Made by a program: the position numbers and the translations under genes | In this document: piece by piece, positions 1 through 64,000 of the stretch | Layout of the letters: the number at the start of each line of letters is the position of its first letter | Numbering within the stretch: the stretch's first letter is position 1 | Notes under the pieces: model-generated | What the model saw: only the letters and a program-made list of their open reading frames with translations | What the model was told of the DNA's origin: nothing | Databases searched by the model: none | Assembly: GCF_036365525.1 (NCBI RefSeq) | Contig: NC_090404.1 | Span: 3,224,001 to 3,288,000 of the forward strand | Length of the DNA: 64,000 bases | Source: Heterodontus francisci | Lineage: Eukaryota | Direction of reading: 5' to 3'

Positions 1-615
1 AGTGACACTATATGTACAAATCGTTTTTCCAAGACCTTTGACATTGGTTAGGTATATCTATTTTTAATTGTTCGGTTTTCCACTCAAGGCTAAAGCTTTT
101 TCATTAAAAAGCTAAGGCTTCGATTTATATATCAGTCCGTTTGAATGCTACCCCAGTACTTCTGAAATTGTTACACTCTCTGAGTACTTCAGTGAACTAT
201 CATCCTGGATTATAGATTTTATATGCAGTGTGTGGAGGCATCTCACAATTTTCTAACAAGCAGGATGGGCTGTTAACAATTGAACTCAGTTATGATTCCT
301 GACATTTTTATCTCTCAATTCCAGTCAGCTCCTTCATTGATTAAACCTTAGGTTGTTCTATTGAAATTGCATTTCTTTATTATCCTGTAGTCAACATCAA
401 TGGCTAGTAATTATGTTCCAGATTATTACCAGATTCACTGTCTTCAATATAATTGAGGTAGAATTACAGATGACATTTGGAATTTGAAAAACACACAATT
501 CAACTAAGTAACAATAAGCTATCTAATTGTTCCATTTTCTATATTATTCATGACAATTCTTTAATTTCTTTTCATTCAGATTTGTGACATTATTCTTTCA
601 GAAGAAAACACTTAC

Positions 616-675
616 TGGGTTCCACGATTAGTCTGGTCCCACTTCCAAAAATAAACTTGAAGTTTCCATCCCTCA
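616..675 (-). CDS. TRAJ: J w1 RDGNFKFIFGSGTRLIVEP (family A)
   Basis: RSS cacagcg 676-682 /12/ acaaaaact; donor GTAAG. Confidence 0.9.
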
Positions 676-850
676 CACAGCGCTACACTGCCTAACAAAA
701 ACTTACTGTGTTAATTATTACTCTTTGTCTAATTTACCATTGCAATTTAAAGTAAACAGACACCACTTTAACTTATTCATTTAACACAAATATTTTCATC
801 TACCTCTTTATCTCTATTTACCTACATATAGGAATAATAACTTAGTGCTT

Positions 851-1830
851 CATACGAACATACGAATTAGGAGCAGGAATAGGCTACTCGGCCCCTCAAG
901 CCTGCTCCACCATTCAATAAGTTCATGGCTGAACTGATTACTCTACATTTCCACCTACTCCAGATAACCTTCACCCCCTTGCTTATCAAGAATCTATCTA
1001 TCGCTGCCTTAAAAATATTCAAAGACTCTGCTTCCACCGCCTTTTGAGGAAGAGAATTCCAAAGACTCAGGACACTCTGAGAGAAAAACAAATCTCCTCA
1101 TCTCTGTCTTAAGTGAGCGACCCCTTATTTTTAAACAGTGACCCCCAGTTTGAGATTCTCCCACAAGGGGAAACATCCTTTCCACATCCACCCTGTCAAG
1201 GCCCCTCAGGATCTTATATGTTTCAATCAAGTCGCCTCTTGCTCTTCTAAACTCCAGTGGATACAAGCCTAGCATGTCCAACCTTTCCTCATAAGACAGT
1301 CTGCCTATTCAGGTTTAGTCTCGTAAACCTTCTCTGAACTGCCTCCAAAGCATTTACATCCTCCAGATGTAGTCTCACCAATGCCCTGTATAACTGAAGC
1401 ATAACCTCCCTACTTTTGTATTCAATTCCCCTTGTGATAAATGATAACATTCTAATAGCTTTCCTAATTACATGCTGTACCTGCATACTAACCTTTTGCA
1501 ATTCATGCACTAGGACACCCAGATCCCTCTGCATCTCAGAGCTCTGCAATCTCTCACCATTTAGATAATATGCTTCTTTTTTATTCTTCCTGCCAAAGTG
1601 AACTATTTCCCACTTTCCCACATTATATTCCATTTGCCAAGTCTTCACCCACTCAATTATCCCGTCGGAGCCTCCTTATGTCCTCCTCACAAGATACCTT
1701 CCTACCTATCTTTGTATCATCAGCAAATTTAGCTACCATACCTTCATCTCAGTCATTTATATAAATTGTAAAAAGTTGAGGCCCCAGCACAGATCCCTGT
1801 GGCACACCACTCGTTACATCCTGCCAACCA
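851..1830 (-). mobile_element. 5'-truncated CR1-type LINE (end of RT ORF2 plus 3' UTR)
   Basis: ORF pieces WQMEYNVGKW...RDLGVLV and RRARGDLIETYKIL; (TTCGTATG)n tail at 851-866; absent from the paralogous 1.45-kb units. Confidence 0.9.
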
Positions 1831-2291
1831 GATAGGCACATAGATATATAAATATTTAGAGGCATCAGTGAATATCAAAAGATAACACTTGAGAATCATA
1901 TTTACTTAATATTGATGAATTCATTTAAACATTATTATAATATTACATTCCACAGAATTTACACCACAGAAGCAGGCTTTTCCATCCAACTGGTCTATTC
2001 CAGTGCTTCTTCTCCACACGAGCTTCCTCCCACCCCTTTCATTTAATCCTATCAGGGTATTATTATATTCCATGGCCTCTTCTATACTTATTCAGCTTCC
2101 CCTTAAATCCATACATGCTCCTGGCCTCAACTATCCATGTGGTATCAAGTTGCAGACTACAAAAAGAAGTGTTACAACATTCAGGAATGTTGAACATATA
2201 GAGAAATGATCTGTTTCAGTGTAGGCAGTACAGAGAACAGACACATGTATGTAAGTAGATAGTTAGTCTATAGATATTAATGAATACCTAC

Positions 2292-2351
2292 TTGGCTCCA
2301 CAGTTAACGTTGTCCCTTTTCCAAATATGAGTTTATCACGAGCTGCATTCA
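2292..2351 (-). CDS. TRAJ: J w2 NAARDKLIFGKGTTLTVEP (family D)
   Basis: RSS cacagca/12/gcaaaaacc; donor GTAGG. Confidence 0.9.
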
Positions 2352-2862
2352 CACAGCATTGTATCCTTTAGCAAAAACCCCCTTCAGATTTACTGTGGTG
2401 TTTTATTTGCTCACTCTGGCAACTGTATTTGAATAGTTGGTGTAGTCCAATGCCATAATACTGACACTATCTGTACAAATCATTGACATTTATTAGACAT
2501 ATTTATTTTAATGATTCTGTTTTTCACGCAAGCATGACTGATTTTTCTTGAAAAAGCTAAGGCTACAATTTACAAATCAGTCTTTCTGAATGCTTTCCCA
2601 GTACTCCTGAAAGTGCAACCAATACTTTCCTGAATTATCATCCTGGATTATATATTTCATAGGCAGTGTGTGGATACACATCTCACAATTTCCTAACCAA
2701 CAGGATGGGCTGTTAACAATTGAATCAGGTTAGGATTTCTGATATGCAACAATAGGTAACAATAAACAATCGAATTCTTTTATTTTATAGATTATTCATG
2801 AAAATTCTTTAATTTCTTTCAATCAAATTTGTGACATTATTCTTTCGTAAGACAACACTTAC

Positions 2863-2922
2863 TGGGTTCCACGATTAATCTGGTCCCACTTCCAAAAATA
2901 AGATTTAAGTTTCCATCCCTCA
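2863..2922 (-). CDS. TRAJ: J w3 RDGNLNLIFGSGTRLIVEP (A)
   Basis: RSS cacagcc/12/gcataaacc; donor GTAAG. Confidence 0.88.
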
Positions 2923-3543
2923 CACAGCCCTACACTGCATAGCATAAACCTTCTGTGTTATTATTATTCCTTGCCCATTTTACCATTGCAATTTAAATTA
3001 AACAGACACCACTTAAACTTTTTCATTTTACATGTATATTTTCATCTACCTCTCTATCTCAATTTATCCAGGATAGGAGTTAAACCTTTTGTGATTCATG
3101 TATTGCATAAGCAGCCACATTGATACATAAATATATAAAGGCATCCAGGCATACCAAAATCTCTCCCTTGGCAATTATATTTGCTGAATGTTGATTGATT
3201 AATTTCAACGTTATAATAATATTACATTACAACTAATGTGCAGCACATAAACAGATTGTTCCTTCCAACTGGTCTATTCCAGTGTTTCTGTTCCTTAGGT
3301 GCTTCCTCTCACCCACTTAATCTAATCCTATCATTATAATTTTATATTCCTTATGCCCTGCTGTAATTATCCAGCTTCCCCTTAAATATATCGATGCTAC
3401 TCACCTCAACAACCCCATGTGCTATCAAATTACAGACTCCAAAATAACATGTTACAATTTTCAGGACTGTTGAAGATATAGAGAAATTAAATACACATGT
3501 ATGGAAGTAGATAGATAGTCTACAGTTATTAATGAATACCTAC

Positions 3544-3606
3544 TTGGCTCCACAGTTAACTTTGTCCCTTTTCCAAAGATGATCTTATAGCTAGCTCCAG
3601 TGTTCA
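3544..3606 (-). CDS. TRAJ: J w4 NTGASYKIIFGKGTKLTVEP (D)
   Basis: RSS cacagca/12/gcaaaaact; donor GTAGG. Confidence 0.9.
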
Positions 3607-4316
3607 CACAGCATTGCATCCTTTAGCAAAAACTCCCTGTAGTAATTTGTTTGCTTCTTCTAGCACTTAAATCTTAATACTTGGCATCATACAATGCCAT
3701 AATGATGTCTCCATCTGTCCAAATTGTTTTTACATGACCATTGACATTTATTAGGCACATCTATTTTTAATTATTGTTTTTAATGCAAGAATGACTAATT
3801 TTGCATTAAAAAGCTAAGTCTTTGATTTATACAACAGTCACTCCGAATGCTTCCCCAGTACTTCTGAAAGTGCTATGCTCTCTCAGTGTTTTTCTGAATT
3901 ATCATTCTTGATTATATATTTCATATTTAGTGCATGGATACATCTCACAATTTCGTATCAGATAGGATGGGCTGTTAACAATGGAATACAGTTATGATTC
4001 CTGACACTTTTCCCTCCCAATTTCAGGCAGTTCTTTCACTAATGAAACCTTAGGTTGTTCTATTGAAATAGTATTTATTTATTATCCTGTAGTTAACCTC
4101 AATGGCTGGTAGTTATGTTCCAGATTATTACCAGAATCAGTATCTTTATTATCATTGAGGTAGAGTTGTAGATGACATTTGGAATTTGATATAAACACCA
4201 TGCAGCTAACTAACAATAAACAATTTCATTGTTCTTTCTTCTGCATCATTCATGGCAATTCTTTAATTTATTTTCAATCAGATTTGTGACATTCTGCTTC
4301 ATAAGACAACACTTAC

Positions 4317-4376
4317 TGGGTTCCACGATTAGTCTGGTTCCACTTCCAAAAATAAGCTTGATGCCTCCAGTATTCA
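4317..4376 (-). CDS. TRAJ: J w5 NTGGIKLIFGSGTRLIVEP (A)
   Basis: RSS cacagcc/12/acaaaaacc; donor GTAAG. Confidence 0.9.
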
Positions 4377-5003
4377 CACAGCCCTACACTGCCTAACAAA
4401 AACCTTCTGAGTTAATTATTATCCTTGTCTATTTAACCATTGTAATTTAAGGTAAATACCACGACTTAACTTTTTCATTTCACATTTATATATATTTATC
4501 TAGCTCCCTATCTCTATCTACCCACACAATTATGTTGCATGGACAGCCACAACGATACATAAATACGTGGAGACATCGATGCAAATTAAAAGTCAACCCT
4601 TGTCAATTATATTTGCTGAATAGTTGATTAATTAATTTTAACATTATAATAATATTACGTTGCAAAGAATTTACCCAAGAGAAACAGGCTTTTCCATCCA
4701 ACTGGTCTATTCAGCATTTCTGCTCCACACACGCTTCCTCCCACCCTCTTTCTCTAATCCTATAAGGATAATCTTCGATTCCCGTCTCCCTGTTCAACTG
4801 ATCCAGCTTCCCCTTAAATGTATCCATTCTACTCACCTCAACTACTCCATGTGGTGTCAAGTTACCAACTCCAGAATGAAATGTTACAATTTCCAGGAAT
4901 GTTGAACATATAGAGAAATTATTTGATTGATTGTTGGCAGTACAGAGAACAGATACATATATGCAAGTCGATAGATAGTCGATAGTTATTAACGAATACC
5001 TAC

Positions 5004-5066
5004 TTGGCTCCACTGTTAACTTTGTCCCTTTTCCAAAGATAAGCTTAACGCCAACTCCAGAATCCA
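5004..5066 (-). CDS. TRAJ: J w6 DSGVGVKLIFGKGTKLTVEP (D)
   Basis: RSS cacagca/12/gcaaaaact; donor GTAGG. Confidence 0.9.
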
Positions 5067-5783
5067 CACAGCATTGCATCCTTTAGCAAAAACTCCCTTC
5101 AGATTTACTGTCGTATTTTATTTGCTCATTCTTACAACTGTATTTTAATACTTCGCATCGTCCAATGCCATAATAGTGACACTATCGGTATAAACTGTTT
5201 TTACATGTCCATTGACATTTATTCGGCATACCTATTTTCAATTATTCTATTTTTCACTCAAGAACAACGCATTTTGTGGTCAACAGCTAAGGCTTCGATT
5301 TATATATCAATCACTGAATGCTTTCCTAGCACATCTCAAAGTGCTACACTCTCAGTGTTTTCCTGAATTATCATCCTGGATTATATATTTTATATGTTGT
5401 GTGTGGATACATCTCACAATTTCCTAAGAAACAGGATGGTCTGTTAACAATGGAACCCAGTTATGATTCCTGAAACATTTCGCTCCCAATTTCAGGCAGT
5501 TCTTTCGTTAATGGAACCTTAGGTTGTTCTATTGAGATTGTATTTCTTTATTATCCTGTAGTCAACATCAATGGCTGGCAATTACGCATCAGATTATTAC
5601 CAGAATCAGTGCCTTTAATATAATTGAGGTAGAATATAGATAACATTTGGAATTTGATATACACACGATGTAACTAAATAACAATATGCAATCTAATTGT
5701 TCCATTTTCTAGATAATTCATGACAATTCTTTAATTTCTTTTCAATCAGATATGTGACATTTTTTTCATAAAACTTCACTTAC

Positions 5784-5843
5784 TGGGTTCCACGATTAGT
5801 TTGCTCCCACTTCCAAAAATAAGGTTGTCAGCTGCAGTATTCA
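5784..5843 (-). CDS. TRAJ: J w7 NTAADNLIFGSGSKLIVEP (A)
   Basis: RSS cacagcc/12/acaaaaacc; donor GTAAG. Confidence 0.9.
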
Positions 5844-6488
5844 CACAGCCTTACACATCCTTACAAAAACCCGCTGAGTTTATTATTATAGTTCTTTGTC
5901 CATTTTACCATTGCAATTTAAAGGAAACAGCAACCATTTTAATTTTTTTCATTTCACACATGTATTTTCATCTACCTCTCTATCTCTATCCATCTACATC
6001 TAGGAATAATAACTTAGTGCTTCATGTGTTGCACAGACAGCCACATTGATACATAAATATATAAAAGCATCAGTGCATATCAAAAGCCATCCCTTGGCAA
6101 TTAAGTTTGCTGAATCTTGATGAATTAATATTAACACTATAATAATATTATATTACACAGAATTTAAACCAGAGAAACAGGCTTTTCCATCCAACTGGTC
6201 TATTCAGCATTTCTGTTCCACAGGAGCTTCCTCCCACTCTCTTAATATAATCTTATCAGGGTATTCTTATATTCCTGTCTCCCTGCTGTACTTATCCAGC
6301 TTCCCCTTAAATCCATACATGCTCCTTACCTAAATGTGATAGCAAGTTGCCAACTCCAAAATGAAATGTTACAATATTCAGGAATGTTGAACATGTAGAG
6401 AAATTGCTTGGTTAATTGTTGGCACTATAGAGAACAGACACATGTATGTGAATCGGTAGATAGTCTATAGTTATTAGTGAATACCTAC

Positions 6489-6551
6489 TTGGCTCCACCA
6501 TTAACTGTGTCCCGCTTCCAAAGATGAGCTTTTCGCTACCAGCAACATTCA
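6489..6551 (-). CDS. TRAJ: J w8 NVAGSEKLIFGSGTQLMVEP (D)
   Basis: RSS cacagca/12/gcaaaaaca; donor GTAGG. Confidence 0.9.
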
Positions 6552-7272
6552 CACAGCATTACATCCTTTAGCAAAAACACCCTTCAGATTTACTGTAGTA
6601 ATGTTGTGCTCATTCTGACAACTATATTTGAATACTTGGCATCGTCCAATGTCATAATACTGACACGATCCGTACCAACTGTTTTTATATATTCATTCAC
6701 ATAGATTAGGCATATCTATTTTTAAATAGTCTGTTTTTACGCAAGCATGACTGATTTTGTATTAAAAAGCCAAGGCTTTGACTTATGTATCAGTCCCTCT
6801 GAATGCTTTTCCAGTAATTCCCAAAGTGCTACACTCTCTCAGTGCTTTCCTGAATTATCACCTGGATTATATATTTCATATGTAGCGTGTGGATACGTCC
6901 CACAATGTCCTAGCAAACAGGATGGGCTGTGAACAATTAAATCCAGTTATGATTCCTGACACTTTTATCTCCCAATTTCAGTTATTTTTTTCATTAATGT
7001 AAGTTTCGGTTGTACTATTGAAATTGCCAATCTTGATTATCCTGTACTTATCCCCAATGGCTGGTAATTATGTTCCAGATTATTACCAGCATTAGTGTCT
7101 TTAATGTAATTGAGGTAGTATGGTAGATAACATTTGGAATTTGATATAAACACCATACAACTAAGTAACAAGAAGCAATCTAATCGTTCCATTTTCTAGA
7201 TTATTCATGACAATTCTTTAATTTCTTTTCAATCAGATTTGTGACAGTATTCTTTCATAAGATAACACTTAC

Positions 7273-7332
7273 TGGGTTCCACGATTAGTCTGGTCCCACT
7301 ACCAAAAATAAGCTTTCTGTTCCCAGTATTCA
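7273..7332 (-). CDS. TRAJ: J w9 NTGNRKLIFGSGTRLIVEP (A)
   Basis: RSS cacagcc/12/acaaaaacc; donor GTAAG. Confidence 0.9.
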
Positions 7333-7979
7333 CACAGCCCTACACTGCCTAACAAAAACCCTCTGAGTTAATTATTATTCTTTGTCTATTTTACCATTAC
7401 AATTTAAGGTAAAAACCGCGACTTTGTTTTTTTTATTTCATCTATATATCTTCATCGAGCTCTCTCTCTATCTATCTGCACATGGGAATAATAACTTTGT
7501 GCTTCATATATTGCATAGATAGCCACAGCAATACATAAATACATGGAGACATCGGTGCAGATCAAAAGCCACCTCTTGGCATTTATATTTGCTAAATGTT
7601 GATGAATTAATTTTAACATTATAATAATATTACATTACAAAGAATTTCCACCACAGAAACAGGCTTTTCTATCCAACTGGTCTATTCCAGTACTTCTGCT
7701 CCACACAAGCTTTCTCCAACCCTTTTTCTCTAATCCTATAAGGATAATCTTCGATTCCCCTCTCCCTGCTCTACTGATCCAGCTTCTCCTTAAATGTATC
7801 CATTCTACTCGCCTCAACTACTCCATGGGGTATCAAGTTACCAACTCCAGAATGAAATGCTACAATTTTCAGGAATGTTGACCATATATAGAAATTATTG
7901 GATTGATTGTTGGCAGTACAGAGAACATGCATATGTATGTAAGTGGATAGATAGTCTACAGTTATTAATGAATACCTAC

Positions 7980-8039
7980 TTGGCTCCACTGTTAACTTTG
8001 TCCCATTTCCAAAGATAAGCTTAAAGCCATCAGCATTCA
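7980..8039 (-). CDS. TRAJ: J w10 NADGFKLIFGNGTKLTVEP (D)
   Basis: RSS cacagca/12/gcaaaaact; donor GTAGG. Confidence 0.9.
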
Positions 8040-9072
8040 CACAGCATTGCATCCTTTAGCAAAAACTCCCTTCCGATTTACTGTACTGTTTGATTTGCTC
8101 ATTCTGACAACTATGCTCGAATACTTGGCATCGTTTAATGCCATAATAATGACACCACCTGTATAAACCATTTTTACATGACCGTTGACATTTATTAGGC
8201 ATACCTATTTTCAATTATTCTGTTTTTGCACTCAAGAATAACACATTTTATGGTCAAAAGCTCAGGCTTCCAATTATAGATCAGTCACTCTGAATGCTTC
8301 CCCAGTACTTCCCAAAGTGCTACACTTTCTCAGTGTTTTCCTGAATTATCATCCTGGATTATATATTTTATATGGAAAGTGTGGATACATTTCACAATTT
8401 CCTGACAAACAGGATGGTCTGTTAACAATCGAACCCGGTTATGATTCCTGACACGTTTATCTCCCAATTTCAGTCAGTTCTTTCATTAATGGAACCTTAG
8501 GTTGTTCTATTGGAATCGCGTTTCTTTATTATCCTGTAGTTTACATTAATGGCTGGTAAATATGCATCAGATTATTACCAGCATCAGTGCATTTAATATA
8601 ATTGAGGTAGAGTTATAGATAACATTTGGAATTTGATGAAAAAAACACCATGTATCTAAGTAATAATTACATCTATGCATAGTCATACTTTTCCTCTTAA
8701 TCCAACTATGCTATTCACATCAACTACTCGATGTAGTAGGAAGTCCAACATTCTAACCACTCTATATAAAATTTCTCCTGAAATGTTTATTGTATATTCC
8801 AGAGACTATCTCAGATTGATGACTCCTAGTTTTGGACTTCCCAACAACTGGGGCATCCGTCTCTTTGTCCACCCTAATAAACTTCTTGTTGATATTAAAC
8901 CCTCTGTCAGATGGCTCCTCACCCTTCTCTTTTCTAGGGACAAGGTCCCCAGGCTGTTCATTCTTTCCTGATAGTTATTTTGTAACTTTAATTGCAAAGA
9001 ACCGACGACATATATCAACAAAACAATGTTTTGACTCTCATCATAAATAATACAGAATTATATTTCACTTAC

Positions 9073-9129
9073 TAGGTTGGACCATTAGTTTGGTCCCAGA
9101 TCCAAATATTAGCTTATCGAGAGTCTTCA
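9073..9129 (-). CDS. TRAJ: J w11 KTLDKLIFGSGTKLMVQP (H)
   Basis: RSS cacagta/12/gcataaacc; donor GTAAG. Confidence 0.88.
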
Positions 9130-9436
9130 CACAGTATCACACACCAGTGCATAAACCGTTTTCCCTGATGCCAAGGATATCCACAACATCAACTCAATGC
9201 ATTATCAATATTCCATGTTAAAATATTAACAAATGCCTAGCTCAATAAAACAAAGTTAGATTCTACCCTTCTCACGCATTAATGCTACACATTCACCGAA
9301 CGTAAAACTAGTTAAATTTTTTCTAGATCGACTTGATGGCTAATCACCAACTGTACATCAGTTTGACCAGAATCTATCATTTGCTTACAAACTAATTTAC
9401 ATGGCCATTTTTGAGGAACAATTATTGAGTTCTTAC

Positions 9437-9499
9437 CAGGATTAACAATGAGTCTGGTGCCTCCTCCAAATATAAATTTACCATATCCTTCAGTATTCA
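9437..9499 (-). CDS. TRAJ: J w12 NTEGYGKFIFGGGTRLIVNP (I)
   Basis: RSS cacagta/12/acaagaact; donor GTAAG. Confidence 0.88.
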
Positions 9500-9699
9500 C
9501 ACAGTAATTTATCCCTTTACAAGAACTCGAGATAGACCTGGTTTGCAATGTACCAGTACAACCACGACTGAATGATCATTACTGTTATTTCAATTACTTT
9601 ATATAACTAAGCAATCTAATCATTATTTTAGCCAGATTATTCATGATAATCCTTTAATTGCTTCCAATCAGCATTATTCTTTCATAACACAACACTTAC

Positions 9700-9759
9700 T
9701 GGGTTCCACGATTAGTCTAGTCCCACTTCCAAAAATAAGCTTGTAGGTTCCGTCCTTCC
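9700..9759 (-). CDS. TRAJ: J w13 KDGTYKLIFGSGTRLIVEP (A)
   Basis: RSS cacagcc/12/acaaaatcc; donor GTAAG. Confidence 0.88.
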
Positions 9760-10385
9760 CACAGCCCTACACTGCCTAACAAAATCCTTCTGAGTTCATT
9801 ACTATTGTCTGTCTTGCTGATGCAATTTAAACAGGCACCCATTTTACCTAAGAAATTAATTTTCTTATATTTTGTGACTTTCTGTCTGTCTACTTGGCTG
9901 ATAATATTCCTATTTATCTATTTGTACTGTGTAATCATTTGTTTATTCTATCCTATCATTCTATGTATGGATCTCCAACCTGGAGGAATAACAAACTATT
10001 GCTTTATGTGTTGCATAGACAGGGACATGGATATACAGATATATAGAGGCATCAATGCACATCATCAAAAGGTATACCTTGTCAGTTATATAGCTAATTT
10101 GTTTAATATTGGTTGACTAATTCCAACATTATAATGATATTTGATTCAACGTAGACCGTCATTCCACCTTATGTCTTTTAGTCTTCCAAAGGTACTATAG
10201 TAGCATCAGATGACCAATGGTAGTGAATACTGATCAATCTATAGAATTGTATTTCGTGAATTGGCCAATCATTTCTATTGGGACAAAGTATTGAGCTGCA
10301 GTTCGGATTTTGTACCTAGCATTCTAAATCGTTTATCTAATACCTATTATGATACATAGTCTTCATGTTATACTTCTAAATTTAC

Positions 10386-10442
10386 CTGGTATTATTGTCA
10401 GCTTGCTTCCAGGGCCAAATCTAAGCTTATTGTCATAATCCA
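10386..10442 (-). CDS. TRAJ: J w14 DYDNKLRFGPGSKLTIIP (B)
   Basis: RSS cacagtg/12/gcaaaaacc; donor GTAAA. Confidence 0.88.
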
Positions 10443-10896
10443 CACAGTGTGATATGTCAGTGCAAAAACCTAATCTGATTCTGGTGCCTAATACTGACTA
10501 GAAACTAGATATGGACATGTTATAGAATTGTACATTTTCACTTGGTGTCATATTATGTGGCAGAAAAAGGCTTGTATTTCCTCACTGTCCCTTCCATTTT
10601 ACATTTATGAATTCCTCTACCCCTTTTCCCCCTCACTTTGTTATAAACTGCTGAATTTCTAACCTCTTCCAGTTCTGATGCAAGGTCATCAGCCTGAAAC
10701 TTTGTTTCACTCTCCACACCCGACTTTCTGATCCTTTCCAGCCTTTTCAGATTTTATTTAAGATTTGCAGCAGCTGCAATGTTTTATTTTCAAGTGTTCA
10801 ATTATCGTTTCCACAAGTCAACTTTAATCATTTTGGTTATGCATATGTCCATGTCCCCCAGTAGTTTATAGATAAATACGTTGACTAAATATTTAC

Positions 10897-10955
10897 TGGA
10901 ATTTACACAGTGATCCCACTTCTAAAGTTGAGTTTAGTTTTGGTTCAAAGAGTCT
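10897..10955 (-). pseudogene. Decayed J (family C), KLNFRSGITV*
   Basis: Paralogous to 27931-27993; FGxG lost, stop codons, heptamer ccgagca. Confidence 0.6.
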
Positions 10956-11654
10956 CCGAGCAATGAGCCCCCTATTAACATCCCATGGTAATAACAAGAG
11001 TTCCAGTTGCACCTCAATACACTTTGTCACTAACTGAACTGAGCTGAAATTAGAATGCAATTATTATAATTTTATTGTCAGGTTGTCACCAGAATAATTC
11101 TACTTCCAAATGATTCTTCCAATAGGATGTATTATATTCTCCAAATACATTTAATTGGTGGCTATAGTCCAGGTTGCTAAAAGCATGAATTTTCCTACAG
11201 ATGTAACTTCATTTGTGGCTTAAGATGTACATATTTAAAATCCCTAGATTGACTTCTGGCCTCATTTACAAATGCAAACCTTTGTGCTCCATTAGCCACA
11301 GTGTCTCATACGTCCATGGAAAATCCATTGTATGACATGTTTCCCTACTTGTAACTACTCCCATTCAGGAGTATTGAACTTCAGGATGGTTAAAACTTAC
11401 ACGTCTTTAAGTCTTTTCAGAACAAAATATAAAAAATACACATTAATCTAATGTTTGACTCTAAAGTTAATAATATTGTTATTTTAACTGTGACAAAATG
11501 AAATAGTGACCACACAATGCAGTGGTATATAGCTATTTTAAATTCTGCTGTCATTGTCTTAGATTTTGCAAAGAATGTCCTTCAGCTACATTCTTCAGAA
11601 ACTTGCACTACCTTAAAACAATGATGTTTGCCACAGAATCGTAGCAACCTTTCA

Positions 11655-11995
11655 CAGTTCAAATCCCTCCATGGCCTCGACACTCCCCATCTGCACAACC
11701 TCCTCCAGCCCGACACCACTCCGGCATCTTGGGGCTTTTCCATTTCAGACGTCTTGCGCATCCCAGATTTTCATCGCATCCCACCATCTGGTATTCTCTT
11801 CCCAAGCCCCTCCGACTCTCCAACCCTCTCTCTCCTCCTTTCAGGTGTTCCACGAAGCCTATCTCTTTCACCAGAATGTTGCTCACCTATTCTAATTTTT
11901 CTGTGAGGCACTGTCAACTTTTGTTTGGAAAAGCTCCCATGAAGCGCCACGGGATGTTTTACTGTGTTAAGGACGCTATATAAATGCAAATTTTT
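11655..11995 (+). mobile_element. Old LINE (L2-like) 3' fragment carried in the cassette duplications
   Basis: Tail gaagcgcc..gggatgttttac..gttaa..gcgctatataaatgcaa; related copies at ~16530-16830, 19170-19540, 23390-23620 and 36750-37095. Confidence 0.6.
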
Positions 11996-12286
11996 GTGGC
12001 TGTTTTATTGCACCACATTATTTGGCATTTTCCAAAAGGAAAATGGATCCAGATAGTTAAGTTCAATGTAAAAAATAATTTAAGCTTAATAAGATGCACA
12101 ATGGCAAACAAAAAACTGCACTAATCAGAGCCATTACACATGATATCTGAACTATCATATCCTTCTCCAGCAAGAAGAGGCATAAATTAACTGAGCATGT
12201 CGAGAAATTACTTGAGACATTATAGGCAGTACAGAAAACTCGCATATTTGTAAATACACAGTCTATAGTTATTAATGATGACCTAC

Positions 12287-12349
12287 TTGGTTCCACAGTT
12301 AACTTTGTCCCGCTTCCAAAGATAAGCTTGTTGACACCTCCAACATTCA
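12287..12349 (-). CDS. TRAJ: J w15 NVGGVNKLIFGSGTKLTVEP (D)
   Basis: RSS cacagca/12/gcaaaaacc; donor GTAGG. Confidence 0.9.
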
Positions 12350-12973
12350 CACAGCATCACACCCTTTAGCAAAAACCCCTTTGCAATTAATGTCAGTACA
12401 TTACTGTTCTGACTGGTATTCCTAGTTCAATATTTGATATCACTGAATCCTAGTACCATGAAACTATCTGTAGAAACTATGATCATTGATAATTATTCGG
12501 CACGCATCTGTTTTTTTATTTAGCCTGGTTATAGCTCAAAATAACATTACTTTTTCAATAAAAATGCAGCGTCAGTTCATCAGTTCCCTCGTATGCTTCC
12601 CAACTATTTGTCAATCTGCTGTCCTCGCTCAGTAATTTCATGGATTATTATCCTGAATTATATATTTCATCACTACAGCCGGAATCCATCTCACAACTTT
12701 TTTTTAACATACACAGGGTGGGATGCTAGCAATTGAAATAAGATAATTTTTGACGCTTTTCAATTTCAGAAAGTGCTTGAGGAGAATAGTATAATGCATT
12801 TAAGAGGAAGCTAGAAAAATATATGAGGAAGACTGGACGAATAGGTTGTGCTGATAGAGCCAGATAAGGAAGAATGGGAAGAGGCTCGAGTGGAGTATAA
12901 ACGCTGGCATGGACTAGATGGGCCGAATGGTCTATTTCTGTTCTTTATATTCTATGCAACTCTGTTTAACTTA

Positions 12974-13033
12974 TGGGTTGAGCTTTGAGCATTGTCCCAG
13001 CTCCAAATATCGTCCTGTAGGAGTCAACATTCA
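12974..13033 (-). pseudogene. TRAJ: J w16 NVDSYRTIFGAGTMLKAQP (F), splice donor lost
   Basis: CCCA|TAAG instead of CCCA|GTAAG; RSS cacacca/12/acaataatt. Confidence 0.75.
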
Positions 13034-13265
13034 CACACCATTACAACCCTCAACAATAATTCTTTCCTTCCTAACAATTACCTAATTCACATTGAGAACA
13101 TCCCATCACATTTCCTGAAGTAGATCACTTCTAAATTACATATTCACATCGGTGTGGACCAAATTACATGAAACTGAAGCTGATCCATATTTCAACTAAT
13201 TTGATGACATGCTTCTCTTTTCCATTCTATTGCATAAAGCAGACATCCGTAACCATCTCACTTAC

Positions 13266-13322
13266 TGGGTATAACTTGGAGCCTGGTCCCTGATCCAAAG
13301 ATCAGCTTATCAGCAAGGTTCA
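13266..13322 (-). CDS. TRAJ: J w17 NLADKLIFGSGTRLQVIP (G)
   Basis: RSS cacagcc/12/actaaaacc; donor GTAAG. Confidence 0.88.
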
Positions 13323-14024
13323 CACAGCCTGATGTATCAATACTAAAACCTTTCCCAGCCAGCCATTCGCATACACTACATCACTTGTTGTTTCTTATAG
13401 AACCATCAGTTTTTTTTAATTTCAGCTTTGGAATTTAAGATGTAGGAACAATTACTATCTCCAGTATCAAATACATTTTGCATAGAATTGCACAGAAGTT
13501 TCAGTGCAGAAAATATAATTCTGCTCCACTGATCTATGCCAGTGCTCATGTTACACACGACCCTCATTTCATCCTACTTCATTTCACCCTCTCTGCATAT
13601 CCTTCCATTCCTTTCTCCATTGTATACTTATCTAGCTTCCCCTGAATCGCATCTATGCTCTTTGCATCAACTCATCCATGTGGTAGCAAGTTCCACATTC
13701 TCATCACGATATAAATGAAAAAATTGCTCCCGAATTCTTTGTTGGATTTATTAGTGACTGTCTTATATGGATAACCCCTAGTTTTAGTCTCCCAACAAGT
13801 GGAAAACACTTCTCTTTGTCTACCCTATTAAATACCTTCATAATGTTAAAGACCTCTAGTAGGTGACTCTTCAGCCTTCTAAATTCCAGAGAACTGAGCC
13901 CCATCATGTCAAATCTTTCTTGATAGTTATTATTTGCCTTAAGTTGCTAAGAACTGGTGACACGTATTAATAAAACAATGTTTTAACTATCATAATTAAA
14001 AATACAGAATTAAACTTCACTTAC

Positions 14025-14081
14025 TGGGTTGCACAATTAGTTTGGTCCCTGATCCAAATATCTGCTTATTGTAATTATTCA
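14025..14081 (-). CDS. TRAJ: J w18 NNYNKQIFGSGTKLIVQP (H)
   Basis: RSS cacagcg/12/gcataaacc; donor GTAAG. Confidence 0.88.
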
Positions 14082-14424
14082 CACAGCGTTACGTACCAGT
14101 GCATAAACCCTTTACTTGATGTCACTCATATTGACTATCTACCAAATCAACCAGACATTATATTTATGCATTATCTATTTTCAAAGTTAAAGTATTACCA
14201 AGTGGCCAAACGTACATTATTGCAACTCATTTCAATCAATTTAACTTCATTCTGTCTCATATAATAATGATATCTCTTTACGGAAAGTAAAAATGTTGTT
14301 TAATTTTGACTAGACCTACTTTATGCCCATGGCCCATCTGTATCTTATTTTGACCAGAATTCATAATTTTTTATTGCAAACTAATTTACATGGTCACTTT
14401 GAGGAACGACTATTGAGTTCTTAC

Positions 14425-14487
14425 CAGGATTAACAATGAGTCTGGTGCCCCCTCCAAATACCACTTCACCATATCCTGAAGAACCCA
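14425..14487 (-). CDS. TRAJ: J w19 GSSGYGEVVFGGGTRLIVNP (I)
   Basis: RSS cacagta/12/acaagaact; donor GTAAG. Confidence 0.88.
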
Positions 14488-14643
14488 CACAGTAACTGAC
14501 CCCTTTACAAGAACTCAGGATAGTGCTGGTTTCAATGTACCAATACTATCACTACTGGTGTATTCTTATTGTCATTTCAATGGCTTGAAATAATTAAACA
14601 ATCTAATTGTTCTATTTTCTAGATTATTCGTGGCGTTACTTAC

Positions 14644-14703
14644 TGGGTTCCACGATTAGTCTGGTCCCACTTCCAAAAATAAGTTTTCTGGTACCATCGT
14701 TCA
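14644..14703 (-). CDS. TRAJ: J w20 NDGTRKLIFGSGTRLIVEP (A)
   Basis: RSS cacagcc/12/acaaaaacc; donor GTAAG. Confidence 0.9.
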
Positions 14704-15331
14704 CACAGCCCTACACTGCCTAACAAAAACCCCCTGAGGTAGATATTCTACTTTGTGTATCTTCTCGGTGCAATTTAAGTAAACAGGCCCCCAGTTTTCC
14801 TCAGAAGTCAGTTTTCACGCATTTTGGCGTCTTTCTGTTTATCGATTTGTCTGTCTGCCTGTCAGTCTATTTATGCTATCTATTTGTTTATTCTATTCTG
14901 TTTGCCTATCTGCCTGTGTCTCTCTCTACCTGCAGGAATATCAATTTATTGCTCTGTGCACTGCATAGCCAGGCACATCGATACATCGATGCATACATAT
15001 ATAGAAGTATCAATGCAGATCATCAAAAATCATTCCTTGTCAACTATATTTGTTCAATATTAGTGATTTCATTCCAAATTTATAATAATGTTATATTGAG
15101 TGTACATCATCACTCCACCTTATATCTGCATGTATTCCAAAGGCATTGGACTGGCTTTAGATGACCAGTGGGAATAAACCCGCAATGATCTCTGGAACTG
15201 AGCTGGTTGAACATTTCTGTCTTGAAAAAATTGTTAGCTGCTGTTCAGATTTTGTAACTAACTAACATTCTAACTTGTTTATCTAATAGCTATTACTTTA
15301 TTTATCCCATGTATTACAATACTTAACTTAC

Positions 15332-15388
15332 TTGGTATTACAGTTAACTTGCTTCCAGTTCCGAATGTAAGCTTATTGCCATAACCCA
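15332..15388 (-). CDS. TRAJ: J w21 GYGNKLTFGTGSKLTVIP (B)
   Basis: RSS cacggta/12/acaaaaaca; donor GTAAG. Confidence 0.87.
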
Positions 15389-15794
15389 CACGGTATGATA
15401 TGTCAGTACAAAAACAAATTCTCCGACTTCTGGTGCCTAATTCTCGCCAGAAAATAGATCTGGACATCTTAAGGAAATGCACATTTTGACCTTATTATAA
15501 TATCTTATTTCACTCGCCTTGCCTTTCAATTAATATTTAGTAACTCCTCCAACCACCCTGATTTTGGACTTGCTTATAGACTGGTCAATCCAATCTTTTC
15601 CAGTTCTGATGAAAGATCCTCTGAAAAGTTCACTCTATTTCCCTCTCCACAGATGCTGCCCAGACCTGCTGAGCTTTTCCAGTATTTTCTGATTTTATTT
15701 CAACGTTTGAGTATTTAATAATCTTTTATTCATATTAACTTTATTCATATTGGTTATGCATATGTTTGTGGCCACCACTCATTAATAGATAGAT

Positions 15795-15855
15795 TGGAGT
15801 CTACAATGATTTTGATCCCGCTGCCAAAGATGAGGTCAGTTAGGTTTCAGAGTCC
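15795..15855 (-). pseudogene. Decayed J (family C), LTDLIFGSGIKIIVDS
   Basis: FGSG retained, no GT donor, heptamer aaaagca, nonamer ttaagatcc. Confidence 0.7.
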
Positions 15856-16919
15856 AAAAGCAATGCGCCCCCTATTAAGATCCCTTGTACTTCAGTGTAC
15901 TTCGCCATTAACTGCACTGAGTTGAAATTAGAATTCAACTACTACAATTCTATTGTCAAGTTGTCATCAGAATAACTCTGCTTCCAAATCACCCTTCCAA
16001 ATCGGACATATTATAGTCCCCCAATTAAGGTAATTCCCGGTAAAGCTTACAAAACACGTGAATGTTCCTGAAAAAAAAAATCTTAATTTGCAGCTTAAAA
16101 GTACAATATTGAATAAGCCCCAAAGTTTTTTTTCTGTCAAATTTTCAAATGCAAACCTGTGTGGTCCGTAAGTCACTTATACTTCTATGGAATTTCCATT
16201 TGTTCAGTAGGTATTTCTACTTGCACTCACTCCCAGTCAAGGCTATGGAAGTTTATAGATGCTTAAAGCCGCCATGTTCCAAAGTCTAAGATATCAAAAA
16301 TACATATTGCTCTAACTTTAGACTTAACAATCAGTAATATTGGTATTTTATTAGTTGTGACCCCACTTTACAGAGTGGTTAAACGGCATTACTTTCTGTT
16401 GTTATTATACTGTTCTCACAGATCTTGCAACGAATGTCCTTCAACTACTTCCTTCAGAAACTTGCACTACCTTAAAACAATGTTGTTGACCCACAGCATC
16501 ATTGTAATCCTCCACAGTTCAAATATACTGTTCAAATCCCTGCATAGCCTCACCAGTCCCCATTCACACAGCCTCCTCCAGTCCTACTCCATTAATAGAT
16601 CGCTGCCTTCCTGCAGTTCAGGCCTCTTGCGCATTCCCAGATTTTCATCGCCCCACCATTGGAAGTGGTGCCTCCAAGGTCTGGAATCCTCTCCTAAAAC
16701 CACTCCGCCAGCCCAAACCCTTTCTTTCCTCCTTTAGGACGCTCCTTTAAGGGTAGGTCCCTCCCCACTCCCCCTGCATTTTGGTCACCGATCTTAACTT
16801 GTATTTGTGTGGCTCGGCGTCACGTTTTATTTGACAATGTTACATTGTAGGTAGTGCGGAGAACATACGTGTATATACAAGCAAATAGACACAGTCTTCA
16901 GTTATTAATTAGTACCTAC

Positions 16920-16982
16920 TTGGCTCCACTGTTAACTTTGTCCCTGTTCCAAAGATAAGCTTTCCAGTACCTCCAGTATTCA
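16920..16982 (-). CDS. TRAJ: J w22 NTGGTGKLIFGTGTKLTVEP (D)
   Basis: RSS cacagtg/12/gcaaaaact; donor GTAGG. Confidence 0.9.
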
Positions 16983-17754
16983 CACAGTGTTGAGTCCTTT
17001 AGCAAAAACTCCCTTCCGACTAACTTCAGTACATCTGTCAGCTATAATTTAAGACCTGGTGTCCCTGAATTTCATTATTATGAAACCATCTGCACACACC
17101 ATTGGAAATGATGAACAATAATGAGGCATGCATCACTTTTTCTTAAATTTAGCCTGCTTACAGCCCAAGATAACTCATTCCTTTGCCATTTAAACTGTAG
17201 GGCTACCATTGGTATGTCAGTTTATCAGATTCTGCAGAATGCTTCCGAGTATCACTGGAAGTGCTAAACTGTCTCAGTATTTTCGTGGATTAACATCTTG
17301 GATTTACATGTTTTAACTATAGAATGAGGATCCATCTCACAACTTTCCAGGGTGGGCTGTTAGCAATTGAGTCAATTTACAACACTTTTCTCTTAAAATT
17401 TCAATCCAGATTTCATCAGTGACATTTCGTTAATGATATCCTATATTGCTGTATTTAAATCACGTTTCTTTATTTTTCTGTAATTACTGCCAATAGCTGC
17501 TAATTATATTCCAGGTTGTTCCCAGCCTCTGTGTCTTTTAACATTATTGAGGTAGAATTCTAGATAACATCTGTAATTCTGTAAAGATAGTGCTGGTTCC
17601 CGATGTGGCAATACCGTCTCTACTGATTTATTCTCAGGATCACTTCAATAATTTGAAATACTTAAGCAAACTAATTGTCACATTTGCTAGATAATTCATG
17701 ATAATTTCTTTCATTCAGATTTGTGACAGTATTCCTTCAAGATACAACACTTAC

Positions 17755-17814
17755 TGGGTTCCACGATTAGTCTGGTCCCATGCCCAAAAGTAAGCTTGCT
17801 GTTCCCATAACTCA
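17755..17814 (-). CDS. TRAJ: J w23 SYGNSKLTFGHGTRLIVEP (A)
   Basis: RSS cacagcc/12/acaaaaacc; donor GTAAG. Confidence 0.9.
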
Positions 17815-18245
17815 CACAGCCCTACACTGCCTAACAAAAACCTTCTGAGTTAATTATTCTGCCTTGTCTAACTGAATTATATAATTTAACGTAACTGATA
17901 CCCACTTTATCTAAGAACTTGCATATATTTTTGTGTTAGCCCACCTACTGCCTAATTATCCTACCGATGTTTATTTCATTCTATCTATCTATCCCTCTAT
18001 CTATTGCAGGAATAGCAATCCACTGCCTCATGCATTGCACATCGAGGCTCAATGCAGATCAAAACGAATCCCTTGTCAATTATATTTGTTGAATGTTGGT
18101 TATTATTTGCTAGAACTGAGTTGGCTAAGCATTTCACTTTGGACAAAATAGAGAGTTGCAGTTCGGATTTTGTAACCAACATTCTAAATCGTTTACCCAA
18201 CACGTATAATTTTACATAGCCTACATATTATAACACTTAACTTAC

Positions 18246-18302
18246 CTGGTATTACAGTTAACTTGCTTCCAGGGCCGAATATAAGACTATTGCCAAAATC
18301 CA
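18246..18302 (-). CDS. TRAJ: J w24 DFGNSLIFGPGSKLTVIP (B)
   Basis: RSS cacagta/12/acaaaaacc; donor GTAAG. Confidence 0.9.
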
Positions 18303-18777
18303 CACAGTATGATATATCAGTACAAAAACCTATTATCCTAATTATGGTCCCTAAATCTCACCAGAAAATAGATCTGCCCTTGATATTGAATTGAAAATTT
18401 AATCCTTGTTATAAATACAGTATAGCATAAAGTGAGTTTTCTTATTCATCTTTGCATTCAATTAATATTTAGTAAGTGTTCCACCACTTGTCACTCGACT
18501 TTGTACTTGCTTATAAACTGTTACATTTGTAACCTCTTCCAGTTCTGATGAAAGTTCATCCACCTGAAACTTTCACTCTGTTTCTCTCTCCACCGATGCT
18601 ACCCTGAACTACTGAGCCTTTCCAACACTTTCTGATTCTATTTCAGGTTTCTACCATCAGCAATATTTGCTGAGGCTTATTCAATAATCATTTCTTTACG
18701 TTGGTTAAGCATGTTGGTTCGGCAGATATTTGTGGCCACCATTTGTTTATCAGTAAATATGTTAAGTAAATACTTAT

Positions 18778-18840
18778 TGGAATTTACAGAGAATTTGACC
18801 CCACTCCTAGCATTGAGTTTGTTTTTGATTCAAAGAGTCC
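18778..18840 (-). pseudogene. Decayed J (family C), TL*IKNKLNARSGVKFSVNS
   Basis: Heptamer cacagca 18841-18847, nonamer ttcacatcc, donor AT, in-frame TGA. Confidence 0.65.
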
Positions 18841-19816
18841 CACAGCAATGCGCCCCCTATTCACATCCCATGAAAATAACAAGGGGCTCCAGCTGTACCT
18901 CAAATATATTTTGTCACTAAATTTATTCAGCTGAAATTAGAATGCAATTATTATATTTTTATTGTCCAGTTGTCATTAGGATAACTCTACTTCCAAATGA
19001 CCCTTCCAGTAGGACATATATTCCACAAATAAGTACAATTGATGACTATAGCCAGCTTGCAAAACGCATTAATGCTCCATCAAAAAAGACTTCTATTGCC
19101 AATATTTTATAAGCCCAGACTATGCTTGTCTCTGTATTCGCTACAGAATCATAGTGTTCTTTCACAGTTCAACTGCATTGTTCAAATCCCTCCATGGCCT
19201 CGCCACTTGCCAGTCTGAACAACATTTTTCAGTTCTATACCACTAAGGGATCCCGGCGTCCCTCCAATTCAGGTCTGTTGTGCATCCCAGATTTCCAGTA
19301 TTGGCGGCGGCACCCCAAGGTCTGAAATCCTCTCCCAAAACCCCTCCGCATCTCCAACCCTCTCTGTTCTCCTTTAAGATGCGCCTTAAAACCTATGTCC
19401 TTCAGCAGGATTTTGCTCACCTCTCCTCAGGTTTCATTATGGGGCTTGGCGGCAAGTTATGTTTGATGAAGCTCCTGTGAGACGCCTTGGGACGTTTTAC
19501 TCGGTTAAAGGCGCTCTATAAATTCAAGTTGTTGCTTACTGTTGTTTACATTATCGAACAATTCACCAAAGGAAACTGGACCCAGGTAATCATGCTCAGT
19601 GTGGAGAATAATTTTAAGTTAATCAGGTGTAAAATGGCAGACAGTTAACTGCAGTGATCAGAACCATCATCATTTCTGAATTATCCTATCTACACTCCAA
19701 TAATAAACAGCATTAATTAATCAAACCGATAGACAAATTATTTGATTGATCATAGAGAGTTCTGTGAACATACATATAAGCAAATAGGTAGTCTACATTT
19801 AATAAAGAATACTTAC

Positions 19817-19879
19817 TTGGCTCCACAGTTAACTTTGTTCCACTTCCAAAGGTAAGCTTTGTGTTACCCCCAAGATTCA
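19817..19879 (-). CDS. TRAJ: J w25 NLGGNTKLTFGSGTKLTVEP (D)
   Basis: RSS cacagtg/12/gcaaaaact; donor GTAAG. Confidence 0.9.
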
Positions 19880-21037
19880 CACAGTGTTAAGCTCATTGGC
19901 AAAAACTGCCTTCAGACTAACCTCAGTACATTCCTGCTCTGATTGGCAATTACACTTGATTACTTGGAATCATTGAATCCCATTATGATGAAACTATCTG
20001 GACAAACCATTTTAAATGATTATTGATAATTATTAGGCACACATTCCTTGTTTTTCACAGCCCAGGAATCATATTTCTTTTACACTAAAGCTACGAGGCT
20101 ATCATTCATTTATCAGTACATCAAATCACTCCGAATGCTTCCCAAGTATAGTTAAAAGGGCTAAACTTTCTCAGTACTTCTCCGGATTGTCATCTTTGAC
20201 TGATAAATTTTCTCAAAAGAGTAGCGATCCATTTCACAACTTTCCAACACACAGGAGGGACCATTCATAACTGAACCAAATTACACTCTCCACCACTTTT
20301 CTTTCACAATCTCAGACCGTTGATCATTAATAATACCTTAGGTTGTTCTATTACATCAAGTTTCTATATTATCCTTTGGTTCACGTCAATAGCTGCTATC
20401 TCAGTTCCAGATTATTACCAGCATCGGTGTCTTCATTATTATTGAGGTAAAGTATTAGGTAACATTTCTAATTCTCGAAGAAAATACAAACAATTGAGTA
20501 ACAATAAAAGATAAGGCATTTTCCATCTATACATTATTGTGAAATTTCAAATAAGCCAGGCATAAATAGGGTGAATATTGAAATCACCATCAAAATCAAA
20601 GCAACAAAGTTGAAACCATTTCATGTGGTCATTTTCCTATCGGCCAATCGTTAGATTATTCCTTCCTGATCGTTAGGAGCCAAAGTAAACAATTGTGATC
20701 AGATTTTAATGAACATTAAACACACTGACCACTGCTAAAATGCTGTTACCACCGTTTAGTTGCTCTACGTTGCTCACTATCTTTACACAAGGCACAACTA
20801 TGTATTGGAGAACATGGAGATGTTAAAATTACTTTGCCCAGAGAGTGGTGAGATTGTGGATCTCGTTACCAAAGGATGTCGTTGAGGTGATTAGTGTTCA
20901 TGCATTGAAGGGAAAGCTGGAGAAGCATATGGGAGAGAGGGTTATGCTGATAGATTTTGATGAGGAAGGATGGGAAGAGGCTCAAGAGGATCTAATCCCT
21001 GCGTGAAAACCATTCTATGTAATTCTTTTTAACCTAT

Positions 21038-21097
21038 TGGGTTGAACTCTGAGCGTGGTCCCTGCTCCAAATATCATCTTGTAGGGGTCAAAACTCA
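21038..21097 (-). pseudogene. TRAJ: J w26 SFDPYKMIFGAGTTLRVQP (F), defective
   Basis: Donor ATAGG; heptamer tacatca lacks the essential CAC; nonamer acaaaatcc. Confidence 0.8.
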
Positions 21098-21346
21098 TAC
21101 ATCATTGCACCCTTCCACAAAATCCTTCCCTTATCAAATGATTCATCTCCCTAACAGATACACAATATAAGTTAAGGCTATCCCGTCACAGTTCTTGAAG
21201 TAGATCATTTCCAAATTTACATATTCACAGAAGTAAGGGCCAAATTGTATAAAACTTAATTTGGTCCATATTTCAATTAATTTGAACACATACTTCATTA
21301 TTCTGTTCTAATGCAGGAAGTAAAAATGCTTAAACATCTCACCTAC

Positions 21347-21403
21347 TTGGTATAACTTGGAGCTTGGTCCCTGATCCAAACATCATCTTATTGGCAAGGG
21401 TCA
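21347..21403 (-). CDS. TRAJ: J w27 TLANKMMFGSGTKLQVIP (G)
   Basis: RSS cacaact/12/actaaaacc (weak); donor GTAGG. Confidence 0.8.
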
Positions 21404-22084
21404 CACAACTTGATATGCCAATACTAAAACCTTCACCAGCCATTATATCACCTGTTATTTCTTAAAGCATCATCTGTTTTTGCGTTAAGTTTGGAACGTT
21501 CACCTTTGCTTTTAAATTTATGATGCACAAGCTGTTAAAATCTCCCATACCAAATGAGCTTTACATGGAATTGCATAGAAATTTCAGCACAGAAGAAAGT
21601 TATTCTGTCCAACTGGTCTATGCCCTTATTTATGCTCCCCACGAGTCTCAGCCCACCTTACTTCAGCTCACCCTTTCTGCATACCCTTTCCTCATTGTGT
21701 TCTTATGTAGATTTCCCTTGAATGGATCTACACTATTCACATTAAGTACTCCATATTGTAGCATGTTCTGCATTCGACCCGCTGTTTGGCTAAAGAAGTT
21801 TCTACTCAATTCTTTATTGGATTTATTAGTGGCTATCTCATATTGATGACCCATAGTGTTGGTCTACCCAACAACTAGAATCATCATCTCTATGTCTACC
21901 CCATCAAAATCCCGTCATAATATTATTGTTGGGTAACCCCTACGCCTTCTCCTTTCTGGAGAAATTATCCCCATCCTGTTCTGGTAGTTATTGATTACCT
22001 TCAATTGTAACGAACTGATGGTAAATAGTAACAATGCCATGTTATATCTATCATAATAAAAGTACAGAATGCAACTTTACTTAC

Positions 22085-22141
22085 TAGGTTTCACTATTAG
22101 TTTGGTCCCAGATCCAAATGTTAGCTTGTTGAGGGAATTCA
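22085..22141 (-). CDS. TRAJ: J w28 NSLNKLTFGSGTKLIVKP (H)
   Basis: RSS cacagca/12/gcataaacc; donor GTAAG. Confidence 0.88.
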
Positions 22142-22457
22142 CACAGCATTACATGCCAATGCATAAACCCTTTACCTGATACCTACCATATTGACTATCT
22201 TCGAAAACAACTGTATGTTAGGTTTACGCATTATCAAAATTCCAGGTTAAAATATTTACAAATGTCTAATCTTGCAATATTCCCAGCTAATTTAAATCAG
22301 TGTAGGGTCACACATTTGTGCTACCTTGGTGCAGAATGTAAGAGTAGGGATTAATTTTGGTCGAGTGATCATTTCTACATTATTTTTACCAAAATGTATC
22401 ATTTTCATGCAACTTAATTTACATGGCTCTTTTTAGTAGCTACAGTTGAGTTCTTAC

Positions 22458-22517
22458 CAGGATTAACAATGAGCTTGGTACCTTCTCCAAATACCATTTT
22501 ATTATCTGCACGATTCA
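22458..22517 (-). CDS. TRAJ: J w29 NRADNKMVFGEGTKLIVNP (I)
   Basis: RSS cacagta/12/acaagaact; donor GTAAG. Confidence 0.88.
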
Positions 22518-22716
22518 CACAGTAACTGATCCCTTTACAAGAACTCAGAATAGTGCTGGTTCCCATTGTACTATTGCTGTCGCTACTGATTTATTCTCAC
22601 TGTTATTTCAATGACTTGAAATATCTGATTTTTCTATTTTCTATATTGATCATGACAATTCTTTAATTTCTTTCAATTAGATTTGTTACATTACTTTTTC
22701 AATGTACATCACTTAC

Positions 22717-22776
22717 TTGGTTCCACGATTAGTCTGGTCCCACTTCCAAAAATAAGCTTGTAGCCTCCATCATACA
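22717..22776 (-). CDS. TRAJ: J w30 YDGGYKLIFGSGTRLIVEP (A)
   Basis: RSS cacagtc/12/acaaaaacc; donor GTAAG. Confidence 0.9.
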
Positions 22777-23909
22777 CACAGTCCTACACTGCCTAACAAA
22801 AACCTGTTGAGTTAATTATTCTACCTTGTTTATCCTATTTGAGCAATTTGAGTAAGCACTCAATTTACCTCAAGTTAGTTTTCACTAACTTTTCTGTCTT
22901 TCTGTCTATAGATTTGTCTCTCTGCCAGTCTATTTATCCTGTCTATCTGTTATTTCATTCTATCTACCTACCTACTTGATGAATAATAACTTATTGCTTC
23001 ATGCGTTTCAGAGCTAGACATCAATACAGATCAACAAAAAGATTATATTTGTTTAATGTTTGTTAAGTATTTTCTGTCTTATAATATCTATTGAGTGTGT
23101 ATCGTCATTCCACCTTATGTCTGTATGTGTTTCAAATGCATTACATTCGCTGCAGATGGCCAGAGGGAATAAACAGACAACAATCTCTAGAACTGCGTTG
23201 ACTAAGCATTGCCACGCAGACAAAATAGAAAGCTGCAGTTCGTATTTTGTAACTAACATTGTTAATCGTTTATCTAATACGTTCTGTTGTCACTGGATTG
23301 TTGACTTGGATCTTGCCTTCAGTAACATTGTCCAGAAACTTGCACTACCTTAAAAACACCGATTTGGAGTCATACTGCACAGCTCAACTTTATTGTTCAA
23401 ATCCCTCCATGGTCTCGCCAAATCCCTCCATCGCCGCTCCCCATCCACACAGCTCCCTCTAGCCCGACCTCACTACAAGAGCTCCGGGTTTCTCAAATTC
23501 AGGCCTTTTTGTGCACCTAAGATTTCCATCATCATTGACGGTCATGCCTTCAGTTACCCTGACCCCAGGGTCTGGAAATCCCCCCCCCCCCCAAAAAAAA
23601 ACTCCCCATCTCCACAAACTTCTCTCTCCACATCATTTGGCATTTTTTCCCAAAGGAAACTGGATCCAGGTAATCATGTTCAACCTCGATATTAATTTTA
23701 ACCTGATAAGGTGGCCAGCAATTCACGGTACTGATCTGCACCATCACACATAACACCTGAGTGATCATATCAATCCTCCAATAAACAGCAGCATAAATGT
23801 TTCAATATTTGGGATGAATTGACCATATAGCGAAATTATTGGATACATTCTTGGCATTATAATAAATAGTAAATAAATAGACAGTCTATAGTTATTAACG
23901 AATACCTAC

Positions 23910-23972
23910 TTGGCTCCACAGTTAACTTTGTCCCTCTTCCAAATATAAGCACGTAGTTGCCTCCAACATTCA
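23910..23972 (-). CDS. TRAJ: J w31 NVGGNYVLIFGRGTKLTVEP (D)
   Basis: RSS cacagcg/12/gcaaaaact; donor GTAGG. Confidence 0.9.
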
Positions 23973-25087
23973 CACAGCGTTGAACCCTTTAGCAAAAACT
24001 CCCTTCAGGCTAGCTTTAGTACATTACCACTCTGACTGGCAATTATATTTGACTACTATTTATCTCTGACTTCCATTATTATAAAACTATCTGTACAAAT
24101 TATTTGACATAACCATTGGGCACTCATCGCTTTTTGAACATAGCCTGTTTTGGCTAAGGAATAACTCTCAGAAAGATTTCCAAGCGCTCTTGAAAGTGCT
24201 ACAGTCTCTCAGTACTTCCCTGGATTATCATCTCAGATTTATAATTTTCCTCTATAGAGTGGGGATCTATAACCACAACTGGCTGACACACAGGATGGAT
24301 CAATGGATCCAAGTCATGATTTCTGACAATTTGCTCTCAGAATGTCAATCGGTTCTTTCATTAATGATACCTTTGGTTGTTCCATGACAAACGGATTTCT
24401 TTACTTTCCCAGTAATTAATGTAAACAGTTGCTAATTATATTCCAGATTATTACCAGCATCCTTAATATAATTGACGTCGAACTATAACATTTTTAATTT
24501 TTTGAAAACATGCTTTAACTAAGTAACAATAACAATTAGTATTGACATATTTTTCATCTTTGCCAATAATATTTCATCAAAGCTAAGCCTCAATAGATGA
24601 ATATTGAAAGCACTTTCTGAACTACAGGAATAAAGTTGAGACCTTTATATACGGTCATTTCCTATGGGACAATTGCTTTATCATTATTTTCTTGACCAAG
24701 TAAAATATTGTTGACAAATTTTTAATGAATATTAAACACATCCACCCCTGCTAAAATGCTGCCACCACTAGTTAGTTGCTCTAAATTGCTCACTACCTTC
24801 AGACAACTCAACAAGCACAATTGTGCACTGAAGAACATGGAGATGTGAAAACAACTTTACTCATAGAGGGGTGAGAATGTGGAACTCGCTACAAAAGGGG
24901 TTAGTTGGAGAGAAAAGGGTAGATGCATTGAAGGGGAAGCTAGATAGACAGACAAGAGAGAATGGAATAGATTTAGACGAGGATGGATAGGAAGAGTCTC
25001 GAGTGAAGCATAAAACACAGGCATGGACAAGTTCCGAGGAATGGTCTATGCTGTGCTTTATATTCAATGTAATTCTGCGTAACTTAC

Positions 25088-25147
25088 TGGGTTGAACTTT
25101 GAGCTTTGTCCCTGCTCCAAATACCACCTTGTAGGAGCTTAAACTCA
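25088..25147 (-). CDS. TRAJ: J w32 SLSSYKVVFGAGTKLKVQP (F)
   Basis: RSS cacggta/12/acaaaaatc; donor GTAAG. Confidence 0.87.
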
Positions 25148-25390
25148 CACGGTATTACACCCTTGAACAAAAATCCTTTCCTTATCAATGATTCATCTCC
25201 CTAACAGATACCCAACACAAATTAAGGACATTCCGTTACATTTCTTGTAGTTGGTTAGCTCCAAATGTTCAAAAATCACGACAGGGAGGGCTCAAATACT
25301 TAACTGGATTCCTATTTCAGTTAATCAGACGCCATGTTTCTCTTTTCTGTCCAAACACATGAAATAGACATGTTCAGCCATCTCACTTAC

Positions 25391-25441
25391 TGGGTATAAC
25401 CTGGCGCCTGGTCCCTGATCCAAATATTAGCTTATTGTTCA
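25391..25441 (-). CDS. TRAJ: J w33 NNKLIFGSGTRRQVIP (G; shortest J, 51 bp)
   Basis: RSS cacagcc/12/actaaatac (weak); donor GTAAG; Leu to Arg in FR4. Confidence 0.75.
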
Positions 25442-26166
25442 CACAGCCTGATATACTAATACTAAATACTTTCCCGGTCACCCACTCCCAGACATTTCAT
25501 CACCTGTTGCTTCTTAAAGAACCGTCCATATTTTAAATTAAGTTTGGAACCTTGTTTACCTTTAACTTTACCTTTAAATTTATAATGCACAAGTTGTTAA
25601 TATCTCCCATACCAGTTCACTTTTACATAGAATTACATAGAACTTGCAGCACAGAAAGGGGCCAAGCAGCCCAACAGGTCTATTCTCTTATTTACTTTAC
25701 ACACGAGCCTTGGTCCATCCTACTTCATTTCACCATCACAGTGTATCCTTCTATTCCTTTCTCCATCGCGCACTTATCTAGCTTCCAATTCCATGCATCA
25801 ATGCTGGTCACATCAAGTGCTCCCTGTGGTACCGAGCTCAACATTCTCACCACTCTTTGGGTAAAGAAGGTTCTCCTGAACTGTTTATTAGATGTATTAG
25901 TGACCATTTTGTATTGATGGCCTTTGCTTTCGGCCTCACCAACAAGTGGAGCGATCTTCTCTATGCCTTTCTCACCAAATCATAACGTTAAAGACCTCTA
26001 TTAGTGGGAGCCTCAGTTTGCTCTATTCTGAAGGTCCACAGCATGTTCACTCTTTCCTGATTTTTAAAATGTTACCTTTAAATTGCAATAAACTGACAAT
26101 AATTATAAAGAAAGCGATGCATTGATCACCATAATCATAAATAATACATAATTATACTTCACTTAC

Positions 26167-26223
26167 TGGGGTGCACCGTTAGTTTGGTTCCAGATCCAAA
26201 TATTAGCTTATTGAGGTTAGTCA
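26167..26223 (-). CDS. TRAJ: J w34 TNLNKLIFGSGTKLTVHP (H)
   Basis: RSS cacagta/12/gcattaacc; donor GTAAG. Confidence 0.85.
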
Positions 26224-26559
26224 CACAGTATTGCATGCCAGTGCATTAACCCTTTTACCTGATGTCAAACATATAGACTACCTGCGACATCAGCTGAAGG
26301 TTACATTTATCCATTATCAATATTCTGTTAAATTATTAACAAGTGGTTAGTCTTGCATTATTCCCAGCATATTTTAATCAAGTTAGATTCAGTCAGTCTC
26401 ACACATTAATGCTATCCAGTCAGACGATGTAACAACACAATGGATTTTTGTCTGGATCTACTTGGTGTCCATTGACCCGCTGTATGTTTTTTTTGACCAG
26501 AACTTATAGCTTGTCTGCAACTTAATTTAAATATTTTTGAATAACTATTGAGTTCTTAC

Positions 26560-26622
26560 CAGGATTAACAATGATTTTGGTGCCCCCGCCAAATACCATT
26601 TTACCATAGGCTCCAGAATCCA
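26560..26622 (-). CDS. TRAJ: J w35 DSGAYGKMVFGGGTKIIVNP (I)
   Basis: RSS cacagta/12/acaagaact; donor GTAAG. Confidence 0.88.
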
Positions 26623-26829
26623 CACAGTAATTTATCCTTTCACAAGAACTCAAGACAGTGGTGGTTCCCAATGTACCAATACCACTGCTACTGATTTCTT
26701 TTCATTTTCAATTTCTGACTTAAAATAAATAAGCAATCCTATTGTCACATTTTTTGGATTATTCATGACAATACTTCAATTTCTTTCAAGTATATCTGTG
26801 ACATTATTCCTTCAAAATACAACACTTAC

Positions 26830-26889
26830 TGGGTTCCACGATTAGTCTGGTCCCACTTCCAAAAATAAGCTTGTTGCTTGCATCATACA
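26830..26889 (-). CDS. TRAJ: J w36 YDASNKLIFGSGTRLIVEP (A)
   Basis: RSS cacagcc/12/acaaaaacc; donor GTAAG. Confidence 0.9.
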
Positions 26890-27427
26890 CACAGCCCTAC
26901 ACTGCCTAACAAAAACCTTCCGAGTTAATTATTGCTGTTTGTCTATTTTACTGATACAATGTAAAGTAACGGGCACCCATTTCTCCAACGAAGTTAAGTT
27001 GTCTGTCTGTCTGTCTGACTCTCAGACTGCAGGAATACCAACCTAGTGCTTCATCTGTTGCATGCCTGGCTCCTCGGTATCTATCTATTTATCTATCTAT
27101 CTATCTCGACATCAATGTAAATCATCAAAAAGATTGCCTTGACAATTATATTTGTTGATTAACTAATTTCTGTATTATATTAATATTCTATTGAATGCAC
27201 ATCGTTATTATGCCTTATATCTGTAAGTTTCCCAAGCATTTAATTCGAGGTAGGGATGACTAGTGGTGATAAGCAGACAAGGTTCGATCTGTATTTGGTG
27301 TGTAAGCTAAAGATTTCTGTTGGAACAATGAAGTTAGCTGCAGTTCAGAATTTTTAACTAACATGCTAATTCATTTATTTAATAACGATTATTTTACTTA
27401 GTTTACATATTATAACCCTTAACGTAC

Positions 27428-27484
27428 TTGGTACCACCGTCAGCTTTGTTCCAGATCCGAATGTCAGCTTATTGTCATACTCCG
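27428..27484 (-). CDS. TRAJ: J w37 EYDNKLTFGSGTKLTVVP (B)
   Basis: RSS cacagta/12/gcaaaaacc; donor GTACGT. Confidence 0.88.
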
Positions 27485-27699
27485 CACAGTATGATATGCC
27501 AGTGCAAAAACCTATTCTCCTAATTCTGGTTCCTAATTCTCACTAGAAAATTGAATAGAAAATCCTAACCTCGCTATAATATGTTATAGCAGAAGGAGAA
27601 TTGTTTCACTCGTCTTCCCTTCCCATTAACATTTAGTAACCATTCCACACCCATTTTCTCTGTCTGTGTACTTGTTTATCAACTGTTAAATATGCAACT

Positions 27700-27830
27700 T
27701 CGTCCAGTTCTGACGAAAGGTCATCGACCTGAAACGTTAACTTGGTTTCACGCCTCTCCACAAATGTTGCCTGATCTGCTGGGTGTTTCCAGCATCATAT
27801 TTTTATTTCGGATTTCCAGCATCCGCAACA
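27700..27830 (+). mobile_element. Penelope-like element terminal-repeat remnant with a minimal hammerhead ribozyme motif
   Basis: agtt-CTGACGA-a-aggtc(atc)gacct-GAAACGT-t-aact at 27706-27742; degenerate paralogs at ~10671, ~15602 and ~18541. Confidence 0.6.
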
Positions 27831-27930
27831 TTTTGAATGTTTACTAATCGACTTTAATCGTGTTGGTTACGCATGTGTTTGTACCACTCTTTTCGAGGCA
27901 ATTCAATTTTCCATACAGTTCGATAAGTAG

Positions 27931-27993
27931 TTGATTCTGCAATTATTTTGGTCCCACTTCCAAAGGGGAGCTTGGTCTGAGTTCAAGAAGTCT
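27931..27993 (-). pseudogene. Decayed J (family C), TS*TQTKLPFGSGTKIIAES
   Basis: FGSGT intact, in-frame TGA, donor CT, RSS aacagcc/12/tcggaaacc. Confidence 0.75.
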
Positions 27994-28621
27994 AACAGCC
28001 TTGCACCACCTATCGGAAACCCATGGTAATAACAAGGAATTCCGTTTGCAAACTCAATTTATTTTACTAACTACACTGAGATCAAATTAGAATGGACTCC
28101 TTCTAATTTCAGTGTCAAGATGCCCTAAGTTTTATTCAGTTACAAATCTTCCATCCGGTAAGATATATCATATTCCCTAAATGAAGGTAATTGCTCGATA
28201 GACTCCAGTCTGTAATGCAAAAAATACGAATTTTTCTGAAAGCAGGCTAGATTCTATAATTGATAGTCTTGGCATTTTATTAGTGACAATGATCCCACAT
28301 TAAACGGGTATCACACTGGCTGCAAGTCGTGCTGTTTATTGCATCGCATTATTTGTCATTAACCCAGTGGGAAGATGGATCGGGTAATAATTTCCAATTT
28401 AAATCATAATTTTAGGTTAATAAGCGCATAATGGGAGACAATTAACTGCGCTGATCAGAACCATCACATATTATTCGAACTACCATTTTCATACTCCAGA
28501 GAGAAGCACTGCAAATGCTCCAATATCCAGGCGGATTTGAACATATAGAGAAATTATGTGACATTGTAGACGGTGCAGGGAGCATACAAGTAAGTAGTTA
28601 TAGTTATGAATGAATACTTAC

Positions 28622-28684
28622 TTGGCTCCACAGTTAACTTTGTCCCTTTTCCAAAGATAAACTTGGTGTTGGCTCCAGTATTCA
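28622..28684 (-). CDS. TRAJ: J w38 NTGANTKFIFGKGTKLTVEP (D)
   Basis: RSS cacagca/12/gcaaaaact; donor GTAAG. Confidence 0.9.
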
Positions 28685-29887
28685 CACAGCATTGCGTCTT
28701 ATAGCAAAAACTCCCTTTAGACTAACTTTAGCGCAGTACATCATTCCAGCAGTTAGATTTGAATACTTGGCCTAACTCAACTTTATTATGGTGAAACTAT
28801 CTGAACCAATAATTTTAAATGATCATTGATAATTATTAGGCGCTTATGACCTCTATTATTACTCCGCCCGTTTACAACTGAATCATTACTTATTTCTTGC
28901 TCATTAAAGAGGTGAGGCTACCATTTCTATATCAGTTCACAAGACCTCTCCCAATGCTTCCAAGAACTTCTGAAAGTGGAATAGTGCCGCAGCATTTCCC
29001 TGGATTATCAACTTGTCTGCTGGATCATTAATGACACCTTAGGTTCTACATTCACAATGATGTTTCCTTATGTTCCACTAGTCAACTTCAGTAGCTCGTA
29101 ATTAATTTTCAGATAATTGCCAGTCTTTGATATAATTGGCATATTCTATTGAATATTATAATGTGAGCAATAATCAGGATCTTTTGGAGCTTCCTAAATT
29201 AAATTGCACAACTGAATAACAATAATAATAAACATTAGGCATTGGCATATATTTCAATTGTAAAAGAAAGTAATATTTGACCAAATCTGAGACTAACTGA
29301 GGTGAATATTGGAGGCACTCTTAGAGTTAAGAGAAAGACGATCACTTGTCTTAAGGTCCAATTACTTTACGAGTTCTTCCTGATCATTAGCAGACAATGC
29401 AGATTATTTTTGACAAGTGTTTAATGAAAATTCACACTAACCACTGATGGCCAAAATTATGCCATCCCCGTTCAGTTTCTATAAATTGCTCACTACCTCT
29501 TGACCGCTCAAAAATGCCGAAATATATACTAATTTCAAATCCACAATAAAGTATTTAATGAAAAATGAAGAACAATGGGAACTATTTCAATGGCATACAG
29601 CCCATCTGCTGACATCTTCAGAGAGCTCTCGTTTTGAAATTTCATGCAGAAAATTTTTAGTGTCTTATTTCACTACTAACTAACGCCTTATATTCTTGGG
29701 AGAGTCAGGGTTGCTTCCAAAGTGGTGACAGATGTTCCAAGAAAGTCAGCATCAATTGGACGAAACATCATTTTAATTTTGACGATGTCTAAATAGATGC
29801 AGGATGATAAAAAAAAAAGAGATTTCATGGGATTATGTTACAGGTAGTCTACTGAAGAATAAAGAATGGAGATGTAAAACAACTTAC

Positions 29888-29947
29888 TGGGTTGAACTAT
29901 GAGCCTTGTACCAGCTCCAAATATTGTCTTGTAGTTGTTAGCATTCA
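29888..29947 (-). CDS. TRAJ: J w39 NANNYKTIFGAGTRLIVQP (F)
   Basis: RSS cacacca/12/acaaaaatc; donor GTAAG. Confidence 0.83.
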
Positions 29948-30196
29948 CACACCATTACATCCCTTAACAAAAATCGTTTGCTGAGCACTGAGTCCTTTCC
30001 CCCAACACATTCCCAAGATAAATTAGTGATATATCATTAGCATTTGGGCAGTAGTTCACCTGCAAAGTACATAATCCGAGGGAAGTTCGCCAATAGATGA
30101 GAAATAAAATTTGATCCACATTTCAATTCATTCTATGCCTTGCGCCTTTTTTCTGTCAACAAGCATAAAGCAGACACCCTGAAACATCCCACTTAC

Positions 30197-30253
30197 TTGG
30201 TATAACATGGAGCCTGGTCCCAGATCCAAAGACCACCTTATCAGCAAAGTTCA
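30197..30253 (-). CDS. TRAJ: J w40 NFADKVVFGSGTRLHVIP (G)
   Basis: RSS cacagcc/12/actaaaacc; donor GTAAG. Confidence 0.88.
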
Positions 30254-30573
30254 CACAGCCTGATATGCTAATACTAAAACCTTTCCCAGCCAGCCATCCC
30301 CAGACATTGCATCATTTGTCATTTCTGAAAAGAAAATATAGCACTTCACTAAATAAGAACAAATTACTGGGATAATTGGCATCAAATCCGATTCATTCAA
30401 AAGACTTTTCCTGATATTGCAGCGTTTAGTACAACATTACTAAGTTCGAATCTGAGTTCAACCACCATTCTTAATCCCCTGTATGATTAAACTCCCAGTT
30501 CCTTGTAAATAGAAAACGCTCAGAAATCTTTGAATTGTAGAAACGTGTTGCAAATCTAAATGTTAACACTTGC

Positions 30574-30633
30574 TAAGCGTTACCATGTATTTAGTCCACC
30601 TTGCAGACATCAGTTTACCGTGTGCTGTATTTA
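30574..30633 (-). pseudogene. Decayed J, NTAHGKLMSARWTKYMVTL
   Basis: 60-bp phase-1 geometry; FGxG replaced by SARW; donor GCAAGT; RSS cacagca/11/acgaaaagt. Confidence 0.6.
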
Positions 30634-30874
30634 CACAGCACTGGTTCCTTCACGAAAAGTCAAGCAAGTAGTCCTAACGTCATCACAGCCTAACTCCCGC
30701 TTGCCTGCAATACTTGCTCGTTTTGGTTAATTATTGCCCAGATCCAGTCAGTGGTTTGCCCAATTGTTCAAATTACTCAGTTATCGCCAGATCATTTTCT
30801 GTGAACCTGACTTAAGATAATTCTAAAGCTATAGGCCATAACATGGTGAATTTAACACGGCTTGTGATACTTTC

Positions 30875-30937
30875 CATGTTCCGCAGTTAACGTTGTCCCG
30901 CTACCAAAAACAAGTTTGTTGTGGCCAGGGTAACCCA
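30875..30937 (-). pseudogene. TRAJ: J w41 GYPGHNKLVFGSGTTLTAEH, probably defective
   Basis: Heptamer cacagtg, but the nonamer (acaaaatct) only fits at 14-bp spacing; donor GAAAGT. Confidence 0.72.
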
Positions 30938-31184
30938 CACAGTGCCATTATCCCTATCACAAAATCTTCAGTTCAGTCTGGCTCAAATACCTCCTCCTAC
31001 CTGCTCAATACAACTCTACCCAGCATCCAGATACAATAGTTATCTAAATAAATGAGATTTTATTTATTAATTGCAGCAGCATTACTTTCGAATTCTCGTC
31101 CTATCTGCCCTATCATTACATCACCATATATCCTACAACTGTGAATTGAAATCTTTTAATTAATGACATGGAAAAAAAACATAC

Positions 31185-31246
31185 TTGGTTGTATTGTAAG
31201 TTGCGTGCCAGATCCAAATATGAGTTTGTAGCCATTGATATCCTCC
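31185..31246 (-). CDS. TRAJ: J w42 EDINGYKLIFGSGTQLTIQP
   Basis: RSS cacagtg/12/acaaaaact; donor GTATG. Confidence 0.9.
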
Positions 31247-31738
31247 CACAGTGACAATTAGATTGACAAAAACTACATTTCTACCAAAACAACACTGTGG
31301 GAGGCTTAGGAACGAATGTAATGAAACGTTTGAGTGGCATTCTTGCTTTTATTCATTGCTGCATCGTATCCAGAAATCGTCCAATTATCGAAACTGATAT
31401 ATATTTTGCAGCCTCAGTTTTTTTGCTCGCCTGTATCATTTTCCCCATTGAGAAATACCACCTTATCACTTGCAAAACAATGGACCCTTTCTCACGAAAA
31501 TTTAGGACGACAACTGCAAATTCATTGTAATTTCCTGCAGCTAATATTGGACTTTGGTTACTTCCAGTCAATCATTTGTCACACACAGTAAAGGGGATGG
31601 ATGTCGTTTTGTTCTTTTTGTTCATTATTGGGTGCAAGGTATAACCTATGCACGATGCTCATAAGACTCATGAACCGTTACACCCCCCAGTTTTAAGTCC
31701 AGTGATGTGAATAATAATTTACCATTTGCAGCACTTAC

Positions 31739-31801
31739 TTGGTTCCACAGTTACTTTCGTCCCAGTTCCAAAAGTCAGCTTGGTAGCACCGCTATAACTC
31801 A
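31739..31801 (-). CDS. TRAJ: J w43 SYSGATKLTFGTGTKVTVEP
   Basis: RSS cacgatg/12/acacaaact; donor GTAAG. Confidence 0.85.
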
Positions 31802-32370
31802 CACGATGCCATACTTCATAACACAAACTCAGCAGCTCTAATTGGCAGAATTCCTCTGTCATTACTTCTAAAGTCAGGTGGTCTGAGAATATTATCTGGT
31901 TGCAAATTATTCCAGTAGAACCCTATGGGGTCTTTTCAAATGTGATTTTGTGCTGCCAAATTTAATCTGAGCTAAATCCACATATTATATGAAAGACAAC
32001 ATTCTCTCACCAAAAGCCTTAACACTTGCATCAACTGGCACTATCCGCATTTCTTTTATTTTGCTACAATTGAACTATAAACAGATTTGTGAACTCTTCA
32101 GGTTCAGTTCTATCCCATATTCCAATTAATGATATTGGCTAGCAACAAATGACCAATGGTTTGATAACAAATTCTAGTTTCTAATTTCTCAATACCACGC
32201 CATTGCTTTGCTCCTTAATCGACCCTTTTTACAATGTTGTAACGATTGCATTTATCCTGTTTCATGTCGTTTCTAACTATTCATACTTGCATTTCAAAAT
32301 TTCGCTGGTACCTGCTAATTTATATTTCTCTGGCATCACTTCATTTCAATATAACCGTTTATATACTCAC

Positions 32371-32427
32371 TTGGAATGACAGTGAGTTTGGTCCCGGCTC
32401 CGAATGTGAGCTTATAACCATCATTCC
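32371..32427 (-). CDS. TRAJ: J w44 NDGYKLTFGAGTKLTVIP
   Basis: Consensus RSS cacagtg/12/acaaaaacc; donor GTGAG. Confidence 0.92.
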
Positions 32428-33225
32428 CACAGTGAAACATTGGCTCACAAAAACCCTCTTGTCGCTAAGGAATGTGTAATCATGATGCTAGGATTTAGGG
32501 TGTGGATTAAAAAAAAAAAATCCATTGTTCGTTGAAGTGTCTTCATACTAGTTACTGGTACTCGATCACAGTGTCAAAGGAACAGATCATACTTCTAGAT
32601 TTCTCAGTTACAAGCATTTTATGTAACTTGGCTGCCTGCAACTCACAACTGAGATAATATAATTTAACTTTAATGATCAACAAGGAAGAAGGTTTACTTC
32701 TGCATGCCATTCGGGTGATTGTGTTTCAATATTCGAAGCTCGTCAAATAAAGCTTATTTCTTAACTTGTGGCGAGCTACTCTTGACAATATTTCAACAGT
32801 GTACTTTATACACTATTGTTGTTTTCCCTTACATTGGTATTCTTTCGAATTGTCCTGATGAGTACAAGACGAAATGTTTCGACAAAATGACTATTTTCAG
32901 CAATTCTCAAATTCCAATGATATGATTCCCTTGTGATTTATCCTGGATACTGCCCTATACATATTGTCTGCTGTAATGGCATAATTCCATTCCTTGGAGA
33001 ATCAGCATTATGTCCACCTTACACTGGAATAATAGCATAGAATGTGTACATTGGTCCATTTTTCATTTACACACCCAAAGTTAATGCTAATTCTGAATCA
33101 TTGTTGTATCTGTTTAAAGAGAAACTGTTGGTATAAGTGAGCAATTAAACCATATCATTCAAACTACCCCGTGAACAATTGATTATTGGTGCTGAGTTTA
33201 TTCTTCAATGTGCTATCTTACTCAC

Positions 33226-33288
33226 TGGGTATGATGGTCAGTTTGGTCCCATTTCCAAAGATCAGTGGAGTTGCTGCCCCTGCATTCA
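33226..33288 (-). CDS. TRAJ: J w45 NAGAATPLIFGNGTKLTIIP
   Basis: RSS cacaatg/12/acaaaaacc; donor GTGAG. Confidence 0.9.
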
Positions 33289-33698
33289 CACAATGATTAA
33301 CGCCTTCACAAAAACCTTCATAGTCAATTGTTTAGCAGGGGAATCGATACTTCCCGCTGTCCCACTAAAGTGACAAAATGCCATTAAATTTGGCTCTAAC
33401 TTCCATCTCTCCCAGAGCTCCACATGGCGCATCTCCGTCTCTTTCCCTTCCTCGACTCCTCTATCTCTATTTTTAGGAATAGGCTGCTCACCAATTTATA
33501 CTGCAACATGACACCTCCGTTTTCATGTAGCCCTTTATACTGTAACAAGCCTCTTTATTTTGTTTTATCGTGCTTTTTCATGATTTCAGGAGAAATACAG
33601 CTACGTCTTGCTTCATTCCATTTGAAGTTTCTGAAACAAGAGCTACATATTCAACGCCAAGACAATAAGGTTGCGGAATTGTGATTTCAAGGACTTAC

Positions 33699-33764
33699 TG
33701 GGTGCCACGATTAACTGGGTTCCTTGTCCAAATGTTAACTTGCCAAAGCCGCCTCCAGCATTCA
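33699..33764 (-). CDS. TRAJ: J w46 NAGGGFGKLTFGQGTQLIVAP
   Basis: RSS cactgtg/12/acaaaaact; donor GTAAG. Confidence 0.9.
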
Positions 33765-34119
33765 CACTGTGTCAGATACCGGTACAAAAACTCCGTCCTG
33801 GGAGGAGCTTTTTGTTGTTGATAATGACACACTTTTATCATCTCCAATAATTTTCAACTAACTTAGTTTATGCATTTTTCACAAACCCATTTGAAAAATA
33901 ACAATGTCCTTCTTAAAACCCACATCATAGAGATTTTTTATAAAATAATTCCGAATCCTTGTCAATTGGTCTGACCTTGTCAACCCAGACCTGGTTAAAA
34001 TGTCATATTATTCCTCTAATCTTACATACATAACTTGCTAATTCACCGCTAAAGCTCATGTAACACCAAGTCATGTAAACAAACCAAACAGCCAGCATGG
34101 GAAGTGTTCAAGCTATTAA

Positions 34120-34460
34120 GGCCAACTGATAGGTTTGTAGAGAGAAAAAAAATCCGCTGGTTGAGGATTCCAGGATTAAGGGACAGAGACTAAACGTCAC
34201 AGCTCGAATGTTCAAGCATGAAGTTAGGGAACACTTCTGCACGCAAAGCTTGGCAGAAGTTTGGAACTCTCTTCCACAAACAGCAGTTGATGTTAAGACA
34301 ATTGGCAAATGCAAATGTGAGATCGCTACACATTTGTTAATGAAAAGTGTTAAGAGATATGGGCAAAGGAGGGTACATGGAGTTAGGGTGCAGATCAGCT
34401 ATAATCTCAATGAATGGTAGAACAGGCTCGAGTGGCTGAATGGCCTCCTGTTCCTGTGTT
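34120..34460 (+). mobile_element. CR1-type LINE 3' fragment
   Basis: ORF REHFCTQSLAEVWNSLPQTAV plus 3' UTR ggctgaatggcctcctgttcct. Confidence 0.75.
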
Positions 34461-34518
34461 CATCGGTTTACAGTGAAGGTATCTTAATTGTTAATGTAAT
34501 AAACGACAACACACTTAC

Positions 34519-34583
34519 TGGGTTCCACAAGTAGCCTGGTTCCTTTCCCAAATGTTAGCTTTTCTAGCCCTCCTCCATAATCA
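34519..34583 (-). CDS. TRAJ: J w47 DYGGGLEKLTFGKGTRLLVEP
   Basis: RSS cacagta/12/acaaaaacc; donor GTAAG. Confidence 0.9.
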
Positions 34584-35770
34584 CACAGTAAGATATGCCT
34601 TAACAAAAACCTGCTGTGTTAAACTGCATTACCTGCCCAACCACCATGTCTCATACTTTTGATACCCATTATGTGCCGCCACTTTTAATTTACACGCTAT
34701 TTCTCCATCGTATTCTTATATAATGCCATTCAAATTATGCAATGTCTTTGACAACGGAGTTATACGCAGAATTTGCGTTTAAAGATAATTTCAAAATAAT
34801 TGCCGAGGTTACCATAAACAGTCAAAAATAATCAAAGAAGTGATATGCTGGGAAAATATTATAACATTAAGACAGGATCTGTGATATCGTATCAGTATTC
34901 AATGGAAGCCTCAATTCAAATCAAACATTGATTTCATGTTGATAGGCTAGCACTGCTGTTTATCTGCCCCCAGTCCCGTAGTCTTCGTCAATCCTATTAC
35001 ACTTCATGTCAAATACATGACAATAATTTCACACAAGACTTCTCTCAATGAAATGAGACGTTGGACAATATACAGTTTAAAAAAATCTTCCTGATACATT
35101 TCTCTGGCATAAATCGCCCAGGATCCATTAATGGTATTCTGTTTAACAATATTTTACTGTTATTTTAGTTCTTATTCCAAGTCTGATCTGTTTGATTCCT
35201 TTTCGAACGGCCACACAATACTTATTTTTAACGACTAGAATGACTCCATGATACACAGGAATATGATTAGTTTTATGTAAAGCTAACCTCGAAAAAGACA
35301 TGTTGACATATTGTCAGCCCTCACCGAAAATAGCAAGGGTTGTGTATCTTGCAGTAACATTCATTATTTCAAATCGACTTTAGAAGCAATATTTTCAAAA
35401 GATATTCATCTCATTATCATCAGTTACAGGTAATCATCATTTTTAAAAATCAGATTAGATTGCATTCTTTGGTTTAAATGTATAGATTTTAGAGGACTAG
35501 CAGTATTACAACTAATCTGACTTCAACTCTGTTTGGTACAAGTTAATGATTTCCTGCAAGTTAACCCTATAAATGACAATTTATTTTGCTGAATTCTATT
35601 TCTAAGAGAAATCCAGCCCAGATTTATAAATTCATATGCTATTTTCTGGTTAGATGAATAAAATCACTCATAAGTTATCAAAAATCACGTTTTGAATTAA
35701 TAATACTGCCTTAACTCAGAATCTTGTAATGAATCATTACAAGACATTGTGGACACTTGTTGATACTCAC

Positions 35771-35833
35771 TTGGTATCACAATGAGTTGCGTTCCAGTTC
35801 CAAATGTGAGCTTCTCAGCTGCTCCAATATTCA
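35771..35833 (-). CDS. TRAJ: J w48 NIGAAEKLTFGTGTQLIVIP
   Basis: RSS cacatca/12/acaaaaact; donor GTGAG. Confidence 0.85.
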
Positions 35834-36437
35834 CACATCAATAAACATCCTAACAAAAACTCACCCTCGTTGGACACACTCACACTTCAAACACACTCTC
35901 AGTTGTGTTTATTCTACTGCAGACTTTCATATCAATTAACCTTGACTGATTGAATTCAACAATTAAAATATGTGAGATTACTGATCAACACAAGAATATC
36001 AGAAATAGGAGCAGAAGTCGGTCACGCAGCCCCTCGAACCTGTTGCACCATTCAATAAGAACATGGATCATCTTCTAACTGAAATCCAGTTCAGTGGAGT
36101 TGACAATGAAGGATTATGTTGGATAATATCAAAAAGTCGGCAGTCCATAGACCAAAAGGCTTATTAGAAACATTTTCAATACATGCTTGAAAGATGAGCA
36201 AATTAATTCGCTGAAATAGTTTCTCCTGAGTAATATAATCATTTATATATATATATTTCTATTCCAACCGACCATCTGTTATGAACAATACTCTCATTCT
36301 GTTCCCTCTCTGAACTGTTTGATGGCCTACCTGCTGAGATATTTCTCATTCAACCCCAATGCAATCAAGGCCAAATTATATTATTTTCTAGTAAAACTAA
36401 CATTGCGTTTTAGATAAGGCAAAAGGAACAGACTTAC

Positions 36438-36500
36438 TTGGGATTACAGTCAGTCGAGTTCCCTTTCCAAAAATTAGCTTGGTGCCTGCTGCATTATTCA
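36438..36500 (-). CDS. TRAJ: J w49 NNAAGTKLIFGKGTRLTVIP
   Basis: RSS cacagtg/12/acaaaaact; donor GTAAG. Confidence 0.92.
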
Positions 36501-37117
36501 CACAGTGTAATACGTCTCAACAAAAACTACATGCATTCAACACCTGTCTCCTTTTACATGCAGGGGAGAGAGGCAGTAATTAGATACGTGTGAGCCCCGA
36601 AAAAGCAACTTGGGTTTCTCCATCCCTGTCCAAGAGCGGCGAGGACAGCCTTAGTGACCTTGGCTTCTTTCCCATTTGCGATTGATAAAGCCAACAGCAA
36701 CCAGGGATATCATGTGGGGACTTTCTCGCTGACCTACATTGGTTCCCAGTCCAGCAACGGTACAATTCTCCCTCTGCTTTCCAATCCATCCATGGCCTCG
36801 CCCCTCCATATCTCTGAAATCTCCTCGAGCCCTACAACCGTTTGCTCTCATCCAATTCAGGACTCTTGCGAGCCCCGATTTTCCCCATTCCGCCATCAGC
36901 TGCCTAGGTCCTAAGCTCCAGAATTCCCTTCCTAAAATCCTCATCCCTCTGTCCTTCTTTAAGAAAAACCTGCAACCTGGGCCAACATGTTGTTCACCTG
37001 TCCTAATATCTCCTCATGTGGTTTAATGATGTTCCTGTGAAGCGCCTTGATTTTTTTTCTTAACTTAAAGGCGCTATACAAATATAACTTTTTTTTGTAA
37101 AAGTCACAGTTGTAAAC

Positions 37118-37483
37118 TTTTTTATTCGTTTGTGGATGTCGTCGTCGTTGGTTAGGCCAACATTTATTGGCTAAGCTTAATTGCCCTTGAATTGAGTGGC
37201 CTCCTCGGCATTTCAAAGGGCATTTTAAGAGTCAACCACATTGATATGGGTCTGGAGTCATGCGTCGGCCAGTCCAAGTAAGGGCAGCAGATTTCCTTCC
37301 CTAAAGGATATTCGTGAACCAAACGGGTTTTTACAACAATCGACATTATCATTAAACTAGCTTTTTAATACCAGATTTTTAAATTTGAATTCAAATTTCA
37401 CTATCTGCCGTGGTGGAATTTGAACCCATGTCCCCAGAGCATTAGCCTGGGCTCTGGATTACTAGTCCAGTGACATGACCACA
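37118..37483 (-). mobile_element. tRNA-derived SINE
   Basis: tRNA-like head with B-box GGTTCAAATTCC on - and an A-rich tail; second copy on + at ~40890-41247. Confidence 0.75.
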
Positions 37484-37697
37484 ACTGGTCAGTGCCCAAC
37501 AATTTGAGAACTGGAGAGTTCATTAACTCACTGTAGAGATCTTTTCCTTGATTCAGTCGACCTCTGGAAACAATTGAATTCTCCAGAGATCTACAAAATG
37601 TTTCAACTGGGATTCTAAGCAAGCCGTGGTTTTATTTTAACACCGTTTGCTATACCTAGTCAGATATTATACCACCAATTGACATTTGAGTACTCAC

Positions 37698-37763
37698 TGG
37701 CTTCCACGAGTAACTTGGTGCCTCTTCCAAATGTTAGTTTGTAGGCTGCACTACCAGATGCCA
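37698..37763 (-). CDS. TRAJ: J w50 ASGSAAYKLTFGRGTKLLVEA
   Basis: RSS cacggcg/12/acaaaaata; donor GTGAG. Confidence 0.85.
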
Positions 37764-38350
37764 CACGGCGTTATACACCATTACAAAAATACCATGTGTC
37801 CATCTGAACCTGGGAAATTACCACTGCTTCGGTGCATCCAGACTTTGTAAAGGCTTTATCGCATTTCAGATAATGTCCCATAACCTGTGAACTTGTACGG
37901 GGACGACATTGGATATAGGCTGGGACACAAAACAAGGGCTCACATTCTGTTGACACCCCGTCCAATATTCACTTGCATTGACTGATTAACATTGCTCTGA
38001 ATCACAGGCGTGTCCTACAATGGGGGGCAAAAAGCGGTTGTTTTGTGTCCCCGCTGATGTCTAATGTCACCCCATATTGTTGTATGTAGTTAACCTGAGC
38101 CGACCAAGTCAACTTGATCTTCCCAGCAGATATTAGCTTAGGCTGATGCCTCTAAATGACTCTCTTCCATACAGTGTCATTTGGCTAACCTTTCTGCATG
38201 GTGCTTTAGTATATAAGTTTTTATGTCTATATGGACAAATTTGACTCAAATGTTGGGAATCGTACATTCCAAAGATGCTCCAAGGTCTATAGTTTCTCCC
38301 TATGTGTTTGGCAAAGACAAGGTGCCAGTAATTCCAAGCAATGCACTTAC

Positions 38351-38413
38351 TCAGTTCAACTGTAAGCCTTGTCCCAGCCCCAAATATCAACTTGAATCCT
38401 CCGACATCACTCA
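38351..38413 (-). CDS. TRAJ: J w51 SDVGGFKLIFGAGTRLTVEL
   Basis: RSS cacatca/12/gcaaaaatc; donor GTAAG. Confidence 0.83.
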
Positions 38414-38879
38414 CACATCATTCAATCTCTTAGCAAAAATCTCCTCGTTTGTAATATGTTCCTGCTTCAGTTTCCGAGTTGCCCCGACAACCATTTTAAT
38501 AAGATCATAAACCCATTGGAAAAATTCTTCAGAAAGAAAACACTTTGAGCTGTTTGTAATAATGCCAAACGCTATCGGATATGACTGTTCAATTCTGTAT
38601 AGGTCTAACCATCCATTTATCTGGGCATTTATGCCGCCCCCCCCCCCCCCCCCATTATCCTTGTTAGTTAGGCATGCAGAATAATATATAACTGCCTTAT
38701 ATCCATCTTTTGCTGGTTTTTCTACCTTGCTGCAATGTCGAAGAGCCGATACCGGTGTCCAGGGAACAATGGAAATGGAAACATAACAAGTCCCACTCTC
38801 TAATATATCCCCAAATCTCAAGCCATTTCACCATGCATCAATCATATTATTAAATAAATGACACGTTTAGGGCACTCAC

Positions 38880-38941
38880 TGGGCTCCACTGTTAGCTTTG
38901 TTCCTTTGCCAAAGGTTAGCTTGTTCACTCCTGAAGTTACA
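38880..38941 (-). CDS. TRAJ: J w52 VTSGVNKLTFGKGTKLTVEP
   Basis: Consensus RSS cacagtg/12/acaaaaacc; donor GTGAG. Confidence 0.92.
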
Positions 38942-39992
38942 CACAGTGTTGTCCTCCCTGACAAAAACCTCAGCACTCTGACCCCCGATTGCATAAGCAC
39001 AAACCTATGCAGTAAGCCAACAATCACAATTATAAAGTAAATCAAGAGAAAATGTTTCCACTGACAGAAGGTTCGGTAACCAGAGTCACAGATTGGAGAA
39101 AAGAGCCAGAGGAGAGCTGAAGATTTTTTCTTGAAGCACAGCGAGCTTATTGTGATCTGAATCTGTCTGAAAGTGTGGTGGAAGCAGATTCAATAGGAAC
39201 TCTAGAGGAATTCTCAAAAGAGAATTGGATAAATAATTGAAGTGGAACAAATACAGGACTGGGGAAAATAACAAGGGAGTGGGATTAATTGAATCGGTCT
39301 ACCAAAGAGCCGCCCCATGCTTGACGGGCCGAACTACCTCTTTTCATTCTGGATCATTCTATCATTCTATGGCCTCGGATTTCCCGCCAGATGACAGCAA
39401 TGACAATTTTCCCCATTCTCTTTCTCACACCTTATAGCCTGTCCACACCAACTTGCTCTAAATTGGGGGACAGGTTGACTAAATGCCCCAACAACTCTCA
39501 TTTAAATGCGTTATACCAGCAGGGCGCTCATTACAGCCTGAAGTACGTTGGGATAAAGGTACAATTGTGAAAACCTAATCCAACTAGCACCTTCCCTTCC
39601 AGTATAAATCAATTCATCTCAATTCTGACCCTTCTGTATTCCCAAAGTGAACTCAGACTCAGCTCTGATATCCATGGGTATATCGTTCCAATTCTGCACT
39701 CGGATATATCCCGTCTATAAATAAAGCTGGGGTATGTATTCAGTTTATTGTACACCATTATATAAATGGGTTACACTGAAATAAGTGGTACATTTTATAC
39801 GCCGCTTTTCTGTTCACTCAGTTTTTTAATGGGATTGGTCTTCCTGATTTTGCATCATGTTTGTAAAAAATGCTGACCAGTCCTAGGACGGAGGTCTGAT
39901 AACTAAATATTCCTAGCTGTTGCACAAATGTTTTGCTTCTTGTAACTTTTATCCAACTGCAAAAACACAAACATAGATCTTCCAATACTCAC

Positions 39993-40061
39993 TCGGTTCG
40001 ACAGTCAGTTTGGTCCCACTTCCAAATATTAGCCTGTTCAGCCCGCCTCCCCCATACTTCA
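39993..40061 (-). CDS. TRAJ: J w53 KYGGGGLNRLIFGSGTKLTVEP (longest J, 69 bp)
   Basis: RSS cacagcc/12/acaaaaact; donor GTGAG. Confidence 0.9.
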
Positions 40062-40650
40062 CACAGCCTCAACTGCCTTTACAAAAACTCAGGTAGGACC
40101 AGTGATCTAGCTTTCTCCCTCTTAGCCTCAGCATAGCTACGGAAAGACCTCAATTAGGTCGCCCCCAGTCTTCTCTCCTCTATAGGATAATCTTCCCAAT
40201 AGGTGTAGCCTTTCAGTTCTGGTAGCATTCCAGTGAATCCATTTTACATGTTCTCTAGAACCTCTATGACCCTTTCTATAATACGGAGACCAGAACTGCG
40301 AGTGTGGTTTAATCAAGGTCCAACACACGTATAACATTCCTCCTGTACTTTTCAATTCTATCCCACTAGAAATAAACCCAAGTGCTTTGTTTTTATAATG
40401 ATCTTATTAACTGAATCTCTTTATTCACTGACTTGTGTATCTGGTTTCTGATTATGTTAAATTTACATATCTATATTTCTTGATGACGCTTTGAAGGAAA
40501 TGCCCCTCTATCGATTTCCAGACTTCTGCAGACTATTCCAACTATGCTGAAATGGTTGAATTCAAATGTTCAACTTACTGCATAAAGCTCTTCCATCAGG
40601 GCAGTAATCTCACACTGGAATCAGTTAGAAAGCAGAACTGGAAAATTCTC

Positions 40651-40710
40651 TGGCTGCCACAGTTAGTTTGGTTCAACTTCCAAATATTGACTTGCTATCA
40701 TCTTCTGATC
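40651..40710 (-). pseudogene. Decayed J, SEDDSKSIFGS*TKLTVAA
   Basis: FGSG changed to FGS-stop, donor GA, no recognisable RSS. Confidence 0.7.
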
Positions 40711-40889
40711 GATAATTCTTAGTCTTTAACTTCTCCTTACAATACTACCACACACAGGCACAAACAACCATCCAGAGGCTGTTCTCTTCCCTTACTGGAG
40801 ACAACAATTGCTTATTTTGGATTCTTACATTGAATTTAAGGAGGAAAGATAAGCATATGCAGCCTCCGTCTTATCCAGTTACATTCAGT

Positions 40890-41247
40890 TGGTGGCTAGT
40901 AACCCAGAGACTTCGACCAGTGCTCTGTGGACATGCGTTCAAATCCCACCACGGCATAAGGTGGACTTGAAATTTAATTAATCAATCTGGAATTTTTTTT
41001 TTAAGAAAACGAGTCTAATATAATCATTGTTGATTGTTGTAAAAACCCATTCGGTTCACTATTGGCCTCAAGGGAAGGACATCTGCTGTCCTTACCTGGT
41101 CTCGCCTACATGTGACTCCAGACTCACAGACTCTTAACTGCCCTCGGAAATGGCCTAGCAAACCACTCAGTTGTCAAAGGCAATTAGGGATGGGCAGCAA
41201 ATGCTGGTCTTGCCAGCGATGCCCACATCCCAAGACAATTTCATTTT
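40890..41247 (+). mobile_element. tRNA-derived SINE (same family as 37118-37483)
   Basis: gcgttcaaatcccaccacggc B-box; shared body gtaaaaaccca..ggttcact..gggaagga..gtgactccagac. Confidence 0.75.
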
Positions 41248-41856
41248 TAAAATCTCCTCCATCGAACTTTTCAGGTTGCATTGCAGTGTTACTGTAAGTG
41301 GAGGGTGTTCTAAATGATTTCTCTAATAGATACTCTGCTGAAGCGTCTGTTATTATATCGGTGGAGTCAATAAAAGTAGAACTTCCATGAACCAGAATAG
41401 CCTCCAATTGAATAGAATGGGGTTCAACTTCGATAATTTAACATATATATAGTCATACACTTCCTGTCAGACTACAATTAACAAATAAGAAGTGTAGTGA
41501 TATTACTCAGATCAGCATCCCATTAGTTTAGAAACAGAAAAGTGTGACACTAGTATATACTATGTAATAAAGCAATTTCTAAAACCGCCTGACAATACAA
41601 GTTGTCAAGCCATTTTTCGACTATTCGAAGAATATTTTGGAGACACTGGACATTTTTGTCCGTTTTTTTCCCGACATGGTGCTACTGAAATATGGCGGGA
41701 GTCAATTACTTGCTAAGTGGTAACCCTCCCGTACCTATCCCTGTTTGTATCTACCTCAACCTTATGATTTTGATTCATTTCATGGTCAACACTCGAGCTG
41801 CAGAGTTCGTTCTATAGTGTGGATACGAATAACACACGATCATACCAACTACTTAC

Positions 41857-41922
41857 TCGGTACCACGGTGACTGTAGTCCCTGAGCCGAAGATGTGCTTA
41901 TTCCCTGTACCTCCATAAGCCA
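41857..41922 (-). CDS. TRAJ: J w54 AYGGTGNKHIFGSGTTVTVVP
   Basis: RSS cacatcg/12/acaataacc; donor GTAAG. Confidence 0.83.
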
Positions 41923-42240
41923 CACATCGATAAACACCCGAACAATAACCTCAAATACAACGCACCATCGCCTCTCATTTGTTCATCTTGATTTCACCTT
42001 ATTCTTTTCACCGGCACAGCCAGTCTGCAATAATATGGCTATTGATTACCTCCAATATACAGTTATTAATTCTATCATTGTGATTAATCACAGACTCAGC
42101 TCCAACGCCAACCCTCTAATTATATTTTGCACGTTTGTATCTTGCTGATATAGCATTCGCCTGTTTATTTGCCAAATGTTACCAATAAGGAAATATTTGC
42201 CGTTTGAACAATTGCCCTCAAATGATTTTCCGATACTTAC

Positions 42241-42306
42241 TGGGTTCGACTGACAATTGCGTTCCCTTTCCAAATATTAACTGGCCAGCTACTCCTCCAG
42301 CATTCA
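42241..42306 (-). CDS. TRAJ: J w55 NAGGVAGQLIFGKGTQLSVEP
   Basis: RSS cacattg/12/acaaaaacc; donor GTAAG. Confidence 0.9.
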
Positions 42307-42895
42307 CACATTGTGAAACGCACTTACAAAAACCTCAAGCACTGCAACAGGGAGTCCAATGCGGAACCTCCACGGGGCAGAAGGAAGCCCACTGTACCAA
42401 TGCTGACCCCAATTTCAGATTCTTCAGATCCACGGTAACTTCATCTCAAAGACAATGAATTCATTGGTGCAAACTTTTACATCCCTTGTTCCAGCCCTGT
42501 TGTCTGCTGGGATGATTTGCACCCAGGGTTATTGTCAGTAAAGTACGGCATAATGTTTGAGCATTTGAATTCCCTATGGGAGCTCTGGTTAGGGGAGACC
42601 TAGTTAGCGTTTGGTGAAACCTAACACAAAAATAAACCTTATCTCAGGGTTGCCTGAATTGTTCATTGTTTTCATTATGCTATTCCCATCTTTGCTCCTG
42701 GGCCTGCGTATTTTGTTAAGCATTAAGATCGATAACATGGACTTAACCTGGGTTAAGAAGGCAGCTCACTACCAACTTGGATGGACAAAGATGTTGGGCT
42801 TGTCTGTGCTGGCCATATCCCCAAAATTAATTCATTAAAAAACATCTTTGTGCTGAGAGAAGGAAATGATAAACTATTTACACCTGACAACTTAC

Positions 42896-42958
42896 TGGGC
42901 TGGACAATCATTCTAGTTACAGCTCCGAATGTGAGCTTCCCTGATATTCCAGTCTTCA
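42896..42958 (-). CDS. TRAJ: J w56 KTGISGKLTFGAVTRMIVQP (atypical FGAV)
   Basis: RSS cacagtg/12/acaaaatct; donor GTAAG. Confidence 0.8.
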
Positions 42959-43182
42959 CACAGTGCTAAACTGCTTGACAAAATCTACCCCACGGCAGCT
43001 ATAACGGCAGTTGTATTAACATTCACTCGAATGCTCACTTAGCGTCACTACAGTTGCGCCTTTTTAAGGTGAATTTTTGTTTCCTGTCATTTTCTCTGTT
43101 ATATCAGCGTAAAATCCGCATTTAATAGAACTGGAAAAACGTTTTGATGCCTTTTCCAGCCAGCTCTTGGCATTTTACTTAC

Positions 43183-43242
43183 TTGCTTCTACAGATACCT
43201 TTGACCCGCTTCCAAATGTCAGTTTCATACCTGCATAATCCA
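43183..43242 (-). CDS. TRAJ: J w57 DYAGMKLTFGSGSKVSVEA
   Basis: RSS cacgatg/12/acaataaaa (weak); donor GTAAG. Confidence 0.78.
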
Positions 43243-43309
43243 CACGATGCCAAGTGGCATGACAATAAAAGCGTATTGGTAGAGAAACCCACGTTTGCTT
43301 ATTTTCAGG

Positions 43310-44275
43310 AGCGTAGGAAGAGGAATGGGACACTCAGTCCCTTGAGCCTATCTCGCCATTCTATTAGTTGATGTACCTCAGCTCGATTTACTTGCTCTTA
43401 CACCATCTGTCATGATCCCCTTGCTGAAGATGGGATATCGAAACCGGAATTCAGACCCTCGAATCTAACAGCAATCTAACGGATCACAACGGTTGAGATT
43501 TCAATTTAGCTAATATCTGCTGTCTTTTGGTGAAGGTTTCCAAATTTCTGTGACACTTTTGTGTGAAGAAAGTGCATCCTGATTTTATTCCTAAAAGTGC
43601 TCAGCTCTGAGGCTCGAATCCCTTCTTCTGTATTTCCCCACCAGAGGGAGTAGTTGATCTGCATTTACCGTTTATCGTTTCATTCCCTCGATTCGAGCAT
43701 CCCTCAACCTTCCGAGCTCCAGGGCTGTTTGTTCCATCACTCCCCGTAATGTAACCCTTTGAACCCCGATATCATCCTGCTGAATCTTTTCTACACCCTC
43801 CTCCAAGGCCTGTACATCCCTGCTGAGGGGCAGGCAGTGCCTAAAACTGAATGCACTCCTCCAGAGAGGGTCTGGCCAGGACTCTCTACAATTGAAGCAT
43901 AACCTCCTGGCTTTGATATTCCAGCCCATGTGTGATGAAGAGCAATAGCCCAAATGTTGTTAAACATGTGCACTAATGTTTAGTTCTTTGTCTACAAGGT
44001 TGACTAGATTCCTTGGTTCCTACCCTTCTCCGGGCCTCTCGCCATTAAGAAATTATTTCAATTTGTTTTTCTAGGTGGCAAAGTGAGCGACCTCACCCTG
44101 TGCCACATTGGACTCCATCTGTCACAGCTTTTACCCGTTAACTTAGTCCGTCCATCTCCCTTTGGATTTGTCTGTCATACAACCTAACGTAGTGTCAACT
44201 CAAGCATGGAAAACCAATTCTCCATTCTTTCATCCATGTCATGAACTTATGGTAAAAAGTTGAGACCCCGGACAG
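43310..44275 (-). mobile_element. Old CR1-type LINE fragment
   Basis: Degenerate ORF2 C-terminus (DVQALEEGVEK..LELGRLR) on -. Confidence 0.6.
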
Positions 44276-44636
44276 AGAGTTTCTTTCTTAGAATGTTCTA
44301 ATATTATTTTTGTCAAATGCCATTTCAGTTAGTGGGCAGGGAAGGCAGACAGACAAAGCAATGCAGGGCACTGCCTTTTCAATAACTGAACCTTCTCTCT
44401 GTTGACCACTCTACTAGTAATGAATAACGGACCTGTTTTTTCCTTCAAATGCAGGTAGAGTGTTGTGCTTTAACCCGACTGGCAACACTCTTTGAAAGGA
44501 TTATGTTGTGCTTCTCGAACCTTTAGCATCGTTTTCAGCGCTTTCCCTCTCCCCAATTTCATCCATTTTTTTGTCTATTTTCTCCGCTGCAACTGCCCAG
44601 GGTCAGCAAACACTACGTGTAAATCAAAATACTTAC

Positions 44637-44699
44637 TGGGTACTATGAAGAGTTTAGTTCCACCGCCGAATGTAAGCGTGTCGCTTCCAGTTTGGGACA
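44637..44699 (-). CDS. TRAJ: J w58 SQTGSDTLTFGGGTKLFIVP
   Basis: Consensus RSS cacagtg/12/acaaaaacc; donor GTAAG. Confidence 0.92.
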
Positions 44700-45304
44700 C
44701 ACAGTGTCACAATATAGGACAAAAACCCCGACCCTGCCAAATCACTGCACCCGTGCACCCATCTCCGTCTCTGCATTAGTTACACTTCTCCTTGCATTTA
44801 GCTTTCGCCTTCTGTTCGCTTCCATTTGACTTTCCAACCTAAGCCTCATCCCACCAAGTCAATCAGGTCGCTTTCATACTCGTTTAGAAATATATATGAT
44901 AATGTTTGATAAGAAATATGCAGAATTCCCCAAAAATGTACATTTCAAAATACAAATCGGTAACATCTGACTTTAATTCGAAAGAGCACAGGGGGAAAAC
45001 TGCATTAGAATCTGAACTATGAGTTTTATGCACTAATAATATAATAATGATTTGAATTAAGTGCTATACTCAGTTATTCTTTATTCACTAACGATTAGGT
45101 TATATTTCAAATAATCATGAATGTATGATTTTTCATCGTGTCTATTACCCTCCCGTTTGACAAAGTAGGTGGAAATGTATTTTACTGCGATGGAGTTGGT
45201 ATTGAAGATAACAGCTAGCGTAATCATTAAATAAAGCCTTTGGAGTAATCACTGGACATACATACAGTTCAATCCCGCATCAAACAAAGCCAAAGAAAAC
45301 TCAC

Positions 45305-45367
45305 TCGGTTCTACAGAAAGCTTGGTCCCGCTTCCAAAGATGAGACTGTAACCTGATCCTTGATTCA
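45305..45367 (-). CDS. TRAJ: J w59 NQGSGYSLIFGSGTKLSVEP
   Basis: RSS cacagta/12/acaaaaaca; donor GTGAG. Confidence 0.9.
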
Positions 45368-45694
45368 CACAGTAAAAAACACCACAACAAAAACATAACC
45401 AGCACACACCTTGCCTATGGTAATCGTATTTCTTCCAATGAATTTGATGTATAGCAGAACGATGATGATAAAGAAAGAACGTGAAAATATATAGCGATGT
45501 TAAAGACTTCAGGACAACACACAGCGCTTCAAATCCAATTGAAGTACTTTTGTTTTGAAGTGTGGTATTCATACTGTTATTATCCGCATTGTCATCCTCC
45601 GAATCTCCTTCATGCATTTTGCATTTGACCCTGTTCATTGTTATTGCTGTTTCTCTGAATTCTAATGTACATTTTGGACCGAGCGTTTCCAAAA

Positions 45695-46077
45695 GGGTGG
45701 AATTTTAACTGTGGATGAAAGGGAGAAATGTGCGATGTTGCATGAGCCGCCCATTGTACGCCCGCCCGATTTTCCTTCCTCACGGACTTCAGTAGAAAGG
45801 AAAATCGGGCGAGGTGTAAAACAAGCCGCAGATTCTACATCGCCTGGGGCTGAAGTCCACCCCGGGCGGCGGCGCAGAACAGGCGATGTCAGATTGACTA
45901 CTTGCTCTCTGTGCAGCTCTTGACATTTAGTTCCATTGCAGTCAATCCAACGGAATATCAGGCGCTCCAGATAATGGGCAGCCAATCCAATACCGCCACT
46001 TTTGCGTCTCTGCTAGAGAGAACTTTCACCGCCTTCCCACCCATTTGCACCAGGTGCCCAAAGTTAAAATTTACCCC
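45695..46077. mobile_element. Putative MITE (non-autonomous DNA transposon)
   Basis: GC-rich island bounded by imperfect 16-bp inverted ends gggtggaattttaact / agttaaaatttacccc (13/16); internal perfect 15-bp inverted repeat. Confidence 0.55.
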
Positions 46078-46294
46078 ATTGTTTGCACAAGGGGAATGGC
46101 ACATTCATACACATTTCACTCCCAAGTTCACAACTCCAACTTGCTTTTATATATCATTACCTTAGCAACCCGTCCCAAGACACTTACAGAAGCAGTACCT
46201 AACAAAAGGTGGCACCAAGACCCATAAAGATATATCAGGATAGAAGACTAAAACACCTGGCCAAAGAGGTAGGTTTTAAGCGGTGGTTAATGTA

Positions 46295-46540
46295 GAATCT
46301 ATCTATCTTTCTAGCTATCCTTCACTCTTTCTATCGTCTCTCTCTATCCAGTTTTCCATCTATCCTTCACTCTTTCTATCCTTCTCTGATTCTATCCAAC
46401 TTTCTCCCTTTCATTTTCCTTTCACCCGCAACCAGAGGAAATAGTCTTCCCGAATTTACTCTTTCTAATCCCTTCATAATTTTATAAAATTCTATTAAAA
46501 TTCCGCTGCCCTCTCCAATTTACTGGAAATAGACACAATA
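46295..46540. repeat. CT-rich simple repeat plus CR1-derived block, duplicated at ~47345-47655
   Basis: Shared ctttctcccttt..cagaggaaata..ccgaatttactc..cccttcataa..ctggaaata.acacaata. Confidence 0.7.
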
Positions 46541-46826
46541 GCGAGTTGAAGAGCTCTGGGGAGGGAATTCCAGATTTTGGGGCCAAGGCAGATTAAGGCA
46601 CGGCCTCGGAGGGGATTTTAACACACGGATGTGAATTTTAAAATGAGGACGGCATCCCTTTCTGAATTATCCCTTATAATGTCCCATACCTGGACGGAAA
46701 TATAGTGAGAGATGAAGAGGCGGTCCCATCTGGACCTTGCTTTGCTTGGGCAGTTGCTTCGAATTTTCACGGAGGAAAGGGATCCACTGCACTACTTTCA
46801 CTGTGTAGACACTGAAATCGACTTAC

Positions 46827-46892
46827 TGGGTTGGACTGTGAGAGTGGTCCCACTCCCAAAGCTCGTCTTCCATCCTCCTGTTCCTATATTCA
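46827..46892 (-). CDS. TRAJ: J w60 NIGTGGWKTSFGSGTTLTVQP
   Basis: RSS cacagca/12/acaaaaaga; donor GTAAG. Confidence 0.87.
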
Positions 46893-47178
46893 CACAGCAG
46901 TTCAAGCCCTGACAAAAAGACTCTGGTTTCACAGCGTCAACCAACCCAGAAGAGCAGCAACACAAGACAAACAGAGAACATGTTATAAAGTCTGGGAGTT
47001 GTTGCTAAAAAGGAAAAATGGGTGTGAGGGAGGAGGGGTGAGCGGATTGGGATTTCAACTAACTAGAAGAAGAAGCTCAGTTGATAAGCATGTCGGCGCT
47101 GCCTGGACTCCGCGCTTGTTCCAGTACAGCCACATTTTAACGTGGAAGCAGCCGCGGCAGAACATCTTAAACACTTAC

Positions 47179-47239
47179 TTCACCAACAGCTCCGTTCCAC
47201 TTCCAAATGTTAGTTTGTGACCAACTGCTCCAGAAATCC
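47179..47239 (-). pseudogene. TRAJ: J w61 ISGAVGHKLTFGSGTELLV, donor in the wrong phase
   Basis: Ends GTG AA|GTAAG (phase 2, 5 nt short); RSS cactgtg/12/gcaaacaaa. Confidence 0.75.
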
Positions 47240-47819
47240 CACTGTGCTGCAAAGCTTAGCAAACAAAAAAACTGGATGACGTCCAGATGGTCAACCTGAA
47301 TAACCCATCAGGAAACATCCTGTAATAGGAGTTCTCTGAGTTTTGTTTTCTATCTATCCTTCTCTCTTGCTATCTATATATTTCTCTCTCTCTATCTATC
47401 TTTATATCTATCCTTCACTCTTTCTTCCCTTCTCTCTATCTATCCTTCTCTCTCACGATCTATCTTTCTATTTATCTTTCACTTTTTCTATCCTTCTCTG
47501 ATTCCATCAAACTTTCTCCCTTTTATTTTCCTTTCTTTCCCAAACAGAGGAAATAATTTTTCCGAATTTACTCCTTTTAAACCCTTCATAACTTAATAAA
47601 ATTCGATTGAAATTCCACCGCCGTCTCCAGTTTTCTGGAAATAAACACAATACCTTAGATTTCTCCTCCAAACGCACTCTTGATCCTTTCCCCCCTTATT
47701 GTCTCCCATCAGTTATGCCTGGATTTGCATTCCAGTTATTGTATACAATGACTTCTGGATCAGACACCTTGTATATTATTTACACCAGGAAGAAACACAA
47801 TAATTTTGCAATTACTCAC

Positions 47820-47885
47820 TCGGTGTTACCAACAGTTTGGTCCCTTTACCAAACTTAAGCGGATCAGCTGCTGATCCAGAAGTCA
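47820..47885 (-). CDS. TRAJ: J w62 TSGSAADPLKFGKGTKLLVTP
   Basis: RSS cacggtg/12/acaaaaacc; donor GTGAG. Confidence 0.9.
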
Positions 47886-48550
47886 CACGGTGTCACATAC
47901 ATTAACAAAAACCTGCAGTAGTGCAATTAAAATCTGTGACCTTGACCATTGAGCTTGCAGTCTCCAACTGCAGTTATGTCATTATTGGTCCATCGCCTCT
48001 AAGTACAGAGGGTAACGGTTAAGTACAACAGCAATCGTGTTTTGTAAGGATCACTGACTCGAAACCGTTAGGACAATTATTTTGTTGCCCTATCGCCGAA
48101 TCAAATGCTTCGATTTCATTCACATTTTCAATCTTCTACTTTTCTGAATTGAACCTTTATAATATCCTTAGTTGGTGAAGTCTCAATTAAAAAACAAACA
48201 CTGGAATTATTATGAATGGGGTTGGACCGCTGGTCACAGGCAAGGGTAGGGGTGGGGGAGGGGGAGGGGGTGAAGCAGTGACTAGGTCAAGCTTGAAGAG
48301 AAAATCGAATAATCAGTTGAGACAAATTCAGAAGCAGATCTTTGGAGAGAGAACAGTTCGTGACCATTGATAGGTAGCTGTAGAGAGGAATAAGCAGGAG
48401 AGTAATGGACTGAATGCCTTGGGCCTTAGTCTTTTACACTTTCATAGTCGGATAGATAATAACTCGATTATCATCAGGATACCTTTTAAAATCTATTTTC
48501 AGAATATCACTTCACCATTTTGGGGCAATAAAGATGAGCAAGGTACTCAC

Positions 48551-48616
48551 TCGGTTCCATTATCAGACTGGTCCCACTTCCCAGCAGCAGTTTGCTGGAT
48601 ACTGCTCCATACTCCA
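48551..48616 (-). CDS. TRAJ: J w63 EYGAVSSKLLLGSGTSLIMEP (atypical LGSG; most 5' complete J)
   Basis: RSS cacagtg/12/tcaagaact; donor GTGAG. Confidence 0.8.
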
Positions 48617-48709
48617 CACAGTGATATCTGTCTGATCAAGAACTGCTGCCCACGAAACAAAAACGAAAACGAGTTCCCTGCCTATGACTTTCTATTCATA
48701 ATGCACATC

Positions 48710-48926
48710 TTTAGTAATCTCCCTCTGCTGGACTCTATCTGTATTACACGCACACAACCATACATTTAACAATCTCCCCTTTGCTGGAATCTATCTAAAG
48801 CACACACTTTCGACACACAGCGACACAAACACACGCAATCTCCCCTCTGCTCGACTCTTACTGTCCACACACTTAAACACGCACAGACGGGTACCTTCAG
48901 CAAACTCCCCTCTGCTGGATTCTATC
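48710..48926. repeat. Degenerate left part of the minisatellite (about 4 units)
   Basis: aatctcccctctgctgga(c/t)tct units separated by CA-rich linkers. Confidence 0.75.
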
Positions 48927-48949
48927 AATAAATAAATATATCAATAAAT

Positions 48950-51090
48950 TGGAATCAAAAGTTGGCATACAAAACGGCAGCTGAACAATGGGCTAACTTC
49001 AAAGAAGAGATAGTTCGGACACAGTCAAGGCATATTCCCTCGAAGGAGAAAGGCAGAGCAAACAAATCCAGAGCTCCGTGGATGACAAAAGAGATTGAGA
49101 TTAAGATAAAGAAGGAACAGTGTGCTTATGACAGATTTCAGGTAGAGAGTACAATTGAGAACCAGCCTGAATATAAAAGGTTCAGAAGGGAAGTGAAAAT
49201 CAAATAAGAGAAGTAAAGAGAGAGTATGAACAGAGACTGGCAGCTAACATAAAAGAGAATCCCAAACTTTTCTATAGACATATAAATAGTAAGAGGGTGG
49301 CAAAACGTGGGGTAGGGCTGATTAAGGACGAAAACGGGGATTTAGGAATGGAAGCAGGCGGAATATCTGAGGTATTAACTGATACTTTGCATCAGTCTTT
49401 ACCAAGGAAGAAGATGCAACCCAGGCAGTAGTGATAGAGGAGATAATTAACACACTAGAAGGGTTAAAATCGATAAGGAGGAGGTATTAGATAGGCTATC
49501 TGTACTTAAAGTGGATAAGACAAGATCGGGTGAGATGCATCCAAGGATAGCGAGGGAAGTGAGAGTGGAAATTGCGGAGGCACTGGCCATAATTTTCCAG
49601 TCTTCCTTAGACTCGGGGGTGATGGAAGACTGGAGAATTACAAACGTTACACCCTTGTTCAAAAAAGGATGTATAGATAAGCCCAGCAACTACAGGCCAG
49701 TCAGTTTAACTTAGGTGGTGGGGGGACGTCTACAAAGATTAATTAGGGAAAAATTAACTGTCACATGGACACATGCGGGCTAATTAAAGAAAGCCAACAT
49801 GGACTTGTGAAGGAAAAATCATGTTTAACTAACTTACTGGAGTGTTTTGAGGAGGTAACAGAGAGAGAGTTGATGAGGGCAATTCTGTTGATGTGGTGTA
49901 CATGGACTTTCAAAAGGCGTTTGATACAGTGCCATACAACAGACTTGTGAGTGAAGCTATAGCTCATGGAATAAAAGAGACGGTAGCAACATTGGTACGG
50001 AATTGCCTGAGTGACAGGAAGCGAAAAGTAATGGTTAATGGATGTTTTTCGGACTGGAGGAAGGTTTGTAGTGGAGTTCCCCAGGGATCAGTGTTGGGAC
50101 CCTTGCTTTTCCTGATATATATTAATGACCGAGACTTTGGTGCACAGGGCACAATTTCAAAGTTTGTGTATGATACGAAACTTGAAAGCATTGTGAATTG
50201 TGAGGAGGATAGTGTAGAACTTCAAAAGGACATAGACAAGTTGGTGGAATGGGCGGACAGGTGGCAGATGAAGTTCAATGCAAAGAAATGCAAAGTGATT
50301 CATTTCGGTAGGAAGAACATGGAGAGGCAACATAAAATAAAGAATACAATTCTAAAGGGGGTGCAGGAGCAGAGGGACCGCGATGTATATGTCCATAAAT
50401 AATTGAAGGTAGCAGGACAGGTTGAGAGAGCGGTTAACAAAGCATACAGTATCCTGGGCTTTATTAACAGAGGCATAGAGTACAAGAGCAAGGAAGTTAT
50501 GTTCAACTTGTACAACACACTAGTTCGGCCTCAGCTGGAGTATTGTGTCCAGTTCTGGGCACCACACTTTAGGAAAGACGTGAGGGCACTGGAGAGAGTA
50601 CAGAAGAGATTCATGAGAATGGTTCCCGGGATGAGGAACTTCAGTTATGAAGATAGATTGGAGAAGTTAGGACTGTTTTCCTTGGAGAAGAGAAGGCTGA
50701 GAGGTGATTTGATTGAGGTATTCTAAGTCATGAGGGGTCTGGACAGAGTAAATAGAGAGAAACTGTTCCCACTCGTGAAAGGATCGAGAACGAGAGGGCA
50801 GAGATTTAAAGTATTTGGTAAGAGAAGCAAAAGTGACATGAGGAAAAACTTTTTCACACAGCGAGTGGTTAAAGTCTGGAATGTGCTGCCTGAGAACGTG
50901 GTGGAGGCAGGTTCAATTGAAACATTCAAAAGGGAATTAGACAGTTATCTGAAAAGGACGAATGTGCAGGGTTATGGGGAAAAGGCGGGGGAATGGAACT
51001 GAGGGAATTGCTCTTTCAGAGAGCCAGTGTGGACACGATGGGCTGAATGGACTCCTTCTGTGCTGTAACAATTCTGTGATTCTGTGATTT
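48950..51090 (+). mobile_element. CR1-type LINE, ~2.1 kb, disrupted RT ORF2
   Basis: [53 protein letters not shown]; (ATTCTGTG)n tail. Confidence 0.95.
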
Positions 51091-51104
51091 TTTTAAATCA
51101 CGCA

Positions 51105-52070
51105 TACTGTCCACACACACGCACAGACAGTTTTAGCAATCTCCCCTCTGCAGGATTCTATCTGTCTCACACACTGTCCACACACACACACAGACAGTTT
51201 TAGCAATCTCCCCTCTGCAGGATTCTATCTGTCTCACACACTGTCCACACAGACAGTTTTAGCAATCTCCCCTCTGTGGGATTCTATCTGTCTCACACAC
51301 TGTCCACACACACACACAGACAGTTTTAGCAATCTCCCCTCTGCAGGATTCTATCTGTCTCACACACTGTCCACACAGACAGTTTTAGCAATCTCCCCTC
51401 TGCGGGATTCTTTCTGTCTCACACACTGTCCACACACACACACAGACAGTTTTAACAATCTCCCCTCTGCAGGATTCTATCTGTCTCACACACTGTCCAC
51501 ACAGACAGTTTTAGCAATCTCCCCTCTGCAGGATTCTATCTGTCTCACACATTGTCCACACAGACACACAGACAGTTTTAGCAATCTCCCCTCTGTAGGA
51601 TTCTATCTGTCTCACACACTGTCCACACAGACAGTTTTAGCAATCTCCCCTATGCAGGATTCTTTCTGTCTCACACACACTGTCCACACAGACACACAGA
51701 CAGTTTTAGCAATCTCCCCTCTGCAGGATTCTATCTGTCTCACACACTGTCCACACAGACAGTTTTAGCAATCTCCCCTCTGCAGGATTCTATCTGTCTC
51801 ACACACTGTCCACACAGACAGTTTTAGCAATCTCCCCTCTGCAGGATTCTTTCTGTCTCACACACATTGTCCACACAGACACACACACACACTTTCAGCA
51901 TTTCCCTTCTGCTGGATTCTATCTGCATCACACACTGTCCACACACACACAAACACACACCTTTAGAAATCTCTTCTCCGCTGGACTGTCTCTATTACAC
52001 ACGCTGCCCACACATCCGCACCCGCACGCACAGACACACACATTTGGCAATCTCCCCTCTGCTGGACTCG
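51105..52070. repeat. Minisatellite: 12 homogeneous 59/67-bp units plus about 3 degenerate units
   Basis: Unit gacagttttagcaatctcccctctgcaggattctatctgtctcacacactgtccacac(a..) at 51126, 51193, 51252, 51319, 51378, 51445, 51504, 51571, 51630, 51699, 51758 and 51817. Confidence 0.95.
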
Positions 52071-52405
52071 AGCTGTAAACCTTTATCGAAAGTGGCTGGA
52101 GTATTTTTTCCAATTCTGGGTACCATACTGCGACTGTTACAATGATCACAAAACCTGTTTATCATAACTATCTTTCCGTCCATCTATCCTGCAGAAACTA
52201 GAACAGCGAACAGCATGAAAATTCCTGCTGTAAGCAACAAACTAAAGATAATAAAATTTGTAGCTTTTTTGAAACTAGAACCATTAATTCAACATAACTT
52301 GTGTGTGAAGGTGTTCGAATACATTGCTTGTAAAAGCTCGTTCGCTTTCCATTGTCCTCCTTGTTGCTCATTGGAAGTCCATTCATCCATCCTTGATGTT
52401 TCGAA

Positions 52406-52842
52406 CAGGCGAACATACGAATTAGGAGCAGGAGTAGGCCACTCGGCCCGTCGAGCCTACTCTGCCATTCAATAAAATAAAGATCTGATTGTAACCTCAA
52501 CACCACATTCCTGCTTACTCCCAATAACCTTTCACCCCCTTGCTTATCAAGAGTCTATCTACCTCTGCCTTAAAAATATTCAAAGACTCTTCTTCCATTG
52601 CCTTTTGAGGAAGAGTCCCAAAGGCTCACGACCCTCTGAGAGACAACATTTCTCATCATCTCTGTCTTAAATGGGCAACCCCTAATTTTTAAACAGTTCT
52701 AGATTCTCCCACAAGTGGAAACATCCTTTCCACACCCACGCTGTCAAGACCCCTCAGGATCTTATATATTTCAATCAAGTTGCCTCATTCTCTTCTAAAC
52801 TCTAGCATATATAAGTTTAGCTGGTCCATTTCTTCCTCATAA
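52406..52842 (-). mobile_element. CR1 LINE 3' end (same subfamily as 851-1830)
   Basis: cgaacatacgaattaggagcaggagtaggcc tail and near-identical 3' UTR. Confidence 0.85.
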
Positions 52843-53519
52843 CCTTATAGTTAAGGCACCCCATGGTAGCAGTGATCATAATATGTTTGAATTTTACGTT
52901 CAGTTTGAGGGAAAGAGTGGGTCCAAAACTAGTATTTTAAACCTAAATAAGGGCCACTATGAGGGCATGAAAGCAGAGCTAGCTAAAGTGAACTGGCAAA
53001 TCAGGTTAAGGGATAGGTCAATAGAGATGCAGTGGCAGACATTTAAGGGGATATTTCAGAACACACAGAATACATACATTTCAACGAGAAAGACAAATTC
53101 CAAGGGTGGGACCCACCATCCATGGTTATCTAAAACAGTTAAAGATAGTATCAAACTTAAAGAAAAAAGACTATAATTGCGTAAAGATGGGAGGCAGGTC
53201 AGAAGATTGGACAGAATTTAAAAAAACAGTAAAGAATGACTAAAAGATTGATAAGGAAGGTAACATTAGAGAACAAAATAAAGCTAGCTAGCAACATGAA
53301 GACAGATAGAAAGAGTTTCCACGGATATTTAAAAATGAAGAGATAACAAAGTGAGCGTTCGTCCTGTAAAAAGTGAGTCTGGGGAATTAATAACAGACAA
53401 TAAGGAGATGGCAGGTGAATTAAACAGTTATTTCGCATCAGTCTTCACTATAGAGCATGCAAGTAACATCCCAGAATCAGCCGTAAGACAGGAAATGGAA
53501 GGCAGTGAGAAACTGATTT
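52843..53519 (+). mobile_element. CR1 LINE ORF2 fragment (end of endonuclease and tether)
   Basis: SDHNMFEF..WQTFKGIF..PWLSK; ELNSYFASVFT. Confidence 0.85.
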
Positions 53520-54690
53520 ATTTCCTGACTTATGGGTAATTCTGGGATGTTACTTGCATGCTCTATAGTGAAGACCGATGCAAACTAACTTCAATTCACC
53601 TGCCATCTCCTTATTATCTGCTATTAATTCCCCAGACTCACTTTCTATTGGACGAACGCTCACTTTATTAACTCTTTTCTTTTTAGAATATCTATAGAAA
53701 CTCTTACTATCTGTCTTTATATTCCCAGCTAGCTTTGTGTCGTACTCTAATTTGACTTTCCTTATCAATCTTTTAGTCATTCTTTGCTTTTTTTATGTTC
53801 TGTTCAATCTTCTGACCTGCCTCCCATCTTTGCATAAATATATGTTTTTTCTTTAAGTTTGATGCTATCTTTAATTTTTTTACTTAACCACGATGGCGAG
53901 CCGCCTGTCCCGCCGCCCCCTTGGAATTTTTGTTTCTCGTTTGAATGTTCTATTCGGTGTATTCTGAAATATCCCCTTAAATGTCTGCCACTGCATCTCT
54001 TTTGACCTACCCCTTAAGCTAATTTGCCAATTCACATGAGCAAGCTCTGCTTTCATGCCCTCTTAATTGCCCTTATTTAAGTTTAAAATACTAGTCTTCG
54101 ACCCACTTTTCTCTCCCTCAAACTGAATGTAAAATTCAAACATATTATGATCGCTGCTACCTAGGGGCGCCTTAACTATGAGGTCATTAGTTGATCCTGT
54201 TTCCTTGCACGATACCAGGTCTAGTATAGCCTGCTCTCTGGTTGGCTCCAGAACGTACTGTTCCAAGAAATTATCCCGAAAACATTCCATACATTCCTCA
54301 TCTAAGCTACCTCTGCCCATTTGATTTTTCCTGTCTATATGTAGGTTAAACTACCCCAGATTATAGCCGTACCTTTCTGACAAGCTGCCCTTATTTCTTC
54401 CTTTATATCCCATCCTATAGTGTGGTTAATGTTAGGTGGCCTGTACATCACTTCCACAAGTGACTTCTTGCCTTTATGATTTCTCATCTCTACTCAAACT
54501 GCTTCTACATCCTGGTTTCCTGAAGTTAGGTCATTCCTCTCGATTGTGCTAATACCATCATGAATTAACAGAGCCACCCGTCCACCTTTTCCTAGCTCCA
54601 AGTCGGTCCTAAATGCCATGTACCCTTCAATTCAGGTCCAAATCTATGTCATCCTGCAGCCATGTCTTTGAATTAACTATCAAATCATAC
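53520..54690 (-). mobile_element. CR1 LINE ORF2 fragment (APE endonuclease), inverted relative to its neighbour
   Basis: QYVLEPTREQAILDLV..LGSSDHNMFEF on -. Confidence 0.85.
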
Positions 54691-54699
54691 TGGAACTAG

Positions 54700-55142
54700 T
54701 AGGAACATAGGAGCAGAAGTAGGCCATTCAGCCCATCGAGCCTGCCCCGCCATTCAATATGGTCATGGCTTCAAAGCCCTTTTCCCACACAATCCCCAAA
54801 TCCCTTTATGTCATTTGTATTTAGAAATCTGTCAATCTCTCCTTTAAACATACTCAATGACTGAGTTTCAACAGCCTTCTGGGGTAGAGAATTCCAAAGA
54901 TTCACAACCCTCTGAGTAAAGAAATTTCTCCTCATCTCTGTCCTCAGTGGCTTCCCACTAATTTGAAATTGTGTCCCCGAGTTCTAGGCTCCTCAACCGG
55001 GAGAAACATCTTAGCTGCATCTACTTTGTCGATCACTTTAAGTATTTTGTAGGTTTCAATGAGATCACCTCTCATTCTTTGAAACTCTAGAGAACACAGA
55101 CTCAGTTTCGCCAATCTCTCTTCATAGGACAGTCCCGCCATC
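54700..55142 (-). mobile_element. CR1 LINE 3' fragment
   Basis: GLSYEERL..RGDLIETYKIL. Confidence 0.85.
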
Positions 55143-55324
55143 TTGGGATGTGGTTTCGTTTATATGGGAACTAACCAATTAAGTGACTGAAACCAGGGGC
55201 CATGGACATAAGAAAGTCGCTAATAAATTCAATAGTGAATTGGGGAGAAGCTTGTTTACCAAGTGGTGAGAATGTGGAGTTTTGTTTTACCTTAGGTAGG
55301 GCCTGAGGTGAAAATTTAGATACA

Positions 55325-55575
55325 TTTATTTTTTATTTATTTATTTTTTTAATTTAGAGAATCAGCACTGAAACAGGCCCTTCGGCCCACCGAGTCTGTG
55401 CCGACCAACAACCACCCATTTATACTAACCCTACAATAATCCCATATTCCCTACCACCTACCTGCACTAGGGGCAATTTACAACAGCCAATTTACCTATC
55501 ACCTGCAAGTCTTTGGCTGTGGGAGGAAACCGAACACCCGGCGAAAACCCACGCGGTCAGAGGGAGAACTTGCAA
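55325..55575 (-). mobile_element. 5'-truncated V-SINE (HE1-like)
   Basis: On -: gcgtgggttttcgccgggtgttcggtttcctcccacagccaaagact (V-domain) ... gggccgaagggcctgtttcagtgct plus A-rich tail; the family name is from recall. Confidence 0.7.
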
Positions 55576-56220
55576 GAGAACTTGCATTTCAGAGAAAGCT
55601 AGATTAATACACGGTGAAGAAAGAAAGAGACGGATGTGCTGAAACGATGAGGTGAAGTCGGTTGGAAAAAGGCTCGTGTGGAGCATAAGCAGTAGCATAG
55701 ACCAGCTGGGCCGAATGTCCTGTTCCTGTGTTGTCAATGCAATATAAATTATATGCAATGCAATTTTCCGAATAGCCACAACGGGGCGCAAGTGAACAAT
55801 GCACGGTCGGACAGAGAAGTAAAGTTGAAAAGAATAAACAGCAAAGGCTGTGCTTGCACAGATTGTCCTTCTGACCTCCATCTCCACAACCTCTGACGAT
55901 AATAATAATAAAATATATGCTTCATAAGAACATAAGAAATAGGAGCAGGAGTAGGCCATTCATCCCATCAAACCTGCTCCGCCGTTCAATAATATCATGG
56001 CTGATCTGCCCCAGACCTCAACTCCTCATTCATGCCAGCTCCTCATAGCCACCAACTCCCCAATATTTCAAAAATCTATCTGCCTCCTCTAAAACACTTC
56101 CAGTGATCTAGCCTCCACAACTCTCTGGGGTAGAGAATTCCAGACATTGACTACCCTCTGAGAGAAGAAATTCCTTCACATTTCAGTTTCAAATGAGCAT
56201 CCCCTTATTCTGTAACTATA

Positions 56221-58822
56221 GAGTCATAGACTTATATAGCACAGAAACATAACCTTCAACCCATCGTGTCCGTGCCAACCACCAAGCACCTATCTATTCT
56301 AATCCCATTTTCCAGCACATGGCCCGTAGCCTTGTATGCTATGGCGTTTCAAGTGCTCATCTAAATACTTCTTAAACGTTGTGATGGTTCCTGCCTCTAC
56401 GGCCCTTTCAGGCAGTGTGTACCAGATTCCAACTACCCTCTGGGTGAATTGTTTTCCCCTCAAATCCCCTCTAAAACTCCTGCCCCTTATCTTAAATCTG
56501 TGCCCCCAGCTTAGTGACACCTCCAATAAGGGAAATGTTTTTTCCTATCTCCACTATCTATACCCCTCATAATTTTGTATATCTCAATCAAGTTCCCCCT
56601 TCTCTGCTCTAAGGAAAACAACCCTAGCCTATCCAGTTTGTCTTCATAGCTGAAATGCTCCAGCCAAGGAAACATCCTGGTGTATCACCTCTGCACCCTC
56701 TCCAGCGTAATCGCATCATCCCTGAGGTGTGGCAACCAGAACTGTACACAGTACTCCAGCAACGGCCTAACTAGCGTTTTATACAGCTCTATTCTAACTT
56801 CCCTGCTCTTATATTCTATGTTTCAGTTAACAAAGGCAAGTATTCCATCGGCCTTCCTAACCGCCTTATCTACCTGTGCTGCTGCCTTCAGTGATCTATG
56901 GACAAGTACACAAAGGTACCTCTGACCCTCTGTACTTTCTGGGTTCCTACCATCCATGGTATATTCCCTTGCCTTGTTAGTCCTCCCAAAATGCATCACC
57001 TCACACTTCTCAGGATTAAAGTCCATTTGTCACTGCTCAACCCATCTTACCAACCCATCTATATCGTCCTGCAATCTAAGACTTTCCTCCTCACTATTTA
57101 TGCCACCACCAATTTTCATGTCATCTCCGAACCTCCTATATTCATGTCTAAATGATTAATGTACACTACAAACAGCAAGGGTCCCAGTACTGATCCCAGT
57201 TGTACACCACTGGTCACAGGCTTCCAATCGCAAAAACAACCTTCGACCATCACACTCTGCCTCCTGCAACTAAGCCAATTTTGAATGCAATTTGCCAAAT
57301 TGCCCTGGTTCCCATGGGCTCTTACCTTCTTAACCAATCTCCCATGTGATACCTTATCAAAAGCCTTACTGAAATCCATGTAGACTACATCAACTGCTTT
57401 ATCCTCATCTACACATCTAGTCACCGCCTCGAAAAATTCAATCAAGTTAGTTAGACACGATCTCCCCCTGACAAAGCCATGCTGACTATCCGTGAGTAAT
57501 TCCTACCTCTCCAGGTGGAGATTAATCCTGTCCCTCAGAGTTTTTTCCCAATAGTTTCCCTACCACTGATGTTAGACTCACTGGCCTGTAATTACCTGGT
57601 TTATCCCTGCTACCCTTCTTGAATAATGGTACCACAATCGCTGTCCTCTGGCACCTCTCCTGTGGCCAGAGAGGATTTGAAAATTTGTGTCAGAGCCCTT
57701 GCAATCTTCTTCCCTGCCTCACATAACAGCCTGGGATGCATCTCATCTGGGCCTGGGAATTTATCCACTTGTAAGCTCGCTAAAACTGCTAATACCTTCT
57801 CCCTTTTAATGTTATTTTGTTCAATTATATCAGGACCCCCCTCCCTGATCTCTACACCTACATCGTCCTTCTCCATAGTGAACGCAGATGAAAAATAATC
57901 ATTCAAAACCTCACCTATGTCCTCCGGCTCCATACACAGATTGCCACGTTGGTCCCTAATGGGTCCTACTCTTTCCCTGGTTATCCTCTTGTCCTTAATA
58001 TACTTATAAAACGGCTTGGGATACTCGTTTATCTTGCCCACCAGTGTTTTTCATGCCCCCTCTTCGCTCTCCTAATTACTTTTTTAAATACCCCCCTACA
58101 ATGTCTATACTCTTCAAGGGCCTCTGCTGTTTTCAGCGGTATGAATCTGCCATAAGCCTCCTTTCTCTTCCCTATCCAATTCACTATGTCCCTTGACATC
58201 CTGCATTCTCCGGACTTATAGGTCCTACCCTTCACCTTTACGGGAACATGTTGGTCCTGAACTCTCGCTATTTCCTTTTTGAATGACTGTCACTGGTCTG
58301 ATGTAAACTTTCCTACAAGTAGCTGCTCCCAGCCCACTTTGGCTAGATCCTGCTTGATAATATTGAAATCGGCCTTCCCCCAATTCCGTACCTTTATTTT
58401 CGGTCCAACCATTGTCCTTCTCCATAAGTACCTTAAATCTTACAGAGTCATGGTCACTATCCCCGAAATGCTCCCCCACTGACACTTCTACCACTTGTCT
58501 GGCTTCATTCCCTAGGATTAGGTCCAGTACTGCCCCTCCTCTCCCTCCTCTTTTAGGACTCACTATGTGCTGGCTCAAAAAACTCTCCTGGATGTACTAT
58601 AAGAATTCCGCCCCCTTTTAAGCCTTTTGTACTAAGACTATCCCAGTTAATTTTGGGGAAGTTGAAATCCCCTACTATTATTAAGCTATTATTTTTACAC
58701 CGCTCTGAGATTTGCCCACATTTCTGCTGCTCTATCTCTCCCTGACTGTTTGGAGGCCTGTAGTACACTCCCAGCAAAGTGATTACCCCCTTTTTGTTTT
58801 TAAGTTCTACCCATATGGCCTC
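56221..58822 (-). mobile_element. CR1 LINE, ~2.6 kb (endonuclease plus RT, disrupted), nested inside another CR1
   Basis: LGVYYRPP..IIVGDFNFP, DFSKAFDKV, GSVLGPLLFVVYIN; host element at 55923-56220 resumes at ~58826-59125. Confidence 0.92.
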
Positions 58823-59969
58823 ATTTGGTGTCCCCTAGTTCGAGATTCCCCCACAAGTGGAAACATCTACTCAACTTCTACCCTGTCGAGCCCCCTCATA
58901 CGTAGCAACGAGGTCCTCATTCTTCGAAACTCTCATGAATAAAGGCCAAACCTGTTTAGCCATTCTTGATAAGTCAACCCCTTCATCCCAGGAATCAGCC
59001 TGGTGCATGTCTTTTAAACTGTCTCCAATGCCAGTATATCCGTTCTTCAATTCGGGGACCAAAAATGTACACAGTCCTCCAGGTGTGGCCTAACCAACAC
59101 CCTGTACAGTTGTAACACGACTTCCGATATATACTGGCCATGAGAAATTAGTTCCTAAATAATGAGTGGGATCAACACAATCCATTGTCGAGACAATGAC
59201 CAAAGAAAGACAGAGGAAAGAAAGATGACAAGATGGAAGAAAGTTATCTTGATTGTGACAATTTCAATTCAAATTTTAAGCATCCAAGAAAATTACAGCA
59301 TTCCGGAACTGGTCACATGAAAAACAATCCACTTGCTTAGAGTTACTTAACCAGTTAGTTCCCATATAACAGAAACCGAGTTCCAACTGCAAGCCCATTC
59401 AGCCCCACATACTCTCCCAGATACTGGAGACAGAAAGCAAACTCTAAGGACAAGTAACAAATTCTGAGGTACTTTATTTTATTCCTTCAGTGAGTAGTTC
59501 TGATCTGGAATGTACTGCCTGAAAGGGCAGTGAAAGCAGATTCAATCACAACTTTCAAAAGGAAATTTGAGAAGTACTTTAAAGGAGATATTTAGAGGCC
59601 AACGCAGAGAGAGCAGGGCGAATATGACTAATTACATAGCTCTTTCAAAGAGTCGTCAGATGCGCGATGGGCTGAAGGCCCTCCTTCCGTGCTATACCAT
59701 TCTATGGTTCGAAGGAGTGAGCGGTTTCTGCTTCGCTGAGTCATTCTGCACAATGGCTGTCAATCGGTGACAATACACATGGGGCACTGTTGCACCCAGC
59801 TACTTACAGCGGTTCAGATGATTACTCTCTCAGCGCCGTATTAACCCTCTCGGTGCTGGAGCACCACAGCCACTTTCAAAGCATACATCTTGTGCTGCTA
59901 AATGCACAAACTACAACATGGGGTTAGATTGTTTGCATTGTCCTAGCCGAATAGCTGAATAGAAGGCAT

Positions 59970-60122
59970 TTGCGCTTCTTTTCTTCCTTCCTGCATTCTT
60001 CCTTTCTATCTTATTTTACTTCATTGTTTCTTCCTTTTCCTCTTTTTCTCTCTCCCTTTTTCTTTCTGTCTTTTGCTCGCTCTCTTCTTTCGCTTCCTTT
60101 TCTCCTTTATTTCTTTTTATTT
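59970..60122. repeat. Pyrimidine-rich low-complexity tract
   Basis: Almost exclusively C/T on +. Confidence 0.8.
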
Positions 60123-60469
60123 GAAGTTTCGTGTGCTGAAGACAAATGCTTATTCTGCAACGATGTGAAATTTAAATAAAAACCTGTGTGTTAGGAAATA
60201 TAGCTTGAAAGCGGAATTCACAGAATCACAGAATTGTTACAGTGCAGAAGGTAGCCATTCGGCCCATCGTGTCTGCACTGGTTCTCCTAAATAGCAATTC
60301 ACCCAGTTCCATTCCCCGCCTTCTCCTCTTAACCTTGCACATATTTCCTTTTAAGATAACAGTCTAATTACTTTTTCAATGCTTCAAATACAAAAGCCTC
60401 CACCATATTCTCAGGCAGTGTATTCCAGACCTTCATGACTCGTTGCGTGAAAAAAATATTATTTTGGTG

Positions 60470-62008
60470 CTGTGTGCTGACAAATCCCCGGGTCCGAATG
60501 GTTTTCATCCTAAGGTGTTAAAAGAGGTGGCTAATGAGGCAGCAGATGCATTGGTGTTAATTTTTCAAAATTTGCTAGATTCTGGAAAGGTCCTATAGTC
60601 CGGAAAGTAACAAATATAACCGTTTTATTCAAGAAGGCTAGGCAGAAGACATTAGGCTTCTAAATAGCTTGACGTCTGTCGTGGGGAAGGGGTTAGAATC
60701 GCTCATTAAGGAGGCTATAGCTGGGCACTTAGAAAAACTCAAGGTAATCGGGAATAGTCAGCATGGTTTTGTGAAAGGGAAATCATGTTTAACCAATTTA
60801 TTGGAGTTCTTTGAAGGAGTAACATGCGCTGTGGATAAAGGGGAACCCATTGACGTACCGTACTTGGATTTCCAGAAGGCATTTGACAAGGCACCACATA
60901 AAAGGCTATTGCACAAAGTAGGAGCTCATGGTGTAGGTGGTAACATATTAGTATCGATAGAAGATGTGATTGGCAGGATGTGACGAATGGAGTCTCAGAG
61001 GGGACTGTTCTGGGGCCTCAACTTTATACAATTTATATCAATGACTTAGATGAGGGGAGCGATGGCGTGGCAGCTAAATTTTCAGAGGACACAAGGATAG
61101 GTAGGAAAGTATGTTGTGAAGAGGACATAAGGAGTTTGCATACCGATATAGATAGGTTGAGTGAGTGGACAAAAAAATCTGGCAGATGCGGTATAATGTG
61201 TGAAAATGTGAAGTTGTTCACTTTGGCAGGAAGGAAATAAAAGAAGAATATTACTTAAACGGAGAATGACTGCCGAATTCTGAGGTGCAGAGGGATCTAG
61301 GTGTTCTAGTGGATGAGTCACAAAAAGTTAGGTACAGCAAGAAATAAAGAAGGCTAATGGAATGCTATCATTTATTACGAGAGGAATTGAAAATGAAAGT
61401 AACAATGTTATGTTTCTGTTATACAGGGCATTGGTGAGACCACATCTCGAATACTCTGTGCAGCTTTGGTCTCCTTATTTAAGGACAGATGTAAATGCAT
61501 TGGAGGCAGTACAGAGAAGGTTTCCTAGGCGAATACCTGAAATGGGCGGGGTGTCTTAGGAGGAAAGATTGGACAGGCTAGGCTTGTATCCGCAGGAATT
61601 TAGAAGAGTAAGAGGCGACTTGATTGAAACAAAGGAGATCCTGAGGGGTCTTGACAGGGTCGATGTGGAAAGGAAGTTTCCCCTAGTGGGAGAATCTAGA
61701 ACTAGGCGTCACTGGTTAAAAATATGAGGACGCCCATTTAAGACAGAGTTGAAAAGAATTTCTTTCTCTCAGAGTGTCGTGAGTCTTTGGAATTCTCTTC
61801 CTCAAAAGGCAGTGGAAGCAAAGTCTTTGAATATTTTTAAGGCAGAGGTAGATAGATTCTTGATAAACAAGGGGATGGGAGGTTATCGGGGGTCGGTGGA
61901 AATGTGGAGTGATCAGTTCAGCCATGAACTTATTGAATGGCGAGCAGGGTCGAGGGGCCGAGTGGCCTACTCCTGCTCCGAATTCGTATGTTCGTATGTT
62001 TGTATGTT
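60470..62008 (+). mobile_element. CR1 LINE, ~1.5 kb, nested inside a minus-strand CR1 3' fragment (60217-60455, resuming ~62009-62075)
   Basis: SQHGFVKGKSCLTNLLEFFE, DFQKAFDK; (TTCGTATG)n tail. Confidence 0.92.
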
Positions 62009-62599
62009 CCTCATATCACTTTTGCTTCTCTTAACAAATGCTTTAAATCTGTGCCCTCTGGTTCTCGATCCTTCACTTCATTGCAAGACAGAAGATCCAT
62101 ATCAGCAATGACAGAGCTTTTCATATTTCTTAGAGGTTTTCATAAATTTAATATGGGACAAAGTTTCAAACTTCTGCAATATTTTCCTCATTCATGAAGG
62201 TATGATTTCCTCCCTGAAAATGAGGAGTGACATGAATCAGTTATTACCTCAATAAGGCAGCTTACTATACTATCTGGTAAATAAATTAACACTTTAAACA
62301 AAATCAATCTCACAAATTGGTGATTCTGTGAATAGTGCTCAGGATGTGTGTATGGATTTTAGGAAGTAAAACTAAGGGAGGTAATTAGGATTTTCACCGA
62401 AATAACAGTCTTGCGTGTCGCCGAAAATGCCACAATTACAATGTTAATTTAAATGATGGCTAAGGTAAAGTGTATTAACAATTGGACGAACCGCATACCT
62501 CTTGGTAGCATTCCGACTTTACATTTCACTGTTGCTCAGTCCAATAGCTTTTTAGATGCTGGCTCTTTGGAGCCGAGAAGGGGAAGGCGTGACTGAACA

Positions 62600-62955
62600 G
62601 AGGTGTTGGAAATTCTGAGCGGTTGTGATAGAGTAAAGAAGGAGAAAGTGACAGGACAGTCGTTAACCAGAGGGCGCAGCTTTCAAATAACTCCCAATAA
62701 AGAAAGACAGAGGGAGGACGTGGAGGGTGCTTTTTTTTTTGGAAATAGCGGGTATGTTATGAATGCCGTACCTGGAAGCAGATTCGGTAACTTTCAAAAG
62801 GAAACTGGATATATAATTGCATAGGAGAAACTTGCAGGGCTAAGCGGGAAGAGCAGGTGAGGGAAGGAGATAAAGCAGATACCTCTTTCAAAGAGCTAGC
62901 ACAGGCACGATGGGCTGAACGGCCTCTCTCCATATTGTACAATTTTATAATTCTC
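62600..62955 (+). mobile_element. Old CR1 3' fragment
   Basis: gagctagcacaggcacgatgggctgaacggcct tail; similar remnants at 59490-59710, 63565-63770 and 39060-39370. Confidence 0.6.
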
Positions 62956-64000
62956 AGAAGAGTTGTTCGTCTTTTCAACTTAATCGCGCGCGTCATTCTC
63001 CTCCAAGGCTGCTAATCTCTGACAATACGATAGAGGCACTGTTGCACTGAGCGACTTGAAGCGGCTCAGCTCACTGCACAGTGAATTTTGGATTAAACTT
63101 TTAAATGCTCAATCATCAAATCCGCTTAGAAGTCATAATCATGTGCTGAATAATTCACAAACTAGGCACGAGATTACATTGTTTGCATCGTTCAGGCCGA
63201 ATAACACAAGACATAATCTTTTTCCTTATTTCTGTTTTTGCTTGTTTTGCTTTCTTACCATTTTAATTTTAACGTTTCAATCGTGTTGTTTTCTGGATGT
63301 CTTGGTATCGAGAGGAGAAACAGAGCCTTCAAATTTATCCTGTTTTATTATGATGGGAAATAACTGCACATTTGAAAGGGAGGATGAAAAGCTTTTATTA
63401 CAATAAAGAACATGAAAAAACAGAAATGAGAGAGCTCTTCAAATTGTTAAAAAGGCTGATATAAGTTAACTAGGGAATAGACATATTCACAATGGCCGAT
63501 CAGTCGATAACTAACCAGTGCTAATTTAATGACACCACAAAATGATTTCTGGATCAGCTCCTTTACCCAGAAAGTGGTGAGAATGTGAAACTCACTACCA
63601 CAGGATACAGTTCAGGCGATTAGCAGGGATGCATTGAAAAGGAAGATAGATAAAGACATGAGGGCGAAAGTAGCAGAAGAAGAAGCTGATAGGTTAAAAT
63701 GCAGTCGGGTGGGAGGAGGTTTCTGTGGAGCAGAGACACCGGCACAGACCCAACTGACCGAGTGGTCTTAAAGAAAGTGAGATTGCGGAGAGAATGACCA
63801 AATTCTGCGTTGCAAAAATACGACGAGTTTATTGAAAAGTAAAGTGACAGCAAATCAGAGAAATACCATTTTCTGAAAAGATGATACTCCAAATGATATT
63901 TTCAGAATAGCGATACAACTTCATTTATTAAATGTCACGGCATATCTGTTTGTTTCTTGGCTTTATTGCCACCCAGGTTATGCTTTTATCTGCGATTGAA

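What the first reader, a model, noticed from the sequence alone, without database searches (positions are those of the whole stretch)
616..48644. Large cartilaginous-fish TCR-alpha J array: at least 63 segments, open at the left edge
Seen: 63 RSS-flanked FGxG exons in one orientation, about one per 770 bp, with the duplication pattern running into position 1, so more Js may lie outside the window. Established: 12-RSS J-only arrays of about 60 segments typify TRA and allow successive V-J rearrangement. Inference: this lineage has at least a mammal-sized TRAJ set. These short exons are easily missed by automated annotation.
Basis: partly seen in the sequence, partly recalled or inferred. Interest (0 to 1): 0.7.

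Follow-up and report, generated by a model that had tools for sequence, protein, structure and literature searches.

The report
Shark T-cell receptor alpha J array
This is the joining-segment array of a shark or ray T-cell receptor alpha gene, 109 segments long and spliced to the alpha constant exon in likely RNA data; arrays of this size are already published for other sharks, so it is ordinary, although its duplicated segments differ fastest in the part that likely touches antigen.

Summary
Confirmed, but a known kind. The window holds 64 J segments on the minus strand (57 intact by sequence), all scored with a 12-bp RSS, and none on the plus strand or in 3 shuffles. The array runs 34 kb past the left edge: 109 segments (96 intact) in 82 kb. 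It lies between a C-delta and a C exon bearing the published C-alpha signature. One contig from a likely RNA run reads V, window J 33226-33285, then that exon, in frame, so the refuting result did not occur.

Size is not new: published shark counts are 63, 66, 73, 84 and 156 (PMC10322711, Suppl. Table 4).

Two side results. (1) 80 of 109 Js fall into seven tandemly duplicated families. In 16 independent pairs the CDR3-coding part differs at 25-36% of sites, introns at 18%, RSS at 7% and framework at 8%. This suggests diversifying selection, but gene conversion is not excluded. (2) An inverted second D-J-C-delta unit lies upstream; this scan already noted it from another window of this genome (e1-9964271).

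The parts
616..48644 (-). In-window part of the J-alpha array: 64 RSS(12)-J exons (57 intact) plus 4 decayed copies. Outside the window to the left: 45 further Js and 5 decayed copies (contig C34 about 3190200-3223894), then the three C-alpha exons (C34 about 3183840-3184609). Outside to the right: delta unit 1 (D, 24 J, C-delta; C34 about 3301752-3343717, minus strand) and inverted delta unit 2 (D, 12 J, C-delta; C34 about 3443366-3461951, plus strand)
   Evidence: window; outside
48551..48644 (-). 5'-most J-alpha with RSS: perfect heptamer, LGSG instead of FGxG, intact donor
30875..48644 (-). 5' zone of single-copy Js (the first 23 of the array have no paralogue at 80% or more identity)
   Evidence: family string
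616..30281 (-). Tandemly duplicated zone: families A-G in units of 5-7 Js, collapsing to an A-B doublet repeat near the left edge; continues outside the window
33226..33316 (-). J shown rearranged to a V and spliced to C-alpha, in frame, in a 488-nt contig of run X1
29888..29975 (-). J shown rearranged to a V in frame; one X1 contig splices this J donor to a cryptic acceptor at 29788 instead of to C-alpha
47173..47263 (-). Decayed J: donor 29 nt from Phe instead of 34, out of phase with C

Best explanation
This is the J-alpha array of an elasmobranch TCR alpha/delta locus: 109 segments (96 intact) between C-delta and C-alpha, at least one of them joined to a V and spliced to C-alpha in likely RNA data, and most of them likely made by tandem duplication. 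Mechanism: RAG joins an upstream V (23-RSS) directly to a J (12-RSS), and the J donor splices in phase 1 to C-alpha. The product is shown; RAG's role is established knowledge. V segments on the same strand would join by deletion and remove both delta units; opposite-strand V segments would join by inversion (inferred). A long array would allow successive 5'-to-3' rearrangements (published for other species; not tested here). After duplication the RSS and framework stayed conserved while the CDR3-coding codons diverged faster than introns (shown). Diversifying selection likely contributed, giving more distinct germline CDR3 halves (inferred).
For: Order D-J-Cdelta, then Ja x109, then C, with no V-like place among the 37 found and no D between C-delta and the Js. 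The downstream C reads CLVTDF, the trac signature of PMC10322711; both upstream Cs lack it. All 22 PDB hits for its TM exon are TCR alpha or delta chains; the upstream TM is clearly delta (35 vs 28 bits). C-alpha introns are spliced in X1-X4. A V-J-C-alpha contig is in frame, and its 25-nt tail maps to the first base of the C exon. 97 of 102 Js with a GTG heptamer begin with TG and 99 of 102 keep one RSS frame, the fish TRA pattern of PMC10322711; neither delta J set is TG-dominated. There is one alpha locus: the only other C-alpha is on contig C1869, a 99.997% duplicate. Divergence in 16 pairs: CDR3 core 91/255, flanks 545/3066, RSS 31/448, framework 53/688. Codon positions 1/2/3 differ at 35/34/22 of 85 in the CDR3 core and 6/11/20 of 176 in FR4.
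Against: The TM exon alone does not separate alpha from delta (best delta chain 29.7 bits vs best alpha 28.6), and CLVTDFFP also fits the looser trd pattern. Two searches of the protein collection found no relative of either C exon, so there is no match to a named shark chain. The runs are only guessed to be RNA and come from one sample. Only one contig joins a J to C-alpha, on 25 nt of C, in 6.5 kb tested (10 Js). Both readable junctions lost the TG, so microhomology use is not shown, and nurse shark alpha joins carry many N/P bases (PMC5931798). On selection: pS is also raised in the CDR3 core (0.30 vs pN 0.37). The excess shrinks when the whole 5' part is used (0.25 vs 0.18, higher in 11 of 16 pairs, Wilcoxon p=0.06), the narrower boundary was chosen after a first look, and family C shows no excess in the all-pairs comparison.
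Confidence: 0.95

Rival explanations
1. The array is TRA, but fast CDR3 divergence among duplicates comes from short gene conversions that homogenise RSS and framework and shuffle CDR3 codons, or from slippage and mutation bias, and not from selection for new amino acids.
For: Synonymous divergence is raised in the CDR3 core (pS 0.30 vs flank 0.18) and lowered in the framework (pS 0.14). CDR3 distance is uncorrelated with flank distance in families B and C (rho 0.02 and -0.07). The same CDR3 starts recur in non-sister copies of family B.
Against: Codon positions 1 and 2 vary more than position 3 in the CDR3 core and less in FR4. Shuffling needs pre-existing variety. Counting over multi-hit codons inflates pS (my inference).
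Confidence: 0.4
2. The duplicated zone is partly an assembly artefact, so the true J number is lower.
For: One pair outside the window (-11386 and -15174) is identical in J and in 200 nt of flank. The assembly carries a redundant contig, C1869, over this zone.
Against: 107 of 109 J sequences are unique. Duplicate blocks align at about 74-89% identity, far below what an artefact gives. There is no N in 854 kb.
Confidence: 0.04
3. The Js belong to TCR delta, gamma, beta or an Ig light chain.
For: The TM exon of the downstream C scores as well against delta as against alpha, and its C1 domain's best PDB hits are Ig chains.
Against: Delta has its own D-J-C units upstream. There is no beta or gamma among the 22 TM hits. 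The C has one C1 exon followed by a TM exon with Arg and Lys. It carries the trac signature and sits in the trdc-(traj)n-trac order.
Confidence: 0.02

Closest known systems
Shark J-alpha arrays in Giorgetti et al. 2023, Nature (PMC10322711; seen: passages, part 1 of 8 of Suppl. Table 4 and its 10 cartilaginous-fish rows; 8 of 19 supplementary files were outside the first search, one of which I then opened)
   Same: trdc-(traj)n-trac order; FGxG 34 nt from the donor; TG at the J start; fixed RSS frame (0.92-0.97 there, 99 of 102 here); density about one J per 0.9-1.3 kb there and 0.76 kb here.
   Different: 109 Js (96 intact) against 63 nurse, 66 catshark, 73 zebra, 84 brownbanded bamboo and 156 epaulette shark, so inside the range. 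Their search finds about 80% of expressed Js, so counts are not strictly comparable. I saw no analysis of duplicate families or of selection on J paralogues in the passages read.
Elasmobranch antigen-receptor complex, Flajnik et al. 2025 (PMC12227049; seen: abstract, section 6, passages, all of Table S1)
   Same: Ig-type V (TAILV), then TCR-delta, then TCR-alpha, as listed for catshark and stingray, with NARTCR segments further upstream as listed for stingray.
   Different: Table S1 lists one delta-constant model each for catshark and stingray and none labelled for the other two species. This genome has two, inverted. The table is built from automatic gene models and lists no J segments.
Nurse shark TCR-alpha, Ott et al. 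2018 (PMC5931798; seen: passages)
   Same: [quoted passage not shown]
   Different: cDNA-based; I saw no germline J map in the passages read. It reports extensive N/P addition and somatic hypermutation, neither tested here.
Selection on human TRAJ alleles, Mantena et al. 2025 (PMC12393570; seen: abstract and outline)
   Same: Germline J-alpha sequence as a target of selection.
   Different: Allelic balancing selection in humans, not divergence among young tandem duplicates.

Membership tests
TRAJ (TCR alpha J array) | 12-bp-spacer RSS 5' of each J; partner V with 23-RSS | tested here: met
   (one 13-bp spacer among 109); V segments with 23-RSS upstream
TRAJ (TCR alpha J array) | FGxG motif 34 nt before a GT donor | tested here: met
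   96 of 109 pass all tests, 57 of 64 in the window
TRAJ (TCR alpha J array) | Lies between TRDC and TRAC with no D in between | tested here: met
   the D scan found only 2 D segments in 664 kb, both ahead of the delta Js
TRAJ (TCR alpha J array) | Downstream C is C-alpha | tested here: met
   CLXTD-F signature, position, alpha/delta-type TM. The TM alone is not discriminating, and no named shark protein was found
TRAJ (TCR alpha J array) | V-J rearranged and spliced to C-alpha in transcripts | tested here: met
   one contig for 1 of the 10 Js in the stretch laid; a second J rearranged to a V; the runs are guessed to be RNA
TRAJ (fish type) | TG microhomology start and fixed RSS frame | tested here: met
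   97 of 102 and 99 of 102; use of the microhomology in joins was not seen in 2 of 2 junctions
TRAJ (TCR alpha J array) | Successive 5'-to-3' rearrangement driven by a TEA-like promoter | not testable with these tools
   needs thymus repertoire and germline-transcript mapping
TRDJ | D segment upstream and splicing to C-delta | tested here: not met
   C-delta lies 5' of the array; delta has separate J sets
TRB / TRG / Ig light chain J | Adjacent C of beta, gamma or light-chain type | tested here: not met
   TM exon with Arg and Lys; all 22 PDB hits are alpha or delta

The most novel reading that the evidence does not exclude
Shark J-alpha arrays grow by tandem duplication of multi-J cassettes, and the new copies are pushed apart by positive selection on a few germline CDR3 codons while RSS and framework are held fixed. 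This would be germline-level repertoire evolution that offsets microhomology-limited junctions, a step beyond the published idea that J number alone compensates.
Probability: 0.4. Interest if true: 0.5.

Novelty: new member of a known kind. Interest (0 to 1): 0.25.

Why it matters
As an annotation it gives a full germline J-alpha set for one more elasmobranch, needed for repertoire and TCR-alpha hypermutation work. It does not change what is known, since large shark arrays are published. The more useful part is that 80 of 109 Js are young duplicates with alignable introns. That makes it directly testable whether germline CDR3-alpha codons evolve under diversifying selection.

Tried and rejected
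Protein-collection searches with each C exon against longer proteins gave no hit at E of 0.001 or less; this is weak evidence and was not used. PDB searches with the C1 domains returned Ig chains among the best 60 shown and do not type the chain. Laying contigs on the C-alpha plus 3 J stretch showed C-alpha splicing, but repeats swamped the J-C joints. No RNA holder is on record as RNA; uncovered Js are not evidence of silence. A third loose end matches the J at 2351 with one non-germline base after it, which is too weak to count. C1869 was considered as a second haplotype or second locus and rejected (1 mismatch in 32,567 nt). An inverted V between C-delta and the first J was not found. My first divergence test picked pairs on the same flanks it measured, so it was replaced. 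There, pairs were chosen on a distal flank, limited to intact, equal-length, in-frame copies with distal divergence of 0.22 or less, which left 32 of the 80 family members. No tree-based count of synonymous and non-synonymous changes was obtained, so the selection claim rests on pairwise counts. Germline RAG cutting as the source of CDR3 change is unlikely, because the first two bases next to the heptamer are almost invariant. Deiss 2019 and Ott 2021 were not held, so they could describe shark delta J numbers or a second C-delta. Seven paper searches listed nothing on selection among shark J-alpha paralogues or on an inverted second shark C-delta; I judged this from listings only, and the library lacks most subscription papers.

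Full report
Observation. A strict RSS-plus-FGxG search seeded a position-weight model. It finds 64 J-like exons on the minus strand of the window, from 675-616 to 48616-48551, none on the plus strand, and none in 3 shuffled copies. 61 of 64 carry FGxG and 57 pass all tests of intactness; mean spacing is 761 bp. An HMM adds four decayed copies.

Surroundings. The window is G000:C34:3224001-3288000 of a 6.0-Gb assembly. I fetched 200 kb to the left and 590 kb to the right. To the left lie 45 more Js, giving 109 over 82 kb, 96 of them intact. After 5.6 kb comes a constant gene: a C1-set exon (Pfam E 1.9e-8), a short connecting-peptide exon, and a TM exon with Arg and Lys. To the right, 15 kb of mostly repetitive DNA fills the rest of the window (71% matches repeats). 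Beyond it lie a second constant gene, 24 Js, a 12/23 D segment and antibody-type V segments. Further out are a mirror-image D, 12 J and C unit on the plus strand, TCR-type Vs in both orientations, and two VNAR-like V segments (one tested: best PDB hits are shark VNARs), each followed by a J of a different type. The NARTCR and TAILV labels come from comparison with Table S1 of PMC12227049 and from recall.

Which chain. The left-hand C reads CLVTDF, the trac signature used in PMC10322711, and sits in the canonical trdc-(traj)n-trac order; the two right-hand Cs lack that signature. The unit-1 right-hand TM matches human delta better than alpha (35 vs 28 bits). The left-hand TM matches alpha and delta about equally and nothing else among 22 hits, so it excludes beta and gamma but does not by itself prove alpha. 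In four likely RNA runs of one sample, both C-alpha introns are spliced at GT-AG, each in 3 of the 4 runs. In run X1 a 488-nt contig reads V end, window J 33285-33226, then the first 25 nt of that C exon, in frame. A second contig shows the J at 29947 joined in frame to a V, and one contig splices that J's donor to a cryptic acceptor 99 nt downstream. The genome has one alpha locus: the only other C-alpha and family-B RSS copies are on a redundant 32.6-kb contig.

How it works. V (23-RSS) to J (12-RSS) joining by RAG and splicing to C-alpha is the established TRA mechanism, and the product is seen here. 97 of 102 Js with a normal heptamer start with TG and 99 of 102 hold the RSS in one frame. 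This is the fish pattern that PMC10322711 links to microhomology-guided joins. Both junctions I could read had lost the TG, and nurse shark joins carry many N/P bases, so restricted junctions are not shown for this species. Successive rearrangement and deletion of both delta units on same-strand V-J joining are inferred from layout.

How the array grew. The first 23 and last 5 Js are single-copy; 80 of the 81 between them fall into seven families arranged as repeated 5-7-J cassettes, with a run of A-B doublets across the window's left edge. Duplicate blocks are about 74-89% identical and 107 of 109 J sequences are unique, so the expansion is real; one identical pair outside the window could be very recent or an artefact. 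In 16 independent pairs chosen on a distal flank, differences per site were 0.357 in the CDR3 core (91/255), 0.178 in flanking introns (545/3066), 0.069 in the RSS and 0.077 in the framework end; 13 of 16 pairs had core above flank. With the whole 5' part the figure is 0.25-0.27 and 11 of 16 pairs (Wilcoxon p 0.04-0.06). Codon positions 1 and 2 exceed position 3 in the core, and the reverse holds in FR4. Against a simple selection reading, pS is also high in the core (0.30 vs pN 0.37) and low in the framework (0.14), CDR3 and flank distances are uncorrelated in two of four families, and family C shows no excess over all pairs. Gene conversion is a live rival. I put diversifying selection at about 40-50%.

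Comparison with what is known. Suppl. Table 4 of PMC10322711 gives Ja counts for 5 of its 10 cartilaginous fishes with usable data: 63, 66, 73, 84 and 156, and about 100 for zebrafish and carp. PMC5931798 already says sharks have many alpha Js, and PMC13433984 (passages seen) argues that large J numbers offset stereotyped joins in teleosts. The array is a new member of a known kind. The inverted second delta unit (two C-delta in the genome, 57% identical; collinear at roughly 70-85% over about 60 kb) is not in Table S1 of PMC12227049. It lies outside this finding, however, and this scan has already reported it (e1-9964271). I could not test its expression.

Verdict. Interest 0.25.

Noticed in passing
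G000:C34:3405000-3467300 (+), about 117-179 kb right of the window: Inverted duplicate of the delta unit (antibody-type V segments, D, 12 J, intact three-exon C-delta), collinear with 3296-3395 kb at about 70-85% identity, with no J-alpha or C-alpha behind it.
   Followed up: partly
G000:C34:3309399-3343385 and 3443687-3457737: Many delta Js (24 and 12; 16 and 9 intact), also in alternating duplicated types; they lack the TG start of the alpha Js.
   Followed up: partly
window 48551-48644: The 5'-most J has a perfect heptamer and donor but LGSG for FGxG. This recalls (from memory) the non-functional first J-alpha of mammals used in delta-deleting rearrangement.
   Followed up: no
window 51122-51973 and about 48740-48920: A 59-70-bp minisatellite has degenerate copies directly upstream of the first J, split from the main array by a 2.1-kb repeat insertion (48943-51090). 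It lies where a TEA-like promoter would be expected (recalled).
   Followed up: no
window 29507-29888: An X1 contig splices the J donor at 29888 to a cryptic acceptor at 29788 and reads on into the intron.
   Followed up: no
G000:C34:3653-3698 kb: Two near-identical NARTCR-like cassettes (VNAR-like V, distinct J, supporting TCR V).
   Followed up: partly
G000:C1869:1-32567: Redundant contig, 1 mismatch against C34:3178800-3211366; it would inflate C-alpha and J counts in automatic annotation.
   Followed up: yes
G000:C8:117.0-124.9 Mb: At least 26 similar C1-set exons in a tandem array, probably Ig clusters, found as weak hits to C-alpha.
   Followed up: no
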